The position numbers and the translations under genes are program-made. From Chloroflexia bacterium (GTDB lineage: Bacteria > Chloroflexota > Chloroflexia > QHBQ01 > JADMIH01), in NCBI GenBank assembly GCA_035274425.1, contig DATEOC010000017.1, positions 5,456 to 69,455 on the forward strand: a stretch of 64,000 bases of DNA, in the 5' to 3' direction. Shown one piece after another: positions 1 to 64,000 of the stretch. The notes below the pieces were generated by a model. That model had not been told where the DNA came from. It saw only the letters and a program-made list of their open reading frames with translations, and searched no databases. The stretch's first letter is position 1. Each line of letters starts with the position of its first letter.

Positions 1-10
1 TGAGATTCCC

Positions 11-3001
11 GTGCTGGGCGACGACGGCGCGAACGGCGGCGTACGCACCACTCGCGGCGGCGTCATAATCCAGCCCAACGACTTCAACCCTGAGCGCATC
101 ATTCTCAACGACGTTATCCTGACGACCCCCGCGGTCAATGTGGGCGACCACTTCAGCGGCCCCGCCGTAGGGGTAATGAACTATGACTTTGGCAACTTCA
201 AGCTTGAAATCACCCAGGCGCTGAGTGGGGTTTCGAGCGGCCTCACACGGGAAGTCGCCGCGACCCCTGGCCCCAACCAAATCGTGATAGGCAACTTCAA
301 CGTCGAAAACCTCGATCCGAACGACCCGCCATCCCAGTTCAGCAACCTGGCGGGCCTGATCGTCAACAACATGAAGTCGCCCGACATCATCTCCATCGAG
401 GAGATACAGGACAACGACGGTACTGTTGGCGGCACGGGCAGCACGGTGGTTGATGCATCAACGACCTGGAACATGCTGATCTCCGCCATCCAGAGCGCGG
501 GTGGACCTACATACCAGTTCCGCAACGTCAACCCGGTGGACGACCAGGATGGTGGCGAGCCGGGTGGAAATATCCGCCAGGGCTTCCTCTTCCGCACCGA
601 CAGGGGAGTGGCGTTCATTGACCGCCCAGGCGGCTGCTCGACCTGCGCCAATAGCGTAGTGAGCGGGCCGGGCGGGCCGGAGCTTGCCTTCAGCCCTGGC
701 CGCGTTGATCCTACCAACACCGCCTTCAATGCGAGCCGCAAGCCGCTGGCAGGTGAGTTCACCTACAACGGCCACAAGCTCTTCATCATCGGCAACCACC
801 TCAACTCGAAGGGTGGCGACCACCCGCTCTTCGGGCGCTTCCAGCCGCCGGTCCGCTCGTCTGAAGTGCAGCGCAACCAGCAGGCCCAGATCATCAACAA
901 CTTCGTCGATAGCATCCTGGCCGTGAATGCCAATGCGAACGTAGTCGTGCTTGGCGACATGAACGACTTCTACTTCTCAGCGACGATAAACATAATCGAG
1001 GGAGACACGCCCTCGGGTAGCCCAAGCAGCCCACTCGGTGGAGGCGTGCTCCAGAATCTCATGGAGACGCTTGCCCTGCCTGAGAGGTACAGCTATGTCT
1101 TCGACGGCAACTCGCAGGACCTCGATAACACACTCGTGAGTAGCAATCTTCTCGCTGCCCTGGCCGAGTTCGATCCGCTACACGTCAACTCTGAGTTCGC
1201 GAACCAGGACAGTGACCACGATCCACAGGTTTCGCGTTACACTCTTGTAGGCGCCACGCCAACACCCACAGGCACCAGCCTTCCCGCAACTTCCACGAAC
1301 ACAGCAGTACCATCAACAGCTACCAATACGGCCGTGGCTGCTAGCGCTACTTCTACAAATACGGCAGTAGCACCTAGCGCTACCACTACCCGTACCAGCA
1401 CTGCCACCAACACGGCAGTGCCAGCCACCGGCACCAATACAGCAGTAGTACCTAGCGCTACCACTACTCGTACCAGCACTGCTACCAACACGGTGATAGC
1501 AGCCAGCGCTACAGCGACAGTCTGCACGTCCAGTGGGCCGGTAACGTTCACAGGCTCTATAGATGGGAGTGAGCCTACGCACAACAGCGTGCTCGGCGCT
1601 ACTTCCTCCTGTGGCTCTACCACTCCTTGCCCCGGGCAACTAACGGGTACGTTCCACTATGATACATACACTCTGGTGAACAATACAGGCGCACCCGTGT
1701 GTGTCACCGTCACCTTGAGCGACTCTGCCTGCGTCTACTCCGAGGTATACTCGGCTGTACCTACCCCCGGCAATTCCTGCACCTCATACGTGGCAGACAG
1801 CAACCTGGGGTCTAGCTACCAACTGACAATCCCCGCGAACACTACCTACTACCTGGTGGTCGAGGAGTTCACGGAGAACGCAGGTTGTCCATCGTACACA
1901 GCCACGGTAACAGGTCTACCTGGCGGTGCTTGTGTAACCGCTACACCTACCGGTACGGCAGTAGCAGCCAGCGCGACTGCAACGCGTACCAACACGGCAG
2001 TGGCTGCCAGCGCTACTTCTACAAATACCACTGTAGCGGCCAGTGCAACTACAACGCGTACCAACACGCCAGTGGTTGCAAGTGCTACCTCTACAAATAC
2101 GGTCGCCGTACCTTCTGTTACCAGCACTGCGATAGCACCCACAGCTACCACAATAATCTCTACCAATACCGTAGTGCCAGCGACAGCGACCAATACCATC
2201 GTACCTCCCAGCATTACGCCTGTGCCTCCTACCGTCACCACTATACCTTCTTCTACAGCAGTGCCTACTTCTACCACCGCAGCTACTTCAGTGCCTCCTA
2301 CATCTACAGCTACCACTCCGCCGACTGCTACAACAGTGCCGAGCAGCACACCAACTGCTTGTGTGATGCCGTTCACAGACGTTGACCAGTACAATCCGTT
2401 CTACGTCTACATCAAGTGCCTCTACTGTAGGGGGGTCATCTCTGGGTATGGCGATGGCACATTCCGTCCATATGCTGAAATCACCAGGGGGCAGATGTCT
2501 AAGGTCGTGTCCAATTCTGCGGGCTTCAATGAGCCAGTGAGCGGGCAGGTTTACACAGACGTGCCACCCGCGCACCCCTTCTATATGTGGATCATGCGGC
2601 TGAGCAACCGCGGGATAGCTACCGGCTACAACACAGCTGGTCAGTGTCCTACGGGAGTGCCATGCTTCAGGCCGGAGAACAGTCTGACGAGAGGGCAGAT
2701 GGCAAAGATAGACTCTAACGCTGCCGGCTTCTCAGATACCCCGCCCGCAGGCACTCTCACCTTCGCGGATGTGCCTCCTTCTAACCCGTTCTATATATGG
2801 ATCGAGCGTCTGTCGAGGAGAGGTATCATCAATGGCTACGATTGTGGTGTGAACCCGATGGAGCCGTGCGACGGCCAGAACAGGCCATACTACCGGCCAT
2901 ACACGGACATCACGAGAGGGCAGGCAGCGAAGATAGTGTCGAACACCTTCTTCCCTGTAGACTGCACCCCCGGCATACCCCCTATCCTCCCAGGGAGGTA
3001 A
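11..3001 (+). CDS. Partial (5' end off-window) extracellular nuclease of the endonuclease/exonuclease/phosphatase (EEP; ExeM/NucH-like) family, with Thr/Ala-rich tandem-repeat linkers and three C-terminal SLH (S-layer homology) repeats
   Basis: No start codon; the ORF opens at the window edge. EEP-like blocks are present (IVIGNFNVENL, NVVVLGDMND, C-terminal SDHDP). Two long Thr/Ala/Ser-rich repeat tracts lie at nt ~1237-1520 and ~1930-2350. The C-terminus has three repeats matching the SLH pattern F.DV....F..I..L..RGI..GY...TFRP...ITRGQ.AKIV. Confidence 0.6.
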   Translation: MLGDDGANGGVRTTRGGVIIQPNDFNPERIILNDVILTTPAVNVGDHFSGPAVGVMNYDFGNFKLEITQALSGVSSGLTREVAATPGPNQIVIGNFNVENLDPNDPPSQFSNLAGLIVNNMKSPDIISIEEIQDNDGTVGGTGSTVVDASTTWNMLISAIQSAGGPTYQFRNVNPVDDQDGGEPGGNIRQGFLFRTDRGVAFIDRPGGCSTCANSVVSGPGGPELAFSPGRVDPTNTAFNASRKPLAGEFTYNGHKLFIIGNHLNSKGGDHPLFGRFQPPVRSSEVQRNQQAQIINNFVDSILAVNANANVVVLGDMNDFYFSATINIIEGDTPSGSPSSPLGGGVLQNLMETLALPERYSYVFDGNSQDLDNTLVSSNLLAALAEFDPLHVNSEFANQDSDHDPQVSRYTLVGATPTPTGTSLPATSTNTAVPSTATNTAVAASATSTNTAVAPSATTTRTSTATNTAVPATGTNTAVVPSATTTRTSTATNTVIAASATATVCTSSGPVTFTGSIDGSEPTHNSVLGATSSCGSTTPCPGQLTGTFHYDTYTLVNNTGAPVCVTVTLSDSACVYSEVYSAVPTPGNSCTSYVADSNLGSSYQLTIPANTTYYLVVEEFTENAGCPSYTATVTGLPGGACVTATPTGTAVAASATATRTNTAVAASATSTNTTVAASATTTRTNTPVVASATSTNTVAVPSVTSTAIAPTATTIISTNTVVPATATNTIVPPSITPVPPTVTTIPSSTAVPTSTTAATSVPPTSTATTPPTATTVPSSTPTACVMPFTDVDQYNPFYVYIKCLYCRGVISGYGDGTFRPYAEITRGQMSKVVSNSAGFNEPVSGQVYTDVPPAHPFYMWIMRLSNRGIATGYNTAGQCPTGVPCFRPENSLTRGQMAKIDSNAAGFSDTPPAGTLTFADVPPSNPFYIWIERLSRRGIINGYDCGVNPMEPCDGQNRPYYRPYTDITRGQAAKIVSNTFFPVDCTPGIPPILPGR

Positions 3002-3151
3002 GGGGGTGGGGCCAGGCAGTAGCTGCCGGACGCCCTCTGAGCAGTAACCTATCGCTACAGCACGAAGGTTCGGTCTTCCTTTCACTTGAGCATTACACGC
3101 TGAGTGAGAGGAGGGCCGGACCTTCGGCCTCAGTGTAAGGAGAAACGTAAG

Positions 3152-6100
3152 ATGGCTGTTGTGTCGAAAACGCGGTTCTCTCGCCCCTTGAGCGTAGTTA
3201 CAGGGGCTATGGTTGCATTGGCCCTGGTCCTGGCGGGGAGCTCGCCTGCCGGCAGGGTTACGGGCGCGAGCGCTGCTCTGCCTGTGGGAGAGTGGAGCGC
3301 CCAAAGTCCGCACTCGACTACTGTGGTGATCAGCGAGTTTCGCACTCGTGGTCCGGCGGGTGCCAGCGATGAGTTCGTTGAGCTGTTCAACCTTTCCGCG
3401 AGTCCGGTTGACATAAGCGGGTGGCTGATCAGAGGCTCGAACGGTGGTGGCGCTGTCAGCACGCGCGTGACAATATCAAGTTCGACCATTCTACAGCCAG
3501 GCCAGCACTACCTCGCCGTCAACGCGGCGTACACAGGCTCCGTCGCTGGCGACCCCCCAAGCTACAGCACCGGTATCACCGACGATGGCGGTATAGCTAT
3601 ATTCAACGGTGCTACGATTATCGACCAGGTTGGAATGAGTACAGGCTCTGCTTATCTTGAAGGCACAGTTTTGCCTCCATTCGGCAGTGCTAATACGGAC
3701 CGTAGCTACCGTCGCATCAACGAATGCGTAGATAGCGACGATAACGTCACAGACTTTGGCAACCAGACCGTGTCGCCCAGCACACCGCAGAATAGAGCCT
3801 CCGCGCTAACTCCCTGCGGTGCCGCGACTGCCACGGCTACCAGTAACATCACAAACACTCCAGCGCTCTTTACCCCTACATCAACAAACACAACATTTCC
3901 GGCCAGCGCAACGAATACAACCGTGCCTCCTACAGCTAGCAATACATCTACGTCGGGACCAACCAACACTCCTGGGGCCGGAGGTGGTGGGCTGATTATC
4001 AGCCAGGTGTACGGCGGCGGTGGCAATTCAGGCGCGCCCTGGCGGAATGACTTTATCGAGATTTTCAATCGTGGAAGCAGCACTGTTACGGTCAACAACT
4101 GGTCGGTGCAATACACATCCACAAATGGCAATACATGGCAGCAGACTGCGTTCTCGGCCACAATCCCGCCTGGCAGCTATTACCTGATCCAGGAGGTATC
4201 GGGCGGTGCCAATGGGAATCCCCTGCCAACCCCCGACGCCACCGGCACAATAGCGATGTCGGCCACTGCCGGTAAGATCGCTCTCGTGAATTCGATTACG
4301 CTGCTGACCGGGACGTGCCCACTGGGTGCGAACGTTGTGGACTTCGTTGGCTATGGAACAGGCACTAACTGCTTCGAGGGGGGCGGTGTTGCGCCTACGA
4401 TAAGCAACACGACTTCGGATATTCGCAACGGCGCTGGCTGTGTGGACACCGATAATAACAATTCCGATTTCATGGTCACGTCGGCTATTGTCCCTCGAAA
4501 CAGCGCATCGGATACCAACGATTGTGGCGACGGCACCCCTTCACCTACCCCCAGCCCCGGCCCAAGCAATACACCTGGGCCTACCAACACTCCCATCCCG
4601 CAGTCGAATGTGCTCCTTTACATGCTCTATTATAAGACTTATGCGACAGGGCAGAGCGACGAGGCCGTACGCCTCATCAATATGGGAGCGAGTCCCGCCC
4701 CCGTAGGCTCGTGGAGCATCGTAGGCGCGACGGGCGCGATAACGCTGCCAGTAGGAGCGAGCATCCCCGGCAACAGCAAAATATGGGTAGCGAATAACGC
4801 CGTCAGCTTCCGTATCCTCTTTGGCTTCTCGCCCAATTTTGAGTACGGGACCGACAGCGACCCTGGCGTGCCCCAGGCATCAGCTTCAGCGGGCTTCAAC
4901 TTCCCGGATGCGGGTGATGCTCTCCGCCTGCGTAATGACACTGCCGGGAACGTGGATACCCTTGTTTACAAGAACGGCAGCACTGGCACTACCGGGTGGG
5001 TAGGCACCTCTGTGCAGCCGTACCTCCCGACAGGGCAACCTAGCTTCAAAGAGGATGGGCAGATACTCTATCGTAAGCTTGACGAGGTCACGGGCAGGCC
5101 TTTCCTCGACACCAATACGAACGATGACTGGGCGCAGGACAACGACCCCACCGGCTCAGGCACGCCTACGCCGGGTGGGCGTGAGTATGACGACATCAAC
5201 GGCAAGAAGACCCTCCGCCCAGGCTGGCCCATCACTGACCCCTCGCTCGAAGACATGTTTTTCACCAAAACGTACACCGAGACCAACGTCACCACCAAGT
5301 TCCTGGTAGCCCCGGACAACACCTACGACGCGGTGGTTGGTCTGATACGGTCCGCTCAGACATCTTTGACGATAGAAACGTATGAATGGCATAATGCGCC
5401 GCTCGTCACGGAGATCATCGACGCCAAGAACAGGGGTATAAGCATCACTATCGCCATCGAAGGGAACCCGTGTTGCTTCAGCCCTCCCAGGCCGGACGAC
5501 GACACCCTTTGGGCCGCGCAGCAGTGGGAGGCGGCTGGTATCCCCGTCTATTTCTTCAGTGGCTACCCGGGTACGATAGACGACCAGTACAGGTATAACA
5601 ACGTCCACGCCAAAATCATGATAGTCGATAACGCCTGGGTGCTGACGGGCAGCGAGAACTTCGCCCTATCGGGCATGCCCAACGACCCTAAAGGGAACGG
5701 GACCGCAGGCAATCGCGGCTCGATGATAATAACAAACGCTCCCAATGTAGTCGCCTACACGCGCCGGATGGTGGACACCGACTTCGCACTCGGCAGGTAC
5801 GCCGACCTGGTGCGATACCCCGGCCTGGGCACGCCCCCTCCCGACTATACACCGACGCCCTTCCCCGACCAGACTGGCTATACCGTGCTGAAGCCAACGC
5901 CCCTCGTAGTCACAGAGACCCAGCGCATAGAGATTGTGCAGGCCCCCGATAATGCGCTCAGGGACGTTGATAGCCTCCTCGGACTCGTCAATCGCGCGGG
6001 TGCGGGCGACGAGGTAATGGTTGAGCAACAATATGAGCGCAAGTACTGGCAGTCCAGCACTCTCGATGGTCCGAACCCGCGTCTTGAGGCGTACATACGC

Positions 6101-8044
6101 GCCGCTCAGCGTGGCGCGACCGTCCGCATCCTGCTCGATGCGGCGTTCGACGACTGCGGCAGCACGCATAACTCAGCTACCGTGCAGTACCTCAGCAGCT
6201 TCGGCCTGGCAAATCTCCAGGGGAGGATCGGCCAGCCTAGTAACGGCCCCATACACAACAAGGAAGTTTTAGTGCGCATCGGGTCGCAGGGGTACATCCA
6301 CTCCTCCAGTATCAATGGCTCGGCCAACAGCTCCAAGAACAATCGGGAGTACGGCTTACAGATAGCGTCGAACGCCGGCTACCAATATTACAAGGAAGTG
6401 TTCGATTATGACTGGAGCGTAGGGTACGTAGGCACCTGCTTCGCCACGCCCACACCTACGGTCACGGGCACCACGACACCGCCTACGGCCACCCCTACCA
6501 TTCCACCCCTCCCCTGCAACGCCCTCGCCAACCCCGGCTTCGAGACGGGCAACCTTTCTCCCTGGGTCACAACCACGCCTGGAGTTACCGCTGCTGTGGA
6601 TAGCTCAAATCCTCATTCTGGCATCTACTCTGTGGCTGTGACCCATTCGTTTACCGCGACCTCCGGCGGCTCACAGGGTATCTACCAGGACATTCCGGGC
6701 ACCGTCGTCGCGGCACAGACCTACCAGGTGCAGGGATACGTCTATAGGCCGGACAACAACATCCAGTCGGCGCGGGTGCGGGTCGCCTGGTATAACTGCG
6801 CCGACTTCAGTTGCGGGCAGGCGAGCACCAGTGACGTATTCGCGGGGGACAGGGGAGTCGCCGGGTGGCAGTTCTTTAGCGGTGGAGTGACACCACCTGC
6901 CGGGGCCATCGCCGCGCGCTACCGCCTGATCTTCTACAACGAAAACGCCACAGCCTCGACAATACGCTTCGATGACGTCGCGTTTGAATGCTTCATACAA
7001 GGTACGGCTACCACCGTACCGTCCTTTACACCCACTCCGGTTGTGAACCCGTCTATGACTGCCACAGCTACTGTGGTTGTGGGCGGGTCTGCGACTGCCA
7101 CAGTTACCGCGGTCGTGGGTGCATCATCGACCGCTACGGTCACTGCGACTGTGAGTGGGTCTATGACCCCTACCGCTACTTCGGTTGTGAGTGGGTCTGC
7201 GACTGCCACAATCACTGCGATTGCAAGTGGGTCTATGACCGCAACTGCTACTGTGGTTGTGAGCGGGTCTAGCACCGCCACACGAACGCCTACCCAACAA
7301 CAGGCGACAGGCACCTCTACTTCACTTGTGGTAACTGCGACCAGCACAGCGATCGTACTTACCACGCCGACCCCGTGTTCTCTACAATTCACCGACGTGC
7401 CCGCGAACAATACCTTCTACACGCAGGTGCGATGCCTGACGTGCAGGGGTATAATGTCCGGTTACGCCTGCGGCGGGGAGGGGGAGCCGTGCGACGAAGA
7501 CAGTAACCCGTACTTCCGTCCCAACGTTGACATTACGAGGGGGCAGATAGCCAAGATCGTCTCGAACTCTGCTGGCTTCAACGAGGAAGCCGGAGAGCAG
7601 ATTTACGAAGACGTGCCGCCCGCAAGCACATTCTACGCCTGGATAAATCGCCTCAGCATGAGAGGGCACATGGGTGGCTACCCGTGCGGCACCGACCCGA
7701 ACGAGCCGTGCGAGCCTCCCAATAATCGCCCGTACTTCCGCCCCAACTCCAACGCCACACGCGGGCAGTTATCGAAGATAGTCTCCAATGCGGCGGGCTA
7801 CGGGGACACTCCTCCCGGCCAAATCTTCGAGGACGTGCCGGATACCAACATATTCTACCTGTGGATACAGCGCCTGGCCTCCAGGGGGATCATGGGAGGC
7901 TACCCCTGCGGCGGAGAGGGAGAGCCATGCGTAGTGCCGGACAACAGACCGTACTTCCGCTGGGGCGCACGCGTCACGCGAGGCCAGGCCTCTAAGATAG
8001 TCGCAAACACCTTCTTCCCGAACTGCCAGACTCCGAGCCGGTAG
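3152..8044 (+). CDS. Large secreted, SLH-anchored multidomain protein: signal peptide, 2x lamin-tail domain (LTD), phospholipase-D/Nuc-like domain with HKD motifs, CBM4/9/22-like carbohydrate-binding module, Thr-rich repeat linker, 3x SLH repeats
   Basis: AAGGAG lies 9 nt upstream of the ATG at 3152; the ORF track starts 16 codons earlier at 3104. LTD signatures: VVISEFRTRGPAGASDEFVELFN and LIISQVYGGGGNSGAPWRNDFIEIFNRG. PLD HxKxxxxD..GSxN motif: HAKIMIVDNAWVLTGSENF. A second, degenerate motif is IHNKEVLVRIGSQGYIHSSSINGSANSS. CBM-like NPGFETGNLSPW. A (T/A/V/G/S) tandem repeat lies at nt ~7020-7330. C-terminal SLH-like repeats (FTDVPANNTFYTQVRCL...ITRGQIAKIV). Confidence 0.75.
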   Translation: MAVVSKTRFSRPLSVVTGAMVALALVLAGSSPAGRVTGASAALPVGEWSAQSPHSTTVVISEFRTRGPAGASDEFVELFNLSASPVDISGWLIRGSNGGGAVSTRVTISSSTILQPGQHYLAVNAAYTGSVAGDPPSYSTGITDDGGIAIFNGATIIDQVGMSTGSAYLEGTVLPPFGSANTDRSYRRINECVDSDDNVTDFGNQTVSPSTPQNRASALTPCGAATATATSNITNTPALFTPTSTNTTFPASATNTTVPPTASNTSTSGPTNTPGAGGGGLIISQVYGGGGNSGAPWRNDFIEIFNRGSSTVTVNNWSVQYTSTNGNTWQQTAFSATIPPGSYYLIQEVSGGANGNPLPTPDATGTIAMSATAGKIALVNSITLLTGTCPLGANVVDFVGYGTGTNCFEGGGVAPTISNTTSDIRNGAGCVDTDNNNSDFMVTSAIVPRNSASDTNDCGDGTPSPTPSPGPSNTPGPTNTPIPQSNVLLYMLYYKTYATGQSDEAVRLINMGASPAPVGSWSIVGATGAITLPVGASIPGNSKIWVANNAVSFRILFGFSPNFEYGTDSDPGVPQASASAGFNFPDAGDALRLRNDTAGNVDTLVYKNGSTGTTGWVGTSVQPYLPTGQPSFKEDGQILYRKLDEVTGRPFLDTNTNDDWAQDNDPTGSGTPTPGGREYDDINGKKTLRPGWPITDPSLEDMFFTKTYTETNVTTKFLVAPDNTYDAVVGLIRSAQTSLTIETYEWHNAPLVTEIIDAKNRGISITIAIEGNPCCFSPPRPDDDTLWAAQQWEAAGIPVYFFSGYPGTIDDQYRYNNVHAKIMIVDNAWVLTGSENFALSGMPNDPKGNGTAGNRGSMIITNAPNVVAYTRRMVDTDFALGRYADLVRYPGLGTPPPDYTPTPFPDQTGYTVLKPTPLVVTETQRIEIVQAPDNALRDVDSLLGLVNRAGAGDEVMVEQQYERKYWQSSTLDGPNPRLEAYIRAAQRGATVRILLDAAFDDCGSTHNSATVQYLSSFGLANLQGRIGQPSNGPIHNKEVLVRIGSQGYIHSSSINGSANSSKNNREYGLQIASNAGYQYYKEVFDYDWSVGYVGTCFATPTPTVTGTTTPPTATPTIPPLPCNALANPGFETGNLSPWVTTTPGVTAAVDSSNPHSGIYSVAVTHSFTATSGGSQGIYQDIPGTVVAAQTYQVQGYVYRPDNNIQSARVRVAWYNCADFSCGQASTSDVFAGDRGVAGWQFFSGGVTPPAGAIAARYRLIFYNENATASTIRFDDVAFECFIQGTATTVPSFTPTPVVNPSMTATATVVVGGSATATVTAVVGASSTATVTATVSGSMTPTATSVVSGSATATITAIASGSMTATATVVVSGSSTATRTPTQQQATGTSTSLVVTATSTAIVLTTPTPCSLQFTDVPANNTFYTQVRCLTCRGIMSGYACGGEGEPCDEDSNPYFRPNVDITRGQIAKIVSNSAGFNEEAGEQIYEDVPPASTFYAWINRLSMRGHMGGYPCGTDPNEPCEPPNNRPYFRPNSNATRGQLSKIVSNAAGYGDTPPGQIFEDVPDTNIFYLWIQRLASRGIMGGYPCGGEGEPCVVPDNRPYFRWGARVTRGQASKIVANTFFPNCQTPSR

Positions 8045-8200
8045 CCGACGGACGACGGACGACGGACGACGGACGAGGGTCTAAACGCAGAGACGCAAAG
8101 ACGCAGAGGACGCACAGAGATTATTAAGAATATGTATTAACCAATAATAATCTCTGTGTTACCTTTGTGCTCTCTGTGTCTCTGCGTGTAATCGGTCATC
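8045..8200. repeat. Intergenic heptamer tandem repeats (ACGACGG x4.5, then degenerate GACGCAG/AGACGCA units) followed by a long imperfect palindrome (~45-bp arms centred ~8150)
   Basis: Direct reading: ccgacggacgacggacgacggacgacggacga, then ...acgcagagacgcaaagacgcagaggacgcacagagattattaag / cttaataataatctctgtgttacctttgtgctctctgtgtctctgcgt. Confidence 0.8.
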
Positions 8201-8205
8201 TGTCG

Positions 8206-9468
8206 TCACCGATACGTTCTCCCTTTCCAGCGGACGCCTTTGCCTGAGAGGACGCGGTACATGGAGAAGAGGAGCATGGCGTTGCCTACAGCTACGCCGA
8301 GGGGATAGGTGAGGGCGTAACGAGGGGGCACCCCCATCTGGCGGCATACGGCCAGGCGAACGGCCAGCATGGGGAGCATCTGCATGGCCCCATGCGCTAA
8401 AATGGTCTCACGACTAGTTGATCGTTTTGCCAGCGAGATAGCGATTACGAGAGGTGGCGTGAGCGCGTACAGGCTGAGGGCTGCTATTACACCTAGCGCC
8501 CTGAGCGTGTTGTGCCCGCTGGCCCAGAAGAGGGTCTTGGCATAGCCGTTCCACATATCCCGCAAAGATGAGTAGACGCGGGCGCTGGCAAGGTTGCGGC
8601 CATATTCGAGCCGGACATTATAGCCTCTCTCCTTCAGAGCCTGGGCGAGCGCGCGGTCCTCGGCTACGTCGCCTCTCACCTCCTCGCTGGCACCTAATGC
8701 GCCGAAGAGTTGCCGCCTGACCAACATACATTGCCCGTTCGCGGCAGCGCCTTTGCGCCCACGCTCATTCACCTGGTCCATCGTGCCCACCAGCAGCGTG
8801 TAAAGCTCCCCGACCTGGGGCACCAATACGCGCTCCCAGAAGGACTCCATCTGGACATTGATCACAAGGCTGAGGAGGTCGGCACTAGTGCATAACGTGC
8901 CATGCACTACGGAAGGAAGCATCAAGGGCGAGTGTCGCGTGTCGGCATCCACGAAGAGGAGCCAGTCTACTTCGTCGGGAGTTGCGAGATAACCGGCGTA
9001 CATCGCATTGGCCTTCCCAGTCCAGCCGTTTGGGAGCGGTGGCGCTGCTATGACGCTCAACTCATGGCGCTGGGAATCCATCTCGCTTGCTATCTTCTTA
9101 GTCGCATCTGTAGATGCGTCGTCAACCAGAAGGACGCCCCATCTGCCGCGCGGGTAATGCTGGGCGAGTAGGGAAGATAGCAGGGGAGCGACATTATCCT
9201 CTTCATTTCTTGCGGGGGCGATGATCTGCACGAAAGGTGCGTCTTTGCCTTCCGGCCATTCATACTGCGTAAGGTTGCGGTTCCTGCGCCGGTTCATTGC
9301 GAGACCGGTAGCGACCGCGATTGTTATAATGTTGGTGATGATAGTCCTCAGCCAATTGAAATCGACCCGTGCAAGTTTCATACGAGCAGTGTAATGGCGC
9401 ATCACATCATGCGCAAGGAGACCGATGCCTCCAATTGACAAAGCCGAGCGCCGCGAGATCAAGCGCAA
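8206..9468 (-). CDS. Membrane glycosyltransferase, GT2 family
   Basis: GT2 signature LLVDDASTDAT and a DxD-type motif (FVDADT). Hydrophobic N- and C-terminal segments. Confidence 0.7.
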   Translation of the reverse strand: MRLISRRSALSIGGIGLLAHDVMRHYTARMKLARVDFNWLRTIITNIITIAVATGLAMNRRRNRNLTQYEWPEGKDAPFVQIIAPARNEEDNVAPLLSSLLAQHYPRGRWGVLLVDDASTDATKKIASEMDSQRHELSVIAAPPLPNGWTGKANAMYAGYLATPDEVDWLLFVDADTRHSPLMLPSVVHGTLCTSADLLSLVINVQMESFWERVLVPQVGELYTLLVGTMDQVNERGRKGAAANGQCMLVRRQLFGALGASEEVRGDVAEDRALAQALKERGYNVRLEYGRNLASARVYSSLRDMWNGYAKTLFWASGHNTLRALGVIAALSLYALTPPLVIAISLAKRSTSRETILAHGAMQMLPMLAVRLAVCRQMGVPPRYALTYPLGVAVGNAMLLFSMYRVLSGKGVRWKGRTYR

Positions 9469-9604
9469 AAAGCTACGTGACGCTAAATTCCAGAATGTCC
9501 GCTATCGCACCCTGCGGGCTGGAGAGTCTCTGGTCGCCTTCGAGACGGAGCGCAAGACTACCATAGAGGGCAAGCCCATTAAACCTCGCAAGCGTCGTAA
9601 GTAG
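9425..9604 (+). CDS. Small (59 aa) Lys/Arg-rich hypothetical protein, absent from the ORF track because it is <60 aa
   Basis: My own translation: MPPIDKAERREIKRKKLRDAKFQNVRYRTLRAGESLVAFETERKTTIEGKPIKPRKRRK*. It is highly basic and overlaps the 5' end of the antisense GT2 gene by ~44 nt. Confidence 0.25.
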   Translation: MPPIDKAERREIKRKKLRDAKFQNVRYRTLRAGESLVAFETERKTTIEGKPIKPRKRRK

Positions 9605-9680
9605 AGTGCAATAGACATAGTTACCCATTGCATTAACCGAACATCTGTGCTATAGTTTTATCATCTGAGACTTCTTAGAA

Positions 9681-10493
9681 ATGGGGTACACTATGAGCAG
9701 CGCAGATGATTTTTCGGCAGATCAGGAGCTGGTCCCACAGGATGGGGCAACGCTTGCGCTCCAGGGCGAGAAGCAGCGTCTCTTTGTGCAGACGCTCGAT
9801 GAGGCACAGGTCGATTTCCTTTTGCAGCGCACTCCCAGGCAAGAGATAAAGATGCGCCAGGGGCGGGGCGGTTTGCAGTTTGCCTACGTCGAGCACGGCT
9901 ATGTAACCGAGCGCCTCAACATGGTCTTCGGCTTCAACTGGGACTTCGAAATTATTGACAAGCAAATCCTGGAAGACGAAGTTATAGTCGAAGCTAAGTT
10001 GACGGTGCGCACGCCGAAGGGGCAGACTATCGTCAAGACCCAGTTCGGGGGAGCGGATATCAAGCGCCACGCCTCCGGCCCCAAAATGGGTCGCCCCCTT
10101 TCGATAGCGGACGACTACAAGGCGGCGGGTAGCGACGCCTTGAAGAAGTGCGCCTCGCTCCTGGGCATCGGTCTGGACCTTTACGGGCGTGACCGCATAG
10201 ATGAGGACTCTCCCAAGCCCGCCGAACAACCCACTCCTGTACACGTTCCTGAACCACTCAAGCGTGATGCCGCCAATATTACGCCTCTCAACGCGCCCGC
10301 AGCCGGGTCGAGCACCTCTTCTCAGATACAGGAGATAGGCAGGCTGGCGCGACAGTGCGGCATGCCCATTTCCGAGCTATGCGCAACCCTCGGTGTATCC
10401 GACCTCTCCGAGCTTACCGAGGCGCGCTCAGAGAGGGTAATCAAGCGGCTTCGCCAGCGCGCTTCCGAAGCATCCTCTGGGCGAGCGGGGTAG
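9681..10493 (+). CDS. Rad52/Rad22-family single-strand annealing protein homolog (orphan recombinase)
   Basis: The segment GRGGLQFAYVEHGYVTERLNMVFGFNWDFEIID matches the conserved Rad52/22 core (..y..g..V...LN..FGFNGWS.ei..). The acidic, low-complexity C-terminal tail is typical of SSAPs. Confidence 0.55.
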   Translation: MGYTMSSADDFSADQELVPQDGATLALQGEKQRLFVQTLDEAQVDFLLQRTPRQEIKMRQGRGGLQFAYVEHGYVTERLNMVFGFNWDFEIIDKQILEDEVIVEAKLTVRTPKGQTIVKTQFGGADIKRHASGPKMGRPLSIADDYKAAGSDALKKCASLLGIGLDLYGRDRIDEDSPKPAEQPTPVHVPEPLKRDAANITPLNAPAAGSSTSSQIQEIGRLARQCGMPISELCATLGVSDLSELTEARSERVIKRLRQRASEASSGRAG

Positions 10494-10508
10494 AGGGGCG
10501 CTTCGCTT

Positions 10509-10799
10509 GACGACGGACGACGGACGACGGACGATAGATGATGGGTTGGAAAATAGTCAATTCCGGTGTAGAAATGTACTCTCAGAACCTAACCTGACAT
10601 AGAGATTCGTTAACATGTCAGGTTAGGTTTGGGCCACCTGATCGCCATCCAGTAAGCCTATTGCCGCTTAGAAGCAAAAAAGCGTACCGCTCATCTTAAG
10701 AAGGTCTATGTACGCTTCGCTTTTGGAGCGCTTGGTAATCACCCTCTATCGTCTATCATCTATCATTTATCGTCCGTCGTCCGTCGTCCGTCGTCCGTC
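10509..10799. repeat. MITE-like intergenic structure: GACGACG/GATAGAT heptamer array (10509-10544) and its reverse complement (10746-10799) flanking a perfect 15-bp stem hairpin (aacctaacctgacat...atgtcaggttaggtt, ~10596-10640)
   Basis: Direct reading: gacgacggacgacggacgacggacgatagatgat vs ...atcatctatcatttatcgtccgtcgtccgtcgtccgtcgtccgtc. Confidence 0.75.
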
Positions 10800-10982
10800 A
10801 GTAGGGATTGACACTGCCATCCAAATACAGTATCATAGCGTGTGCGTGCTTATCTAGCGTGCCGTGCTATTGTCTCTGGGCGCACCAGGGCAAACGGCGT
10901 CGGGGTAAACCCGAACCAACCTGCCAACATGCCATCCTTCGAGCCAGAGGTGGCTCGTCCTGGGCGAAGAAAGGGGTTTTGA

Positions 10983-13517
10983 ATGCCGCGACGTCACATG
11001 CTCAAGCCGAACTTACAGACAGTTCTTTTGGGGATCACGCTATTGCTGGTCTCAGGTAGTCTTGCGTCTCTACAGACCGCACAGGCCGGTCCTAATAATG
11101 CGCTTCCTCCCGCGGCCTTCAGCCCTAATGGCCTGGTCATAAACGAGATATATGATAGCACTACGGGCACCAACGAGTACTTCGAGCTTTTCAACAACAG
11201 CTCGGTTGCTATCGACCTCTCTACTTATCGTATTTATAACCGCGACGACTCCATACCGTTGTCAAATCTTGCCAATCCCACAATCACCGCCGGGCAGTAT
11301 CGCGCAATAGGCTCCGCACAGCTTGGTGACTGGTTCACCGGCTCGACGGGTCTGGACCGCAATGGAGACTTCCTGGGGCTGGTAAACACCAATCCAACCG
11401 ATACCATCATAGATGTAGTCAACTTCGGCAGCTCTCCCAATCCCAACTGGCCCAATTATGAGCGGTTCCAGGACCACTTTTTTACTTCCAACATACCTCA
11501 GCTTCCGCCCTTTGACGGCACACGCGCACTCCAACGATGGCCTGACGGTCAGGACAGTGATCAGGGGAGCGATTTCGATTCCATACCTAGTTCGCCAAGT
11601 TCAGCCTCGTGCGGTGACCCATATGAGGACGATAACGCACCAACGTCGACTACAACGCATCCAATCGGAACCACCAGGTTGCACCGCTTGTGTCCCGCAG
11701 GTGATCAGGACTGGATCCCCCTCCAGCTGAACAGTTCCAGCACCTATACCCTGCGCGCTACTGCCCAGGGGTCGACCGTCGATACTGTGATGAGGCTGTA
11801 TGAGTCCACTAATCTTATTGTAGAGGATAACAACCCTAACACGCGCGACAGTGTAATCAACTTCAGGCCAACGACCAGCGGCCTCTTCCGTGTTCAGATA
11901 ACGGACGCGAACGGCCAGGGTGGATCGGGACCAAACTTCCTCTACAATTTCCGAGCCGATTCTACTCTGGTCCCTACGTCTACACCCACGGTATTCGCCA
12001 GCGCGACTGCTGTCACGGTCACACCTACGCCCATTCCGTGTGCGGACGCTTACGAGCCTGATGACAGCCGCGACAATCCCAGGGACATCGCGCTCTTCGC
12101 CCCTCAGCGCCATTCACTCTGCCCGGCAGGTGATCAGGACTGGGTGCAATTCCAGGCAGGTGGTGATAAGGTCTATTCACTCTTTACCTCCGCCCTGACC
12201 GGGCCTGTGGATACGGTCATTACTCTGTATGACTCGGGAGGCCGGTTCCTCGCTGAAAACGACGATGCTCAGCCCGGACAGGGTCTCGCATCTCGTCTAG
12301 ATTACACATTCTATGGTAGCGGCAACGCTCTCTATTTTCTACGCGTGCGGGAAAGGACCGGCAGCGGCGGCGTTGGCTATGAATACACTCTCAACTTCCA
12401 GTCGCAGGGTGGCCTCCCACCGACCTCTACCACAACCCCTACACCCACTTTCAACCCCAATAGCCCCACGCCGACATCAGGGCCGTGCGGTGACTCTTAT
12501 GAGACCGATGGCCTGCCATCCGAGGCGAAAGATATACTTATCGGCACCACACAGCGCCATAGCATCTGCCCGGCGTCTGACGCCGACTGGGTGAAGTTCT
12601 ATGCGCGCTCCGGTAAGGTGTATACCATTCGCACCGCCAACCTGGGACCGGGCCTCGATACCTATATGTACCTCTTCGACACCAATGGCACCACCGTACT
12701 CGCCCAGAACGACGATGGAGGTGACGGGATCGCATCGCGCCTGGACTTCTACCCGCTACGTGACGACTTCTATTACGTACAGGTGAAGAACGCAGGCGAT
12801 ATAGGCGGCTCGCTGCAAACTTACGACCTGGTACTGGCAGTAGCGCCTGGTGTTCCGCAGCCGCCTGGCACGGCCACCGCAGGACCTCCGCCTCCATCTG
12901 GTAACACGCCAACCACGGTGGTGCAACCGACCCGCCCGCCTGCACCTTCGCCCACAGCCGGGAGCATACCGCCGACGCCACCTGCACAGCAGACGGTAGC
13001 CGTGCCTCCGCAGCCCGTTTCCACTTCCCAGCCGGGTGGTGGAGGGTTACCGCCGCCCCAGCCAACAGGGCAGCTCCCGCCTGCGCCGACGCTACCTGTT
13101 CCGTCTGAGCCGGAGTCGACGATGATTCCCAACATACCTCGCACGGGCCACCCGGCCGAGGTACCTGCTAAGCCTATAATTGTTCTGCCTGAGAAACCTG
13201 CCCTTCCGGGGAGCAGCGTCGATTACCTGCCCGTATCGTTCAGGCTCTTTTATGATCGCAATCACAATAACCTGTTCAATGCAGGGGAGGGCATCAGGGG
13301 TGTAAGTGTCTACTTCATGCAGGGGAAGGGTAACAGCACTGCGATGGGGAGCCTGACCACCTCTCACGAGGGATTTGGCGTCTCCCGACTGCTCAAGGAT
13401 AATTACAGAGTTGTCATCCCCTACTTTGGATTGGATATGCCGCTCAAGGACTTCCCTGGGCGCGATATGCACAGTATATGGCTGCCATCCTTGACCTTAC
13501 CGGACCGCGTGCCCTAA
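10983..13517 (+). CDS. Secreted protein with N-terminal signal peptide, one lamin-tail domain, three pre-peptidase C-terminal (PPC) domains, and a long Pro-rich region
   Basis: The signal peptide MLKPNLQTVLLGITLLLVSGSLASLQTAQA suggests an alternative start at 10998. LTD signature: LVINEIYDSTTGTNEYFELFNNSSVAIDLSTYRIY. Three repeats each contain C.D.YE.D......I.....H..CPAGDQDW..F.......Y.......DTV..LY.S.......NDD......S.L, matching the PPC (PF04151) pattern. A Pro/Thr-rich tract follows at nt ~12840-13200. Confidence 0.65.
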   Translation: MPRRHMLKPNLQTVLLGITLLLVSGSLASLQTAQAGPNNALPPAAFSPNGLVINEIYDSTTGTNEYFELFNNSSVAIDLSTYRIYNRDDSIPLSNLANPTITAGQYRAIGSAQLGDWFTGSTGLDRNGDFLGLVNTNPTDTIIDVVNFGSSPNPNWPNYERFQDHFFTSNIPQLPPFDGTRALQRWPDGQDSDQGSDFDSIPSSPSSASCGDPYEDDNAPTSTTTHPIGTTRLHRLCPAGDQDWIPLQLNSSSTYTLRATAQGSTVDTVMRLYESTNLIVEDNNPNTRDSVINFRPTTSGLFRVQITDANGQGGSGPNFLYNFRADSTLVPTSTPTVFASATAVTVTPTPIPCADAYEPDDSRDNPRDIALFAPQRHSLCPAGDQDWVQFQAGGDKVYSLFTSALTGPVDTVITLYDSGGRFLAENDDAQPGQGLASRLDYTFYGSGNALYFLRVRERTGSGGVGYEYTLNFQSQGGLPPTSTTTPTPTFNPNSPTPTSGPCGDSYETDGLPSEAKDILIGTTQRHSICPASDADWVKFYARSGKVYTIRTANLGPGLDTYMYLFDTNGTTVLAQNDDGGDGIASRLDFYPLRDDFYYVQVKNAGDIGGSLQTYDLVLAVAPGVPQPPGTATAGPPPPSGNTPTTVVQPTRPPAPSPTAGSIPPTPPAQQTVAVPPQPVSTSQPGGGGLPPPQPTGQLPPAPTLPVPSEPESTMIPNIPRTGHPAEVPAKPIIVLPEKPALPGSSVDYLPVSFRLFYDRNHNNLFNAGEGIRGVSVYFMQGKGNSTAMGSLTTSHEGFGVSRLLKDNYRVVIPYFGLDMPLKDFPGRDMHSIWLPSLTLPDRVP

Positions 13518-13602
13518 GATAGAGGAGTGGGCGGTCTAGCGGGACCGCCCAACCGCCGGACAGGGGCGCAAAGCCTGATTCACATAGCTGAGGCAAGACC
13601 GA

Positions 13603-14619
13603 ATGACAGACGATCACACTCGCGGCGATTCTCCTCAAGAGGGACCCGCTGACCGGGGCGCAGCCGGTGACGTATCAACTACCGGGCACTCCGGGCGCGA
13701 GACCGGCGGCTTCTCGACCGAAACCTCGAAGGCAGGTCCAACTACGGGACACGCCGCGCACGTGCCTGATCCTCACCAGCACGGCGCACATGATGACCTA
13801 GAAGGCGACCACGACGACCACGGCCACAGTGGTGGGGGGCATGGGGGACATGATGACGATGCTGCTGATGTTCCCACCATCGTCCCTACAACCTGGCGAC
13901 AGCTCATATTTCCCGCGTTGATACTGCTCCTGGTCGCGATACTGGTCGCTGGGCCAATTACGAATGCCTTCCAGTCCCGGCCAGCACCCGCAACTATAGA
14001 GCACAACGGCACTGAGCCGGGCACGGGGCCAACGAGCGAGCCGCAGGCAACCCCTGAGAGTCACGGTTCCCTGCAAACTCCGGCTGTAGCCTCTACACCT
14101 TCCGATTTGTCGCCTGTAGCGGTCGCCCCTACTGCGCCGCCGACGCCCTCGTACGACGCCGCAGCCACCAAGACGGCTGTCGCCTTGGCCGCCACGCAGG
14201 GTACGGTAGCAAGAGCGCCCGTGCAGTTGCAGTTTGGGGGCACCAGCTTCGTCGTCAAGGCTGGGGACACGCTCCTCCCAGATTGGAGACCGCCCCAGGA
14301 CCAGGGCATCGCTACGTGGCTCCAGGGGAGCGTCGCCAACCATATCATGTATCTCCCTTACTCCCCCGAGAACGCCGCCCTCTTCCAGGAAGGCAGGAAG
14401 GGCGACAAGCTTACGCTGCTGATGAACACAGGCCAGCTCTTCGAGTTTGAGATTACGCGTTCCGAGCGTGCGTTCAATGGACCGACTACCGAGCAGGGAC
14501 AGTTCACCGTGACCACCGCGATGGCACAGGACCATGCGGGCGTTACTCTCTTCCTCATAGGTGAATCTACCAAAGACCGCGCCGTAGTGCAGGCCGATTT
14601 TACGGGCAACATCCAGTGA
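13603..14619 (+). CDS. Hypothetical single-pass membrane protein with a His/Asp-rich N-terminal (possibly metal-binding) region
   Basis: N-terminal tract HVPDPHQHGAHDDLEGDHDDHGHSGGGHGGHDDD. One TM helix (LIFPALILLLVAILVAG). Pro/Ala-rich extracytoplasmic region. Confidence 0.5.
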   Translation: MTDDHTRGDSPQEGPADRGAAGDVSTTGHSGRETGGFSTETSKAGPTTGHAAHVPDPHQHGAHDDLEGDHDDHGHSGGGHGGHDDDAADVPTIVPTTWRQLIFPALILLLVAILVAGPITNAFQSRPAPATIEHNGTEPGTGPTSEPQATPESHGSLQTPAVASTPSDLSPVAVAPTAPPTPSYDAAATKTAVALAATQGTVARAPVQLQFGGTSFVVKAGDTLLPDWRPPQDQGIATWLQGSVANHIMYLPYSPENAALFQEGRKGDKLTLLMNTGQLFEFEITRSERAFNGPTTEQGQFTVTTAMAQDHAGVTLFLIGESTKDRAVVQADFTGNIQ

Positions 14620-14668
14620 CGCAATCTGGGATTTTTACTCTCAGAGTTCGGATATAGCCGCCAATCCT

Positions 14669-15451
14669 GTGCCAGAAGCTTCCGGCCCGCGCCTCTCACC
14701 CGGAGAGGCGGTCATGTTTTTGGGCGACCAAACCTCCCCTGATGATCCCGGATTCGTTCGCGTCATCTCCGATGTGCTGAGTCGCTTTCACCCACAGTTG
14801 CGACTAAACCTTATCAGCGCGGGCGCGCCTGGGCAGACTGCCGGGGGGTTGAAGTCCCGCACTTTGCTGGACCTGCTCTCCTCGTCGCGCCCTGATTGGC
14901 TGGTCATCAACCTGGCGCTGGCTGACGCGACCCGCGAGCCTCCCCTGGTGGGTTTGCTCCACCAGTACAGGGCGCGCATGGCTACGCTGGAGAGTGACTT
15001 CGATGAGACCCTGGGGCCGTTACACAGGATAGGCGAAGACGCCTTCGGTACTCGCGCAGACAGTGGCAAGCTGCCGGAGATTGAGTGGCATCGCTTGCCC
15101 GTATTTCGATCCGCCCTGGGAGAGGCCATTGGGGAGCTTAGAAGCGCCGGTGTGCGGTCTGTTTTGATGACACCTGTGGCGGTAAGCCACGACCTGAACC
15201 ACCCGCTCAATCTTGCGCTACGCGCTTACAGCCGCGCAATACGTGAGGTTGCCGGTGTTGAGGCTGCGCCCCTGGTCGACGTGGACCGTGCCTTCCGTGC
15301 CGTGCTGGAGCGCGCCACCAACTATAAGCAGAAGGTGTCACTTGCGGACGAATCAGGAGTGGCAAACCCACAAGGAGTTGCGCTCATCGCCCGCACCTTC
15401 CTAAATGCCTTTGGCCTCTTGCCTCAGCCAGGCTTCAGGCCGCTACGCTAA
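14669..15451 (+). CDS. Putative SGNH/GDSL-family hydrolase
   Basis: A GDS-like block VMFLGDQTS lies near the N-terminus, with a DxxH-like SHDLNHP near the C-terminus. Weak, motif-level evidence only. Confidence 0.4.
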   Translation: MPEASGPRLSPGEAVMFLGDQTSPDDPGFVRVISDVLSRFHPQLRLNLISAGAPGQTAGGLKSRTLLDLLSSSRPDWLVINLALADATREPPLVGLLHQYRARMATLESDFDETLGPLHRIGEDAFGTRADSGKLPEIEWHRLPVFRSALGEAIGELRSAGVRSVLMTPVAVSHDLNHPLNLALRAYSRAIREVAGVEAAPLVDVDRAFRAVLERATNYKQKVSLADESGVANPQGVALIARTFLNAFGLLPQPGFRPLR

Positions 15452-15476
15452 AGTATGCGAAGTGGTCAGACAATAT

Positions 15477-15530
15477 ATTCTTCATACATGAAAATGTGCG
15501 CCGCGGCGCACATTTTCATGTATGAAGAAT
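15477..15530. terminator. Perfect 54-bp palindrome (27-bp arms, no loop) between convergent genes; candidate bidirectional intrinsic terminator
   Basis: Direct reading: attcttcatacatgaaaatgtgcgccgc|ggcgcacattttcatgtatgaagaat. It is flanked by T-rich sequence on both sides, between the stop codons of 14669..15451 (+) and 15556..17916 (-). Confidence 0.6.
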
Positions 15531-15555
15531 TATTCAATGCTCCTGGCTGCCAGGC

Positions 15556-17916
15556 TCACGTCCTGAAGAAGATGATGTAGATCAGGAAGGCTATCACCAT
15601 GAGGGTGATGACCCCGAACCAGGGGAAGGTCACAGGTCCGGTGGTGCCCAGTCCTTTGCCGAGCAGGTGGGGGATGTCGGCGACGACGGTGTTGGGGCGG
15701 AAGAGGAGCCTCGCTTTCAATCTAAAGGCACTCTGATTGTGAAGGAGGTACTCCCACGGTTTGGCGGGTATAACTTCGGGGAGTATGACCGTGATTGTAT
15801 CGTCAGGGTGTTGCTGGTCCAGCGCATCTATGTATGCCAGTAGAGGGCCTATCAGGGAGCGATATGGAGACTCGATTATCACGAGCTGGATATCTGTATC
15901 AGGGAGCCGCTCACGCCATTGCCTGTTGAATTCCTCCGCTTCTTCAGACTCTTCCCCTTCGACGATGTGTACTGCTGTGACGTTGGAAGAGAGTGACCGA
16001 GCGTAAGAGAGTGCCCGTAACGCCACCGAGTTTAGACCCGCCACAGGCACGATGAAAGTATGCTTGAACGTTTCTACCATGCCAGTGTCGGCCGCTGCCA
16101 TCTCGCGTTTGACCCGTTCGTAGTGACGGTTCACCGCGAGGAAGATTGCCATCATAATCGGAATCAGAATGATTACCAGCCAGGTACCCTCATCGAGCTT
16201 GGTCAACGTCGCTACCAGGAAGACCATCAGAGTCACGAGCGCGCCGACCCCGTTTAGTACGAGGCCCCCTCTCCAACCTTGTGGCCGCTTGCGCCACCAT
16301 CGCGCTACCATTCCCGCCTGCGAGAAGGTGAATGCTCCCATGACGCCGATAGCGTACAGTGGGATGAGCGCCGACGTATCGCCATTGTAGACCACGACCA
16401 GCACGCATGCCAGCACGGCCAACGTTACGATACCCCACGAGAAAGCCAGTTTGTCGCCCCGGAAGGCATACTGGTGTGGCATGAAGCGGTCGCGCGCAAG
16501 AAAATAGCCAAGCCTCGGGAAGTCGGAGAAGGCTGTGTTTGCTGCCAGCACGAGGATGAGCGCTGTCACTATCTGGATGAAGAACCAGAGGGGATGGGCT
16601 CCAAATACGCTGGGCAAGATGTTTCGGGCGATCTGCGAAACTACAGTCTCCTGCTCGCTGGGGTGCACGCCCAGGGACGTAGCCAGATAGGTGATGCCGC
16701 CAAACATGGCGATAGAAATAACACCCATCCAAAGGAGCGTCTTACGCGCATTGTCGGCCTCAGGCGGCTTGAATGCAGGCACACCATCCGCTATTGCCTC
16801 AACACCGGTGAGGGCCGCTGAGCCTTGTGTGAACGCCCTGAGCAAGACAAGTATCAGCGCCAGGCCCACAGGCTCCACACCTGGTGGCACAATCTCGCCT
16901 GGCGCGCCTACGAACCTGGCCGGCAGGTCCGGCTCAGTTAATAGTCTGAAGATACCCAAGAATATCATGCCCAGAATTCCCAGGATGAAGAGGTAGGTAG
17001 GGACGGCGAAGATGTTGCCCGCTTCGCGCAGACCCCTGAGATTGGCTATCGTTATGAAGACGATTAGTCCTATGGCGATCTCGACCCGACGGTCCTGCAA
17101 CGCTGGGAAGATCGAGTACAGCGCCGCTACCCCAGCCGCTACGCTCACAGCAACCGTGAGGATGTAACCTATCAATATGGAGGATGCGGCGGCCAGTCCG
17201 GGGAGCGTGCCCAGGTTGTCCTTGGCGACTATGTAGGTGCCGCCACCTCGTGGATACGCTGCTATCGTCTGGCGGTATGATGTTACCACTATCGCCATGA
17301 GGACGATTACCGCCAATGCAATGGGCATCCCCGTCCAGAGAGCTACACCGCCGAGCACCAGGACGTGCAATATTTCCTCTGTGGCGTAAGCCACGGACGA
17401 GAGGGCGTCGGAAGAGAGCACTGCGAGCGCCTTGACGTTGGTGAGGCGTTCGTGCATCGATTGCTCTGTGCTGAGGGGCTTGCCGATGAGCACTCGCTTG
17501 ATGTTGCCGAAGAGGCGGCCCCAGGGAGTGCGAGGTACTTCCGCTTCCAGTGAGGCCGACAGCACGTTTCGCCCCATGCGCTTGAATGGCCCTGATCTGC
17601 GGCTGTAGCGGATGAAGGTGTCTCCAGGGTGGCTGCCCTTGTGCACCTCTTCACTTCGGAGGTCCGATTTGACTTTGTGGTCTTCCGAACGCGGTGCCTT
17701 GGCTGCGGCGGGAGGTGTGCTCTCTGGTTGGGCAGCAGGAGCAGGTGTCGCGTTCTGCCCCATGACGCGTACCTGCCTGGGTGAGCGCTCTGTATCGCCC
17801 GGACGCGCGTCAGTGGGGGCAGCAGGGGGTTGGCCGTCTAGTGGGCGCGCGCTATCGGCGTTCACCGGGGAGTTTTGAGCTTCCGAGGGGCTTGAAGCCT
17901 CTTGTGGTTTATCCAT
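15556..17916 (-). CDS. APC-superfamily permease with a disordered N-terminus and a C-terminal cytoplasmic domain
   Basis: KRVLIGKPLSTEQSMHERLTNVKALAVLSSDALSSVAYATEEIL is the conserved N-terminal block of this APC subfamily. About 12 TM helices follow, then a ~200-aa soluble C-terminal domain. Start set at MDKPQE (17916) because the longer ORF (to 18018) overlaps the upstream proline dehydrogenase gene. Confidence 0.65.
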   Translation of the reverse strand: MDKPQEASSPSEAQNSPVNADSARPLDGQPPAAPTDARPGDTERSPRQVRVMGQNATPAPAAQPESTPPAAAKAPRSEDHKVKSDLRSEEVHKGSHPGDTFIRYSRRSGPFKRMGRNVLSASLEAEVPRTPWGRLFGNIKRVLIGKPLSTEQSMHERLTNVKALAVLSSDALSSVAYATEEILHVLVLGGVALWTGMPIALAVIVLMAIVVTSYRQTIAAYPRGGGTYIVAKDNLGTLPGLAAASSILIGYILTVAVSVAAGVAALYSIFPALQDRRVEIAIGLIVFITIANLRGLREAGNIFAVPTYLFILGILGMIFLGIFRLLTEPDLPARFVGAPGEIVPPGVEPVGLALILVLLRAFTQGSAALTGVEAIADGVPAFKPPEADNARKTLLWMGVISIAMFGGITYLATSLGVHPSEQETVVSQIARNILPSVFGAHPLWFFIQIVTALILVLAANTAFSDFPRLGYFLARDRFMPHQYAFRGDKLAFSWGIVTLAVLACVLVVVYNGDTSALIPLYAIGVMGAFTFSQAGMVARWWRKRPQGWRGGLVLNGVGALVTLMVFLVATLTKLDEGTWLVIILIPIMMAIFLAVNRHYERVKREMAAADTGMVETFKHTFIVPVAGLNSVALRALSYARSLSSNVTAVHIVEGEESEEAEEFNRQWRERLPDTDIQLVIIESPYRSLIGPLLAYIDALDQQHPDDTITVILPEVIPAKPWEYLLHNQSAFRLKARLLFRPNTVVADIPHLLGKGLGTTGPVTFPWFGVITLMVIAFLIYIIFFRT

Positions 17917-17936
17917 ACTGGACTTGCCTTGACCCC

Positions 17937-18854
17937 CTAGCCCTTGAAGAGATTGCTGACTACAAAGACCACATTCGCCGGGCGCTCCGCCAGCCTTCGC
18001 ATGAAGTACGGGTACCATTCATGGCCGTAAGGCACATACACTCGCATATTGTAGCCCTGACTCGCCAGCTCGATTTGCTCTTTGCGGCGCACGCCATATA
18101 GCATCTGGAACTCGAACCTGGCTCGCTCTATGCCGCGCTTTTCGGCAAACCGCTTCGTATATTCGATCAGGCGACTGTCGTGTGTGGCGATGCCCGGGTA
18201 ATTGCCCTCAGTGAGGAGCAGCTTTGTCAGCTTCGCATAGTTGGCGTCCACGTCCGCCTTCTTGGGGAAGGCTACCGACTCCGGCTCGTTGTACGCACCC
18301 TTGCACAAGCGCACCCTCGCGCCGAGTGAGTTCATCTCCTTGACATCGTTCACGGTGCGATAGAGATATGCTTGAAGAACGACACCTACATTTCTATAGC
18401 CCGATTCGTGCCACAGTTTTCGGAAGATGCCCAGCGTGCGGTCCGTATAGGCTGAGCTTTCCATATCGATGCGAACGAAGTTGTTCAAATCGCGGGCGCG
18501 CTCGCAAATCCGCGCCACGTTCTGGAAGCAAAGCTCTTCATCAATGTCGAGGCCCATCTGCGTCAGCTTGAGCGATACGTTGGAATTTATACGACTGGAA
18601 ACTATGCGCTTCAACACCTCTATATACGAATCGGCAGCGGCCCTCGCTTCAGCTTCGGTATTGATGTTCTCTCCCAGGTGGTCGAAGGTAGCGGTGATAC
18701 CCTTCTGATTAAGGGCTGCTATGGCTTCGACAGCCTGGTCGAGGGTCTCCCCCGCGACGAAGCGCAGGGCGAATTTGCGCGCCGCGCCGTTGTGGAGCGC
18801 GATGTTCTGAAGCTCCCGGCTGTTCGACATACTGAGGAATGCTTGTCTGAGCAC
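17937..18854 (-). CDS. Proline dehydrogenase (monofunctional PRODH family)
   Basis: 305 aa. The N-terminal LRFVAGETLDQAVEAIAALNQKGITATFDHLGENI is typical of bacterial proline dehydrogenase family proteins, and size and TIM-barrel pattern are consistent. Confidence 0.7.
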   Translation of the reverse strand: MLRQAFLSMSNSRELQNIALHNGAARKFALRFVAGETLDQAVEAIAALNQKGITATFDHLGENINTEAEARAAADSYIEVLKRIVSSRINSNVSLKLTQMGLDIDEELCFQNVARICERARDLNNFVRIDMESSAYTDRTLGIFRKLWHESGYRNVGVVLQAYLYRTVNDVKEMNSLGARVRLCKGAYNEPESVAFPKKADVDANYAKLTKLLLTEGNYPGIATHDSRLIEYTKRFAEKRGIERARFEFQMLYGVRRKEQIELASQGYNMRVYVPYGHEWYPYFMRRLAERPANVVFVVSNLFKG

Positions 18855-18973
18855 AGGGTTGTCTCCTTCTTGGTGGGAATATTGAAGTCCGAAGCGGCGT
18901 GATCTGGTCTGTAGCTGTTGAACTTAAACAAAAGAACGCCCGGACACATTAGTTGTGCCGGGCGCATGTCAGG

Positions 18974-19684
18974 TTAGGGTGTGCTAGGGCGTAGAGCTAT
19001 CTGCTCTATTCGTGCGGCTGGGGTCGGTTCCGGCTCCCTACAGTCGTTATCCGCCCAGAGATGGTCAGGTACTATCTCATATTTGTATTTGTTCTCATTA
19101 CCTGGCTGCCAATCGCCTATCTCTGCGGCGTAGATAGGATAGGGTGCGCTCTTTTGGCCGTATTCAACATTGGCAACGCTCCCGTAGCCCACCCCGGCTA
19201 ATTCCCGCTGCCCCTGTTCATTGATTTTATAATAGACAACCTTCAGGTCTACGCTACATAGCTTCACCGGCCCTGCGCTAGGTGGAGGCGCGCCCGGTAT
19301 TGGTATACCTTCGCGCGGTAGAGCTATATTCAGGTTGTTGCTTACCGTTACGGTCAGGATAAGCTGAGTATTGTCATTGGGGTCGCGCACCGGCTGTCCC
19401 ACAGCTTCGACTTTGAGGCCGGCAGCCAGGATTGCTTGCGGCGTAGGTCCTATGAAACTAGGCTCGCGCGGCGACTCCTTTGGAGGCCAGATGCCGAACA
19501 GCACGAGACCGAGTATACCAAGGGTCCCAGCAGTGATCAGCAACGCTAACACTATGGTTAGGCGAGATAGCTTTTTCTTGACTATCGGCTCTGCCTGGTC
19601 CGCCTTCTTGGCGGTGCCGGCACCTTTACTCTGGCCTGTTGCGCTCTGCAAGGCTATCCCCTCCTGGCGAGATTTGCGGGCCAC
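18974..19684 (-). CDS. Hypothetical membrane-anchored protein (N-terminal basic region + one TM helix)
   Basis: ORF with TM segment LTIVLALLITAGTLGILGLVLFGIW. No recognisable catalytic motif. Confidence 0.45.
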   Translation of the reverse strand: MARKSRQEGIALQSATGQSKGAGTAKKADQAEPIVKKKLSRLTIVLALLITAGTLGILGLVLFGIWPPKESPREPSFIGPTPQAILAAGLKVEAVGQPVRDPNDNTQLILTVTVSNNLNIALPREGIPIPGAPPPSAGPVKLCSVDLKVVYYKINEQGQRELAGVGYGSVANVEYGQKSAPYPIYAAEIGDWQPGNENKYKYEIVPDHLWADNDCREPEPTPAARIEQIALRPSTP

Positions 19685-19824
19685 TTTTGCTTCTATGCGC
19701 GCTGTGTGCTGCTCCGCATTCCGGCCCCATTATAGCACCGCGCGTGCGCGGGGGCAATAGTCCAAATGAATATACCGGTCTTGACCGCAAAATGTGACGC
19801 GCACCCTGATATTTTCAAGTATTT

Positions 19825-21540
<1,716 letters not shown>

Positions 21541-21559
21541 TCACGTTCCTTGTGCTTCA

Positions 21560-21648
21560 CCCTGTCATTCTGAGCGAAGCGAAGAATCTAAAGCTGCCTC
21601 CACACGTCCAAGCTCGGAGATTCCTCACTCCGTTCGGAATGACAGGGA
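21560..21648. repeat. Copy 1 of a repeated extragenic palindromic element (core CCTGTCATTCTGAGCGAAGCGAAGAATCTAAAG) in the folD-fhs intergenic spacer
   Basis: Left arm cctgtcattctgagcgaagcgaagaatctaaag; right arm ctcactccgttcggaatgacaggg (imperfect reverse complement). The same element recurs at 26996-27112. Confidence 0.7.
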
Positions 21649-21716
21649 AAAGGGTACTTCGTTATTCGAGGGTGTTAGTCATTAGTCCCCTTATGCCGTC
21701 GAATGAGGGCTTCAGT

Positions 21717-22619
21717 CTATGCTCGAAGCGCTCGCCTGATCGCCTTCACGGTGTTGCGGAGGAGCATCGCGCTGGTGACGGGGCCGGTGCCGCCTGGTAC
21801 GGGCGTGATGGCACCGACGACTTTGACAGCTTCATCAAAATCAACGTCGCCGCGCATCTGGCCGTCAACCATGCTAGCTCCGAAGTCCAGAACGGCAGCG
21901 TCCGGCTTCAACCACTCTCCCCTTATGAAGCCGGCCTTGCCGATAGCGCATGCTACTATATCAGCCTCATGTACCAGTTGCGGAAGATTACGGCTGCGGG
22001 AATGGGCAATAGTAACAGTCGCGTTGCGTGCCAATAGGAGCTGCGCCATAGGCTTTCCAACTACGTCACTTCGCCCGATTACGAGCGCGCTCTTGCCCGC
22101 AATCGGGATGCCATAGTGGTCGAGCAAGGCTATACCGCCCGATGGAGTGGCGGGCGCGTAAGAGTCGAGGCCCAGCACCAACCGCCCGGCATTCAGAGGG
22201 TGTATCCCATCAACATCCTTCTCAGGGTCGAGCACGTCTATGACATCCTTGAGGGCGATCTGCTGGGGTAGAGGCATCTGCATGATGATACCTGCTATTT
22301 CGGGCAGGGCGCTGAACCTGGCAAGCTCGGCCTGGAGCATGGCGCGTAAGGCATTCGGTGGGAGGGACTCTACCGTAACGGTCAACCCAGCAGCGGAGAA
22401 GGACTGCGTTATACGCTCCGCATAATGGAGGGAGGCAGGGTCGTCACCTACCCTTACTACTGCCAGCCCTGGCAATATGCTAAAACGCTCACTAAGCGCG
22501 GCTATCTCTTCATTACATCGCTTGCGTATGATGTTAGCTACCGGACGCCCGGCCATCAACAGGGCAGACTCGCTCTCATACGTTTCTGATTGTGGCTCCG
22601 AGGCCAGTGCGACTGTCAT
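21717..22619 (-). CDS. folD: Bifunctional 5,10-methylene-THF dehydrogenase / 5,10-methenyl-THF cyclohydrolase
   Basis: GKSALVIGRSDVVGKPMAQLLL..ATVTIAHSRS and PGLAVVRVGDDPAS blocks match FolD. Start set at MTVALAS (22619); the longer ORF to 22721 would give an atypical 34-aa extension. Confidence 0.8.
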   Translation of the reverse strand: MTVALASEPQSETYESESALLMAGRPVANIIRKRCNEEIAALSERFSILPGLAVVRVGDDPASLHYAERITQSFSAAGLTVTVESLPPNALRAMLQAELARFSALPEIAGIIMQMPLPQQIALKDVIDVLDPEKDVDGIHPLNAGRLVLGLDSYAPATPSGGIALLDHYGIPIAGKSALVIGRSDVVGKPMAQLLLARNATVTIAHSRSRNLPQLVHEADIVACAIGKAGFIRGEWLKPDAAVLDFGASMVDGQMRGDVDFDEAVKVVGAITPVPGGTGPVTSAMLLRNTVKAIRRALRA

Positions 22620-22742
22620 TGTGTCGAATACTTTCTGCTTTTTGGGCCGTAACAAAGAGGGTAGGTTGCTTGATCCTGGGCGGTTCCCGAACCGCCCCGA
22701 CAGAGGTCTTGTGCCATCCACAGAAGGGCAACTCTGACTCTA

Positions 22743-23498
22743 TTATACTGCAAACTCGGCTGCGGCTTTGCCTGTGCGCCCTGTGGATAACGGATCTATA
22801 ACGCTGGGAAGATCGGTATGTCCAGGGAGGTGCTCGATAGAGTTGAAGAAGAGCATACGATGAGTCAAGCTCGTGTGAGAAATCGCTATCGCGGTTACGC
22901 CGGTGTTCGACATCCGCGCCCGGCGCGTGTCCCAGGTCTCTTGCAGGTCCCAGACGTTAGTTGCGGCAATGTATGCGGAGAGGGCAGCTCCATGCGAAAC
23001 GACAATGATAGCTTCACCACGATGCGCTTTGATCGTATCGTCCAGGTAGCCGTTGATGCGGCGCTGCACGTCGGGTATGCTCTCCCCGCCTGGGAGGGTG
23101 TAACCGCATATATCCTCGCGCCAGCGCTGTAACTCTCCAGGGTACTTCTCCTCCACCTTTTCCACGGTCAGTCCCTGCCACTCGCCACAATTCAATTCCC
23201 TCAGTTCCGCACTGTAAGATGGCTCGATCCTGAGGCGAGCAGAGATGGGCCGCACCGTAGCTCTCGCCCGGTGCAGGTCGCTGCTGTAGATGGCCGTGAA
23301 TCGTACGGGCTGGCTCGCAATCCAGTTCGCAACCTGCTCTGCTTGCTCTTCACCCATACTGTTGAGTTGAACATCGAATTGCCCCTGGAAGCGGCGCTCG
23401 ACGTTCCACGCCGTCTCCGCGTGGCGCACCAAGTAGAGGAGGGTCTCGTCCTGACTTATCTGGAGATCGCTACGCCCATCATGGTGGCCGCTATTCAT
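22743..23498 (-). CDS. Histidine phosphatase family protein (phosphoglycerate-mutase-like)
   Basis: LYLVRHAETAWN...RFQGQ, the RHG catalytic motif of histidine phosphatase branch 1. Confidence 0.7.
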   Translation of the reverse strand: MNSGHHDGRSDLQISQDETLLYLVRHAETAWNVERRFQGQFDVQLNSMGEEQAEQVANWIASQPVRFTAIYSSDLHRARATVRPISARLRIEPSYSAELRELNCGEWQGLTVEKVEEKYPGELQRWREDICGYTLPGGESIPDVQRRINGYLDDTIKAHRGEAIIVVSHGAALSAYIAATNVWDLQETWDTRRARMSNTGVTAIAISHTSLTHRMLFFNSIEHLPGHTDLPSVIDPLSTGRTGKAAAEFAV

Positions 23499-24463
23499 CC
23501 TGGCGGCTCGTGGTGTCGCGTGGGCAAGAGGGTCTTCCAGTAATGGTCGGTCCGGTGAACGGGATACCAGCCCATCTTTTCGTAGAGAGCGCGCGCAGGC
23601 TTGTTGCTGTCCTCAACGAACAGCGTGGCGCTGTCCATCCCCTGGCTCGCGATGAATAGAAGGGTCTGGCGCATGAGCGCCTCGGCGATACCTCTACCCC
23701 TGTACTCAGGAAGCACGCCGACGGTGCCGATATAGCCAACCGGCATGCCGCCTATGCTGTCGCGCCGGGCGCGGCTAGTGCCGATTTCCTCTCCCGTGGC
23801 GCTGTCCACTGCGTAAAAATAGCCGTTGGGACCGCTCTCTGGATCAGATACCTGCGCAAGTATCATCTCTGGAGTGGCGTGCTCGCCGAAAGCGGCGGTG
23901 ACGAGATGTGCCCATTTTACCGCATCGTCATGCTCGTTCCTGAAGACCCTGCACTCTATTCCCTCAGGCCAGTGCGGCGGCCCGACCTGGCTGATCTGGT
24001 CAATACGCAGCCGCCAGTACGCTGAATTACACTTGAAGCCCCGCTTTTCGAGGAAGTGGATGGTAGCGCTCTTGTCAGTCCCTGGGGACATAAACACGGT
24101 CGAAGTCAGGTGCGTCGCTCGCAACTCATGGGAGCGGGACTCTATCAAGTCGTACAGAGCCGAACCGATGCCAAGACGCTGGTGCCTGGGGTGAACGGCG
24201 ATTTCCATGCCGATGCGAAGGGGGTCCCGTCTGGAAACGGCCGATTGGGAGAAGGCTATGAGGCCATCGTCAGGCCCAGGTAGAACACTGACGTCCTGCT
24301 CCGGCTTCAAGTCCCAGTGCCGCCACCTGTTCAACAGGTCTTGCGGCGTGGGTGGGTATGGCGGCCACGCATCAGCAGCACCCAACAGTTGGGCCAGCCC
24401 TTCGATGTCACTCGCCGTGTAGGGACGCAGCCCCTGGAGAAGCTTATTCATAAGGCGTGTCAA
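23495..24463 (-). CDS. GNAT-family N-acetyltransferase (apparently two acetyltransferase folds)
   Basis: The QRLGIGSALY and RGRGIAEALM segments resemble acetyl-CoA binding motif A (Q/RxxGxG/A) in two halves. The stop overlaps the start of the downstream gene (ATGA). Confidence 0.55.
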   Translation of the reverse strand: MTRLMNKLLQGLRPYTASDIEGLAQLLGAADAWPPYPPTPQDLLNRWRHWDLKPEQDVSVLPGPDDGLIAFSQSAVSRRDPLRIGMEIAVHPRHQRLGIGSALYDLIESRSHELRATHLTSTVFMSPGTDKSATIHFLEKRGFKCNSAYWRLRIDQISQVGPPHWPEGIECRVFRNEHDDAVKWAHLVTAAFGEHATPEMILAQVSDPESGPNGYFYAVDSATGEEIGTSRARRDSIGGMPVGYIGTVGVLPEYRGRGIAEALMRQTLLFIASQGMDSATLFVEDSNKPARALYEKMGWYPVHRTDHYWKTLLPTRHHEPPG

Positions 24464-24533
24464 TAGGAGTCAGGAATCAGGAAGGAGGAGTTTGAATGGG
24501 GCTTGCGAGTTGCCCTATTACCTGACTCCTTGT

Positions 24534-25538
24534 TCAAAACCGCCTCTGTACCACAAAGTCGGCAAGGTCAGCGAGCAACTTGCGAGCGGGGATGTCCTGG
24601 AAGCCTGCGAGCGAGGCCTTGGCTTCGTCCACGAAGCGTTGGGCAATCGCATGGCCGCGCTCAGGCGCGTCGGACGCGACTATGCGCTCGATAGTGGCCT
24701 CCGCCAGATCCTCTCGGCCATCGGCCCTTTCGACCACACGGCGAACGGCCTCGCGCTCCTCCGCCCCGGCTCGCTCCAGGTACAATATGGTGGGAAGGGT
24801 GACGTTACCATGTAGGAGGTCGCTCCCTGCCGGTTTCCCAAGCTCCTCCGAGGTTGCTCGCACGTCGAGAATATCATCCACGATCTGGAAGGCCATACCA
24901 ATCTGGCGGCCATAATGTCGCAGGCGCTGCACGTCATCTTCGGGCGCGTCCGATAGCACGGCACCTATCTCCCCGGCGGCGGCGAAAAGCACAGCCGTCT
25001 TCGCGTAGATGCGCGAGAAATATTGCTCGATAGATATATCGAGGTGGTGTGTCGCGAATTTCTGCTCTATCTCCCCCTCGGAGATGGTCACCAGCGACTC
25101 GGCGAATATGCGCGTGGCCCTTTGAACGCCACCCATCGTGCTGAGCACAGCGGACTTCGCGAAAAGGTAATCACCTACAAGCACCGTTGTGCCGGGGTCG
25201 ATCATAGAGTTGAGGGTTGGGAGGCCGCGCCTGGTGAGCGCCTGGTCTATCGTGTCGTCGTGGATAAGGGAGGCGGTATGCAGCAGCTCAATGGCGGCGG
25301 CGAGCGGGAGAAGCCGGTCCAGGTCATAGCGGTGAAACTTGGCAACGAGAAAGAGTATAGCCGGGCGCAACCTCTTACCGCCCGCTGCGATAATCGCTTC
25401 AACCGCCTGGCGTAATATTGGGTGCTCCAGGGTGGTGACAGAGCGCAGGATGTCGTCTATCCTGGCTATATCATCGCTGACCGGCGCTATGATAGCCTTT
25501 GCAGAGAGGCCCGTTTGTGGAGTGGTGTGAGTCGTCAT
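24534..25538 (-). CDS. Polyprenyl diphosphate synthase (trans-isoprenyl diphosphate synthase family)
   Basis: First and second Asp-rich motifs LIHDDTID and FQIVDDILD. Start set at MTTHTT (25538), which has AGGA about 10 nt upstream. Confidence 0.8.
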   Translation of the reverse strand: MTTHTTPQTGLSAKAIIAPVSDDIARIDDILRSVTTLEHPILRQAVEAIIAAGGKRLRPAILFLVAKFHRYDLDRLLPLAAAIELLHTASLIHDDTIDQALTRRGLPTLNSMIDPGTTVLVGDYLFAKSAVLSTMGGVQRATRIFAESLVTISEGEIEQKFATHHLDISIEQYFSRIYAKTAVLFAAAGEIGAVLSDAPEDDVQRLRHYGRQIGMAFQIVDDILDVRATSEELGKPAGSDLLHGNVTLPTILYLERAGAEEREAVRRVVERADGREDLAEATIERIVASDAPERGHAIAQRFVDEAKASLAGFQDIPARKLLADLADFVVQRRF

Positions 25539-25689
25539 TTTGTCAGTCCTGCGCCGGTTCCCGCATTCTTCCCATTTTGAGTATAGCAATGCCCCAAAAG
25601 ATTGTCAAGATTATCACAAACTTTTGTCTTAAGCTGAAGAGCGCATATAATGGAGGTGTTGTCCTTTACTCTGATAATACGCAAGAGAA

Positions 25690-26931
25690 GTGCCGCCAGT
25701 TCAAATTATGGCAATGCAAGTGACAGTAAAAGCAGAGAGTACGAGCCGGAGCGCCTGCTATGATTGGCGCAAAGAGCAGGTTGGCCTCTATCTGCACGTG
25801 CCATTTTGCGAGTCGAAGTGCATCTACTGCGACTTCAACTCTTATGCGCGGATGGAGGACAAATACGGCCCGTTTGTGGAGGCCATCTGCGCTGACATAA
25901 GGAGGGGAGTGTCGTGGGACCTGGAAGGAGCGGTTGATTGTGAGGGGGCCAAGGTGTCTACCATCTTCTTTGGTGGCGGTACCCCCAGCGTATTGCAACC
26001 CGCCCAGATTGATGCCATTTTGCGGGCCGCTCATGGCAGGTACGCTATAAAGCCTGGCGCGGAGATCAGTATGGAAGCTAACCCAGGCACAATCAGCCTG
26101 GAGAATTTCGAGGGGTATTTGCGTGCCGGTGTCAACAGGTTGAGTATGGGCGTGCAGGTGCTCGATGATGCCATGCTGAAGAAGCTGGGCCGCATCCACA
26201 GCACGGAGGGCGCGCTCGAGTCATACCGGCTGGCGCGGGAGGCGGGCTTCGACAATGTAAACCTGGACTTCATATTCGGGCTGCCCGGTCAGGACGTAGC
26301 GCACCTGGATAGCATGCTTGAGCGCCTTCTTGCGCTGCCCTCCTTGCCGGACCATCTCTCATTCTACTCATTGATTGTCGAAGAGCACACGCCCTTATAT
26401 GTGGGGGTCATGCGCGGGCTGATAGAGGTGCCGGGCGAAGACGAAGTCGCCGATATGTACGAGCTGATCTGTGAGCGCCTGGGGCGTGCAGGGTACGAGC
26501 AGTACGAAATCTCTAACTGGACGCTAGGCAAGCCATGCGCACATAACCTGGTCTACTGGCACGATGAGCGCTATCTTGCCTTCGGGCCGGGGGCGAGCGG
26601 CTACTGGGAGAATATGCGCTACACCACCGTGCTTGGCCCGGCGGATTACATAGAGCGCGTCGCCCAGGGAAGGAGCGTCATCGCGGACCGCGCCGAAATC
26701 TCGGCCACAGAGGGGATGAACGAATTCATGATGCTCGGCCTACGCCTGAACGCGGGTGTCAGTCGCGATGACTTCTCCAGGCGATTCGGTAGGCCAGTGG
26801 ACTCGATCTTCGCGGTAGAGCTAGATGAATTGCACCGCTCCGGCCTGCTTGAGTCGGTGGATGGTTACGTAAGGCTGACCACGCGTGGCCGCTTGCTGGG
26901 GAACGAAGCGTTCGCTCGGTTTGTGGAATGA
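25690..26931 (+). CDS. hemW: Radical SAM family heme chaperone / coproporphyrinogen-III-oxidase-like protein
   Basis: LYLHVPFCESKCIYCDFNS (CxxxCxxC radical SAM cluster) in the HemW/HemN-like context. The true start may be a few codons downstream of 25690. Confidence 0.75.
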   Translation: MPPVQIMAMQVTVKAESTSRSACYDWRKEQVGLYLHVPFCESKCIYCDFNSYARMEDKYGPFVEAICADIRRGVSWDLEGAVDCEGAKVSTIFFGGGTPSVLQPAQIDAILRAAHGRYAIKPGAEISMEANPGTISLENFEGYLRAGVNRLSMGVQVLDDAMLKKLGRIHSTEGALESYRLAREAGFDNVNLDFIFGLPGQDVAHLDSMLERLLALPSLPDHLSFYSLIVEEHTPLYVGVMRGLIEVPGEDEVADMYELICERLGRAGYEQYEISNWTLGKPCAHNLVYWHDERYLAFGPGASGYWENMRYTTVLGPADYIERVAQGRSVIADRAEISATEGMNEFMMLGLRLNAGVSRDDFSRRFGRPVDSIFAVELDELHRSGLLESVDGYVRLTTRGRLLGNEAFARFVE

Positions 26932-26995
26932 CGCCTTAGAACCTGTGTACCAACGGCATGCCGAGACTTACGAGCTTGAATGACGAAGCACTCCT

Positions 26996-27112
26996 CGGCC
27001 TGTCATTCTGAGCGAAGCGAAGAATCTAAAGATGATGGGATCAAGAGAGCTTCGGGTAAACATCACAGGTGGGTTAGATTTTTAGATTCTTCACTTCGTT
27101 CAGAATGACACA
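26996..27112. repeat. Copy 2 of the CCTGTCATTCTGAGCGAAGCGAAGAATCTAAAG palindromic element (31-bp arms, ~45-nt loop) between convergent hemW and maf
   Basis: cctgtcattctgagcgaagcgaagaatctaaa ... tttagattcttcacttcgttcagaatgacac. Confidence 0.75.
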
Positions 27113-27262
27113 CTATCTTGGTCTTCTTACTCGAACTTGCAAGATGCACCACTCAGAACGACAGGGTATCGAGTATGCTTTTTGGATACCCCCTCAGAAT
27201 GAAATAGAGCGGGGTCGAGTGCTAAAACAGCCTTTAGCGCGGCAAATATCTCTGAGTGGGCA

Positions 27263-27958
27263 TTAGAGATATTGGTGCATACAGAAATTGCAGTAGCCGC
27301 CCTCGGGTCGGGGAAGGACATCCACCTGAAAGGCGGTGAGCGCGGTTTGTACAGCGCACAACGGTAGGCCGATCACAGTGGTAACGCACCCCTCGACGTG
27401 CTCGATTAGCCTCCCACCCAGCCCCTGAAGTGCGTAAGCGCCAGCCTTATCGCTATGCTCCCCAGTAGCTACATATCCCTCAAGCTCTTTGGCACCGAAC
27501 TGGCGCATAATTACTCTGGTCAGAACGGCCTGCGAGTGAAGAGTTCGTGGGGTAGTGCCTTCAGCGCGTACCAGCACGAATCCGGTAGCCACATAATGTG
27601 CCTGACCTCGGAGTAATGTCAGCATACGCAAAGCGTCGGTGGTGTCCACGGGCTTGCCCAGCAGCTCCCCAGGCGCGATAACCACCGTATCCGCAGCGAG
27701 CACAATCGCGTCTGCCGACTGCTCAAGGGAAAGGGTAGAGAGGGCATCAACAGCCTTGCGCCAGGCCCACAGGCGAGGGTCAGATGTATGGGGCACGCTG
27801 AAGGGGGCGGGCAAAGCGAGTGGCTCTAGTTCCCATTCAGGGTACGTCTCTGATCCCACTTCCTCTACTGTGCTTACTACGGTCGAAAATGAGGGAACGA
27901 GCCGCCGTATAAGCTCCTGTCGCCTGGGAGATGCGGAAGCGAGAATTACCTGGGGCAT
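27263..27958 (-). CDS. maf: Maf-like nucleoside triphosphate pyrophosphatase (septum formation protein Maf)
   Basis: VILASASPRRQELI N-terminal Maf signature. Start set at MPQVILAS. The longer ORF (to 28003) would translate a GAAGTCC heptamer array into KPKSEVRSPKSE and overlap the ruvA stop. Confidence 0.75.
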   Translation of the reverse strand: MPQVILASASPRRQELIRRLVPSFSTVVSTVEEVGSETYPEWELEPLALPAPFSVPHTSDPRLWAWRKAVDALSTLSLEQSADAIVLAADTVVIAPGELLGKPVDTTDALRMLTLLRGQAHYVATGFVLVRAEGTTPRTLHSQAVLTRVIMRQFGAKELEGYVATGEHSDKAGAYALQGLGGRLIEHVEGCVTTVIGLPLCAVQTALTAFQVDVLPRPEGGYCNFCMHQYL

Positions 27959-27992
27959 TTCGGACTTTGGACTTCGGACTTCGGACTTCGGT

Positions 27993-28571
27993 TTATCGCC
28001 CAAGCCGCTTGAGGGCGAACATTATCATCTCCTCTGTGCCCATTTCGCTATCTTTGGGGAGGGCTGAGAGGGCGGCCTGAATCTCGGCGGGATTGTAGCC
28101 CAGGCTGCTGAGGGCCTCTACTACTTCGCCCGTGGCGACGGTGGCGGGGGTAGCCCCTGCAAGCGCGTTCGCGTCAATCTTCCCTTTCAGCTCCAGGACG
28201 AGGCGAGCCGCCGACTTGCGTCCGATGCCCGGTATGCGGGTAAGGAGCTCTATGTTGCCCGACGCGATAGCCCCTTCGAGGGCGTCAACAGGCATAGTGC
28301 CCATGATAGCGAGCGCGGCTTTGGGTCCAATGCCTGACACCCCCAGGAGCGTCTCGAATAGCCTGATTTGCCTCTCTTCAGGAGCGCCGTAGAGGGCTAG
28401 CTGGTCTTCGCGCACGTAGAGGTAGGTGTGCAGGCGCGCCGTGTCACCGATCTTGCCTATGCCCCCAACCAGGGAGCCTGGCATCGCTACACGGTAGAAG
28501 ACTCCTCCAACGTTGAGCACGGCATAATCGGGGCCGAGCGCGCTGATCTTCCCTTCCAGTCCGGCAATCAT
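27993..28571 (-). CDS. ruvA: Holliday junction DNA helicase subunit RuvA
   Basis: MIAGLEGKISALGPDYAVLNVGGVFYRV OB-fold N-terminus. Internal HhH motifs (LLGVSGIGPKAALAIL, LTRIPGIGRKSAARL). 192 aa. Confidence 0.9.
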   Translation of the reverse strand: MIAGLEGKISALGPDYAVLNVGGVFYRVAMPGSLVGGIGKIGDTARLHTYLYVREDQLALYGAPEERQIRLFETLLGVSGIGPKAALAIMGTMPVDALEGAIASGNIELLTRIPGIGRKSAARLVLELKGKIDANALAGATPATVATGEVVEALSSLGYNPAEIQAALSALPKDSEMGTEEMIMFALKRLGR

Positions 28572-28573
28572 CG

Positions 28574-30946
28574 TTAGCGCGTCCCCGTTCTGAATTGCGG
28601 CGTGGTCTCTTCACTTTTGGAAGTTCGTGTAGATGCTGCCCTGCCTCTAGCTGGACTTCCTTTGGCTGTGCTCACTTTTTCGGGCGCGTTGCCCAACTCA
28701 GAATTGCTGCCATTCCCGGCAGACGGGTTCGCGATGCGCGGGAAGTAGCCTGCGCCCCGCAACTCCTTTAGCAGACGTTGGGCAGGACTTTCGCGTCCGG
28801 ACTCCGAAGCGGGTGGCAGGGCGGCAATCGCGATGGTAGGGGTGAGGCGGCGCGTAATGTAGCGCTTGGTCTTGCGCGACGCCATCAATTCATCCAGCAC
28901 GGTGGGGTCCGCGACCTCAACGATTGTAACCTCTACGATGTCGAGGCGCTTTATCAGGCGCTCCCAGTCAGCAATTGAATGGGCGACGTTCTGAGGGAGG
29001 GCCTTGCCGGTGTTGGCCTCCAGAAAGCCCTTTATTTCCTCCCCCGTAAGCCCCGACTCGACGGCTCGTACCACGCTCTCCTTGTTGATGGTATAGACGC
29101 TAACGCGGTCATGGCGCACCAGGTCGGACATGCGGAGGAGGTTCCACACCACCGCGCTCTCCGGGTGTAGCACCAGCACCTCGAAGTTAGGCTGTACCAT
29201 CAGGCCCATGCTATTTTGGATTTTGGATTTTGGATTTTGGATTTGGGGTGTAGCTTGGGCGGCCTCTTCTCCCTTTTGGCTGCTGCCTTCAGCCTTGTGG
29301 CCGTTGGCTGGGGCGAATAAGGCCTGGCCCTCCGGGGTGACGCGGAAGGAGATGAAGCGCCTCTGCTTGTCACGCCCGATCTCTACAGCACCCAGCCAGT
29401 TGAGCATCGTCCTCAGCATATCGGCGATAATGCGGCCCTCTATCTCGAACCAATGGCTCCTGAAGCCCTGCAAGGCGCGCAAGCCAAATCTCTTCACCAG
29501 CTCGTCCTGGCTCCATATCAAGAAGGGGTCTATCAGTTGAATGCGCCTTAAAAAACCGTCCAGGTTGATCCACTCGCCTGCGGTGAGGCCGAGGAGGTGC
29601 TTCGCGAGGCGCTTGCGCGCGCCTGTGAGGTCGCTATTCCACCAATAGATAGTGCCGTACGTGGCCGGCTCGGCCCACTTGCGGTCCTCCTGCCAGAGGC
29701 CATACAGGCGGCGGCGTTGCGCCTCGAAGGAGAGCTTCGACCACTCTTCCGCCTTGGGGGCGAGAGCGAGCGTCACCTGCTCGCCCTGTTGCTCGACAAG
29801 CAACCCCAGGGAGCGGGCCAGATGGACTACCATATCTATATATTCGCTCTCGCTCTTGATGTCAGCAGGGTGGAGGAAGGCGTCGTTTATTCGCTTCGCG
29901 ACGCGCTTCGTAATTCGGGAGTCCTGGAGGGTCAATTGAAGCTCGCCTTGCAGGCCCGTCGCCAGGAGGGTCAGCATGTCCCAGGGCATCTCATAGGGGA
30001 GGCGGCTTTCGATAGTGTGCGGCGCGGGCGCGACGAGCTTAGGCTGCATGATAGGGGCGGTCTCGTTACCGCCTGAGGAGCGATTCAGCAAGTCCTGGGG
30101 CACGAAGAGGAAGCGCTTTTCTCCGACCAATACATCCCACACGAGCGCCCTTTGCACCAGGGGCGCTACGGCTGCGCGCATCTCACGGTCGTCCCAGTGG
30201 AAGTGGCGGCGCGCCTCGGCAGCCCTGACCGCTCCACCCCCTTTCTCTACGTGTTCGAGCAGCTTCTGGGAGCTTAGCGAGAGGGTAGAGATGAGTAGCT
30301 GGCGACCCTGCCCGGCGGCAAGGAACTCGCTCATGACCCCGATCAATTCTGATTTGTAATAGCGAGTAGTTTCGGGCAGTTTCCATGTGGCGGCGATGCG
30401 CTGTATCTCTTCCTGGTCGAGGCCCTCAAGGAGGGCGGCGAACGGCTCATCGAAGGGCGGGGGGCGCTTGCTCTCATCGATAATGTCCCGGAGGATCTTT
30501 GCCTCTTCCGCCGCGATAGAGACCACGCGGCGCTTGACCGCCTCAGCCTGGTTCTTGGGCGCCCAGGCGTAGAGATTATCGCCGGAGGAGACGACGCGCG
30601 TCCCGCGCACCATCACCTCGTCAACGTCTACCAGGCCGAGGCGTCTCGTCCAATCGAGGATGGGGGTGACCTCTTCTTCGGGGCGGGCGAATTGCGCGGG
30701 TAGGTCGTCCACGAGCGCCAGCATGTTGCGCTGGTTGAGGAGCCAACCGAGGAAAGCGCGTGCGTCAGGCTCCAGGTTCTCCCAGATGTTGCGCGTCGCG
30801 GACCGCTCCACCATCGTATGGTAGACCGCTATCGCCAGGTCGTTATGCGTGGGGTTCTGGTCGCGGTTGATAGTGCCCCATGCGTTGGCAATTACCTTTA
30901 ATTCTTCAAAGGGCCGGCTCATCAGCCGCCCAAGAAGGTTCTTCAA
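28574..30946 (-). CDS. Large hypothetical protein (790 aa), co-oriented and translationally coupled with ruvA-maf; carries an in-frame GGATTTT heptamer array
   Basis: Long intact ORF with coding-like composition and no motif I can recognise. nt 29215-29246 (ttttggattttggattttggatttgggg) translates in frame as PQIQNPKSKIQNS. Confidence 0.5.
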   Translation of the reverse strand: MKNLLGRLMSRPFEELKVIANAWGTINRDQNPTHNDLAIAVYHTMVERSATRNIWENLEPDARAFLGWLLNQRNMLALVDDLPAQFARPEEEVTPILDWTRRLGLVDVDEVMVRGTRVVSSGDNLYAWAPKNQAEAVKRRVVSIAAEEAKILRDIIDESKRPPPFDEPFAALLEGLDQEEIQRIAATWKLPETTRYYKSELIGVMSEFLAAGQGRQLLISTLSLSSQKLLEHVEKGGGAVRAAEARRHFHWDDREMRAAVAPLVQRALVWDVLVGEKRFLFVPQDLLNRSSGGNETAPIMQPKLVAPAPHTIESRLPYEMPWDMLTLLATGLQGELQLTLQDSRITKRVAKRINDAFLHPADIKSESEYIDMVVHLARSLGLLVEQQGEQVTLALAPKAEEWSKLSFEAQRRRLYGLWQEDRKWAEPATYGTIYWWNSDLTGARKRLAKHLLGLTAGEWINLDGFLRRIQLIDPFLIWSQDELVKRFGLRALQGFRSHWFEIEGRIIADMLRTMLNWLGAVEIGRDKQRRFISFRVTPEGQALFAPANGHKAEGSSQKGEEAAQATPQIQNPKSKIQNSMGLMVQPNFEVLVLHPESAVVWNLLRMSDLVRHDRVSVYTINKESVVRAVESGLTGEEIKGFLEANTGKALPQNVAHSIADWERLIKRLDIVEVTIVEVADPTVLDELMASRKTKRYITRRLTPTIAIAALPPASESGRESPAQRLLKELRGAGYFPRIANPSAGNGSNSELGNAPEKVSTAKGSPARGRAASTRTSKSEETTPQFRTGTR
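29215..29246. repeat. GGATTTT heptamer tandem array inside the 790-aa CDS (in frame)
   Basis: Direct reading. The same heptamer family occurs in NRPS module 1 (51725-51802). Confidence 0.85.
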
Positions 30947-31019
30947 ATTGCAGCCTCCGACAAAACGGGATTCGCGGACATTACCTTAGACTATAACTAA
31001 AGAGGTGCCTGGTGTCAAA

Positions 31020-31770
31020 TGCTGTTGGGGACGACGGAGGACGGACGATAGACTGATTAAACGCCAAGACGCCAAGATGACGAAGGACGCCAAGATTATT
31101 TATGGGTATTCACCGCAGAGACGCAGAGGTCTTATGGGGAGTGGTCTTGGTGGTGTTGGTGGGTGCGGGGGTAAGGGCATGGCGACGCCATGCCCCTACG
31201 GGCGCGTTGGGTTGTTGGGTTGGGTGCCCCTGTGCCGCAACTGGTTCCTGGTGATTTATCTCGGTGCCTGGGGTGCCTCTAAATACACCACCAGGGGTGA
31301 GCTTTGGGCATGGCGCTCCTACCAGGTGAGGATTGACCTGCGCTGTGCCGTTGTGTCGAATGTGGAGTAGCGAGTGGAGTGTGGAGCGTGAAACGTGAAA
31401 CGTGAAACGTGAGTGTAGATGTACTCGGTACTCGATATTCTGGGCTGAGACCTCCTTTTCGGGGGTGACGAGGGAGAGTGTAACTCCCTTGATGATAGGG
31501 ACACCAGCGGGACCCTTTGGGTTGGACCTCGACTGCGGACGGCGAGGTCGGAAATGCATCTCTATTAACTTAATCCCCTTTCGGGGGTAAAATGGGACAG
31601 CTTTTTGGGCCAATTTCCCAAATTGGTCCGAAATTGGTGGTTTTGAGGGCGTTTGGGAGGGCGATAGACGATAGACGATAGACGATAGACGACAGACGAC
31701 AGACGACAGACGACGAAGGACGAAGGACGAATTGGTCATCAGCTACTCGCTACTCGCTACTCGCTACTCA
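31020..31770. repeat. ~900-bp non-coding region densely packed with heptamer/octamer tandem repeats (GACGGAC, ACGCCAAG, GTGAAAC x3, TACTCGG, GATAGAC x4, GACAGAC x3, GACGAAG x2, TACTCGC x4) and G-rich tracts
   Basis: Direct reading, e.g. 31391-31411 cgtgaaacgtgaaacgtgaaacg and 31665-31770 gatagacgatagacgatagacgatagacgacagacgacagacgacagacgacgaaggacgaaggacga...ctactcgctactcgctactcgctactc. ORFs called across it (31005..31370+, 31110..31739-) are repeat-encoded and judged spurious. Confidence 0.8.
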
Positions 31771-31863
31771 TTACTCCCGGTTGTTGCACTCCGGAACCTT
31801 ATCACGTATATTGTGCAACTAGATAAGGGAACAATTCAGGGGGAATGAGGGGGCTGACTGCGC

Positions 31864-32646
31864 GTGGAGTTTGAAGAATATAAGATAATGTACGAGGCGG
31901 AGGATACGCACTGGTGGTATCGCGGGCTGCGAGGCGCTATTTTCACTATGCTGCGCCTAGACCGCCTCAAGAGCCGAAACCCTGCTATCCTCGATGCGGG
32001 GTGCGGCACGGGCGGTATGCTTGTGTCGTTGCGAGACGCCGGTTTCTCGAACGTCGAGGGGTTCGACTTCAGTGAGGCGGCGCTACACTTCTGCCGGGAG
32101 CGCGGGTTGGAGAACGTGAGGCAGGGGTCGATCACTGAAATCCCCTTCCCCAGCGACGCCTACGATATAGCAATCTCGTGTGACGTGTTGAACGATGCGG
32201 GCATCCCGGATGACAACGTTGCCGTACAGGAGCTATACCGCGTGCTGAAACCAGGAGGTAGACTCTTCCTGAACCTCCCGGCGCTCAGGCTCTTGAGTAG
32301 CGAGCATGACCGGGCAACGTCTATCATAAGACGCTATACCAGGGACGACATCAGCCAGAAGCTGGAAGCGGCAGGCTTCGAGGTCCGCCGGGCTACGTAC
32401 AGGAACATGCTCCTCTTCCCGCTAATACTCGCGGTGCGGCTGCGGAGGCGAGAGAAGCCAGAGGACCTGGAGAAGCCTGCCCGCTCAGATATCGTGGTGC
32501 CGCCCGCGCCTATCAACGCGGTCCTTTCCCTGGTAGTGGGGCTTGAACGGCTAATCCTGACCAGGCTAAACCTTCCTATTGGCTCGTCTGTGTCGGTGGT
32601 CGCGGTCAAGCCGAAGAATGCGGACCGCAAACTGATCTACCAATAG
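31864..32646 (+). CDS. Class I SAM-dependent methyltransferase
   Basis: Motif I ILDAGCGTGGM and motif II/post-I acidic residue (GFDFSEAAL). Confidence 0.7.
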   Translation: MEFEEYKIMYEAEDTHWWYRGLRGAIFTMLRLDRLKSRNPAILDAGCGTGGMLVSLRDAGFSNVEGFDFSEAALHFCRERGLENVRQGSITEIPFPSDAYDIAISCDVLNDAGIPDDNVAVQELYRVLKPGGRLFLNLPALRLLSSEHDRATSIIRRYTRDDISQKLEAAGFEVRRATYRNMLLFPLILAVRLRRREKPEDLEKPARSDIVVPPAPINAVLSLVVGLERLILTRLNLPIGSSVSVVAVKPKNADRKLIYQ

Positions 32647-32765
32647 ACTTCTCTTAATATGGGAAGATTTGTACGGCCCATTTAGATGCGTTTACCCATC
32701 TCTCGAGGCACGGTTTGCTTGACAGTGGAAAGAGGGTCTGCTATACTTATGGCGAGTTGAAGATT

Positions 32766-32838
32766 GCGGAAGTGGCGCAGCGGTAGCGCGTCTCCTTGCC
32801 AAGGAGAAGGTCGCGAGTTCGAATCTCGTCTTCCGCTC
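32766..32838 (+). tRNA. tRNA-Gly (anticodon GCC)
   Basis: Cloverleaf gcggaag/cttccgc acceptor, anticodon loop ttGCCaa, T-arm ggtcgcgagttcgaatctcgt. Close match to bacterial tRNA-Gly(GCC). Confidence 0.9.
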
Positions 32839-32882
32839 CGAAGGGAAGCCTAATCGCTTCCCTTTTTGTTTGGGACGTTCTT

Positions 32883-33353
32883 ATGCGAACAGATATTGAT
32901 GCTGAAAAAGAGAAAATCATAGAACAGCTACGGAATGGTGTGCCACAGGCCGCGATTTGCTCTCAATTCCACTGTAAGCCCGAAACACTACGAAGGAGAT
33001 TACAAGCCTGGGGTGTCAGCCATCTCAAAAATGAGCCAGGGCGTGGCAGACCTAGACCCTGGTCATGGAAATCTTCAACTGAGTACCTTAAGGCAGATAT
33101 TAAGACCAACATTTGGCGACTGAAGCATAAGTTATGGCGTGAGGGTTTGAAGCCCATGCAATGTGAAGAGTGCGGCTGGGCCAGACGTGCTGTGGATGGT
33201 AGATTGCCTTTAGAATTGCACCATATGAACGGGAACAGATATGATAACAGACTAGAGAATCTTATTGTCTTGTGCCCGAACTGTCATTCGCTGAAGGATA
33301 ACCACAGGGGATTGAATAAAGGCAATTATAGACAGAGACTGGATCAAGAATAG
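32883..33353 (+). CDS. HNH endonuclease with N-terminal HTH-like region, lying between two tRNA genes; markedly AT-richer than flanks
   Basis: HNH motif ELHHMNGNRYDNRLENLIVLCPNCHSLKDN. Start set at MRTDID (32883); the ORF-track start at 32796 overlaps the tRNA-Gly gene. Confidence 0.7.
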   Translation: MRTDIDAEKEKIIEQLRNGVPQAAICSQFHCKPETLRRRLQAWGVSHLKNEPGRGRPRPWSWKSSTEYLKADIKTNIWRLKHKLWREGLKPMQCEECGWARRAVDGRLPLELHHMNGNRYDNRLENLIVLCPNCHSLKDNHRGLNKGNYRQRLDQE

Positions 33354-33374
33354 ATATTTATTCATGACATTTAC

Positions 33375-33459
33375 GCCGGAGTGGCGAAACGGCAGACGCA
33401 AGGCACTTAAAATGCCTCGAGCGCAAGCTCATGCGGGTTCGAGTCCCGCCTCCGGCACC
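33375..33459 (+). tRNA. tRNA-Leu (anticodon TAA), type II with long variable arm; attachment site of the downstream integrated element
   Basis: gccggag acceptor, anticodon loop ctTAAaa, long variable arm cgagcgcaagctcatgc, T-arm gggttcgagtccc. Resembles E. coli tRNA-Leu(UAA). Confidence 0.85.
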
Positions 33460-33546
33460 TATAAGAAAGATGTTCTGAAATCACGCACAAAAATGGAGGC
33501 TAAATAGCCTCCATTAGCTTTTTTATCACCATTTTATCACCGCGCA

Positions 33547-34689
33547 CTAAGAAATATCCTCCAACAGCTTATCTAATCGGCTTGCAGCTTCCTTCTGCAT
33601 ATCCATAGTGACATGACTGTAGCGGTTGAGGGTCATGCTCACATCCGAGTGCCCTAGTCGCTCTTGGACTATCTTGGGGTGTTCCCCGTTTGCAAGCATC
33701 AGGGTGGCACTGGTGTGTCGAAGGTCGTGAAATCTTAGCATTGGTAGTCCGGCCTCAGCTATCAGCCTTTTGAACCGGAGCATAAGCGAGTTAGGCAGTG
33801 TGGGCGTACCGAGTGCAGTGGCGAATACAAGCCCCTGGTCTACGTAGGCTGTGCCGATGGCAAGGCGAGCTTCAAGTTGCCGTATGCGGTGCTTGTGCAG
33901 AGCCTGCACGACTGAACGGGACAGAGCTATAGCGCGCTTCCCTGCTGCTGACTTTGGCTGGCTAAACTCGAAGCCCTTGCCCGCGCTCCTGATTAGCGCA
34001 CGCTTCACGGCCAGCACGCTCCGCTCGAAGTCTACATCTTCCCACTTCAGCCCTAAGATTTCGCCGCGTCTCATGCCAGTGAGCAGGGCGAGCCTCCACA
34101 GTGCTCCTAGCTCATCCTTATCAGACACAGCCAGGAAGGTGCTCACCTGGGTCTGGTTCCAGGTCACATAGTTCGGTGTAATCCGTCTAGGGCGATCTAC
34201 AGCCTCGGTGACGTTGCGGGTGAGCAGCCCCCACCGCACTGCTTGTTTCAGTGCTTTGTGAAGAATAGTGTGTATCTGGGCGACTGTGGTAGGGGATAAG
34301 CGTGCGACCTCCATCCTATCGGAGTAAAGGCGCTGCACATCGAGTGGTGCGAGCTTCGCCAGCTTGATACCGCCTATGAAGGGCATAACATGTTGGCGCA
34401 TAAGGTCTCCATAGCGTCGGTGGGTTGTAGCGCGGGTACTCTGCTTAGAAGACTCCAGCCACTTCTTGAGGTAATCAGTAACGGTGAGCTTCTTTGCATC
34501 TGCTTCTGCAAAGCCGCCCGCGCCGATGGACGCACGTAACTGCATTGCCTTATCCTCAACCTCACGCTTAGTGGCCGCGCTGAGTAGCTTCTGGCGGCGC
34601 TTGCCGGTTATTGGGTCGCGTGGTAGCTCTACGGTGAATTGCCACGTTATGCCCCTCGCACCTACTCTCTTCTCTGCTTTTCCGCTCAC
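33547..34689 (-). CDS. Tyrosine-type site-specific recombinase / integrase
   Basis: C-terminal catalytic region FHDLRHTSATLMLANGEHPKIVQERLGHSDVSMTLNRYSHV (R...HxxR...Y). An N-terminal SAM-like domain is present. The gene abuts tRNA-Leu. Confidence 0.85.
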   Translation of the reverse strand: MSGKAEKRVGARGITWQFTVELPRDPITGKRRQKLLSAATKREVEDKAMQLRASIGAGGFAEADAKKLTVTDYLKKWLESSKQSTRATTHRRYGDLMRQHVMPFIGGIKLAKLAPLDVQRLYSDRMEVARLSPTTVAQIHTILHKALKQAVRWGLLTRNVTEAVDRPRRITPNYVTWNQTQVSTFLAVSDKDELGALWRLALLTGMRRGEILGLKWEDVDFERSVLAVKRALIRSAGKGFEFSQPKSAAGKRAIALSRSVVQALHKHRIRQLEARLAIGTAYVDQGLVFATALGTPTLPNSLMLRFKRLIAEAGLPMLRFHDLRHTSATLMLANGEHPKIVQERLGHSDVSMTLNRYSHVTMDMQKEAASRLDKLLEDIS

Positions 34690-34982
34690 TTTCTTTCTCC
34701 TCTCGTCCTCTGCGCCCGCCTGAGTTTGTTGGCGGGTATCATTTTGGCTTCTTGCTCAATGCGTCTTGCTTTCAAGTACCTGTCTATCTCTGCGGCTTCT
34801 ACCCGCTTGTTGCGGCCTGTAGGTGGTATGCCTATTATCTTTATGCGGCCCGCTAATGCCTCTTTGCGGAGAGTGAACCTGCTGATTGAGAGTAGGCGGC
34901 ACGTTTCCTTGATGGTATAGGCCAGACGTGCGGGCGCTTCATCATTGGTAATCGCTGACTTCATTTTCTCTTCGTTATTCAT
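34686..34982 (-). CDS. Excisionase/AlpA-family helix-turn-helix DNA-binding protein
   Basis: AYTIKETCRLLSISRFTLRKEALAGRIK HTH. Its stop overlaps the integrase start (ATGA). Confidence 0.55.
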   Translation of the reverse strand: MNNEEKMKSAITNDEAPARLAYTIKETCRLLSISRFTLRKEALAGRIKIIGIPPTGRNKRVEAAEIDRYLKARRIEQEAKMIPANKLRRAQRTRGERK

Positions 34983-35293
34983 TTTCTACTCCATGCTGAT
35001 CCGCCTCGTGACCTTGATACCAAACTAACATCTTTCAGACATGGCGGAGCCGTCGCGTCTCTTTGGGGTATTAGGGTATCCTGTTCATATGCTCGGCCAG
35101 CCATACACCCGCGTCAACTTCGTCTGCCACACCTATGGCTTCAAAAGTCGCTATCACTTTGTCAGTGTCCTCGGCGCGATCATAGCTTGTGAGCAGTTCC
35201 CTTGTGTAGTGCCAGGGAGTAGGGCCACGTCTGCGCCCGTAGCGCGTTTTCTTCCCTATCGTTGCCATCAGCGCAATAGGGTCTAGCAGTTCC

Positions 35294-35677
35294 CTAAGCT
35301 GCATGATAACCGCCTCTATTCTGCTGGGGTCGTAACGCATCCAGCACCTCCCATGATATTGATAGCTTCCACGTTCTGTGCTTGCTTCTATGGCAACTCT
35401 TGCACAGCGTTGTAAGATTGTATAACCGATTATCACCCCCCTTACAAAGTGGTACTCTGTGGTGAACTTCAAGTTTGCAGTCAGTCTCATGGCAATCCTG
35501 ACATGTATCGTTATCGCGCAGCAGAGCAGCTTCCCGCACAAAACGCCAACCCGCCCCTCTTGCGCTTCGGCGGCATCTGGTTGAGCAGAAGCCGTGCTGC
35601 GCATTCTTTGGCACGAATGTGTTAGTACATCCTTCCTTAGCACACGTGATAACGACTGTCTTTGTGGGTGTTGCCAT
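35294..35677 (-). CDS. HNH endonuclease (zinc-finger N-terminus + HNH core)
   Basis: CxxxGC...CSTRC N-terminal Cys cluster, then HNH core DCKLEVHHRVPLCKGGDNRLYNLTTLCKSCH. Confidence 0.7.
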   Translation of the reverse strand: MATPTKTVVITCAKEGCTNTFVPKNAQHGFCSTRCRRSARGAGWRFVREAALLRDNDTCQDCHETDCKLEVHHRVPLCKGGDNRLYNLTTLCKSCHRSKHRTWKLSISWEVLDALRPQQNRGGYHAA

Positions 35678-35817
35678 GTGTGTACCTCCTACCTATCTGT
35701 TACTATTCTATCAGAAATGCAGTCAAAATGCAAGGCTCATATGTTCTGAAATTGCAAATTGACTGCAACTCGTTTAGAATTAGTTTGATGGTAGAGAAGT
35801 AGTTAGGCATCGCGGAG

Positions 35818-36057
35818 GTGACAAGGAAAGTTATGGCAGTAATGACATTGAAAACACATAGAGAGAGAGCATTTCTAACCACAAGAGAGCTAGCTGATAA
35901 GGCAGGGGTCACAACCTCAACACTTTGGCGAATTGAGAAGCGCCTACATAAACCACACATTAGCACGATGCGCCGGATCGCTGAGGTGCTGGGCGTCCAC
36001 CCAACGGAGGTAGAAGAATTCGCGGTACGTCGAGAGAGAGACGACTCTGCTAAGTGA
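35818..36057 (+). CDS. XRE-family helix-turn-helix transcriptional regulator
   Basis: LTTRELADKAGVTTSTLWRIEKRLHKPHISTMRRIAEVLGV, an HTH_XRE pattern. Confidence 0.7.
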   Translation: MTRKVMAVMTLKTHRERAFLTTRELADKAGVTTSTLWRIEKRLHKPHISTMRRIAEVLGVHPTEVEEFAVRRERDDSAK

Positions 36058-36491
36058 AGTGTCACATTTATGGCATTTCATGCTGAACGTGATATTTCAC
36101 GATAGTATGTGCATCGGCCTCTACCCCCCCCCCATTTTGGTGCGCGACTTTTTGGGTTCGGCCTCTAAGCCACCCGGACAATTGCAGTATTTCTGCTGCC
36201 TAAACATAGTGGGCTATCATGGCTGGTGGGTGCTTTAGAGCAATAAGAATGAAGTAAAATTATCGGGTGAATATCTGCCGCCACTATTAAGGTATCAGCC
36301 GCCACAAATTAGGTATCTATAGGGCAATGAAGCTAAGGGAGTAGCGGGCCTTGTTGCTGCTTACTACCCTCGGAGTTGAACCTGTGTACGTGCGTGTAGG
36401 CAGTGAGTGTGGGATAACGGGGTAATATGGCGTCACGCACAAGCCGCCTATTGTTGGGTTATGTAAGTTACGGTAATAGGCTGTGACTAAA

Positions 36492-36923
36492 CTAATCACG
36501 CCATTCGGTACTGCCTCGGCAGGGGATACCCTTGCACGTCAAGCATTGTTGGCCGGAGCGCCCACAGCGTAATCCTTTCCGCCAATCTATAGCATTGAGC
36601 CACTCTTGAAGTTCCCGCACCTCTTGGAGTGGAGGCTTGCCGCCTGGCAGTGTGGCCTTCGTCTCGTAGGCTTTCGCTATTGCCGCTTCGTCAATCTCTC
36701 GTAGAAAGCTAGGCCGCGCCTCTGCTTGGACTGCCCCATGCGGGGATAGGTAAATCATAAGCTCGGCCTTGTGCTCCTGTATCTGCTTCGCCAGCGCGGG
36801 AGTCATGGCGCTCTTCGGACCAGTCACTTTCAACCCACCATCCTCGACACTTACCGACAGACCCGCAGTTCTAAGCCCGTCAAGCACTGCGCTTAGAGTG
36901 TCGTCAGTCCTCAGAATGTCCAT
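36492..36923 (-). CDS. Hypothetical protein of the island, translationally coupled to the upstream Prim-Pol gene
   Basis: 143-aa ORF whose start overlaps the Prim-Pol stop by 13 nt. No motif recognised. Confidence 0.45.
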   Translation of the reverse strand: MDILRTDDTLSAVLDGLRTAGLSVSVEDGGLKVTGPKSAMTPALAKQIQEHKAELMIYLSPHGAVQAEARPSFLREIDEAAIAKAYETKATLPGGKPPLQEVRELQEWLNAIDWRKGLRCGRSGQQCLTCKGIPCRGSTEWRD

Positions 36924-39631
36924 GTTTCGATAACCTCCTCTCCTGGGACCATTTTAGAATGACCCTGGATTTCGTCGTCATTGCCGTCATTCAGGCGTAA
37001 GGCATCGTCATTGCGGCCTATTTCACTGTCACCCTTTTGGATAACAGCGTCACTAACAGCATCGCTTTCGGGCGTGGGTATGACGGTAATGACGGGCGTG
37101 ACGCTGTTTTGCACCTTCATTCTAAGAGAGATAGGACGCTTAGTACCGCTCCTATTCAAGAACTGAACATTCAAGCCAAGTTGCCGCAAATTGGGAGCGA
37201 TACGTCGTAAGCAGCCGGAGAGGTCGTTTGGTCGTTTGGGCCAGCCATCCGGTGTTCGGGCATTCTCGCCGTGATTCGCAAAGGAGTTCAACGCGGCCAA
37301 TAACTCGCTTGCAGAACCTACCCACTCGCCGCCGATAACCCCCGATACAAACTCCTGAAGTTTAGCCGCGATAGGTTCCGCCTCCAGTGCGAGGGTATTC
37401 GCTTCGGCGCGGTTGCCAGTGTAAGCTAGCATGAATGCACCTGCTCTTAGCCCCAATGCAGGCTCGGCAGCAGTGACCCACATCGCGAAGTCTGCCATGC
37501 GAGGTTTGCGTTTCAAGCGTACATTAGGGAGGTTCTTGATCGCCATGCACACAGCATCGAGCAGCACACCCAAGATGCGAGGTCGCACCGCCTCAAAGTT
37601 TGCCCATAAGCGACTCTCTTCCATACGTGCATCATCGGGTATTGGTTGAAGCAGCAGGATTACGCCTCGGTCCAACAGGTCGGGACGAGTTATCACATCC
37701 GTTATAGATGTGAGCATTACGGGACGCTGGGCCTCAAAGATAGTCTCTTCCGTACCTGAGTAAAGCTCACGGGTGGCGTAACCGCCGCCAGTGGAGAGCC
37801 TACAAAGTGCATCTGAGAGCCAGGCGGACATGTGCGAGAGATTATCAAATGTGGGCATCCATGCATTAGTAGCGGCAAGAATGAGGTCTTGTCCATTTCT
37901 AGGCTCTGCTCGTAGAGGTGTCTTGTTGGGGTCAACCAAACTGCGTATGATACGCGCCAACGTGCTTTTCGCAGTCCCTTGCTCACCACTTATTGCAGCC
38001 AGGGGATATGGGCCTTCTGGCTTGAATGCACCAATCAAAACCCCCAGGAAAAGTACCCATCCTTCTTCATTTGCGAAGTTCACGAAAGGCCGCAAGTCTT
38101 CTATGCTGCCGCCGCGTTCTGGAATGGGAAGATGTAGCATCCCTTTCGGGCGCTTGAAGCGCACCGGCGCGGCATCACCGTGTATGACTTGCCATCCGTC
38201 AGCCCGCAGTTCTACCACCTTCCAATCTTTTTGTGCCAGGTCCAGATAGATAATATCTCCATCGCGTGCTAATCTGACGTAAACCTCGCGCTCCTTACCT
38301 TGATAGGTTGCTTCACCTTCGAGTGAAATAATTGCATCTTGTAAGGCTTGAGCTCCTGGTACGCGCCCCGTCTCGTTATAGAAGCGTTGGGAGAGCCATG
38401 CCTTGAAAGCCCTCTCCCTGATAGGCCACGTCTCTTTATGCTCCTCTGTGGGAAGTGTTGCAAACGCCTCCTTTTCGGGTGTGTGCCAAAGCTCCACCCC
38501 TTCTACATGGACAAGCTCAACCAGGGTGCTTGATTGCGTCTTCGTCACAGCCGCAGGCGCATTGCTACTCTCTGCTGGTTCGTCTTCGCTGCCATTGGAT
38601 GTAGGGCACTCTTCCGTGCTCTTACCGTATATTGGTCCGCCATAACCCCGTTTGTTCAACTCTGAGGCTGCTGCTGCGAAATCCCCCTTATGCTTAAGTT
38701 TCGTATAGACGCTGAACTTACTATAGCCGCGCTCCGGCTCGAACTCTGTTGATGTAGTGAAGGCGTAGAAAAGGTCAGAGCCTTTATAGTTGATGCTGGC
38801 GCTGATACCCTCGCGCTTGCCTGGCCGTCTTAGATACGTGATTCCTCCCGACTCATAGACGCGCTGCCAACCTTCGGTATACAAGCCTGTATCTTCCCAT
38901 GAGGCAAGGCGATTGAAGGCGTCACCGGGGCGCGCAACGCCGTTCCCATCTGCACCTGCATTCTGCTTGCCGCTACTTTGTTCATGCGCCTCTTCCCTCG
39001 GCATCTGGTCGAATGAGCGGGCCAATTCCCACAGTAACTCTTGCTCTTCCGGTGTGATGACTACTAACGTTGAGATGCCGCCCTGTAAGAGTTCATATGG
39101 TCGCCCAGAAGGGTGTACCTTACCACCCGAAGGCGCTACTATCATGTACCCACCCTCGCCCCGCGTTTCAATTAGCACTTGAATCTTATCGCTTGGGTGC
39201 TTCATCTCATCGGGCTGCTTAGGTCGCCTTGCCAGCTTGGTATTACCTAGTGCGTTGGAGCATCTGTAAAGCCAATGGATACCGCCGCCAGGGGTACGCT
39301 CTAAGTATCCATCCTCAATCTTCCCAATCAAGCCTCCCAGGCCGACCTCAAGCGCCAATTGCTTATACTGCCCATAAGCCTGATAGTCATCGAACTCAAG
39401 CAACGTGAGGCCACCACTCACCAGTCCGCCTATGAAGCCCACCCCACATCGCCCATCAGCATACCATTCAAGTACCTTATCGCGTGGTGGCCGGGCCGAC
39501 TGGTACTGTTTCCATTCACCCTCCGGCTGCTTGGAACCATCCTCTAGAGGCGGCACGATACAAATGCCTGCTTTGTATGCCTCTTTGACGGTTGCCTGGA
39601 TCGCCTGAATAGTAGGAGTTGCGGCGCTCAT
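36911..39631 (-). CDS. Replication protein: N-terminal bifunctional DNA primase-polymerase (Prim-Pol) domain fused to a P-loop NTPase (D5/P4-type helicase-like) domain
   Basis: Prim-Pol-like N-terminus (GICIVPPLEDGSKQP...GVGFIGG...LLEFDD...IETRGEGGYMIVAPS). Walker A GEQGTAKST. Start set at MSAATPT (39631), which has GGGGGA about 10 nt upstream. The ORF track begins 31 codons earlier. Confidence 0.7.
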   Translation of the reverse strand: MSAATPTIQAIQATVKEAYKAGICIVPPLEDGSKQPEGEWKQYQSARPPRDKVLEWYADGRCGVGFIGGLVSGGLTLLEFDDYQAYGQYKQLALEVGLGGLIGKIEDGYLERTPGGGIHWLYRCSNALGNTKLARRPKQPDEMKHPSDKIQVLIETRGEGGYMIVAPSGGKVHPSGRPYELLQGGISTLVVITPEEQELLWELARSFDQMPREEAHEQSSGKQNAGADGNGVARPGDAFNRLASWEDTGLYTEGWQRVYESGGITYLRRPGKREGISASINYKGSDLFYAFTTSTEFEPERGYSKFSVYTKLKHKGDFAAAASELNKRGYGGPIYGKSTEECPTSNGSEDEPAESSNAPAAVTKTQSSTLVELVHVEGVELWHTPEKEAFATLPTEEHKETWPIRERAFKAWLSQRFYNETGRVPGAQALQDAIISLEGEATYQGKEREVYVRLARDGDIIYLDLAQKDWKVVELRADGWQVIHGDAAPVRFKRPKGMLHLPIPERGGSIEDLRPFVNFANEEGWVLFLGVLIGAFKPEGPYPLAAISGEQGTAKSTLARIIRSLVDPNKTPLRAEPRNGQDLILAATNAWMPTFDNLSHMSAWLSDALCRLSTGGGYATRELYSGTEETIFEAQRPVMLTSITDVITRPDLLDRGVILLLQPIPDDARMEESRLWANFEAVRPRILGVLLDAVCMAIKNLPNVRLKRKPRMADFAMWVTAAEPALGLRAGAFMLAYTGNRAEANTLALEAEPIAAKLQEFVSGVIGGEWVGSASELLAALNSFANHGENARTPDGWPKRPNDLSGCLRRIAPNLRQLGLNVQFLNRSGTKRPISLRMKVQNSVTPVITVIPTPESDAVSDAVIQKGDSEIGRNDDALRLNDGNDDEIQGHSKMVPGEEVIETWTF

Positions 39632-39713
39632 AGACACAAATCCCCCAACTCGCCTTTGCACTGCGCCTGGCCCCAAATAGCTCCCTTGCATCTGTTGTTG
39701 GTGCTGTATGACA

Positions 39714-40034
39714 TTAGCGCGCACCCCCTACTTCCCACTTCGAGGCGGTCTCAGGATGTTCAACCTGCGAAACCACCGCACTTTGTTCTGCAAGCCCTGC
39801 CAGTAATGTAGGTGTGTGAAATCTCAATAGTTTGCCGAGCCGCACTTGACCTGGTAGGCCTCCGTTAGTGCGGGCAAGCTCATACATCTTAGACCTGCCT
39901 ACGTGCAATAGGTTCGCAGCCTCAGTTGCGTCTATGAATAACGGCAATTCTTCTACACTACCGTTGCGCAATGTTCTCATTGTCTGTACCTCCAATCTCT
40001 TTAGTCTTTGCCTGCACACCCTGGTTATTACCAT
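39714..40034 (-). CDS. Excisionase-family HTH DNA-binding protein
   Basis: LFIDATEAANLLHVGRSKMYELARTNGGLPGQVRLGKLLRF, an HTH_17-like pattern. Confidence 0.5.
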   Translation of the reverse strand: MVITRVCRQRLKRLEVQTMRTLRNGSVEELPLFIDATEAANLLHVGRSKMYELARTNGGLPGQVRLGKLLRFHTPTLLAGLAEQSAVVSQVEHPETASKWEVGGAR

Positions 40035-40179
40035 CAGTTAACAGCCCGCGTCGCATGGCCTCCAAGCGTAGAAGGAAGCGTAACTGCTCTTCTGGATGAC
40101 GGCACTCCCTATCTGCCATTTCGATTAGGGCTTCCATCTCCGTTAGGTCTAGCGGGACTTTGACCCTTTGAATTTCCAT
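39958..40179 (-). CDS. Small ribbon-helix-helix-like (CopG/antitoxin-type) protein, tentative
   Basis: KVPLDLTEMEALIEMADRE resembles an RHH beta-strand + helix. It overlaps the downstream HTH ORF out of frame. Confidence 0.3.
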   Translation of the reverse strand: MEIQRVKVPLDLTEMEALIEMADRECRHPEEQLRFLLRLEAMRRGLLTDGNNQGVQAKTKEIGGTDNENIAQR

Positions 40180-40305
40180 AGTTACACCTCCACAAATAAA
40201 AAGCTGTACTCAGACTTGCGTCTCTGAATACAGCATAGAGGATATGAATTTCGGCGGGAAGCGTTACGTCGGTTTCGTCGGTTTCGGCGGTCTTAATGAC
40301 ATGGC

Positions 40306-41163
40306 TTAGCCACTTTCGTCTCCCTCGATAGGCTCTTTTGCAGCCCTGCGGTCCATCGCCTTATTGAATATATCCTTTAAATCTCCCGGCCTTCGACGCC
40401 TAAACCTTGCATCTCCCTCCTTTTCTCTAAGAGCAAGCTTCCACCATTCAAACACCTTGTCGTAACTTATACCTCTCCGCCAACGCTTGTATGCCTCGTC
40501 ATGGACTAGCTTTGGTGGGGCACCAGGAATTCCTGGCGGAAATACAACGGTTGATTCTTGCTCTCCTGCAACATCCACTGTGTTGTGCTTGCCTGCAACC
40601 TGTGACATATGCGCTTCCACAACTGGTGTGGCAGGCTCGTCCGGCGTTTGCTCGCCCCAACGCCCGCGCATTATTTTACACAGTGACATGAAGGCATTAA
40701 CCGCAGATGGGCGGCAGCACCTAGCATCTATTTCAATACTATATTCACTTGACTCAATATCCATGTCTGGAGTTCGGATTCTGAACTCAATGAGCGGTAT
40801 AGGAACAAGCCAGGCCTTACGTGCCCGCTCAAATTCGGCATCGGGGAATGAGGTAGGGTCTCGTCTGCCGGTAAGCATGAGCAACCAAGTATCAGAAGCT
40901 ATCTCGGTTAGCGGAGGCACTTCCGTGTTGAAAGAGAAACCACTATTCTTTGTGGTCATATATACCAGAGGCATATTCTCCAGCCAGTATTTTATATGGC
41001 TCACGGTTGTGTACAAGGTAAAGTTCTCGACTTGGTGGCGCGTCCACTTCTCATAGGCCTCCGGCCCCACCCACTCCCTTTCCCATTTCTCGACCTTTTC
41101 AAATTCTTGGCCATCCATAATACCTACCTCAAAGTGAAAACCCGTACCTGATTGTGGGGGCAA
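40306..41163 (-). CDS. Hypothetical island protein (285 aa), no recognisable domains
   Basis: Intact ORF in AT-richer island DNA. Trp-rich, charged. No motif matches. Confidence 0.4.
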   Translation of the reverse strand: MPPQSGTGFHFEVGIMDGQEFEKVEKWEREWVGPEAYEKWTRHQVENFTLYTTVSHIKYWLENMPLVYMTTKNSGFSFNTEVPPLTEIASDTWLLMLTGRRDPTSFPDAEFERARKAWLVPIPLIEFRIRTPDMDIESSEYSIEIDARCCRPSAVNAFMSLCKIMRGRWGEQTPDEPATPVVEAHMSQVAGKHNTVDVAGEQESTVVFPPGIPGAPPKLVHDEAYKRWRRGISYDKVFEWWKLALREKEGDARFRRRRPGDLKDIFNKAMDRRAAKEPIEGDESG

Positions 41164-41362
41164 TCAAGCACGGGCTTCCTTGCTGGCATTATACTCTTTC
41201 TCGTGGTTGTAGATGCCCCCACACCGCAAATCACTGACCTTATTGTACCACTTAGTATGGTTGTGGAAGGGTTCTCGCCTCAGACTGTGCAATTCATACA
41301 GGCATCTATGATATGGGCCACCCTGGTATCGCCTCGTCTATCGCCTCCATAAGCCTCATTGT

Positions 41363-41572
41363 CTATTGCAGAGGAGCAAGCACGCGACTGTTGTGGTAGA
41401 GATCGTCAAACGTCAGTGTGCGGACCTTGCGGTCTTTCAGCCACTTTTCTGCTACATGGTAGCCGCCGATGTGGAAGTCCCACACCTGTGGTGACACGTC
41501 CTCGAAGTATTGCGTCTTGTTGATAGGGATATGGACCGGCTGATTACCTTGTGGCGATATGTACGACCTCAT
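41363..41572 (-). pseudogene. Remnant encoding only the C-terminal ~70 aa of a type IIG/IIL (MmeI-like) restriction-modification or BREX PglX-type methyltransferase
   Basis: VWDFHIGGYHVAEKWLKDRKVRTLTFDDLYH matches the conserved C-terminal motif (VW.F.IGGYQV..KWLK.R) of the MmeI/PglX family. There is an in-frame stop immediately upstream, so the rest of the gene is absent. Confidence 0.5.
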
Positions 41573-41878
41573 CGAAGCTGTCTCTTACCCACCGCGCCTG
41601 CACATCTACCCTGACCACATCCGACTTGGATCTATCGGCTAGAACGGCCAAATGTCGGCGAAAGATCGTAGTCGGCATGCGATATGGTAAGCCCTATCGA
41701 GGGAAATACCCGAATCTGTGGCAATTGTTGCCTCGTTTGTGTAGACGTGTCCACTCCGGAACCATCACAAGCAGGTTACATCTGTTGAGCACGCTGCGAG
41801 CATTGACAATTAGCGCGAACTAGTGTAACATCCACGCGGTTTACCTCGAAACTCGCCTCAAATAGCTTATTTGGATTT

Positions 41879-42106
41879 TTGACTATTGTGGGAACAACAA
41901 AAACTCGACAGGTGCTGGGTGCCCAGATGAAGCGCTATCGTAGATTATTGCGACTTTCCCAACAAGACCTGTCCAAACTGTCTGGCCTTAATCGAAGCTA
42001 TCTGGGAAGCGTTGAACGTGGTGAGCGTAATATTGGGATAGATAACCTAGAGGAAGTTGCTAAAGCACTAGGAATTGAAGCCTGGCAACTTCTGCGCGAG
42101 GAATGA
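41879..42106 (+). CDS. Controller (C) protein of a restriction-modification system (XRE-type HTH)
   Basis: RSYLGSVERGERNIGIDNLEEVAKALGIEAWQLL closely follows the C-protein pattern (R.YIS.VERG.RN.SL..L.KIA.AL). A TTGTgggaACAA palindrome lies within the first 50 nt, so the true start may be the downstream MKRYRR (41927). Confidence 0.6.
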   Translation: MTIVGTTKTRQVLGAQMKRYRRLLRLSQQDLSKLSGLNRSYLGSVERGERNIGIDNLEEVAKALGIEAWQLLREE

Positions 42107-42115
42107 TCCCCACAT

Positions 42116-43378
42116 CTATAGGTCCGGTTTTCGCAGTACAAGTATTCCATCCTTCTTGCCTGCTCCATTTCCATGATAGTCGGCGCGGGCAGTGTATGCA
42201 TATTTTCCGACGCCAAAATGAGTTGTTCGATAAATTATCTGCGTAAGTTCAAAACCAATACTAATCGCTATCTCAGAACACATCGCCAGTACAGGCACTA
42301 GCTCTCCGTGGATTGTAGCATCACCTAGAACAACACAGCAGTAACAGCCGGGTTGGAGCACAGTGAGCGCCTGCAAAAGCATTTGGCGCTGGTTGTCGAA
42401 GTACGATTGGTATATCTCCTTCTTTGTGGCTGGCCAAGCACGAATTTCTAAGCTACGAAGTGTTTCCAAGTCATATTGTCCCCAGAGTTCGGGGAAACCC
42501 TTTGCCCATTGAAACTCAAGGTTATAAGCCGGAAAGTAATCAAAGGAATTAAGATAAGGTGGATGTGCGATTATCAAACCTATCGGCTCTTCCTTCGTGA
42601 CAGGTAGCCGGGACAATTCGCGATTGTCTGCTAGCTCGGCCACCGCTGACACATTAGTACGCGTGCGCAAATTCCATTCCATCTCCCGGTCTATCATCTC
42701 TCGTACCTTCTTAGCATAAGCCTTCCATACAGGACGTGGCCTTTTGTCCTTATTTATGTGAGGTCGGATTTCACCGTCATAGGCATTGGATACACGACGA
42801 ATGATAGCAAAATACGCTAGTGTAAAGAACTCACGATATTCGTCTTCCTGGAGTTGAAGAATGCATGATTTGAGTATAGCAAGACTGTTTCTTGATAACT
42901 CACTGAACCATTTGTCAACGCTAGGCGTGTTTGGAAGATATTGTTTAGCAATATCGAGGGATGCGTTGTACGTATATTTTGACCTATTTGTTATCAGATC
43001 CTCGCTGCTTAGTAGCAATGAGTAATGTTCTTCCAGCAACGCACTTAAGTCTTGCCAGCGCCTATTTAGCTCAACTACCGAGTAGTTACGGCACTTTACG
43101 CGACATGCAAGAATAGCAAAAGGATTAACATCTACACCAATCGAGTTATAACCGGCTAGTTTAGCTTCAACCAGTGTTGTACCTGACCCGGCATAGTTGT
43201 CGAGTATGGTCATATTGGGGCGAGCGAATTCATCAATGAGTTTCTTCGCTACTAGAGAAGGGAACTTACCGTAGTACCTGAAGAAGTTGTGAGTGAGGTA
43301 GGCAAGCTCTGAAATTGACTCCGAGATGTCCCAAGTTTGCGTGGGTACATTAGCAACCTCGTCAAATAGCGTAGGCAT
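42116..43378 (-). CDS. DNA methyltransferase (N6-adenine/N4-cytosine amino-MTase family), motif I before motif IV
   Basis: Motif I ILDNYAGSGTTLVEA (FxGxG). Motif IV LIIAHPPY ((D/N/S)PPY-like) ~200 aa downstream. AT-richer than the host. Confidence 0.7.
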   Translation of the reverse strand: MPTLFDEVANVPTQTWDISESISELAYLTHNFFRYYGKFPSLVAKKLIDEFARPNMTILDNYAGSGTTLVEAKLAGYNSIGVDVNPFAILACRVKCRNYSVVELNRRWQDLSALLEEHYSLLLSSEDLITNRSKYTYNASLDIAKQYLPNTPSVDKWFSELSRNSLAILKSCILQLQEDEYREFFTLAYFAIIRRVSNAYDGEIRPHINKDKRPRPVWKAYAKKVREMIDREMEWNLRTRTNVSAVAELADNRELSRLPVTKEEPIGLIIAHPPYLNSFDYFPAYNLEFQWAKGFPELWGQYDLETLRSLEIRAWPATKKEIYQSYFDNQRQMLLQALTVLQPGCYCCVVLGDATIHGELVPVLAMCSEIAISIGFELTQIIYRTTHFGVGKYAYTARADYHGNGAGKKDGILVLRKPDL

Positions 43379-43496
43379 GATTGCTCCTTATAAGTATCAG
43401 CTTCATATTGAGTTCATCATACCTAATCTGTGGGGACGAGTCAACAGTTATGCACATCAATCATAAGTACTGCGATCTACACAAGGAGGCTATTCG

Positions 43497-44543
43497 ATGG
43501 ACTACACTGAGGGGGACATAGAGACGGAGGCACTTCCTGGGCAAAGAACAACACAGGAGGGCATCTCGAAAATATTCTACTTTTTTGAGCGCTACACAAC
43601 ATTATCTAGTGGCCGCACAATCGGTCGGAAAATCGGTGTGGTCCAGGAGATTGTAGTTCGTAGCTATTTGTTACAGTATGGACGTTTGGCTGATGCTGTG
43701 ATCTTCGAGCCGCAACTTCCTGGTTACTCTGGAGCAACCCACAAAGTAGAGTTCGTGTTTTGTCAGCCGATCAAAGTAGTAGAATTTGGTCTAGGATGTT
43801 CTAGTCCAATTGGATCCTGCCAATTTACGCTGTTGTCGATAGATACGGAAAAGATGCGGGCGACATTCTCAGTAACGAACGGAGAAAGAGAACAAAAAGC
43901 AACCTTGATACCCTTTCAAGTGCTGGATAGCGCAAAAGGGAATAAGGGTAAAGGTGTACTCTCATTCGGAGCAACTGTCAAGATAAGCACTCTCACCGAT
44001 GATCGGGTCAGGCTTGTCGTTCTTGACCGCGCAGACGTAAGAGCGTCCGTTGAGAGCAAACGGGTTGGAGCACAGCGTTTTTCTGGCTCTGATAAGCTCG
44101 GTGCAGGTATTCAGACTATCGAAAAGGCAAAGCAAGCTTCTTTGGTGGCCATTGATGCCGACCTCCTGTTTAATGGACAGCTAAAAGTACTTTCAGTACC
44201 TGGGGCAACTAGGCGCTACATTTCTGTGGTTGTTCTAGGTAACGGTGTTCACTGGACCGAGAAAGACTTGAGCGTGCTAAAGACTTATGTAGACTTTACA
44301 TTCCTAATTCCTGACGACTCTATCATTCGGTACGCGGAACATGTACTCCAACTCGCAACAGAAGCTGGCCACCCCTTCATTGATTTCTTTCAATCGTATT
44401 TTGAGGGAATGACCAAAGCGGTTCCCGATGGATTTACTGTAGGCGAGGGGGACTTTCAGGTTCTAAGGCCGGAAACAGAGACGCGAACACTGTCGGATAT
44501 TCTCGATTCGCAACTGGACACTTACCCAATAGTTGAAGCATAG
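43497..44543 (+). CDS. Candidate restriction endonuclease partner of the adjacent methyltransferase (hypothetical protein)
   Basis: Inference from position: divergent from the MTase, next to a C gene, in lower-GC DNA. No nuclease motif recognised; type II REases are rarely recognisable by eye. Confidence 0.35.
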   Translation: MDYTEGDIETEALPGQRTTQEGISKIFYFFERYTTLSSGRTIGRKIGVVQEIVVRSYLLQYGRLADAVIFEPQLPGYSGATHKVEFVFCQPIKVVEFGLGCSSPIGSCQFTLLSIDTEKMRATFSVTNGEREQKATLIPFQVLDSAKGNKGKGVLSFGATVKISTLTDDRVRLVVLDRADVRASVESKRVGAQRFSGSDKLGAGIQTIEKAKQASLVAIDADLLFNGQLKVLSVPGATRRYISVVVLGNGVHWTEKDLSVLKTYVDFTFLIPDDSIIRYAEHVLQLATEAGHPFIDFFQSYFEGMTKAVPDGFTVGEGDFQVLRPETETRTLSDILDSQLDTYPIVEA

Positions 44544-44775
44544 CAATAAGCTCAAAATAGAGATGAACCGTAGTGTTGACAGCAGCCCTTCAACGCATAA
44601 GGTAGGCATATCTTCTTAGTCACAAATTTATCACACCATATGCATAATCAACCCATCTCAACGATCACCAAGTAACATAGTAGGCAAATCCACAGGCACA
44701 AACCCCACTACTCATCTATCCCCAACCATCACCACTCTCTCGAATCTCGCCTTCGGCACAAATATAAAGTCTTCT

Positions 44776-47700
44776 CTAATAAGCAGATAGAAGTTTGACT
44801 TCATCTGCAATCACGACCGGGTGCATCTTCAAAGCTATAGTATCGCTGTGCCTCAGATCATCAGGTGGCTGCACTCCTACCCCGCGACCCTTCCCGCTTA
44901 CTTGGACACGTCCCGTAATTATGAAGGGACCGTGCCCACCGTTGACTAACACTTTCCCATTGCCCTGGTAGGCATCGGAAAATAGCACCACCTCTATAAG
45001 TCCGTCTCGGTCCTGTATGGATAGGAAGAGCATCCACTTGCCATCTTTACCCCTATGCCTGCGACCTGCCACCGCAATTCCTGCCACCTTCACATTATGG
45101 TCTGCATATCGGTGTAGCTCGCTCGATGGAATAGCGCCCGGCACTTCCAGCCACTCCATCTCATTGTGACTCAAGGTAAACCCTAACGCCTCTTGCTCCA
45201 ACTTCAGTTTTTCGGTTGGTGTATAGTCATCCAACTGTGGCACGTCAATGTGTAGCGTATTCCTGCCTAATATCTTAGGGTTGCCAATGCCCCCACCTGC
45301 ACCACGATCTGCACTAGGATGAATGAAGTCCCCACCTATAGCTATTTGCAACCCCATGCCTTTGCCATCCGAGCCTGTAGCGAATAGTCTATCTGCGATT
45401 GACTGGCGACTTGTACTCCTCACTGTAAGGCTACGTGTTGACAGGAGAGCTGGCAAGAGCCTCATCATCTGCTTGCGGTTTAGGTCCATTATAGGCTCAT
45501 ATACAGCCTCTATCGTTTCGCCCATGCTTCCACGTATTGACGCAATCGAGGGTATGCTTGCATCTCCTCCCAGGTTATCGCAAGCTCCCACCTTCACCAG
45601 TGCTGTTATCTCCTGCGGACCCATTTCTACCCTCGCCATCAAATCAAGTAGAGAGTGAAACCGCCCGCCGTTGCGCCGCTCATTGAGTATAGCCGCTACC
45701 GTCTTCTCTGATAGACCTTTCACGAACTGCAAGCCGAAGCGGATGCTACGCTGTTCGCCTGAGCCTGTAGGCACTTCGCACCATGAGCCACTTTCGTTTA
45801 CGTGGGGCACAAGTAGCTTTATGCGTAAGCGTCGAGCGTCTTCGACGTAGACGGATGGCCCATAATAACCCCCGCCGTTGTTGATTTGCGCGGCCAGGAA
45901 CATAGCCGGGTAGTGCGCCTTCATATAGGCCGAACGGTAGGCAGTAAGGGCGTAGGAGTGAGCATGAGCCGCGCAGAAGCCGAAGCCCGTATAGCCCGCT
46001 ATTATCTCCCATACCTTCTGAGCCTGTAACTGGTCTATGCCCCGTTCTATCGCCCCCGCTACAAACTGACTTCCCATTTGGGTGCGCTCATCCGCCGAGC
46101 GCGTCTTGCCCAACGCTTTGCGTAGCTTCTCAGCTTCGCCCAGGTTCAGCCCTGCCAGCTTATGCACCAGTTTTAGGAACTGCTCCTGGAACAGTATCAC
46201 TCCTTTAGTGTTCCTCAGTATCTCCTCCATAGAAGGGTGCAGGTAGCTTATCTCCTCTTGCCCTACGTGCCGCCGCACGAAGGCTTCCAGAAAGCCTCCC
46301 TCTAATGGCCCCGGCCTGAATAGAGAAATCGCCACCGCTACATCGTCCAGGTTGCGTGGTCTGAGCCACTTCAATAATCCGCGCATACCCGGACTCTCCA
46401 ACTGGAAGCAGCCGAGGGTATCCCCTTCGGCCATCATGCGATAGGTGCGCTCATCATCTATTGGGATAGCTTGCAGCCATTTTTCTAGTTCACCACCCTT
46501 ACCACCCTTACCACCTTTGCCAGTTGCCATACCTGATGCTTGCACAGCATCCACCAGCGTTGTAAGCGCCCGGCTGCCGAGTATATCCATCTTTACCAGG
46601 CCCAGCACCTCTATGGCATCTTTGTCGTATTGGGTGATAGCCATTGAGGGGTCGCGTGCTGCCCTTTGCAAAGGAACCAGATTAGCCAAAGGGTCGGGCG
46701 TTATGACCACCGCAGCGCAGTGCATACCAGCGTGGCGGGGCAAGCCTTCGATAGCGTGCGCCAGGGCAAAGGCGGTGCGCTCATTGTCATCTCGCAGCTT
46801 TGGAGTCGGGGCGGTATCATTCTCCTCATCATGGGCATCGGATAATGCCTCATATTCCAGCGCCTCTTCCATAGCCTCTATATCACCTGAGCCATCTGGA
46901 TCGCCTGTGCTATCTGAGTCATCTCCATAATCGAAAGCATGGGGAAGGCGGTTAGCCATATAGCTGATGCGGTCTGCCCTTACACCCATGACTTTAGCCA
47001 TCTCTCGCCACGCCGAGCGCAAACGAAATGTGATATGAGTGCCCACCGTCGCCACATGGTCGCGTCCATAACGCTCATATATGTAGTGCAATACCTGGTC
47101 TCGCCCGCGCCAGCACACATCGAGGTCTATGTCCGGCATCTCAAACTCTGCACGTGCAGGGTTCAAGAACCGCTCAAAGAGGAGGTCTTTCTGAATAGGG
47201 TCTACCTGGGTAATACCAAGCACGTATGCCACCAGGCTGTTAGCGGCGGAACCACGCGCCATGATGGGGATGTCTTTCGATTGGGCAAAACGCACTATGT
47301 CATATACGACAAGAAAGTAGGCAGAGAAGCCTAGCGCCTCTATAATCTCTAGCTCATGCTTCAGGCGGGCTAGAACCTGCTCAGTAAGAGGGCGATAACG
47401 GCTAGTGGCTCCGGCAAAACATAGCTTCCAAAGTTTGGAGAACGGGGTCTCACCACTCGGCAAATCCACGCCTGGAAAGAGAGGTTTGTAAAGAGGGAGT
47501 TCAAGATTGCACTGTTCGGCTATGAAGTGAGTATTGGCTATGGCCTGTGGGTAGTCAGCAAAGAGGTGGGCCATCTCATCCGCCGACTTGAAGTAGCGTT
47601 CGGTCCCTACTTCCTCTTGTAGAGCTGCATCGCCTCTTAGCTCACCTATAGCCTGCGTATGCGCACTGTATTTGCGCCTGATACCTTTGCGAGCAGAGGC

Positions 47701-48480
47701 TAGAGCACGGGCGGTAGCTGCATCTTTGTCGGCAAGGTAAAGCACATCGTTTGTCGCTACGATGGGCACTCCCATGTCATTCGCCAGACTGATCAGGGCG
47801 GGCAGAGTGGCAGCATCCTTATCGTCAAGCAACTGCAATTCGATAAAGACGTTCCCCTCGCCGAAGGCCGTTATGAGAGTGCCTATAGACCTTGCCGCTT
47901 GCTCCATCTTGCCTCGCCTGACCAGTGAATTGACAAGCCCATGCCGTCCACCAGATAAGGCTATCAGCCCTCTGGCATGGCGACCCGATAACAATAGCTC
48001 GCGGGGTAGAAGCGGCTCTTTTTGTAGTCGTAGCGAAGGCGAAGCTGCGAGCTTGGATTTCTTCGGCTTATCGGTAAAGCCGAACACTGGCACACCCCAC
48101 ACCCCATCCTCCCAAAATGGCGCTTCTTCCTCTTCATTATAGCCCGGTGGCTCTAAGGCTTGGGGGTCGGCGTTGAGTCGGAGGACGGTTGCCAACTGGC
48201 AGAGGTTGCGATAGCCGTCCATGTTCCGGGCCAATAGCACTAGACTTGATGATTGCACCTCGCCCGCTTCGTCAAGGTCAATCTCCATGCCCACTATCGG
48301 CTTGATACCTGATTTCTGAGCCTGGACATAGAAAGAGACTGCCCCATATAGGCTATTGTGGTCCGTGAGCGCCAGCGCGCTCATGCCTTGCTTTTTGGCT
48401 GTGCTGATGAGGTTCTGAGGCGTGGCCGTGCCTTCTAGGAGGGAGTAACCGGAATGGCAATGGAGATGCACAAACCCCAT
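44776..48480 (-). CDS. dnaE: DNA polymerase III alpha subunit family protein (DnaE/DnaE2-like) with unusual acidic/low-complexity insertions
   Basis: N-terminal PHP domain HLHCHSGYSLLEG...ALTDHNSLYG. Fingers/palm blocks (GSAANSLVAYVLGIT, PDIDLDV, FGFCAAHAHSYA). C-terminal OB-fold. Insertions include DDSDSTGDPDGSGDIEAMEEALEYEALSDAHDEEND and GKGGKGGKGG. Confidence 0.8.
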   Translation of the reverse strand: MGFVHLHCHSGYSLLEGTATPQNLISTAKKQGMSALALTDHNSLYGAVSFYVQAQKSGIKPIVGMEIDLDEAGEVQSSSLVLLARNMDGYRNLCQLATVLRLNADPQALEPPGYNEEEEAPFWEDGVWGVPVFGFTDKPKKSKLAASPSLRLQKEPLLPRELLLSGRHARGLIALSGGRHGLVNSLVRRGKMEQAARSIGTLITAFGEGNVFIELQLLDDKDAATLPALISLANDMGVPIVATNDVLYLADKDAATARALASARKGIRRKYSAHTQAIGELRGDAALQEEVGTERYFKSADEMAHLFADYPQAIANTHFIAEQCNLELPLYKPLFPGVDLPSGETPFSKLWKLCFAGATSRYRPLTEQVLARLKHELEIIEALGFSAYFLVVYDIVRFAQSKDIPIMARGSAANSLVAYVLGITQVDPIQKDLLFERFLNPARAEFEMPDIDLDVCWRGRDQVLHYIYERYGRDHVATVGTHITFRLRSAWREMAKVMGVRADRISYMANRLPHAFDYGDDSDSTGDPDGSGDIEAMEEALEYEALSDAHDEENDTAPTPKLRDDNERTAFALAHAIEGLPRHAGMHCAAVVITPDPLANLVPLQRAARDPSMAITQYDKDAIEVLGLVKMDILGSRALTTLVDAVQASGMATGKGGKGGKGGELEKWLQAIPIDDERTYRMMAEGDTLGCFQLESPGMRGLLKWLRPRNLDDVAVAISLFRPGPLEGGFLEAFVRRHVGQEEISYLHPSMEEILRNTKGVILFQEQFLKLVHKLAGLNLGEAEKLRKALGKTRSADERTQMGSQFVAGAIERGIDQLQAQKVWEIIAGYTGFGFCAAHAHSYALTAYRSAYMKAHYPAMFLAAQINNGGGYYGPSVYVEDARRLRIKLLVPHVNESGSWCEVPTGSGEQRSIRFGLQFVKGLSEKTVAAILNERRNGGRFHSLLDLMARVEMGPQEITALVKVGACDNLGGDASIPSIASIRGSMGETIEAVYEPIMDLNRKQMMRLLPALLSTRSLTVRSTSRQSIADRLFATGSDGKGMGLQIAIGGDFIHPSADRGAGGGIGNPKILGRNTLHIDVPQLDDYTPTEKLKLEQEALGFTLSHNEMEWLEVPGAIPSSELHRYADHNVKVAGIAVAGRRHRGKDGKWMLFLSIQDRDGLIEVVLFSDAYQGNGKVLVNGGHGPFIITGRVQVSGKGRGVGVQPPDDLRHSDTIALKMHPVVIADEVKLLSAY

Positions 48481-48804
48481 GACAGACCTACTTCATTAGT
48501 CCAACAGCATGAATGTAACGTCGTTCTAATTACATACATATCACAGAACTAATGTTCTAGTCAAGAGGATTGGCTATTATTGGTGCAAATCTGCTGATAG
48601 ATATGCTATAATCCCTTTACGGTGACGTAATCTCAGTTTGATAAAATGACATATTAAGTGCGCGGTCAGGCACCATTTTTTATCACCAGTTTATCACGGC
48701 CTGCTTATAACAACCTATCCCGAACCATCACTAAGCATCACTGCTCACGCACAAATAGGTACGGAGGCATACAATCTAACGCCAACTAACACCTACTTGT
48801 GTAA

Positions 48805-48821
48805 TCCCGCCTCCGGCACCT
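48805..48821. repeat. attR-like direct repeat: 17-bp copy of the tRNA-Leu 3' end
   Basis: tcccgcctccggcacct is identical to 33444-33460. It sits within a 665-bp AT-rich non-coding region. Confidence 0.7.
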
Positions 48822-49146
48822 TCCCCGTCTCTATGTTCACTTCCACTTGCAGTGATATTCTAAAACTAGGCATAAAAAGAGATACAAAACGGACCTCTTT
48901 TTCTTTTCGCTCACAAATCGCTCATTTAACTACATATTACTCCACCTGACAGCATATCCTGTTACTTTATCCCGCAATTTAGCCAATTCTGGTGATGCGG
49001 CCTCTTACTTCATAGCTTAAGATAGAGCTTACTTCCACCTTTTCTGCGGTTCGTGTCTACTCCCTATTGACCAGAAGGTGCTGCTGAGTGGTATAATTGG
49101 TCGCATAATTTCTGCGGTCTAATAGTCTATTGCCGGAGGTTGGGCA

Positions 49147-52100
49147 GTGCGTACCCAAGATCGTCTAGCAACTACGTCATCCGCGTCGTCTACATTCCTA
49201 CACAACCTGGGCAAGCCTGCGACGGGGGAAGGGTCCGAGACCCACTCCTACGATCACCTCTCCCTTGCCCAACGGCGTATATGGGCATTGGACCAGTTGG
49301 TCCCAGGCAGCCCACAACATAACTCTTATATTGCCCTCCACCTCGCCGGACCGCTTGATCCACAAAGGCTGGAACGGTGCCTCAAAAAGGTCGGAGAACG
49401 GCATGATATTTTGCGGACTGCTTTCCCCCTGATTGATGGGCAGCCGGTCCAGATAGTAGCAGACCTCCCTTTCACTTTGCCCTTGCCCTTGTCCGACCTC
49501 AGTGGCCTGCCTGAGGCGGAGAAGGGCGACGCAGTAAAGCGTCTGGCGAGGGAAGAAGCGCAATACCCCTTCGACCTGGCGCAAGGCCGGTTGATACGGG
49601 CCGCACTGCTGCGCCTGGGCAACGATGAGCACCTACTGCTGCTGACGGCGCATGGGATTGTATGCGACGATCTCTCCATCAGGGTACTATGTGAGGAGTT
49701 GGCCGCGCTCTACGCCGCCTCGTCCACGGAAGAGCATTCGCCCCTCCCTCAGCCGCCGATGCAGTATGTCGACTATGCAGCTCGGCAGGAGGAGTGGCTG
49801 AAAGGGGAGGAGGCACAGGCCCAGATTGCATACTGGAAGGGGCAATTGGGCGGCAACCCTCCCGTGCTCGAATTACCTGCTGACCGGCCACGACCTCCGG
49901 TGCAGACGCATTACGGCGCTCGCCAACCTCTGCTCTTACCCTCCGAATTGGTGGAGGCGGTCAAGAGATTGAGTCAGCAGGAAGGGGTGTCGTTGTTCCT
50001 GACGATGCTATCGGCGTTCGAGACATTGCTCTATCGTTACACGGGACAGAGCGACATTGTGCTCGGTACGGAGACCGCTGGCCGCACCTCACCTGAGGGA
50101 GCAGGCTCTATAGGTCCACTTGCCAACATGCTGGCGTTGCGCACCAGCCTGGAAGGAGATCCCAGCTTCCGCGAGTTGCTGAAACGGGTGGGGCAGGTAG
50201 TTGCTGATGCGCACGCCAATGGAGACGTGCCTTTCGAGAAGCTGGTAGAAGAGTTACAGCCTGAGCGCGATCTGAGCCGCGCACCCTTCTTTGGGCTGAC
50301 CTTTGCTTTTCAAGACGCTCCGCCCCAACTGGAGTTTCCGGGTCTAATCGGCTCTATCCTCGACCTTGATCCGGGCATCGCGAAGTATGACCTCTCTCTG
50401 TCTATTGTAGACACGGAGGGTGACCTGAGTGGATGGGCCGAGTACAACAGTGATCTCTTTGACGCCTCGACCATCCGCAGGATGCTTGGGCATTTTCAGA
50501 TGCTGTTGGGAAGTATCGTGTCTGACCCTGGCCTTGTAATTTCAAAGCTGCCTATGCTGACCGATGCCGAGCGCCAGCAGTTGCTTGTCGGGTGGAACAG
50601 CACCGGCACGGGCTACCCACAGAGCGCGTGTATACACGAGTTGTTTGAGAGACAGGTGGAGAAGACGCCAGATGCGCCGGCTATCAGTTTCAAGGGTAAA
50701 CGTCTGACGTACCGGCAACTCAACAGCAAAGCTAACAAGCTGGCTCACCACCTGCGGGCGCTTGGGGTGGGTCCTGAGAAGCCGGTCGGGGTCTGCATGG
50801 AGCGCTCGCTCAACCTGGTGGCCGCTATGATGGGGGTGCTGAAAGCGGGCGGGGCCTATGTGCCCCTCGACCCAGCTTACCCGCACGACCGTCTCTCCTT
50901 TATGCTCGCGGACTCGCAGGCCCCAGTGTTGCTTACGCAGAGAGGGCTGTATGCGGAGCTTGCAACGCTGGGGGAGCATGGGGCGAAGGTGGTCTACCTC
51001 GATGATGGGTGGGAGGAGGCCATCGCGGGTGAGGAAGGGAATCCCGCGCCCATTTCCAACTCAGATAACCTGGCCTACATCCTCTATACCTCTGGCTCGA
51101 CCGGACGCCCAAAGGGAGTGAGCATCGAGCATAGGAGTGGCATTGCGCTCATAGAATGGGCGAAAGAGACGTATACGGAGGAAGAGCTTTCCAGGGTGTT
51201 GGCCTCGACCTCGATCTCGTTCGACCTCTCGGTGTTCGAGTTATTCGTCACATTGAGCGGTGGGGGTATGGTCGTCCTCGTAGAGAACGCGCTTCACCTG
51301 CCCACCCTCGGCCCTGAGGAACAAGTCACGCTGGTAAACACCGTCCCTTCGGCGATTGCCGAGCTACTGCGCACTGGAGGCGTGCCCACTTCGGTGCGCG
51401 TGGTCAACCTCGCCGGAGAGCCGTTGCAGCAAACGCTAGTCCAGCAGCTTTACGCACAGGTGCCGACCTGCCGGGTGTTCAACCTTTACGGCCCGACCGA
51501 GGACACCACTTACTCCACCTTCGCGCTCATGGAGAAGGGGAGTACGACGTTGCCGACCATCGGGCGGCCAATCGCCAACAGCCAGGTCTACCTGCTCGAC
51601 CGGCACGGAGAGCCGGTGCCGGTGGGCGTGCCAGGCGAGTTGTACATGGGCGGGGCAGGACTCGCCAGGGGCTACCTAAACCGCCCCGACCTCACTGCTG
51701 AGCGGTTCGTACCAAACCCCTTTTCTGATTTTGGATTTTGGATTTTGGATTTTGGAGTGGACCCTGATAATCCAAAATCCAAAATCCAAAATCCAAAATC
51801 AGGAGGGCGGCTGTACAGGACGGGCGACCTGGCGTCTTACCTGCCGGACGGCAACATCCGGTTTCATGGGCGGCTGGACCACCAGGTGAAACTCCGGGGG
51901 TTCCGCATCGAGCTTGGTGAGATCGAGGCGGTGCTGAGGCAGTACCCTGCCTTGCAGGATGTGGTGCTGATGGTGAGGGAAGATGTCGCGGGTGACAAGA
52001 GGTTGGTGGCTTACGTAGTCCCCAGCCCAGACTCCTCACTCGTCAGCTCTCAGCTGCGCGATTATCTGAGGGAGAGGCTGCCGGAATACATGGTCCCGTC

Positions 52101-55100
52101 GGCTTTTGTGGTGCTGGAGAAGCTCCCCCTCACACCAAATGGCAAGGTGGACCGCCGCTCTCTGCCCGCCCCTGAACTGGATAGGATGGAGGGCGGCGCT
52201 GAGTATGCCGCGCCGCGAAGCCCTGTAGAGGAAGCGCTTGCCGGTATCTGGGCCTCGGTGCTCGGCATCGAGCGTGTGGGGATACATGACAACTTCTTCG
52301 ACCTGGGAGGGCACTCGCTACTAGCGACTCAGGTGATCTCCAGGGTGCGGGAGGTGTTACATGCAGAGTTGCCGCTACGCCGCTTCTTCGAGACGCCTAC
52401 CGTGGCCGGTCTGGGTGAGAGTATCGAAGCAGCCCTTAAGGGAGGTTCAGTTGCTCCTGCCCCGTCCCTCCATCGCCTGCCCAGGAGAGAGAATTTACCC
52501 CTGTCGTTCGCGCAGCAGAGGCTCTGGTTCCTCGACCAGTGGCAGCCCGCTAGTGCCGCCTATAACATACCGGTTGTCATGCGCCTGGACGGGTCGCTCC
52601 AGGAGGAGGCGCTTCGGAAGAGCATCAACGCGATAGTCGAGAGGCATGAAGCTCTGCGCACAACCTTCTCGGTAGCAGGAGATCGGCCCGTGCAGGTGAT
52701 CGCTCCTGCCCTGGACGTTCCCCTGCCCGTTGTGGACCTGGGCAGTGTGCCCGACGAAAAGAGGGAAGCGGAGGCCCAACGGCTGGTCAAGGAGGAAGCA
52801 CGACGCCCGTTCGACCTGGCTCGGGGACCCTTGTTGCGTGCTCGCTTGCTGCGCCTGGACGAGGAGAGACACCAACTCGTGTTGGTCATGCACCACATCA
52901 TCTCGGATGGGTGGTCTATGGGCGTGCTGGCGCAGGAGCTGGCGGAGCTTTATAGGGCGTTCGCTGCCGGGGAGGCTCCGTCCCTTCGCGACCTGCCGGT
53001 ACAATATGCCGATTACACCATCTGGCAGCGAGAGTGGCTGCAAGGCGAGGCGCTCCAGGGCCAGCTCGATTATTGGAAGGGGCAACTGGCCGGCGCACCC
53101 GCCGCTCTCGAGATGCCAACAGATCGCCCTCGCCCCGCTATGCTCACTTATCGCGGGGCAAAGCAGCCATACCGTCTTACCGGAGACCTTGCCCAGGAGT
53201 TGAAGGGAATGGTCCGGCGCGAAGGGGTGACGATGTACATGGCGCTCCTTTCGGCTTTCACGGCGCTCCTCCACCGATACACGGGGCAGACCGACATCGT
53301 GGTAGGCTCGCCCATAGCCAACCGTACCAGGCCTGAGATCGAGGGGCTGATCGGCTTCTTCGTCAACATGCTGGCGTTACGGACCGACCTTTCAGGCGAC
53401 CCGACCTTCCGGGAGTTGCTGGGCCGGGTGCGAGAGGCGTCGCTGGGGGCGTATGGCCACCAGGACTTGCCGTTCGACAGGCTGGTGGAGGAGATGCAGC
53501 ATGAGCGCAATCTGGCCTACCATCCCATCTTCCAGGTAGCCTTCGTCCTCCAGAATGCGCCTACGGTAGCCCTGCAACTGCCAGGCTTGAGTATCGCCAA
53601 CCTTGAGGTTGATAAGGTTGACATGGGCACGGCGCGGTTTGACCTGATGTTTATCATCGAGGAAAGAGAGGAGGGGCTGTCGGTTGAGGTCGAATACAGC
53701 ACCGACCTGTTTGATGCTTCAACGATTACCCGCATGTTGGAGCACTACAGGGTCCTGTTGGAAGGAGTTGTCGCACAACCGGATCAGCGGGTATCAGAGC
53801 TGCCCCTGCTCACAGACGAGGAGCGGCAGCAGTTGCTCGTGGAGTGGAACAGCACGCATACCGACTACCCGCGAGACGAGTGCATTCACCCCCTCTTTGA
53901 GCGACAGGCGCAGCAGACGCCCGACGCAGTTGCGCTCATCTTCGGGGAAAAGCGCCTCACTTACCAGGAGTTGGACCAACGCGCTAACCGGTTAGCTCGC
54001 CACCTGAGAGATATGGGTATAGGCCGGGAAACGCTGGTAGGGGTCTGCATGGAGCGCTCTATAGAGATGGTGGTGGCGCTTTTGGGAGTGCTGAAAGCGG
54101 GTGGGGCGTATGTGCCTCTCGACCCCTCCTACCCGGAGGAGCGCCTGCGCTTCATGATGGAAGACACGCAAATTTCTGTGTTGTTGACTCAAGCGGTGCT
54201 GGCGGAGAAGCTCCCCGCTCATGTGGCGCGGGTAGTGCGCTTAGATACCGACTGGAGCGATATTGCCCGACAAAGCAGTGAGCCACTAGAGAGCGAGACG
54301 ACGGCAGAGAACCTGGCATACGTGATGTACACCTCCGGCTCCACCGGGCAGCCGAAGGGGATCGGCGTGCCGCACCGGGGAGTGGTCCGGCTGGTCAAGA
54401 ATACCAATTATGCTGACCTTTCCGACGACCAGGTATTACTCCAGTTCGCGCCTATCTCATTCGATGCGTCCACGCTCGAAATCTGGGGCAGCCTGCTCAA
54501 CGGAGCGCGCCTGGTGATTTACCCAACCACCGATGTGCCCCTCCTGGAAGAGCTGGCCCAGGTTATTGAAGAGTACGGCGTCACCACGCTATGGCTGACG
54601 GCGGGGCTGTTCCACCACATGGTAGAAGGCGGCCACCTGCGAGGGCTGACTAGCTTGCGCCAGCTGCTGGCTGGTGGGGACGTTCTATCGGCCCCTCACG
54701 TCAGGAAGGCTATCCAACAACTGGGAAGTGGCTGCACGCTGATAAACGGCTACGGCCCCACAGAGAACACAACCTTCACCTGCTGCTACCCTATGACCCA
54801 GTCGGCGCAGGTAGGCGACTCGGTGAGCATAGGCAGACCTATCGCCAACACGCAGGTCTATCTGCTCGACCGGCATTTGCAGCCCGTGCCGGTAGGGGTG
54901 GCAGGGGAGCTTTATATAGGTGGAGACGGCCTGGCGAGGGGTTACCTGAACCGCCCCAACCTCACGGCGGAGCGCTTCGTGCCCAACCCCTTCTTGAGTG
55001 CGGAATTCGGAGTGCGGAGTGCGGAATGGGACGAAGAGGCAAAAGAAGGTAGTAAGCAGAAGGCAGAAGGCAGTAATTACAATCCGCACTCCGCAGGTTC

Positions 55101-55914
55101 TTGGGCTATGCCCAATTCAGGCACTCCGCATTTAGAGGGGCGGCTCTACAGGACTGGCGACCTGGCTCGCTATCTGCCTGACGGGAGGATAGAGTTCCTG
55201 GGGCGCATAGACCAGCAGGTGAAGGTGCGTGGGTTCCGCATCGAGCTTGGCGAGATCGAGGCTGTGCTGGCCCAGCACCCGTCTGTGCAAGATGTCGTCG
55301 TCACGGCGCGAGAGCGGGACGATGCGCCCGGCGATAAGCGTCTGGTGGCCTATGTAGTGGGCGACTCTGGGCAAGGTCAGCCTTCCACACCCTCTGAGTT
55401 GCGCCAATACTTGAAAGAGAGGCTGCCGGAGTACATGGTCCCGTCGGCGTTCGTACAGATGGAGAAGCTGCCCCTCACGGCTAACGGCAAGGTGGACCGC
55501 CGTGCGCTCCCCGCGCCTGAGCTGGGGCGGGCAGAAGGAGACGCGGAGTACGTAGCGCCGCGCAATCCTGTAGAGGAGACGGTAGCGGCGATTTGGGTCT
55601 CGGTGCTGGGCATCGAGCGCGTGGGCGTTCACGACAGCTTCTTCGAGGTGGGCGGGCACTCGCTTGCAGCTACGCAGGTGGTATCGAGGGTGCGCGAGGC
55701 GTTACGTGTAGAGCTGCCGCTACGCCGCCTCTTCGAGACGCCTACCATAGAAGGCCTGGCAGAGGCAATCACCGAGATACAGAGCGATGTGTCAGCAGAG
55801 ATACCGGCCATAAGCAGGGCAAGTGCGGAAGAGTGGGGAGAGTTTCCGGACATCGAGGGGCTATCGGACGAGGAAGTGGATGCGCTCTTGCGAGAGATGA
55901 TGGCAGACAGGTAA
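49147..55914 (+). CDS. Non-ribosomal peptide synthetase, two modules: C(starter-type, variant active-site motif)-A-PCP-C-A-PCP, with a C-terminal docking tail
   Basis: C1 motif is LLLTAHGIVCDDLS (AHxxxDD in place of HHxxxDG). C2 is HHIISDGWS. A-domain cores appear twice: LKAGGAYVPLDP, YTSGSTGRPKG, NLYGPTE, GELYMGGAGLARGYL, YRTGDLA, GRLDHQVKLRGFRIELGEIE, NGKVDRR. PCP FFDLGGHSLLATQ appears twice. Approximate domain spans (nt): C1 49250-50570, A1 50630-52170, PCP1 52240-52440, C2 52500-53860, A2 53880-55520, PCP2 55590-55790. Confidence 0.9.
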   Translation: MRTQDRLATTSSASSTFLHNLGKPATGEGSETHSYDHLSLAQRRIWALDQLVPGSPQHNSYIALHLAGPLDPQRLERCLKKVGERHDILRTAFPLIDGQPVQIVADLPFTLPLPLSDLSGLPEAEKGDAVKRLAREEAQYPFDLAQGRLIRAALLRLGNDEHLLLLTAHGIVCDDLSIRVLCEELAALYAASSTEEHSPLPQPPMQYVDYAARQEEWLKGEEAQAQIAYWKGQLGGNPPVLELPADRPRPPVQTHYGARQPLLLPSELVEAVKRLSQQEGVSLFLTMLSAFETLLYRYTGQSDIVLGTETAGRTSPEGAGSIGPLANMLALRTSLEGDPSFRELLKRVGQVVADAHANGDVPFEKLVEELQPERDLSRAPFFGLTFAFQDAPPQLEFPGLIGSILDLDPGIAKYDLSLSIVDTEGDLSGWAEYNSDLFDASTIRRMLGHFQMLLGSIVSDPGLVISKLPMLTDAERQQLLVGWNSTGTGYPQSACIHELFERQVEKTPDAPAISFKGKRLTYRQLNSKANKLAHHLRALGVGPEKPVGVCMERSLNLVAAMMGVLKAGGAYVPLDPAYPHDRLSFMLADSQAPVLLTQRGLYAELATLGEHGAKVVYLDDGWEEAIAGEEGNPAPISNSDNLAYILYTSGSTGRPKGVSIEHRSGIALIEWAKETYTEEELSRVLASTSISFDLSVFELFVTLSGGGMVVLVENALHLPTLGPEEQVTLVNTVPSAIAELLRTGGVPTSVRVVNLAGEPLQQTLVQQLYAQVPTCRVFNLYGPTEDTTYSTFALMEKGSTTLPTIGRPIANSQVYLLDRHGEPVPVGVPGELYMGGAGLARGYLNRPDLTAERFVPNPFSDFGFWILDFGVDPDNPKSKIQNPKSGGRLYRTGDLASYLPDGNIRFHGRLDHQVKLRGFRIELGEIEAVLRQYPALQDVVLMVREDVAGDKRLVAYVVPSPDSSLVSSQLRDYLRERLPEYMVPSAFVVLEKLPLTPNGKVDRRSLPAPELDRMEGGAEYAAPRSPVEEALAGIWASVLGIERVGIHDNFFDLGGHSLLATQVISRVREVLHAELPLRRFFETPTVAGLGESIEAALKGGSVAPAPSLHRLPRRENLPLSFAQQRLWFLDQWQPASAAYNIPVVMRLDGSLQEEALRKSINAIVERHEALRTTFSVAGDRPVQVIAPALDVPLPVVDLGSVPDEKREAEAQRLVKEEARRPFDLARGPLLRARLLRLDEERHQLVLVMHHIISDGWSMGVLAQELAELYRAFAAGEAPSLRDLPVQYADYTIWQREWLQGEALQGQLDYWKGQLAGAPAALEMPTDRPRPAMLTYRGAKQPYRLTGDLAQELKGMVRREGVTMYMALLSAFTALLHRYTGQTDIVVGSPIANRTRPEIEGLIGFFVNMLALRTDLSGDPTFRELLGRVREASLGAYGHQDLPFDRLVEEMQHERNLAYHPIFQVAFVLQNAPTVALQLPGLSIANLEVDKVDMGTARFDLMFIIEEREEGLSVEVEYSTDLFDASTITRMLEHYRVLLEGVVAQPDQRVSELPLLTDEERQQLLVEWNSTHTDYPRDECIHPLFERQAQQTPDAVALIFGEKRLTYQELDQRANRLARHLRDMGIGRETLVGVCMERSIEMVVALLGVLKAGGAYVPLDPSYPEERLRFMMEDTQISVLLTQAVLAEKLPAHVARVVRLDTDWSDIARQSSEPLESETTAENLAYVMYTSGSTGQPKGIGVPHRGVVRLVKNTNYADLSDDQVLLQFAPISFDASTLEIWGSLLNGARLVIYPTTDVPLLEELAQVIEEYGVTTLWLTAGLFHHMVEGGHLRGLTSLRQLLAGGDVLSAPHVRKAIQQLGSGCTLINGYGPTENTTFTCCYPMTQSAQVGDSVSIGRPIANTQVYLLDRHLQPVPVGVAGELYIGGDGLARGYLNRPNLTAERFVPNPFLSAEFGVRSAEWDEEAKEGSKQKAEGSNYNPHSAGSWAMPNSGTPHLEGRLYRTGDLARYLPDGRIEFLGRIDQQVKVRGFRIELGEIEAVLAQHPSVQDVVVTARERDDAPGDKRLVAYVVGDSGQGQPSTPSELRQYLKERLPEYMVPSAFVQMEKLPLTANGKVDRRALPAPELGRAEGDAEYVAPRNPVEETVAAIWVSVLGIERVGVHDSFFEVGGHSLAATQVVSRVREALRVELPLRRLFETPTIEGLAEAITEIQSDVSAEIPAISRASAEEWGEFPDIEGLSDEEVDALLREMMADR
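51725..51802. repeat. 78-bp perfect inverted repeat of GGATTTT heptamers (31-bp arms, 16-nt spacer) inserted in frame into the A6-A7 loop of NRPS adenylation domain 1
   Basis: ctgattttggattttggattttggattttgg / agtggaccctgataat / ccaaaatccaaaatccaaaatccaaaatcag. It encodes SDFGFWILDFGVDPDNPKSKIQNPKS between FVPNPF and GGRLYRTGDL. 78 = 26 codons. Confidence 0.9.
54996..55131. repeat. In-frame heptamer-repeat/partial-palindrome insertion (GAGTGCG..., GAAGGCA x3, ...CCGCACTCCGCA) in the A6-A7 loop of adenylation domain 2
   Basis: gagtgcggaattcggagtgcggagtgcggaat ... gaaggcagaaggcagtaat ... aatccgcactccgcagg ... cactccgca. It encodes LSAEFGVRSAEWDEEAKEGSKQKAEGSNYNPHSAGSWAMPNSGTPHLE. Confidence 0.85.
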
Positions 55915-55924
55915 GGTTGATGCA

Positions 55925-58900
55925 ATGAGCACTATGGACAGACCACTGGCAGACCTCTCACCCAAGGAGAAGCGCGCCCTCCTCGCGGAGCAGGTCAGGC
56001 AGAGAGCTGCGCAGACTGACGCTCCCAGGCATTTCCCCCTGTCGTTTGCCCAGATGCGTCTGTGGTTCCTCGACCGCATGGAAGGGGGCAGCCCCTTTTA
56101 CAACGTCTCGTTTGCCACGCGCCTGACGGGGCCGCTCCATCTGGAGGCGTTGAGGCGTAGCATCAGCGAGATCGTGCGTCGCCATGACACATTGCGGAGC
56201 AGCTTCGTGACGGCGGACGAGGATCCTGTGCAGGTTGCCGCGTCGTACGCGGATGTGCCCCTGCCGGTCCAGGATGTGCGACATCTACCTGCGCAGGAGC
56301 GCGAACGGGAGGCCCACTCGCTCCTAACCGAGGAAGCGCAGCGCCCCTTCGACCTGGCGCAAGCTCCCCTGGTACGCACGTTGATAATACGGCTGGATGA
56401 GGAAGAGCACCTCCTCCTGGTGACGATGCACCACATCATCGCGGATGGGTGGTCGTTCCATCTTTTCCACGGTGAATTGCAGACTTTGTATTCGGCCTTC
56501 GTCGCCGGCAATCCATCTCCACTACCTGAATTGCCTATCCAGTACGGCGATTACGCTGTCTGGCAGCGAAAGCGGCTGCAAGGCGAGATTCTACAAGCTC
56601 AGCTTGAATACTGGATGAGGCAGATCAGAGGCGCGCCGCCCTTGCTGGAACTGCCCGCTGACCGGCCACGCCCAGCCAGGCAGACCTACAGGGGAGCCAC
56701 CCAATCTATCACTTTGCCGCCGGAACTGGTCCACGAACTGGAGCACCTGAGCAAGCAGGAGGGTGTCACCTTCTTCATGACGTTGTTGGCGGCATTCGAT
56801 GCACTGATCTACCGCTATACAGGCCAGACCGACGTCGTGGTGGGCGCGCCGATAGCGGGGCGCACGCGCAGGGAGGTAGAAGGGTTAATAGGTTTCTTCG
56901 CCAACACCCTACTCTTTAGGGCCGACCTGGGAGGTGAGCCTACTTTCCGCGAGCTTTTGGCCAGGGTCAAGGAAGTGGCGTTGGGCGCATACGACCACCA
57001 GGACCTGCAGTTCGAGCGGCTTGTAGAAGAAGCTCAACCTGAGCGCAACCTGAGCTACAATCCGCTCTTCCAGGTGATGTTTGGACTGGAGAACACGCCC
57101 CGCGAAATTCGGGAGCAATCGGGCCTGGTGTTCGACACTGCCCTCTTCGAAAGCGGCACATCCATCGTTGATCTGTCTCTCACGATCATCGACACTCCAC
57201 AGGGTACCCAGGCGCAGGCTGAATACAGTACAGATTTGTTCGATAGAGACACGATTACCAGGTTGCTGGGGCACTACCGCACGCTGTTGGAGGCAGTGGC
57301 CCGCGACCCCCAGACTCCGGTCTCCCAACTGCCGATCCTGACCGAGAGTGAGCGGCGCACACTCTTGGTCGAATGGAACGATACCCGTAATGACTACCCA
57401 CGAGAGTTATGCGTCCACCAGTTATTCGCGGCGCAGGCGAACCGCACGCCCGACAAGGTTGCCCTGGTGTATGGCAAGCAGAAGCTGACGTACCGGGAAC
57501 TGAGTGAGCGCGCAAACAAGCTGGCCCATTACCTGCGGACGCTTGGGGTAGGCCCTGACACCCTGGTGGGCATATGCGTGGAGCGCTCGATAGAGATGGT
57601 GGTAGGTGTGCTCGGAGTGCTGAAGGCAGGTGGGGCATACGTGCCACTAGACCCTACATACCCGAAGGAGCGGCTGGCCTACATGGTAGAGGATTCGGGG
57701 GCCGGAGTGCTGCTCTCTCAAGAGGAGTTAGCCGGGCTTGCTCAAGACCTGGCCGGACAGCGCGCCCACAGGGTGCTCCTCGACCGCGATTGGAAGGGGA
57801 TAGAGCCCCAGCCCGCAGGCGATCCGGCCCCAGAGGGTGGCCCCGACAACCTGGCCTACGTTATTTATACCTCCGGCTCTACAGGCAGGCCCAAGGGGGT
57901 GCAGGTCCCCCACCGTGCCCTAACTAACCACTTATGGTCCATGAAAGCTAAGCCTGGGCTGGCGGAGGATGATGTGCTGTTGGCCGTCACTTCCCTCTCG
58001 TTCGATATAGCCGCCTTAGAGTTGTACCTGCCCCTCGTCACCGGTGCTACGCTGGTGCTGGCTAGCAAGGATATCGCCTCCGATGGCATTCTCCTGGGAA
58101 GGGAAATAGCCGAGAGGGGAGCGACTGTAATGCAGGGCACGCCCGCGTCGTGGCGGCTGCTGTTCATAGCCGATGCCTGGCCTGCCCGGGCAACAGGTAC
58201 CCTGAAGGCGCTGTGCGGTGGTGAGGCGCTCCCTGTTTCGTTGGCTTATGACCTGTCGTGCAGGGCAGTCGCCGTGTGGAACATGTACGGCCCTACCGAA
58301 ACGTGCATCTGGTCTACCATCCACAAGGTGGAGATAGGGGAACAGAAAGGTCCCAACTCCTCCGTAACCAGTATAGGCAGGCCCATTGCCAACACGCAGG
58401 TGTACCTTCTGGATCGCCACATGCAGCCTGTGCCAATAGGGGTGGCAGGGGAGCTTTATATAGGCGGTGATGGCCTGGCGCGAGGCTACCTGGGCAGGCC
58501 AGACCTGACTGCCGAGCGTTTCGTACCCAACCCCTTTTCGAATGCGGAATTCGGAGTGCGGAATGCGGAATCAGCTTCTAATCCGTACTCCGCAGGTTCT
58601 TGGGCTACGCCCAATTCAGGCACTCCGCACTCAGGAGAGAGGCTGTACAAGACGGGGGACCTGGCTCGCTATCTGCCTGACGGAAGGATAGAGTTCCTGG
58701 GGCGGATAGACCAGCAGGTGAAGGTGCGTGGGTTCCGCATCGAGCTTGGCGAGATTGAGGCTGTGCTGGGCCAGCACCCTGCTCTGCGTGAAGCGGTCGT
58801 AAGCGTGCGGGGTAGAGAGAGTGACGACAAACGGTTGGTAGCTTACGTTGTGGCGCACCCCGGTCAGGCTCCATCTTCAACAGAGCTGCGCAACCTCCTG

Positions 58901-59401
58901 CGAGCCAGGCTGCCAGAATATATGATCCCCTCGACATTCGTCCTCTTGGATAAGATGCCGCTCACACCCAACGGTAAGGTAGACCGCAAGGCGCTCCCTG
59001 AGCCTGAAGGCTGCGAGGAGTGCAGGGGCGACTTGTATGTCGTGCCACGCACGCCCCTGGAAGCGCAACTGGCAGCAGTGTGGGCGGGCGTTCTGAAAAA
59101 GGAGCGCTTCGGCGTAACCGATAACTTCTTCGACCTCGGCGGCCATTCGCTCTCTGCTATGCGGATGGTGTCCAGGGTGCGTACCGCGCTCAGCATTGAC
59201 GTAGCTTTGCGCACTCTGTTTGAAGCTCCAACAATAGAGGGCCTGGCCCTTGCGATAATGCGGGCGCAAGGAGGTGCCGGGACAACGTTAGTTGCGCCGC
59301 GTATAGTCCATCTCATTCCTGAGCCGGATGAAGAAGAAGCACCCCTGAACATAGGCGAGCTTTCCGCCGAGGAGATAGATTCGCTCCTTAAGACTTTATA
59401 A
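55925..59401 (+). CDS. Non-ribosomal peptide synthetase, one module: C-A-PCP with N- and C-terminal docking regions
   Basis: HHIIADGWS. A-domain cores LKAGGAYVPLDP, YTSGSTGRPKG, NMYGPTE, GELYIGGDGLARGYL, YKTGDLA, NGKVDRK. PCP FFDLGGHSLSAMR. Confidence 0.9.
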   Translation: MSTMDRPLADLSPKEKRALLAEQVRQRAAQTDAPRHFPLSFAQMRLWFLDRMEGGSPFYNVSFATRLTGPLHLEALRRSISEIVRRHDTLRSSFVTADEDPVQVAASYADVPLPVQDVRHLPAQEREREAHSLLTEEAQRPFDLAQAPLVRTLIIRLDEEEHLLLVTMHHIIADGWSFHLFHGELQTLYSAFVAGNPSPLPELPIQYGDYAVWQRKRLQGEILQAQLEYWMRQIRGAPPLLELPADRPRPARQTYRGATQSITLPPELVHELEHLSKQEGVTFFMTLLAAFDALIYRYTGQTDVVVGAPIAGRTRREVEGLIGFFANTLLFRADLGGEPTFRELLARVKEVALGAYDHQDLQFERLVEEAQPERNLSYNPLFQVMFGLENTPREIREQSGLVFDTALFESGTSIVDLSLTIIDTPQGTQAQAEYSTDLFDRDTITRLLGHYRTLLEAVARDPQTPVSQLPILTESERRTLLVEWNDTRNDYPRELCVHQLFAAQANRTPDKVALVYGKQKLTYRELSERANKLAHYLRTLGVGPDTLVGICVERSIEMVVGVLGVLKAGGAYVPLDPTYPKERLAYMVEDSGAGVLLSQEELAGLAQDLAGQRAHRVLLDRDWKGIEPQPAGDPAPEGGPDNLAYVIYTSGSTGRPKGVQVPHRALTNHLWSMKAKPGLAEDDVLLAVTSLSFDIAALELYLPLVTGATLVLASKDIASDGILLGREIAERGATVMQGTPASWRLLFIADAWPARATGTLKALCGGEALPVSLAYDLSCRAVAVWNMYGPTETCIWSTIHKVEIGEQKGPNSSVTSIGRPIANTQVYLLDRHMQPVPIGVAGELYIGGDGLARGYLGRPDLTAERFVPNPFSNAEFGVRNAESASNPYSAGSWATPNSGTPHSGERLYKTGDLARYLPDGRIEFLGRIDQQVKVRGFRIELGEIEAVLGQHPALREAVVSVRGRESDDKRLVAYVVAHPGQAPSSTELRNLLRARLPEYMIPSTFVLLDKMPLTPNGKVDRKALPEPEGCEECRGDLYVVPRTPLEAQLAAVWAGVLKKERFGVTDNFFDLGGHSLSAMRMVSRVRTALSIDVALRTLFEAPTIEGLALAIMRAQGGAGTTLVAPRIVHLIPEPDEEEAPLNIGELSAEEIDSLLKTL
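58541..58630. repeat. In-frame GAATGCG/GAGTGCG heptamer insertion with partial reverse-complement (CCGTACTCCGCA...CACTCCGCAC) in the A6-A7 loop of adenylation domain 3; 3' half near-identical to the module-2 insertion
   Basis: aatgcggaattcggagtgcggaatgcggaat...aatccgtactccgcaggttcttgggctacgcccaattcaggcactccgcac. It encodes SNAEFGVRNAESASNPYSAGSWATPNSGTPHS. Confidence 0.85.
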
Positions 59402-59462
59402 CTGGATGATAGACGATAATCACGCATCACTTATTAACTGCATAAGGTGAGTAACACAACAT

Positions 59463-62400
59463 ATGAACAGAGATACTAGCCCTACGCCAACGGCAGAACT
59501 TACCCTTGAGCAGAAGCGCGCCCTTCTCGCGCAACAGCTAGCCAAGCGGCAGAAGCCTCGTGCGTTCTCTACATCGTTTGCTCAGCAACGGCTCTGGCTC
59601 GTTGACCAACTTGAGCCTGGCAATGCATTCTACAACGTACCTATCGCCACCCGCCTGACCGGGCCACTCGACGTTGCAACACTGGAGCGGAGCCTCGCTG
59701 AGGTAGTGCGCCGCCACGATGACCTGCGCACTACCTTCTCGGTTGTGGAAGGCCAGCCTATGCAGGTTGTCGCCTCGATGGTCAAGGTGCCTTTACAGGG
59801 CGTGGACCTGCGACATCTGCCTGAGGAAGCGCGGGAGGCAGAGGCCAAACGCATCACCGAAGAGGAGGCGCGCAGGCCGTTTGACCTAGTGCAGGGTCCA
59901 CTTATACGAACCATCCTCCTGCGAACGGGTGAGGAGGAGCACCTGCTGATGCTGACGATGCACCATATCGTCTCTGACGGTTGGTCCATGCAGATTTTCT
60001 ACGAGGAATTGGAGGCGCTCTACAACGCCTTCACGGAGGGGAAGCCATCGCCGCTCCCTGAGTTGCCGGTACAGTACGCCGATTACGCGGTGTGGCAGCG
60101 AAACTGGCTACAGGGCGACGTTCTGCAAGCGCAGCTTGACTACTGGAAGAAGCAGCTAGAAGGCGCGCCTCCCCTGCTGGAACTGCCGACTGACCGCCCA
60201 CGCCCTCCCGCACAGACCTTCAAGGGCGACCACGAGTCTATAGTGCTGCCTACGAGCCTGGCACAACAGTTGGAAGCGCTGGGGAGAAGAGAGGGGGCCA
60301 CCCTCTTCATGACCTTACTCGCGGCGTTCGGGACGCTGCTCCACCGCTACACAGGGCAGGCAGACATCGTCATAGGCTCTCCCATCGCGGGCCGCACCCA
60401 CGAGGAGCTTGAGGGACTGATCGGATTCTTCGTCAATACGCTGGTGTTGCGATCAAACTTTGCGGGGGACCCTACCTTCCGTGAATTGCTCAAGAGGGTG
60501 AGGGAGACCGCGTTGGGGGCATATGCTCACCAGGATGTACCTTTCGAGAAGCTGGTCGAGGAGCTGCAACCTGGGCGCGACATGAGCCGGACCCCTTTCT
60601 TCCAGGTGATGTTCGTGCTACAGAACGCGCCCATCCCTGACCCCAAATTGAAGGGCCTTCAGGCCAAGACATTCATTGTGGACAGCGGCACGGCCAAGTT
60701 CGACCTGACGCTGGATATGCAGAACGAAGAGGATGGGCTGCACGGGGACCTGGAATACAACACTGACCTGTACGACGCATCAACCATCAGGCGTATGCTG
60801 GGACACTTCCAAACGCTCCTTGAGGGTATCGTCTCCGATCCTACACTTAGGGTATCGGAGCTACCATTGCTTAGCGGTGACGAACGGCAGCAGTTGCTGG
60901 TGGAGTGGAACAGCACATACAGGGAGTACCCGCACGATAGGTGCATACACCAGTTGTTCGAGGAGCAGGTAGAGAAGACACCTGACGCCGTAGCTGTAGT
61001 GTTCGGTGACGAGCAGTTGACTTGCGGGGAGTTGAACAGTAGAGCGAACAAGCTGGCACGACATCTGCGAAAATTGGGAGTAGGGCCGGAGGTGCTGGTA
61101 GGGCTGTGCGTGGAGCGCTCCATTGAGATGGTGGTAGGGCTGTTGGGGATACTGAAGGCAGGGGGGGCATACGTTCCCCTGGACCCTTCCTACCCCAAAG
61201 ATAGGCTTGCGCACATACTGGAAGATAGTCGCGCTCCCGTGCTAGTCACGCAAAGTACGCTCAGCCTGGCGAGCGAACTATCTCATAAGGTGCAAACTGT
61301 CTATCTTGACAGGGACTGGACAGCTATCGAGGGTGAGAGTGGTGAGAACCTCGACCAGCAAGGGATAAGCGTAACGCCGGACAACATGGCGTATGCCATC
61401 TACACCTCCGGCTCTACCGGCCTGCCGAAGGGGGTGCTTGGCCTGCATCGCGGGGCCATCAATCGCTTCCGGTGGATGTGGGAGACCTACCCTTTCACAG
61501 AGGGCGAGGTCTGCTGCCAGAAGACCGCCCTGAGCTTCGTCGACTCGATCTGGGAGATATTCGGCCCATTGCTACAGAGCGTTTCGCTAGCTATCATCCC
61601 TGACGAGGTGTTGAAGGACCCACAGCTGTTCGTGGGTGCGCTCGCAAAAGCGGGAGTTACGCGTCTTGTGCTTGTGCCCTCTCTTCTTCGGGTGCTATTG
61701 GAAACTGATCACGATCTCGATGCCAAACTGCCCAGGTTGAAGGTGTGGGCGACCAGCGGCGAGGCGCTTTCGACGGATCTGGCGCACCGCTTCAAGATGA
61801 TGCTCCCTGGCCGTACCCTGCTGAATATCTACGGCTCGTCGGAAGTGTCCGCCGACGTGACCTGGCACGACCTGAGCCGAGAGAGCGCCGACCTCACACG
61901 AGTACCCATTGGCCGCCCCATCGCCAATACCCAGGTGTACCTGCTTGACAGGCAGATGCAGCCCGTGCCTATAGGCGTGCCCGGTGAGGTGTACGTGGGC
62001 GGGGCCAACATGGCGCGAGGCTATGTTGGGAAGCCGGAGTTGACAGCCGAACGGTTCGTGCCCAACCCCTTTGGGAGTGCGGAATTCGGAGTGCGGAGTG
62101 CGGAGTTAGACGAAGGACGAAGGACGAAAGACGAATATTCAGAAGGCAGAGGGCAGAAGGCAGAAGGCAGTAATCATACTCCGCACTCCACACTCCACAC
62201 TCCGCACTTGGAAGGGCGTCTGTACAAGATGGGCGACCTTGCCCGCTACCTCCCAGATGGCAGCATAGAGTACCTGGGTCGGGCCGATTACCAGACGAAG
62301 ATACATGGCTTCCGCATCGAACCGGACGAGATCGCGGCCACTCTCGCGCAGCATGATGCCGTCCGAGAGTGCGTGGTTATCGTCCGAGAGGACGAGCCTG

Positions 62401-62963
62401 GCGACAGACGCCTGGTGGCTTACACCGTTTTAGGCGAGCCGGGGAGCGCGACGGTGGGGGACCTGCGGCTCTTCTTGAGGCAGAAGCTGCCCGACTACAT
62501 GGTCCCTTCGTCATTTGTGTTCCTAGACGCATTGCCGCTGACGCCGAGCGGTAAGGTAGACCGCCGGGCGCTCCCCGCGCCTGGGCAGGAGGCGGTTGAA
62601 GAGGATAGCGGCTACGTGGCGCCACGCGACGCAATAGAGGAAGTGCTGGCCGATATGTGGGCCGAGATGCTGCGGCTGGAGCGGGTAGGCGTCTACAGCA
62701 ACTTCTTCGACCTGCGCGGGCACTCCCTCCTGGCGATGCAGCTTGTCTCCCGGGTCCGCGATGCGTTCCGGGTGGAGCTTCCGCTGCGCAAGATGTTCGA
62801 GGACCCTACAGTCGCGGGCATGGCGGCTGCGCTGGTCGCGCAGGAGCCGAAGCCGGGGCGCACCCTGAAGGCCGCCCAGATTCTGCAACAACTCGAAGGT
62901 ATGTCTGAGGCCGAGGTCCTCAGCACGCTCCGGGAGCAGCAAGCGAAGCGAGGTGCTCCTTGA
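59463..62963 (+). CDS. Non-ribosomal peptide synthetase, one module: C-A-PCP
   Basis: HHIVSDGWS. A-domain cores LKAGGAYVPLDP, YTSGSTGLPKG, NIYGSSE, GEVYVGGANMARGYV, YKMGDLA, GRADYQTKIHGFRIEPDEI, SGKVDRR. PCP FFDLRGHSLLAMQ (Arg in place of the usual Gly before the HS). Confidence 0.9.
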   Translation: MNRDTSPTPTAELTLEQKRALLAQQLAKRQKPRAFSTSFAQQRLWLVDQLEPGNAFYNVPIATRLTGPLDVATLERSLAEVVRRHDDLRTTFSVVEGQPMQVVASMVKVPLQGVDLRHLPEEAREAEAKRITEEEARRPFDLVQGPLIRTILLRTGEEEHLLMLTMHHIVSDGWSMQIFYEELEALYNAFTEGKPSPLPELPVQYADYAVWQRNWLQGDVLQAQLDYWKKQLEGAPPLLELPTDRPRPPAQTFKGDHESIVLPTSLAQQLEALGRREGATLFMTLLAAFGTLLHRYTGQADIVIGSPIAGRTHEELEGLIGFFVNTLVLRSNFAGDPTFRELLKRVRETALGAYAHQDVPFEKLVEELQPGRDMSRTPFFQVMFVLQNAPIPDPKLKGLQAKTFIVDSGTAKFDLTLDMQNEEDGLHGDLEYNTDLYDASTIRRMLGHFQTLLEGIVSDPTLRVSELPLLSGDERQQLLVEWNSTYREYPHDRCIHQLFEEQVEKTPDAVAVVFGDEQLTCGELNSRANKLARHLRKLGVGPEVLVGLCVERSIEMVVGLLGILKAGGAYVPLDPSYPKDRLAHILEDSRAPVLVTQSTLSLASELSHKVQTVYLDRDWTAIEGESGENLDQQGISVTPDNMAYAIYTSGSTGLPKGVLGLHRGAINRFRWMWETYPFTEGEVCCQKTALSFVDSIWEIFGPLLQSVSLAIIPDEVLKDPQLFVGALAKAGVTRLVLVPSLLRVLLETDHDLDAKLPRLKVWATSGEALSTDLAHRFKMMLPGRTLLNIYGSSEVSADVTWHDLSRESADLTRVPIGRPIANTQVYLLDRQMQPVPIGVPGEVYVGGANMARGYVGKPELTAERFVPNPFGSAEFGVRSAELDEGRRTKDEYSEGRGQKAEGSNHTPHSTLHTPHLEGRLYKMGDLARYLPDGSIEYLGRADYQTKIHGFRIEPDEIAATLAQHDAVRECVVIVREDEPGDRRLVAYTVLGEPGSATVGDLRLFLRQKLPDYMVPSSFVFLDALPLTPSGKVDRRALPAPGQEAVEEDSGYVAPRDAIEEVLADMWAEMLRLERVGVYSNFFDLRGHSLLAMQLVSRVRDAFRVELPLRKMFEDPTVAGMAAALVAQEPKPGRTLKAAQILQQLEGMSEAEVLSTLREQQAKRGAP
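62075..62208. repeat. In-frame composite heptamer insertion (CGGAGTG x3, GACGAAG x3, GAAGGCA x4, then reverse-complement CCGCACT/CCACACT units) in the A6-A7 loop of adenylation domain 4
   Basis: gagtgcggaattcggagtgcggagtgcggagttagacgaaggacgaaggacgaaagacgaat...gaaggcagagggcagaaggcagaaggcag...actccgcactccacactccacactccgcact. It encodes GSAEFGVRSAELDEGRRTKDEYSEGRGQKAEGSNHTPHSTLHTPHLE. Confidence 0.85.
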
Positions 62964-64000
62964 TGGATGACGTTGCCAACGCTGCCGAACTGGCTGCCAG
63001 GAAGCGCGAGTTGCTCGCGCTTCTCCTGGACGAGGATGAGGAGGATACTGCGGAGCCATATACCATTGTCAGGCAAGAGAGCCGCACCGACCTGCCCCTG
63101 TCGTTTGCCCAGCAGAGGCTCTGGTTTCTGGACCAGCTTGAGCCGGGCAACCCCTTCTACACCATCCCGGTTGCCATGCGCCTGTCGGGTCCTCTCGACG
63201 TAGACGCATTGGAGCGGAGCCTCACCGAGATTGTGCGCCGCCACGAGGTCTTCCGCACAACGTTCCCATCAAGGGACGGCCAGCCTGTGCAGATGATTGC
63301 CCCCTCCGCATCATTGTCTGTGCCCCTTGTGGACCTTCACGACCTGCCTGCCCATGAGCGAGAGAGCAAGGTCCAACGGATGGCTGAAGAGGAAGCGCGC
63401 AGGCCGTTCGACCTCGCTAAGGGTCCCATCGTGCGGGCGCACCTTTTTCGCCTGGACGAACGTGAGCACGTGCTGCTCCTCACGATGCACCACATAATGG
63501 CCGATGGCTGGTCTTACGGCGTGCTGCTTGGGGAGCTTGGGCCGCTCTACAACGCCTTCACGCGTGGTCAGCAATCGCCGCTCCCTGATCTGCCCGTGCA
63601 GTATGCCGATTACGCGGTGTGGCAGCGAGGCTGGCTGCAAGGTGAGACGCTGGACAACCAGCTTGACTATTGGAAAGGCCAATTGATGGGTGCTCCTCCT
63701 CTGCTGGAGCTGCCCACTGACCGCCCACGCCCTCCCGCACAGACGTACAGGGGCGCTCACGAGTCTGTGGTCCTGCCCAAGAGCCTGACGCGACAACTGG
63801 AAGGGTTAGGGAGGCAAGAAGGGGCCACCCTATTTATGACCTTGCTTGCGGCGTTCGGAGCGCTGCTCCACCGCTACACGGGGCAGAGCGACATAGTGAT
63901 AGGCTCTCCCATCGCGGGGCGCACCAGGCCCGAAGTCGAAGGGTTGATCGGGCTGTTCGCCAACACGCTCGTCATGAGATTGGACGTGGGCGGGAATCCT
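62963..64000 (+). CDS. Fourth NRPS gene (5' part only; runs off the window): N-terminal docking region + condensation domain
   Basis: The ATG at 62963 overlaps the upstream TGA (TGATGG). My own translation: MDDVANAAELAARKRELLALLLDEDEEDTAEPYTIVRQESRTDLPLSFAQQRLWFLDQLEPGNPFYTIPVAMRL...HHIMADGWS.... It is not in the ORF track because there is no stop in the window. Confidence 0.85.
   Translation, partial: MDDVANAAELAARKRELLALLLDEDEEDTAEPYTIVRQESRTDLPLSFAQQRLWFLDQLEPGNPFYTIPVAMRLSGPLDVDALERSLTEIVRRHEVFRTTFPSRDGQPVQMIAPSASLSVPLVDLHDLPAHERESKVQRMAEEEARRPFDLAKGPIVRAHLFRLDEREHVLLLTMHHIMADGWSYGVLLGELGPLYNAFTRGQQSPLPDLPVQYADYAVWQRGWLQGETLDNQLDYWKGQLMGAPPLLELPTDRPRPPAQTYRGAHESVVLPKSLTRQLEGLGRQEGATLFMTLLAAFGALLHRYTGQSDIVIGSPIAGRTRPEVEGLIGLFANTLVMRLDVGGNP

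Follow-up and report, generated by a model that had tools for sequence, protein, structure and literature searches.

Does a non-ribosomal peptide synthetase (NRPS) whose first gene opens with a condensation (C) domain bearing an abnormal His motif make a lipopeptide? An earlier note had drawn this conclusion for a cluster at the end of the window (the 64,000-nt stretch of DNA analysed here), reading its N-terminal C domain, C1, as a sign of lipo-initiation. Our results bear out the note's picture of an uncharacterised multi-gene NRPS with such a domain first and an integrated island beside it, but they suggest a different start and a different product. C1 is probably a catalytically dead relic, judging from its sequence, and a plain peptide aldehyde or alcohol is therefore more likely than a lipopeptide.

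A five-module NRPS beside an integrated island

Open reading frames and Pfam matches confirmed the four collinear plus-strand NRPS genes (g1 to g4, with 2, 1, 1 and at least 1 modules) described previously at 49147-64000. Each of the four genes matched Condensation, AMP-binding, AMP-binding_C and PP-binding in that order, at E-values from 1e-90 to 1e-221, giving C-A-T-C-A-T / C-A-T / C-A-T / C... within the window, with two PP-binding stretches in g1. Pfam also agreed with the note in finding no E, MT or TE domain within the window, and it detected neither an F (formylation) nor an MT domain in the NRPS. Sequence beyond the window (L001, the same contig, with 0 mismatches over the 14.5 kb common to both) completes g4 as C-A-T-R, so that the earlier count of at least five modules becomes exactly five, with a thioester reductase (R) domain ending g4 just past the window. 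The note had suggested locating a TE domain and tailoring genes downstream; the genes behind the NRPS encode MbtH, an O-methyltransferase (O-MT), a type II thioesterase, a PPTase, DUF6875, a P450 and an MFS exporter, and the release domain, carried on g4, is R. These accessory genes are intact, and related clusters also keep the P450, O-MT and DUF6875.

The repeated C-A-T modules and the intact core motifs, including the phosphopantetheine serine, are those of a modular (type I) NRPS, and the reading frame is open across ~21 kb without interruption. In the alignment every A domain is followed by a carrier motif, with GGHS serines placed in T1 and T2, and T4 reads LRGHS in place of LGGHS with the serine kept; the Lys517 equivalent was found in all five A domains. 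The g1 protein has an exact match in a Chloroflexia MAG. Taken as a whole, the locus encodes an uncharacterised but complete NRPS assembly line of five collinear modules from an uncultured Chloroflexia bacterium; it is ordinary-looking, another example of an NRPS type already known.

Upstream, attR bounds an integrated island of ~15.4 kb whose other end lies at tRNA-Leu (33375-33459). A tyrosine integrase (Phage_integrase, 33547-34689) adjoins the tRNA gene and the far border repeats the tRNA 3' end, as in tRNA-targeting integrative islands; the genes enclosed by the repeats include those for the integrase, a prim-pol, a DNA methylase and a DnaE-like protein. The GTG start of g1 is 325 bp downstream of attR, in line with the ~300 bp given before, and the GC content of the NRPS (60.3%) is host-like, as had also been claimed (57.9% in upstream host DNA versus 51.2% in the island). 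The g1 start is preceded by a GGAGG RBS at 49135-49139 and by an in-frame TAA TAG at 49120-49125 that shuts the frame ahead of g1, placing an in-frame stop 24 nt before the start codon; no Rfam family was found in 48300-49400.

Table 1. Features of the NRPS locus and its upstream border (window coordinates).
Feature	Coordinates	Strand	Evidence
attR, 17-bp direct repeat TCCCGCCTCCGGCACCT of the tRNA-Leu 3' end (33444-33460)	48805..48821	.	exact repeat search
AT-rich leader or promoter region, 42.8% GC	48822..49146	+	sequence, GC
NRPS gene 1 (2255 aa; NCBI HKP51511.1), C1-A1-T1-C2-A2-T2	49147..55914	+	ORF list, Pfam
C1, full-length degenerate condensation domain, aa 38-480	49258..50586	+	Pfam
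His-motif variant H169-G170-I-V-C-D174-D175, aligned to HHxxxDG	49651..49671	+	MAFFT alignments
A1 adenylation domain, code DLFNNALTYK; in-frame hairpin insert 51724-51807	50644..52167	+	alignment
T1 carrier domain (approximate bounds), GGHS phosphopantetheine serine aa 1057	52234..52425	+	Pfam, motif position
C2 canonical elongation condensation domain, MHHIISDGWS, aa 1115-1564	52489..53838	+	Pfam, PDB ranking control
A2 adenylation domain, code DALWLGGTFK; hairpin insert 54994-55140	53896..55491	+	Pfam, alignment
T2 carrier domain, then C-terminal tail ...GLSDEEVDALLREMMADR, a putative docking helix	55579..55770	+	Pfam, termini
NRPS gene 2 (1158 aa): N-terminal helix LSPKEKRALLAEQ, then C3-A3-T3	55925..59401	+	ORF list, Pfam
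NRPS gene 3 (1166 aa): C4-A4-T4	59463..62963	+	ORF list, Pfam
NRPS gene 4, 5' part; full gene 1551 aa, C5-A5-T5-R, L001 13501-18156	62963..64000	+	Pfam

The short terminal strings that the note had called docking-type are present at the C-terminus of g1 (...GLSDEEVDALLREMMADR) and the N-terminus of g2 (MSTMDRPLADLSPKEKRALLAEQ), and the g2/g3 and g3/g4 junctions have helices like these, but the docking label itself is pattern-based: the TubC-type N-terminal docking domain PF18563 had no match in the first 60 aa of g1 to g4, even at E<=10. An N-terminal helix, L(S/T)xxxKRALLAxQ, is carried by g2, g3 and g4. Its absence from g1 argues against an upstream loading module.

The degenerate first condensation domain

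The note had described the C1 motif as an AHxxxDD variant of HHxxxDG. The string AHGIVCDD does stand at g1 residues 168-175, but this register is wrong: in alignments to C2-C5 and 120 homologs, HGIVCDD stands over HHxxxDG without gaps, which leaves the first His in place, puts Gly at the second (catalytic) His and Asp at the motif Gly, and makes the true variant HGxxxDD. D174 is kept and W176 of the DGWS motif is Leu, while 114 of the 120 nearest homologs have HHxxxD[GAED]. Of 153 columns with a conservation of 85% or more, C1 deviates at 34 (family mean 8.9, sd 4.3, maximum 25), and the changed residues include W176, W213 and parts of core motifs C5 and C6. The second His is regarded as essential (Rausch 2007, PMC1894796). 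Its loss is nevertheless no proof of inactivity, because several C domains stay active after its mutation and Cy domains lack it (PMC10510592).

C1 is the first domain of g1, N-terminal to A1 and with no carrier upstream in cis, which is the position of a starter domain; the 37-aa leader ahead of it lacks a docking helix and is predicted to be disordered over residues 1-32. The match to Pfam Condensation scored 320 bits and covered positions 7-456 of 456, compared with 385-431 bits for C2-C5, and the predicted model (AF2 pLDDT 88, pTM 0.85) suggests that the fold is intact. An orthologous gene in another Chloroflexia MAG (L027), which begins MVRTQDRISTPSSA..., is headed by the same degenerate C domain. 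There the motif reads AHEIVFDEWS, again without the second His (H-E), and the two C domains have substitutions in common. Identity to g1 is 62.5% over the C domain and 80.2% over the A1 domain, and the genes ahead are unrelated (ArsR and a P-type ATPase in L027; tRNA-Leu and the island here). That C1 is full length and predicted to be folded in two lineages only 62% identical shows continued selection for some role, and this role might be more than scaffolding. In a related JGI cluster, 8.1 kb of unseen DNA lies upstream of the first visible NRPS gene.

Comparison with solved structures points to an elongation-type (LCL-like) domain. Against PDB, C1 scored 322 bits with Txo2, 312 with Txo1 and 221 with TycC6, but only 71 and 59 with the starter domains CDA-C1 and RzmA; the elongation control C2 ranked PDB identically, with Txo2, Txo1, DhbF and TycC6 at the top and CDA-C1 and RzmA at 72 and 73 bits. 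Foldseek with the C1 model placed Txo2 first and CDA-C1 48th, and identity of C1 to C2-C5 is 47-54%. On these rankings C1 did not group with the starter clade, its scores with the two solved starter domains being no better than those of C2, and the aligned HGIVCDD is not the intact HHxxxDG of starter domains. The lipo-initiation domains CDA-C1 (PDB 4JN3), RzmA-Cs (PDB 7C1H) and SrfAA-C1 resemble C1 in being N-terminal and ahead of the first A domain, but they form a separate sequence clade and keep the catalytic His. No acyl-activating or ACP genes were found in the 49 kb ahead of the cluster or in the ~9 kb past its last gene, and no FAAL, acyltransferase or other NRPS genes flank the cluster. 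The inference from an N-terminal C domain to a lipopeptide is thus unsupported: the domain is of the elongation type, has lost the catalytic His, is strongly degenerate and has no acyl-supply genes nearby. The note itself had named grouping of C1 with ordinary elongation domains, together with a loading module elsewhere, as the outcome that would overturn it; the grouping was observed, and no such upstream module was found.

Predicted residues, release and related synthetases

Stachelhaus specificity codes were read by alignment to GrsA-PheA numbering, which reproduced the reference code DAWTIAAICK. From code tables we take A1 to select Ala and A2 Val, and A4 (g3; VDWVASIADK, with Asp moved from position 235 to 236) presumably selects a beta-Ala type residue; the identical code occurs in a related cluster adjoining a panD gene. 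The A3 code (g2; DILQLGMIWK) has been assigned to Gly exactly as it stands (PMC12283262). A5 (g4) reads DVALIGTICK. All five A domains contain repeat-derived insertions of 84-147 nt, among them hairpins at 58538-58639 in A3 and 62073-62216 in A4, which related clusters lack; every one is in frame and all fall in one surface loop.

The R domain of g4, on the same contig beyond the window, matched Pfam NAD_binding_4 and TIGR01746 (352 bits versus a cut-off of 213). It is an SDR-type domain placed after the last T, with the GxxGxxG NAD(P)H motif and the Y-x-x-x-K pair intact. Its closest solved structure is the terminal reductase MxaA of myxalamid (PDB 4U7W; 355 bits), with which it has the cofactor and catalytic motifs in common (TGASGFLGA and YSQSK aligned). 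MxaA belongs to a PKS/NRPS hybrid, unlike g4 R; it carries out a four-electron reduction, and its pathway ends in an alcohol.

We propose, at a probability of roughly 60%, that C1 is a non-catalytic relic, that there is no lipo-initiation, and that the product is an Ala-Val-Gly-beta-Ala-X aldehyde or alcohol, possibly a cyclic imine. C1 would now have neither condensation nor N-acylation activity and would be kept as a structural partner of A1 (a C-A platform). If C1 is inactive, synthesis would begin with free Ala on T1 and continue with Val, Gly, a beta-alanine-type residue and a fifth residue that is probably large and hydrophobic or aromatic. The R domain would then free the pentapeptide as a C-terminal aldehyde, or as an alcohol after a second reduction, and the free N-terminal amine and the aldehyde could form a macrocyclic imine spontaneously, as in nostocyclopeptide and koranimine. 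The P450 and O-MT would probably modify a side chain.

The nostocyclopeptide synthetase NcpA/NcpB (Nostoc sp. ATCC 53789; N. edaphicum CCNP1411) is likewise a collinear multi-gene NRPS with a C domain at the head of its first module. This NcpA1 domain carries the degenerate motif HQIVGDL and was judged inactive; the last module ends in an R domain with a Thr-Tyr-Lys triad and GxxGxxG, and the released aldehyde reacts with the free N-terminal amine, closing to an imine (PMC7551626). HQIVGDL and HGIVCDD are both degenerate at the second His; the likeness is one of motif and position. The Ncp system differs in having seven modules on two genes and an E domain (here five modules on four genes and no E), a docking domain ahead of the NcpA C domain (none ahead of C1), other residues with no beta-Ala, 4-methylproline genes and a cyanobacterial rather than Chloroflexia host. 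The koranimine (kor) and lugdunin (lug) NRPSs are also R-terminated, and their aldehydes self-cyclise to an imine or a thiazolidine. They come from Firmicutes and lack the set of MbtH, O-MT and P450 present here, and the assembly of koranimine, a heptapeptide, involves skipped and re-used modules. In the text consulted on kor and lug, a PPTase and a type II thioesterase are reported for the kor cluster and no degenerate N-terminal C domain is described (PMC9640594).

Alternative readings and implications

That C1 is instead a working lipo-initiation starter, N-acylating Ala-S-T1 from acyl-CoA or acyl-ACP to give a lipopeptide aldehyde or alcohol, seems unlikely. Its place as the leading domain of g1, without a donor carrier in cis, the retention of D174, its conservation and predicted fold, and the tolerance of some C domains to loss of the second His (PMC10510592) would all suit such a role. 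The lack of FAAL, ACP and acyltransferase genes near the cluster speaks against it but is not decisive, because starter domains often draw acyl-CoA from primary metabolism. Also against it are starter-domain scores (71 and 59 bits) that do not exceed those of elongation domain C2 (72 and 73), the 47-54% identity to the cluster's own LCL-type domains, and the change of 33 family-conserved residues in addition to the second His. The elongation type would agree with an active C1 whose donor, be it aminoacyl, peptidyl or aryl, is supplied by a carrier protein or a stand-alone A-T encoded elsewhere, for a product of at least six units, and both the incompleteness of the MAG and the unseen 8.1 kb of the JGI cluster could hide such a donor. 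We consider this very unlikely, given that g1 lacks the helix of g2, g3 and g4, that unrelated genes precede both orthologs, and that the catalytic His is gone in both.

The glycopeptide X-domain (Tcp12, PDB 4TX2/4TX3) offers a precedent for a non-catalytic domain kept for a non-enzymatic role: like C1 it is LCL-derived with a corrupted His motif and has a P450 gene in its cluster, and it is known as an inactive descendant of LCL domains with a P450-recruiting role (PMC1894796; PMC10510592). Retention of C1 at full length with common substitutions in two diverged lineages, conservation of the P450, O-MT and DUF6875 in related clusters, and superposition of the C1 model on the X-domain (Foldseek TM 0.78-0.79) would fit a repurposed platform, as in X-domains and siderophore interface domains, that recruits one of these three proteins. 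X-domains, however, lie in the last module before TE, with proven P450 recruitment, whereas C1 is N-terminal and far nearer to ordinary C domains (322 bits with Txo2 versus 152 with the X-domain), and a module predicted to load Ala would give a P450 or O-MT little to modify. Identity of C1 with a glycopeptide X-domain, which lies between the last T and TE and binds Oxy P450s, was rejected on the N-terminal position of C1, and a recruiting platform is improbable. An extended version, in which C1 is a conserved N-terminal counterpart of the X-domain that recruits P450, O-MT or DUF6875 or shields the N-terminal amine for imine macrocyclisation, is similarly a long shot, as is the separate idea that the A-domain hairpins act on mRNA or co-translational folding. 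A decaying or silent cluster, with the degeneracy of C1 and the A-domain insertions, absent from related clusters, as signs of lost function, is improbable too. The ~21-kb frame is unbroken, and each insertion is in frame and confined to a single surface loop. Core motifs proved intact wherever they were inspected, which was by position for A1, T1 and T2 and by alignment for the core regions of all five A domains and the carrier motifs after them; the R-domain motifs and the accessory genes are intact as well, and T4 keeps its serine.

With C1 read as a relic, the expected product shifts from a lipopeptide series to an unacylated Ala-Val-Gly-beta-Ala-X aldehyde, alcohol or cyclic imine. The class Chloroflexia has so far yielded few known non-ribosomal peptides, so any complete cluster in it is a reasonable target for heterologous expression. 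The locus also cautions that a C domain in first place is not equivalent to lipo-initiation; here motif register and domain subtype point the opposite way. Should C1 prove to have a function in its own right, the pairing of a catalytically dead first C domain and a terminal R domain would be a recurrent design shared with nostocyclopeptide synthetase. If this pairing does recur, it would be a helpful rule of thumb for inferring from sequence which products have free N-termini or form imine macrocycles.

Gene layout, release and genomic setting

Comparison of ORF calls with Pfam domain order (C-A-T-C-A-T, C-A-T, C-A-T, C..., E-values 1e-90 to 1e-221) bore out the earlier note's layout of four collinear NRPS genes, g1 to g4, and its statement that the window holds no epimerisation, methyltransferase or thioesterase domain, since Pfam detected none of these in the four NRPS ORFs inside the window. 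The g3 protein was matched exactly on an ENA metagenome contig that equals the window over 14.5 kb of overlap, and the proteins have database entries HKP51511-HKP51521, recorded for 'MAG TPA: Chloroflexia bacterium' on a contig of 103.6 kb. On the contig beyond the window, the complete g4 encodes 1551 aa with the order C-A-T-R. Its R domain scored 352 bits against TIGR01746 (cut-off 213) and was nearest to the MxaA reductase 4U7W (355 bits), to which its cofactor motif TGASGFLGA and YSQSK both align. Genes encoding MbtH, a Methyltransf_2 O-methyltransferase, a type II thioesterase, a HetI-like PPTase, DUF6875 (minus strand), a P450 and an MFS transporter follow g4, and past the transporter lie unrelated genes (DUF4760, DUF4153, ECF sigma factor, MoxR, DUF58 and transglutaminase). 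Because g4 is C-A-T-R and is followed by accessory and then unrelated genes, the assembly line has exactly five modules with reductive release, which turns the previous 'at least five' into a closed count. Tailoring genes and a separate type II thioesterase are present beyond the window, where the earlier note had looked for a TE domain to be located, but the terminal domain is R. From window 49147 to the end of the MFS gene (L038 12655) the cluster spans ~28.4 kb.

The cluster adjoins an island of ~15.4 kb (33444-48821) inserted in tRNA-Leu(taa), which carries a full-length DnaE-like Pol III alpha; a replicative polymerase of its own is unusual on an island. The suggested start of the cluster ~300 bp past attR in host-like GC agrees with the 325 bp measured between the 17-bp copy of the tRNA 3' end and the GTG start of g1, and with a GC content of 60.3% for the NRPS genes versus 51.2% for the island and 57.9% for upstream host DNA. 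A class I SAM methyltransferase gene (31864-32646), just upstream of tRNA-Gly and tRNA-Leu, would have lain ~1.1 kb upstream of g1 before the insertion.

Features of the cluster, its A domains, the repeats and the adjacent island (window positions unless stated)
Feature	Position	Strand	Detail
NRPS g1	49147-55914	+	ORF, 2255 aa
NRPS g2	55925-59401	+	ORF, 1158 aa
NRPS g3	59463-62963	+	ORF, 1166 aa
NRPS g4	from 62963, past window end	+	ORF
A1			code DLFNNALTYK, alignment to GrsA-PheA
A2			code DALWLGGTFK, alignment to GrsA-PheA
A3			code DILQLGMIWK, alignment to GrsA-PheA
A4			code VDWVASIADK, alignment to GrsA-PheA
A5			code DVALIGTICK, alignment to GrsA-PheA
A-domain hairpin inserts	51724-51807, 54994-55140, 58538-58639, 62073-62216; same contig beyond window (L001) 16114-16236		in-frame
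Heptamer arrays	8046-8076, 10509-10534, 10745-10799, 27959-27991, 29213-29244, 31387-31412, 31662-31776		
tRNA-Leu(taa)	33375-33459		island integration site
tRNA 3'-end 17-bp copy	48805-48821		repeat
Tyrosine integrase	33547-34689	-	
Prim-pol	36911-39724	-	937 aa
DNA methylase	42116-43378	-	
DnaE-like Pol III alpha	44776-48480	-	full-length, HKP51510.1

The leading condensation domain

The earlier note had read the active site of C1, the first C domain of g1, as AHxxxDD. The string AHGIVCDD is present and the motif is abnormal, but the register was misread: the region EHLLLLTAHGIVCDDLSIRVL aligns gaplessly to RHQLVLVMHHIISDGWSMGVL of C2, and in MAFFT alignments C2-C5 and 120 database homologs both confirm this register. 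The variant thus reads H169-G170-x-x-x-D174-D175 (HGxxxDD), in which the first His is retained, the second is replaced by Gly, the Gly by Asp and the next Trp by Leu, while 114 of the 120 best homologs of C1 carry HHxxxD[GAED]. The catalytic role is ascribed to the second His of HHxxxDG.

As a condensation domain C1 is full-length (Pfam coverage 7-456 of 456), with a Pfam score of 320 bits versus 385-431 for C2-C5. Comparison with solved structures gave 322 bits for Txo2, 312 for Txo1, 245 for DhbF and 221 for TycC6, versus 71 and 59 for the lipo-initiation starter domains CDA-C1 and RzmA; C2, a genuine elongation domain used as a control, ranked the structures in the same way (Txo2 420 bits, the starters 72-73). 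Since the ranking equals that of C2, with the starters lowest, C1 classes by sequence as a divergent domain of elongation descent, no nearer to starter domains than any LCL domain, and it lacks two of the three testable hallmarks of starter C domains (clade and catalytic motif). Identity of C1 to C2-C5 is 47-54%; among C2-C5 and their orthologs from a related cluster it is 53-76%. Of 153 alignment columns with at least 85% conservation across 122 relatives, C1 departs from the family at 34 (family mean 8.9, sd 4.3, max 25), and the departures include Y58, H170, W176, W213, R215, T282, F325, Y356, H358, Q359 and Q383. The fold is predicted to be intact because the AlphaFold2 model is confident (pLDDT 88, pTM 0.85; residues 1-32 alone disordered), and a Foldseek search with this model ranked Txo2 1st, a glycopeptide X-domain 12th and CDA-C1 48th.

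Lipo-initiation, which the earlier note had drawn from the position of C1, is not supported: the domain is of the elongation type, its second His is lost, and no fatty-acyl ligase, ACP or further NRPS module is encoded in the 49 kb upstream in the window or in ~9 kb past the cluster's last gene. The description of an uncharacterised NRPS cluster is supported. A trans-acting donor for C1 encoded elsewhere is conceivable, this being a MAG, but nothing points to one. The terminal strings quoted previously are present, with similar ones at the g2/g3 and g3/g4 junctions: g2, g3 and g4 begin with L(S/T)xxxKRALLAxQ-type helices facing acidic LSxEE-type tails of the preceding proteins, and such a helix is absent at the g1 N-terminus. 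Because none of the g1-g4 N-terminal tails matches Pfam TubC_N, 'docking' is a pattern-based label for these termini. The g1 frame is preceded by an in-frame TAA TAG 24 nt upstream of the GTG and by GGAGG 7 nt ahead of it, Rfam matched nothing in its leader region, and g1 and its ortholog in another Chloroflexia MAG are both preceded by unrelated genes.

C1 has its nearest relative, at 62% identity, on contig DASQDU010000097.1 from a second Chloroflexia MAG, where it lies downstream of an ArsR regulator and a P-type ATPase, in a frame that genuinely begins MVRTQDRISTPSSA..., the counterpart of VRTQDRLATTSSA... in g1. Its A1 pocket, from the protein sequence, is DLFNNALTY up to position 331, the contig stopping before Lys517. 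The ortholog motif is AHEIVFDEWS, with the second His replaced by Glu, and many consensus departures are common to both domains. The second His was therefore lost before the two lineages parted, and the domain was retained afterwards. The C domains of the C1/A1 pair are 62.5% identical and the A domains 80.2%, versus 61.8% and 68.2% for C5/A5 of g4 and the related cluster. The resulting C:A divergence ratios of 1.9 versus 1.2, a weak rate proxy used in place of dN/dS because at 62% identity to the sole C1 ortholog the synonymous sites are saturated, give a weak hint that C1 is evolving faster. The leader ahead of C1 (window 49147-49257; 4837-4930 in the ortholog's locus, L027) opens in both with the conserved peptide (M)VRTQDR(L/I)(A/S)T(T/P)SSA; its remainder differs, and residues 1-32 are predicted to be disordered.

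The first visible C domain of a related Chloroflexia cluster on JGI contig Ga0633461_0000032 was considered as a third C1 ortholog; it is canonical (MHHIIADG) but orthologous to C3 (62%) rather than C1 (48%), and so uninformative about C1. Scans of species-representative genomes (source genome not included) and JGI metagenomes for close C1 relatives returned only domains 28-52% identical, mostly canonical. None of the 120 homologs listed exceeds 872 aa, and no full-length g1 ortholog was among the matches listed. Other matches that lack the second His show no clear pattern: P0044 (HQ) follows an A-T protein in a fragmented cluster, and L014 (HQ) is N-terminal.

Adenylation domains and their hairpin inserts

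A-domain codes were extracted by alignment to GrsA-PheA numbering, which recovered the reference code DAWTIAAICK correctly. By published code tables, the A1 code would correspond to Ala and the A2 code to Val. In A4 the Asp has moved from position 235 to 236, as in beta-alanine-activating domains. The orthologous module of JGI Ga0633461_0000032 has a code identical to that of A4, as well as a second, similar code, IDWVVSLADK, and there an aspartate 1-decarboxylase gene (panD) adjoins the MFS gene. The code tables and this independent panD context in a related cluster support beta-Ala as the probable A4 substrate. On the present contig no panD lies next to the cluster, which ends at the MFS gene. 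The A5 code matches no assigned substrate; small residues at 239 and 301 together with Cys331 tentatively point to a residue that is large and hydrophobic, or aromatic, and would be a fitting target for the P450 and O-methyltransferase. The A3 code, DILQLGMIWK, has been reported for Gly (PMC12283262), the only assignment found in literature text searches on the Stachelhaus codes. An all-L peptide is expected because there are no E domains.

Related Chloroflexia clusters differ by whole modules (L040 1-24470 = L035, the JGI cluster; L036 311-2406). The JGI order is Gly + bAla-like / bAla / X-R, with two beta-Ala-type A domains, and that cluster has panD and a YbaK-like tRNA_edit gene, both absent from the window's cluster. 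Another contig of the window's own metagenome opens panD-DUF6875-tRNA_edit, and DUF6875 accompanies every cluster version seen.

In each of the five A domains, the surface loop between 'FVPNPF' and 'RLY(R/K)(T/M)GD' holds an in-frame insert of 84-147 nt. Every insert makes a strong hairpin, self-complementary for the most part (predicted folding energies -38 to -63 kcal/mol), with arms of inverted heptamer repeats, (GATTTTG)n/(CAAAATC)n in A1, where the stem is near-perfect over 33 bp, and (GGAGTGC)n/(GCACTCC)n in A2-A5, encoding FGFWILDFG...NPKSKIQNPKS or SAEFGVRSAE...HTPHSALRTPH. The same loop is 6 aa long in the orthologous A domains of the JGI cluster, and none of 43 other A domains from the fetched loci has a hairpin there (loops 5-19 aa). 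Because two different repeat families share the loop, these data suggest repeated insertion, or tolerance, at one A-domain site. Apart from the C1 question, the inserts are the most curious observation here.

Short arrays of perfect tandem heptamers (period 7, 3-7 copies) are also scattered through the genome. At least one, (ATTTTGG)n at 29213-29244, falls in a long ORF (28574-30946, minus strand). They resemble cyanobacterial STRR repeats and are unexpected in a Chloroflexia MAG. Separately, window 11-8044 and 10983-13517 encode very large secreted/surface proteins with SLH, lamin-tail, PLD-like, CBM_4_9 and PPC domains and internal 33-108-nt tandem repeats, cell-envelope genes with no relation to the NRPS finding.

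A proposed route and its precedents

The sequences show the order of the domains, A, T and R motifs that are intact, and a conserved N-terminal C1 that is of the elongation type but degenerate. We infer that C1 no longer condenses and propose that it would be retained as the structural partner of A1, because in solved modules the C domain and the A-core together make a stable platform (PMC10510592). The true starter would then be Ala-S-T1, and the R domain would free the pentapeptide Ala-Val-Gly-bAla-X as an aldehyde, or as an alcohol upon second reduction; a free amine and an aldehyde in one molecule may close to a macrocyclic imine. The sequence by itself fits either an aldehyde or an alcohol as the candidate product, in linear or cyclic form.

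The second His is not universally essential, as some C domains remain active after its mutation and Cy domains do without it (PMC10510592). Since a predicted well-folded C1 has been kept in two lineages, its retention shows selection for something. The simplest reading is scaffolding; by analogy with the X-domain, an inactive LCL derivative (PMC1894796), a recruiting role for C1 is also possible.

An inactive leading C domain together with reductive release has a precedent in nostocyclopeptide synthetase, where the first-module C domain of NcpA has the degenerate motif HQIVGDL and was judged inactive (PMC7551626). NcpB ends in an R domain and its aldehyde product self-assembles to a cyclic imine (PMC7551626, citing Becker 2004 and Kopp 2006). 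Koranimine is likewise an R-released cyclic imine, a heptapeptide whose cluster also encodes a type II thioesterase as well as a PPTase (PMC9640594). The cluster follows the logic of the nostocyclopeptide system, with a leading C domain that is degenerate and an R domain at the end of the NRPS, and differs from it in length, residues, tailoring genes and phylum.

Follow-up and report, generated by a model that had tools for sequence, protein, structure and literature searches.

Heptamer-repeat arrays inserted in frame in the A6-A7 loop of four NRPS adenylation domains from a Chloroflexia bacterium

Why should every adenylation (A) domain of an NRPS cluster carry, at one and the same loop, an insert made of seven-nucleotide repeats? 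The window, a 64,000-nucleotide stretch of Chloroflexia DNA, encodes three NRPS proteins on the forward strand, as read from the ORF list, the translations and Pfam. The gene nrpsA (49147..55914) has two modules (C-A-T-C-A-T) and hosts the loops M1 and M2; nrpsB (55925..59401) and nrpsC (59463..62963) have one module each (C-A-T) and host M3 and M4, respectively. We located the loops in the three translated ORFs by the pattern ERFVPNPF...RLY[RK]xGD, with the core motifs A6 (GELYIGGxGLARGYL) and A7 (Y[RK]TGD) as boundaries. The A6-A7 loop was 28-49 aa long in all four A domains (M1 28, M2 49, M3 34, M4 48), the inserts adding 22-43 aa, and ~70% of the surveyed A domains had a 6-aa loop (92 of 116 loops from 120 homologues; 85 of 136 from 80 genome loci). 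HMMER alignments to solved A domains broke precisely at the insert. The first-pass annotation had placed the M2-M4 inserts within 10 nt of the loops that we found from the translations. Its headline of four affected A domains was also correct, but the body of the claim left out M1, which lies outside the coordinates it gave. Its description of the site as the hinge region was mistaken: the loop belongs to the N-terminal core domain, directly after residue 402 of PheA (1AMU), and the A-domain hinge is at A8, ~20 residues further on.

The insert DNA consisted of heptamer blocks of ~4 units, mostly set as inverted arrays able to form a hairpin; the 5′ arm was rich in G and the loops varied (Tandem Repeats Finder and translation; coordinates on the forward strand). 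The M1 loop (51724..51807, 28 aa, SDFGFWILDFGVDPDNPKSKIQNPKSGG) comprised (GATTTTG)x4.3 at 51727-51756 and (CAAAATC)x4.6 at 51769-51800, with 12 nt between them. These units made a perfect 32-bp inverted repeat, which Tandem Repeats Finder reported as GATTTTG x4.3 and AATCCAA x4.6. The M2 loop (54994..55140, 49 aa) opened with a GAGTGCG-type arm (x4.3, 54996-55030), followed by a degenerate GACGAAG/GAAGGCA block (55044-55075) and by CGCACTC units at 55081-55095 and 55122-55130, split by a 26-nt stem-loop piece (55096-55121); Tandem Repeats Finder called GAGTGCG x4.3 and AGAAGGC x4.3 in this loop. In the M3 loop (58538..58639, 34 aa), a GAATGCG/GAGTGCG arm (x4.6, 58540-58571) preceded a 3′ half that hardly differs from M2 and has the 26-nt piece as well (58595-58620). 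The M4 loop (62073..62216, 48 aa) held four blocks, the outer pair inverted: GAGTGCG x4.7 (62074-62106; GGAGTGC in Tandem Repeats Finder), GACGAAG x3.9 (62109-62135), CAGAAGG x4.4 (62140-62172) and ACTCCGC x4.4 (62178-62208; ACTCCAC in Tandem Repeats Finder). Reverse-complement units had been noticed before, but not the key anatomy, in which the outer arrays face each other as inverted copies and fold into hairpins, both as DNA and as RNA. Nor do GACGAAG and GAAGGCA set M4 apart, as had been claimed, since M2 carries similar arrays.

Period-7 arrays coincided exactly with the four loops and occurred nowhere else in the 13.8 kb of NRPS coding DNA. Across the window, we counted 11 perfect lag-7 arrays of at least three copies and none at lags 4-6 or 8-12; 50 Markov simulations yielded no lag-7 array, which places the observed number far beyond chance. 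The DNA hairpin z-scores of M1-M4 were -9.6, -3.3, -2.9 and -5.9. The M1 hairpin reached -34.8 kcal/mol as DNA and -49.4 kcal/mol (z -8.3) as RNA, and the M4 RNA hairpin -54.3 kcal/mol (z -7.2). Units present in both orientations (GAGTGCG, GATTTTG, GAGTACC) were stop-free on both strands; ATTACGA and CTCAGCA, which had no inverted partner, were stop-free on one strand only. All 11 inserts of the window and of the orthologous clusters L002 and L004 were stop-free, with lengths that are multiples of 3 nt. It is barely credible that the repeats led the metagenome assembler to spurious sequence. The window comes from a metagenome contig of MEGAHIT style, and assemblers are known to err at repeats, but the arrays (~30 nt) do not reach the length of the last k-mer, which according to the contig name was k141, every insert keeps the reading frame, and the nrpsB protein has a 100% identical copy annotated in a Chloroflexia MAG (NCBI record). 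Moreover, L002 (ENA) and L003 (JGI), which come from separate samples, have identical inserts.

The arrays are not special to A domains. On the reverse strand, the gene of a helicase-associated (Helicase_C_3) protein contains an in-frame insert (29213..29296), reading on the forward strand as ATTTTGG x4.6 plus degenerate TGCCTTC, and its peptide, KAEGS...QIQNPKSKIQN, has the same motifs as the A-domain inserts. Most of 70 orthologues are without this insert, and several have other heptamer-coded inserts in the same loop; across the family, independent inserts (NPKSKIQN, ALRTPHS) occupy one variable loop in several lineages. Intergenic DNA of the window held a cluster at 31365..31769 (GAGTAGC/GAGTGGA, CGTGAAA x3.7, GTACTCG x2, CGATAGA x4.4, AGACGAC x4.0, GACGAAG x2.9, GCTACTC x4.0), which has GACGAAG in common with M4 and GAGTACC with the NRPS inserts of L002. 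An inverted pair at 10509..10799 was formed by (GACGGAC)x3.7 (10509-10534) and (TCGTCCG)x4.3 (10770-10799), with a TCTATCA-type block at 10741-10773. A CGACGGA x4.4 array (8044..8083) lay directly past the stop codon of a 1646-aa surface-protein gene, and the gap from ruvA to what is probably the true start of maf held a TTCGGAC x4.7 array (27955..27991). Both GACGAAG and GAAGGCA had been reported from intergenic DNA at 31700-31730; GACGAAG is indeed there (31712-31731), but GAAGGCA is found in tandem nowhere except in the inserts of M2 and M4. A scan of metagenomes for (GAGTRCS)x3 gave at least 120 loci and, among the matches listed, copies on other contigs were in frame inside the Pfam domains of ValRS, IleRS, MnmA and LeuRS. 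Peptides encoded by GATTTTG-loop-CAAAATC, with variable loops, appeared in many unrelated small ORFs, and also in frame in NTP_transf_3 and PurH-like fragments. The occurrence of arrays in intergenic DNA and in other proteins supports the earlier view that the units belong to a genome-wide heptamer repertoire of common DNA-level origin, and for the same reason the inserts give the impression of selfish or neutral DNA that is tolerated, not of a new enzyme feature.

What, then, singles out the A6-A7 loop? Non-heptamer expansions at that loop in other phyla, for example of 36 aa with a 19-nt inverted repeat in L055 and of 18-19 aa in three cyanobacterial loci (L006, L026, L062), indicate that it is permissive, and its description as a tolerated hot spot was borne out. 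Alternatively, the loop could be a mutational hot spot or the target of directed insertion: whatever process generates the arrays would then favour this DNA position and hit the modules independently, selection being minor for the position. Such a preference might stem, for example, from local DNA structure or from a replication/repair feature at the conserved A6/A7 coding sequence. In 11 of 11 inserts, the 5′ junction lay 2-3 nt past the Phe codon and was constant within 1 nt, even for the unrelated GATTTTG array of M1, which could reflect site preference instead of selection. Three equidistant lineages differ at the M1 site (no insert, GATTTTG hairpin, GAGTACC+ATTACGA), independent NRPSs carry heptamer hairpins at the same loop (L206 from Anaerolineae, degenerate and in both A domains, and L205), and no arrays were found in the NRPS linkers of the window or L002. 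However, no common flanking DNA motif or target-site duplication was seen at 12 other array pairs, and the units also occur in the unrelated contexts described above. In L057 the array lies upstream of motif A1 instead. The helicase-associated loop, again one loop in many lineages, does not resemble the NRPS site in sequence, and a filter at the protein level would explain this pattern more readily. We consider preferential insertion at this DNA position unlikely.

Insertion at each module had been taken as independent, which does not hold for all of them. The near-identical 3′ half common to M2 and M3 was confirmed (50 nt, two differences) and is part of a longer tract, 54850..55290 on the forward strand, that runs from A6 through A8 and includes the insert. 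In a sliding window on the MAFFT alignment, its identity was 82-98% nt, against a 40-55% background outside these 440 nt, and we interpret it as a probable gene-conversion tract from the alignment. An aberrant second unit, GAATTCG, is common to the 5′ arms of M2, M3 and M4, and together with the tract it indicates that copying between modules contributes. The 30-nt 5′ arm is identical in M1-M4 of L002, where the flanks are just 61-82% identical; since flank identity is not elevated, conversion there would be confined to the array itself. The contrast between arms and flanks also speaks against an ancestral extension, in which an early A domain would have gained a long loop that was inherited by duplication and reshaped by microsatellite slippage. 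All modules share the position, as inheritance would predict, and the peptides SAEFGVRSAE (window) and STEYRVPSTE (L002) look related, because GAGTGCG and GAGTACC differ at two bases. Yet identity between sister modules is 51-56%, less than the 58-65% that each module shows with foreign A domains, almost all of which have loops of 3-6 aa (P0086, with an insert of its own, is the one exception). The modules are thus older than the inserts, and inheritance would need many independent, precise losses. In addition, L005 is without all three inserts, and the M1 unit is unrelated to the others and found elsewhere in the genome. L005 and the module identities already largely refute an inherited loop, which we regard as very unlikely.

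The inserts turn over rapidly in orthologous clusters, as a comparison of presence and absence in relatives showed. In L004 (aa identity 92% for the A domain of M3 and 88% for full nrpsB), the M2 and M3 inserts were restructured; L002 and L003 (77-82% aa) had inserts in five of five modules, with the unit GAGTACC and different 3′ halves; and L005, a Chloroflexia MAG (72-80% aa), had normal loops of 6, 8 and 6 aa. Between orthologues, no conservation of the insert peptide was found, and the heptamer periodicity was either kept, with other units or rearranged blocks, or absent together with the insert; this is the opposite of the conserved, non-periodic loop that the first-pass annotation had named as counter-evidence. 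These observations bear on a further possibility, that the inserts are kept for a protein- or RNA-level role. As a protein, the flexible loop might modulate A-domain dynamics or docking; as RNA, a hairpin before A7/A8 might pause ribosomes so that the N-terminal core folds first, or affect mRNA stability. Such a role would agree with an insert in every A domain of two related clusters, with the great stability of several RNA hairpins (-49 to -64 kcal/mol, z -7 to -13) and, partly from general A-domain knowledge, with a location upstream of and near the boundary between the two subdomains. L002 M1, however, has no RNA hairpin potential (z +1.6), that of window M2 and M3, L002 M3 and M4, and L004 M2 is weak (z -2.0 to -3.3), and no insert matched an Rfam family. 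L005 and the great majority of surveyed A domains have no insert, identical arrays lie in intergenic DNA and unrelated proteins, and the peptides range from hydrophobic (DFGFWILDFG) to highly charged (DEGRRTKDE). AlphaFold2 modelled nrpsB with a mean pLDDT of 84.4; the blocks flanking the insert scored 91-92, and residues 883-903, nearly all coil, fell below 50 (35-45), the lowest-confidence stretch of the A domain. The insert is thus predicted to be almost without secondary structure. Recruitment as a Lys/Glu/Ser-rich loop, which the first-pass annotation had suggested, finds no backing in such varied composition, missing conservation and low pLDDT, and a retained role of any kind seems quite improbable to us.

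We favour, with a probability of about 0.62, an origin in heptamer arrays that occur genome-wide, persist in coding DNA only where a loop is permissive and pass from module to module by gene conversion. In this Chloroflexia lineage, as in many other environmental bacteria, a DNA-level process would seed ~4-unit arrays throughout the genome, commonly with an inverted block as partner, which gives a hairpin; the NRPS inserts would be those copies that are in frame and translated. Survival in coding DNA would need the lack of a stop codon in any frame, a total length that is a multiple of 3 and a permissive surface loop, which in NRPSs would be the naturally length-variable A6-A7 loop of the N-terminal core domain. 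Short-patch gene conversion, presumably the main route of spread, may then carry an array from one module to the corresponding loop of its sisters, or homogenise the arrays already there, with the strongly conserved A6 and A7/A8 DNA and the arrays themselves as anchors. Rapid turnover would follow through unit replacement, block gain or loss and deletion, and the encoded peptide would be an unstructured, probably neutral loop extension with no conserved function. Two points count against this explanation: inserts are present in nine of nine A domains from two lineages but in none of the NRPS linkers, which is more uniform than purely random insertion plus a filter predicts, and a search for the gene of a mobilising enzyme gave none.

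Among known systems, the interrupted A domains of Labby et al. 2015 reportedly embed a methyltransferase, ketoreductase or oxidase domain. They, too, hold extra sequence within an otherwise intact NRPS A domain, but as folded catalytic domains of ~300-400 aa between a8-a9 or a2-a3, whereas the present inserts lie between A6 and A7, are far shorter, are modelled with low confidence and contain no domain. The Rickettsia palindromic elements (RPEs) of Ogata et al. 2000 and Claverie & Ogata 2003 are said to be dispersed and in frame in protein-coding genes. Like our inserts, they are hairpin-forming repeats in functional, including housekeeping, genes, variably present between relatives and translated as an extra surface peptide that is tolerated, not functional. 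RPEs differ as elements of ~100-150 nt with a conserved full-length consensus in a different phylum; the present inserts are modular ~4-unit blocks with conserved arms, unrelated loops, many units, nested blocks and much faster turnover, and have no sequence similarity to RPEs, which are mentioned in a MITE review (PMC10969869). Heptanucleotide LSSRs (survey of Mrazek 2007) include the STRR of heterocystous cyanobacteria (Mazel 1990), the GGGNATC repeats of Xanthomonas/Nostoc (PMC4692102) and the TAACTGA repeats of Beggiatoaceae/Cyanobacteria (PMC4679880). They share with our arrays the 7-nt units, many dispersed short arrays, the preference for four units, the restriction of positions in genes by stop codons and the occurrence of one unit in distant phyla without known mechanism. 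The published families, however, were described as essentially intergenic direct repeats, under-represented in ORFs, whereas ours are commonly inverted pairs, repeatedly in frame inside conserved protein domains, and their four-unit preference holds for units unable to form G-quadruplexes. REP/REPIN elements, mobilised by RAYT transposases (PMC3116915, PMC3733652), are similarly short, abundant, hairpin-forming and often in inverted pairs. Unlike our arrays, REPs are extragenic, with a conserved GTAG/CGTC head, a conserved sequence per family and a linked RAYT gene; the arrays studied here showed neither that head nor a conserved loop, and RAYT genes were not seen either. In Nostoc punctiforme, very small elements reportedly sit within tandem heptamer arrays, show nested insertions and have a stem-loop (small dispersed repeats, SDR; Elhai et al. 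2008, Genome Res 18:1484). They were reported from cyanobacteria and not as in-frame protein inserts, but the 26-nt piece inside the CGCACTC array, found twice only, in M2 and M3, has an SDR-like look.

Three co-directional NRPS genes, delineated by ORF calling, translation and Pfam, occupied the final 15 kb of the window: nrpsA, with two modules (49147-55914), nrpsB (55925-59401) and nrpsC (59463-62963). The window sequence was a metagenome contig (ENA ERZ27257050, k141_2444729), and an NCBI 'Chloroflexia bacterium' MAG includes an annotated protein identical to that of nrpsB. The hosts of the inserts were NRPS adenylation (A) domains, with Pfam AMP-binding and AMP-binding_C domains on all three ORFs, legible motifs A3, A5, A6, A7, A8 and A10, and E-values against solved A domains down to 1e-197. 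As limits of the A6-A7 loop we took 'ERFVPNPF', which closes the A6 region, and 'RLY[RK]xGD' (A7). The loop comprised 28 aa in M1 (51724-51807) and 49 aa in M2 (54994-55140), the two A domains of nrpsA, 34 aa in M3 of nrpsB (58538-58639), and 48 aa in M4 of nrpsC (62073-62216). The usual length is 6 aa, observed in 92 of 116 loops from 120 homologues and in 85 of 136 loops from 80 genome loci of many phyla, so that the loops of the window exceed it by 22-43 residues. The first-pass annotation, which had reported heptamer inserts in these A domains, was confirmed and extended. Its M2-M4 coordinates were right to within 10 nt, and M1 does carry an insert, although 'all four' appeared only in its title and M1 lay outside its range.

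The insert was the exact break point in HMMER alignments to solved A domains; PheA (1AMU) aligned to residue 402 and resumed at A7. In the AlphaFold2 model of nrpsB (mean pLDDT 84.4, pTM 0.77), residues 883-903 were coil with pLDDT below 50, between flanking blocks at 91-92. The site had been described as the hinge region; from established structural knowledge of A domains, we take it instead to belong to the N-terminal core domain and to precede the A8 hinge by about 20 residues.

According to TRF, the inserts were built of blocks of about four heptamer copies each. The M1 insert (51727-51800) consisted of (GATTTTG)4.3, a 12-nt spacer and (CAAAATC)4.6, and the M4 insert (62074-62208) of (GAGTGCG)4.7, (GACGAAG)3.9, (CAGAAGG)4.4 and (ACTCCGC)4.4. 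M2 and M3 had the same GAGTGCG-type 5' arm and a near-identical 3' half, in which the CGCACTC units were split by a 26-nt piece, GGTTCTTGGGCTAYGCCCAATTCAGG, that has a 6-bp stem of its own (55096-55121 in M2, 58595-58620 in M3). This piece resembled a very small nested element; neither the window nor 204 loci yielded a further copy, and we rejected it as a dispersed element. With outer blocks that are inverted relative to each other, the inserts fold into hairpins. The DNA folding z-scores of M1, M2, M3 and M4 were -9.6, -3.3, -2.9 and -5.9, and the RNA folding energies reached -49 kcal/mol (M1) and -54 kcal/mol (M4).

The period of seven was beyond chance: the window held 11 perfect arrays of at least three copies at lag 7, lags 4-6 and 8-12 gave no such array, and neither did lag 7 in 50 simulations. 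All 11 inserts examined were multiples of three and free of stops, and no splicing or intein motifs were present, on which grounds we rejected an intein, an intron or RNA excision. Heptamer units that occurred in both orientations had no stop codon on either strand; ATTACGA and CTCAGCA, stop-free on one strand only, had no inverted partner, and several intergenic units contained stops. This pattern bears the mark of a coding filter on a process that operates on DNA, and argues, at the level of sequence, for translation of the inserts.

Heptamer arrays were dispersed over the 64-kb window, as expected of heptanucleotide repeats of the LSSR/STRR type. Intergenic arrays or blocks lay at 8044-8083, within 10741-10799, at 31029-31048 and at 31365-31769, and an intergenic inverted pair was formed by 10509-10534 and 10770-10799. 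Between ruvA and maf there was a TTCGGAC array (4.7 copies, 27955-27991). It is read through by the longest maf ORF (PKSEVRSPKSE); since the Maf domain begins only after an internal Met, the array is probably in the maf 5' leader. The heptamer repertoire common to loops and intergenic DNA, which the first-pass annotation had pointed out, held in general: tandem GACGAAG recurred in intergenic DNA (31712-31731), but tandem GAAGGCA, claimed for the same region, was absent from the intergenic DNA of the window. GATTTTG of M1 was found again in a helicase-associated gene, and GAGTGCG arrays within the window were restricted to the NRPS loops. We also observed longer coding tandem repeats of 33/78 nt (1320-1505), 39/72 nt (1955-2100) and 36/72/108 nt (7051-7282), unrelated to the heptamer arrays, in ORFs of 996 aa (11-3001) and 1646 aa (3104-8044); the 1646-aa protein has LTD, PLD, CBM and SLH domains (Pfam). 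An apparent integrated mobile element (32766-44543) adjoins two tRNA genes (32766-32837 and 33375-33457), and carries an HNH/HTH ORF (32796-33353), a tyrosine integrase (33547-34689), a 937-aa Prim-Pol protein (36911-39724), a DNA methylase (42116-43378) and several ORFs with no Pfam match.

Three orthologous NRPS clusters were recovered, namely L004, L002/L003 and L005. The nrpsB of L004 (JGI) was 88% identical to that of the window at the amino acid level; its M2 and M3 inserts, of 41 aa each, used the units of the window in a block content unlike that of window M2/M3 and like that of window M4. L002/L003, found in two samples (one ENA, one JGI), had five modules together with MbtH, methyltransferase and thioesterase genes, and each A domain was 77-82% identical to the window at the amino acid level. 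All five of its A6-A7 loops carried an insert, with a common 5' arm, (AGTACCG)4.3, and variable 3' parts, among them (ATTACGA)4.4, (ACTCGGT)5 and CTCAGCA. An assembly artefact, to which we give next to no probability, was rejected. L005, from a Chloroflexia MAG (JBAURA010000486) with 72-80% aa identity, had ordinary loops (AKTPGE, AASAESGA and GAQPGA) and no heptamer periodicity in them. Its M2 loop, GCAGCCTCCGCAGAGTCGGGCGCG, was considered as a deletion footprint; it is unit-like but in the wrong order, and we took the likeness as chance.

The A domains clustered by module position, with the three lineages roughly equidistant. Sister modules were 51-56% identical, whereas the identity of each module to foreign A domains was 58-65%; almost all of the latter had a normal loop of 3-6 aa (the exception, P0086, has an insert of its own). 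This closer identity to short-loop foreign A domains than to sisters indicates that the inserts are younger than the modules, and on these comparisons they were not inherited via module duplication. An ancestral loop passed on by descent is very unlikely. The first-pass annotation had set its reading against a peptide conserved in homologues that lack DNA periodicity, and the orthologues displayed the opposite. Judged by the sequences compared, inserts are gained, lost and rebuilt faster than 10-25% protein divergence accrues.

The arms were much more similar between modules than their surroundings. In L002, a 30-nt arm was identical across M1-M4, with flanks of 120-150 nt only 61-82% identical, and the arms of window M2, M3 and M4 had the aberrant second unit GAATTCG in common. 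Moreover, the M2/M3 tract 54850-55290, which runs from A6 to A8 and spans the insert, had 82-98% nucleotide identity, compared to a background of 40-55%. We regard this as direct sequence evidence for a gene-conversion tract that carried the insert. For the other module pairs, copying appears to have been limited to the array itself. The M2/M3 tract and the likeness of the arms do not agree with the independent insertions proposed previously.

Similar arrays were found in unrelated proteins. The helicase-associated (Helicase_C_3) gene of the window (28574-30946, minus strand) had an in-frame heptamer insert at 29213-29296 (KAEGS...QIQNPKSKIQN). The corresponding loop, from 'SFRVTxEG..LLD' to 'LLVQPNFEVLV', was about 12 residues long in most of the ~70 Chloroflexia orthologues (P0154-P0228), and in several separate lineages it carried heptamer-coded inserts of differing units (NPKSKIQN; ALRTPHS). 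The pattern of one permissive loop hit repeatedly recurs here in an unrelated protein. When proteins were searched with the insert peptides, many small, unrelated ORFs matched, with DFGFWILDFG, 3-9 variable residues and then NPKSKIQNPKS; NTP_transf_3 and PurH-like fragments also contained in-frame copies. Scanning metagenomes for (GAGTRCS)x3 gave at least 120 loci; among the matches listed, the units were GAGTGCG (71), GAGTGCC (43), GAGTACC (14) and GAGTACG (4), and most arrays lay in a short ORF or in none. Also among the matches listed, in-frame arrays were located within Pfam domains of ValRS (anticodon-binding), IleRS (catalytic), MnmA and LeuRS and, by motif inspection only, in a histidine kinase, a U32 peptidase and an MBOAT protein; the loci with in-frame GAGTGCG-type arrays (L128, L184, L158, L161, L148, L135 and L095) are unrelated environmental contigs.

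Other NRPS genes also had occupied loops. An Anaerolineae MAG (L206) carried degenerate heptamer hairpins in both A6-A7 loops (3596-3727 and 6935-7021), and a further Chloroflexota NRPS locus, L205, carried one (2466-2540); these inserts were 25-44 aa long and were made of GACGAAG/CTTCGTC, AGGGATG/CATCCCT and GACCGCC-type units. The NRPS of a Calditrichia MAG (L057, 11992-12022) had an in-frame TCCGAAT array of 4.4 copies just before motif A1 (NPNSEFRIPNS), which shows a second NRPS position able to take an array. An Acidobacteriota MAG (L055, 15470-15577) had a 36-aa A6-A7 loop with a perfect 19-nt inverted repeat, GGTCGTGATTTTGTTTGCC ... GGCAAACAAAACCACGACC, a palindromic insert that is not built of heptamers.

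Taken together, the data are best described by an account in three parts, to which we assign a probability of about 0.6. Heptamer blocks would be seeded by a genome-wide process, and copies outside permissive loops, out of frame or with stops would be removed by purifying selection. Conversion among paralogous modules would then spread and homogenise the blocks within a multi-module synthetase, followed by rapid turnover. A mutational hot spot or targeting of the loop would fit the constant 5' junction and the occupation of every loop, but the host sites are unrelated and no insertion target motif or target-site duplication in common was seen at 12 array pairs, so we consider it unlikely. The tolerated hot spot suggested by the first-pass annotation held. 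Its other suggestion, functional recruitment of the inserts, was not upheld and is in our estimate quite improbable. In a conserved and intact cluster of five modules, the A6-A7 loop of each module tolerates 22-43 additional residues with hardly any limit on their composition, which makes the loop a candidate permissive site at which tags or insertions might be placed.

In terms of the seeding step, the arrays had several regularities. Block size was about four units (28-33 nt) regardless of the unit, with 31660-31731 and 62074-62208 as examples in the window; the copy number of 285 perfect arrays had a plateau at 3-4.5 and fell steeply above 5, with larger arrays rare. Rehm et al. likewise reported a four-unit preference for G4-forming units (PMC4692102), whereas the units described here are unable to form G-quadruplexes. 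Adjacent blocks differed in sequence by 1-2 bases, as in CGATAGA followed by CGACAGA and then CGAAGGA. The arm with G ≥ C lay 5' in 12 of 12 perfect inverted pairs, among them window 51727-51800, L002 9135-9216, L032, L114, L123, L124, L137, L159, L165, L170 and L182. This polarity holds for the perfect pairs only and is not a universal rule, since the degenerate insert of L205 has a C-rich 5' arm. The arms of inverted pairs were conserved, and the intervening loops, of 12-102 nt, were unrelated. A fold-back origin by exact mirror copying of arm variants was not supported, as the variant unit in M3 of L004 is the second unit of one arm and the third of the other.

The four-unit quantum, the arm polarity and the units common to phyla point to a generating mechanism. 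A dedicated, directional and quantised DNA-synthesis process common to several phyla, distinct from slippage microsatellites, would jointly explain the block size, the 5' G-rich arm, and the conserved arms with unrelated loops, as well as the serial blocks that differ at 1-2 bases and the recurrence of GAGTGCG/GAGTGCC and GATTTTG in unrelated organisms. The regularities are compatible with such a process, short of proof, and we regard it as a doubtful, speculative proposal. An example may be reiterative or templated 3'-end extension where a fork has stalled or the DNA is broken, with end-joining as the next step; if so, the A-domain, aaRS and helicase-associated loops would be its surviving scars.

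We also compared the inserts with known elements. RPEs are in-frame palindromic inserts of Rickettsia. The inserts behave like RPEs, being in-frame hairpins that are absent in L005 and occur also in aaRS, MnmA and the helicase-associated protein, yet they are mosaics of heptamer blocks with unrelated loops (12-102 nt) and have no fixed full-length consensus of about 100-150 nt. In interrupted A domains, a folded auxiliary domain of ~300-400 aa that belongs to a Pfam family of its own is embedded between a8 and a9 or between a2 and a3. In contrast, the inserts add 22-43 aa at A6-A7, with no extra Pfam family and as coil with pLDDT below 50, and should not be taken as functional domains or used to split A-domain annotations. 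Unlike MITEs, they have no flanking direct repeats and no conserved internal sequence. REP/REPIN-RAYT systems comprise GTAG/CGTC-tagged imperfect palindromes of 20-40 nt, extragenic, and a RAYT (IS200/IS605-like) gene; no GTAG/CGTC head was seen on the arms here, many copies are intragenic, and none of the 18 window ORFs scanned encoded a Y1 transposase. At the gathering score, Rfam covariance models matched only two tRNAs in the window and none matched the inserts.

Heptanucleotide LSSRs and STRR repeats have been described as intergenic direct repeats (PMC4692102, PMC4679880), also by Mazel 1990 and Mrazek 2007 as relayed in these papers. The window arrays share with them the head-to-tail 7-nt repeats of at least three copies, far above chance (TRF; 11 lag-7 arrays). 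None of the window units (GAGTGCG, GATTTTG, GACGAAG, GAAGGCA, CGACGGA, CGATAGA and others) equals STRR1-3 (CCCCAGT, TTGGTCA, CAACAGT), GGGNATC or TAACTGA. Papers on heptamer arrays were found neither for Chloroflexi nor for A-domain loops, which is weak evidence given the incomplete literature coverage; PMC3711429, also checked, concerns frameshift heptamers and is not relevant. Such arrays, hitherto regarded as a curiosity of intergenic DNA in cyanobacteria and xanthomonads, occur in abundance in Chloroflexia and in further soil and mat bacteria that have not been cultured, form inverted pairs, and lie repeatedly in frame in conserved proteins, including aminoacyl-tRNA synthetases; among close strains they are fast-evolving markers. 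The AAAATCC/GATTTTG unit of M1 was also present in cyanobacterial ORFs of Nostoc (L080, 20942-20962; P0120) and Calothrix (L026, 4504-4560). In Calothrix, the unit is located in the very A6-A7 loop of an NRPS, beside a HIP1 site (GCGATCGC).
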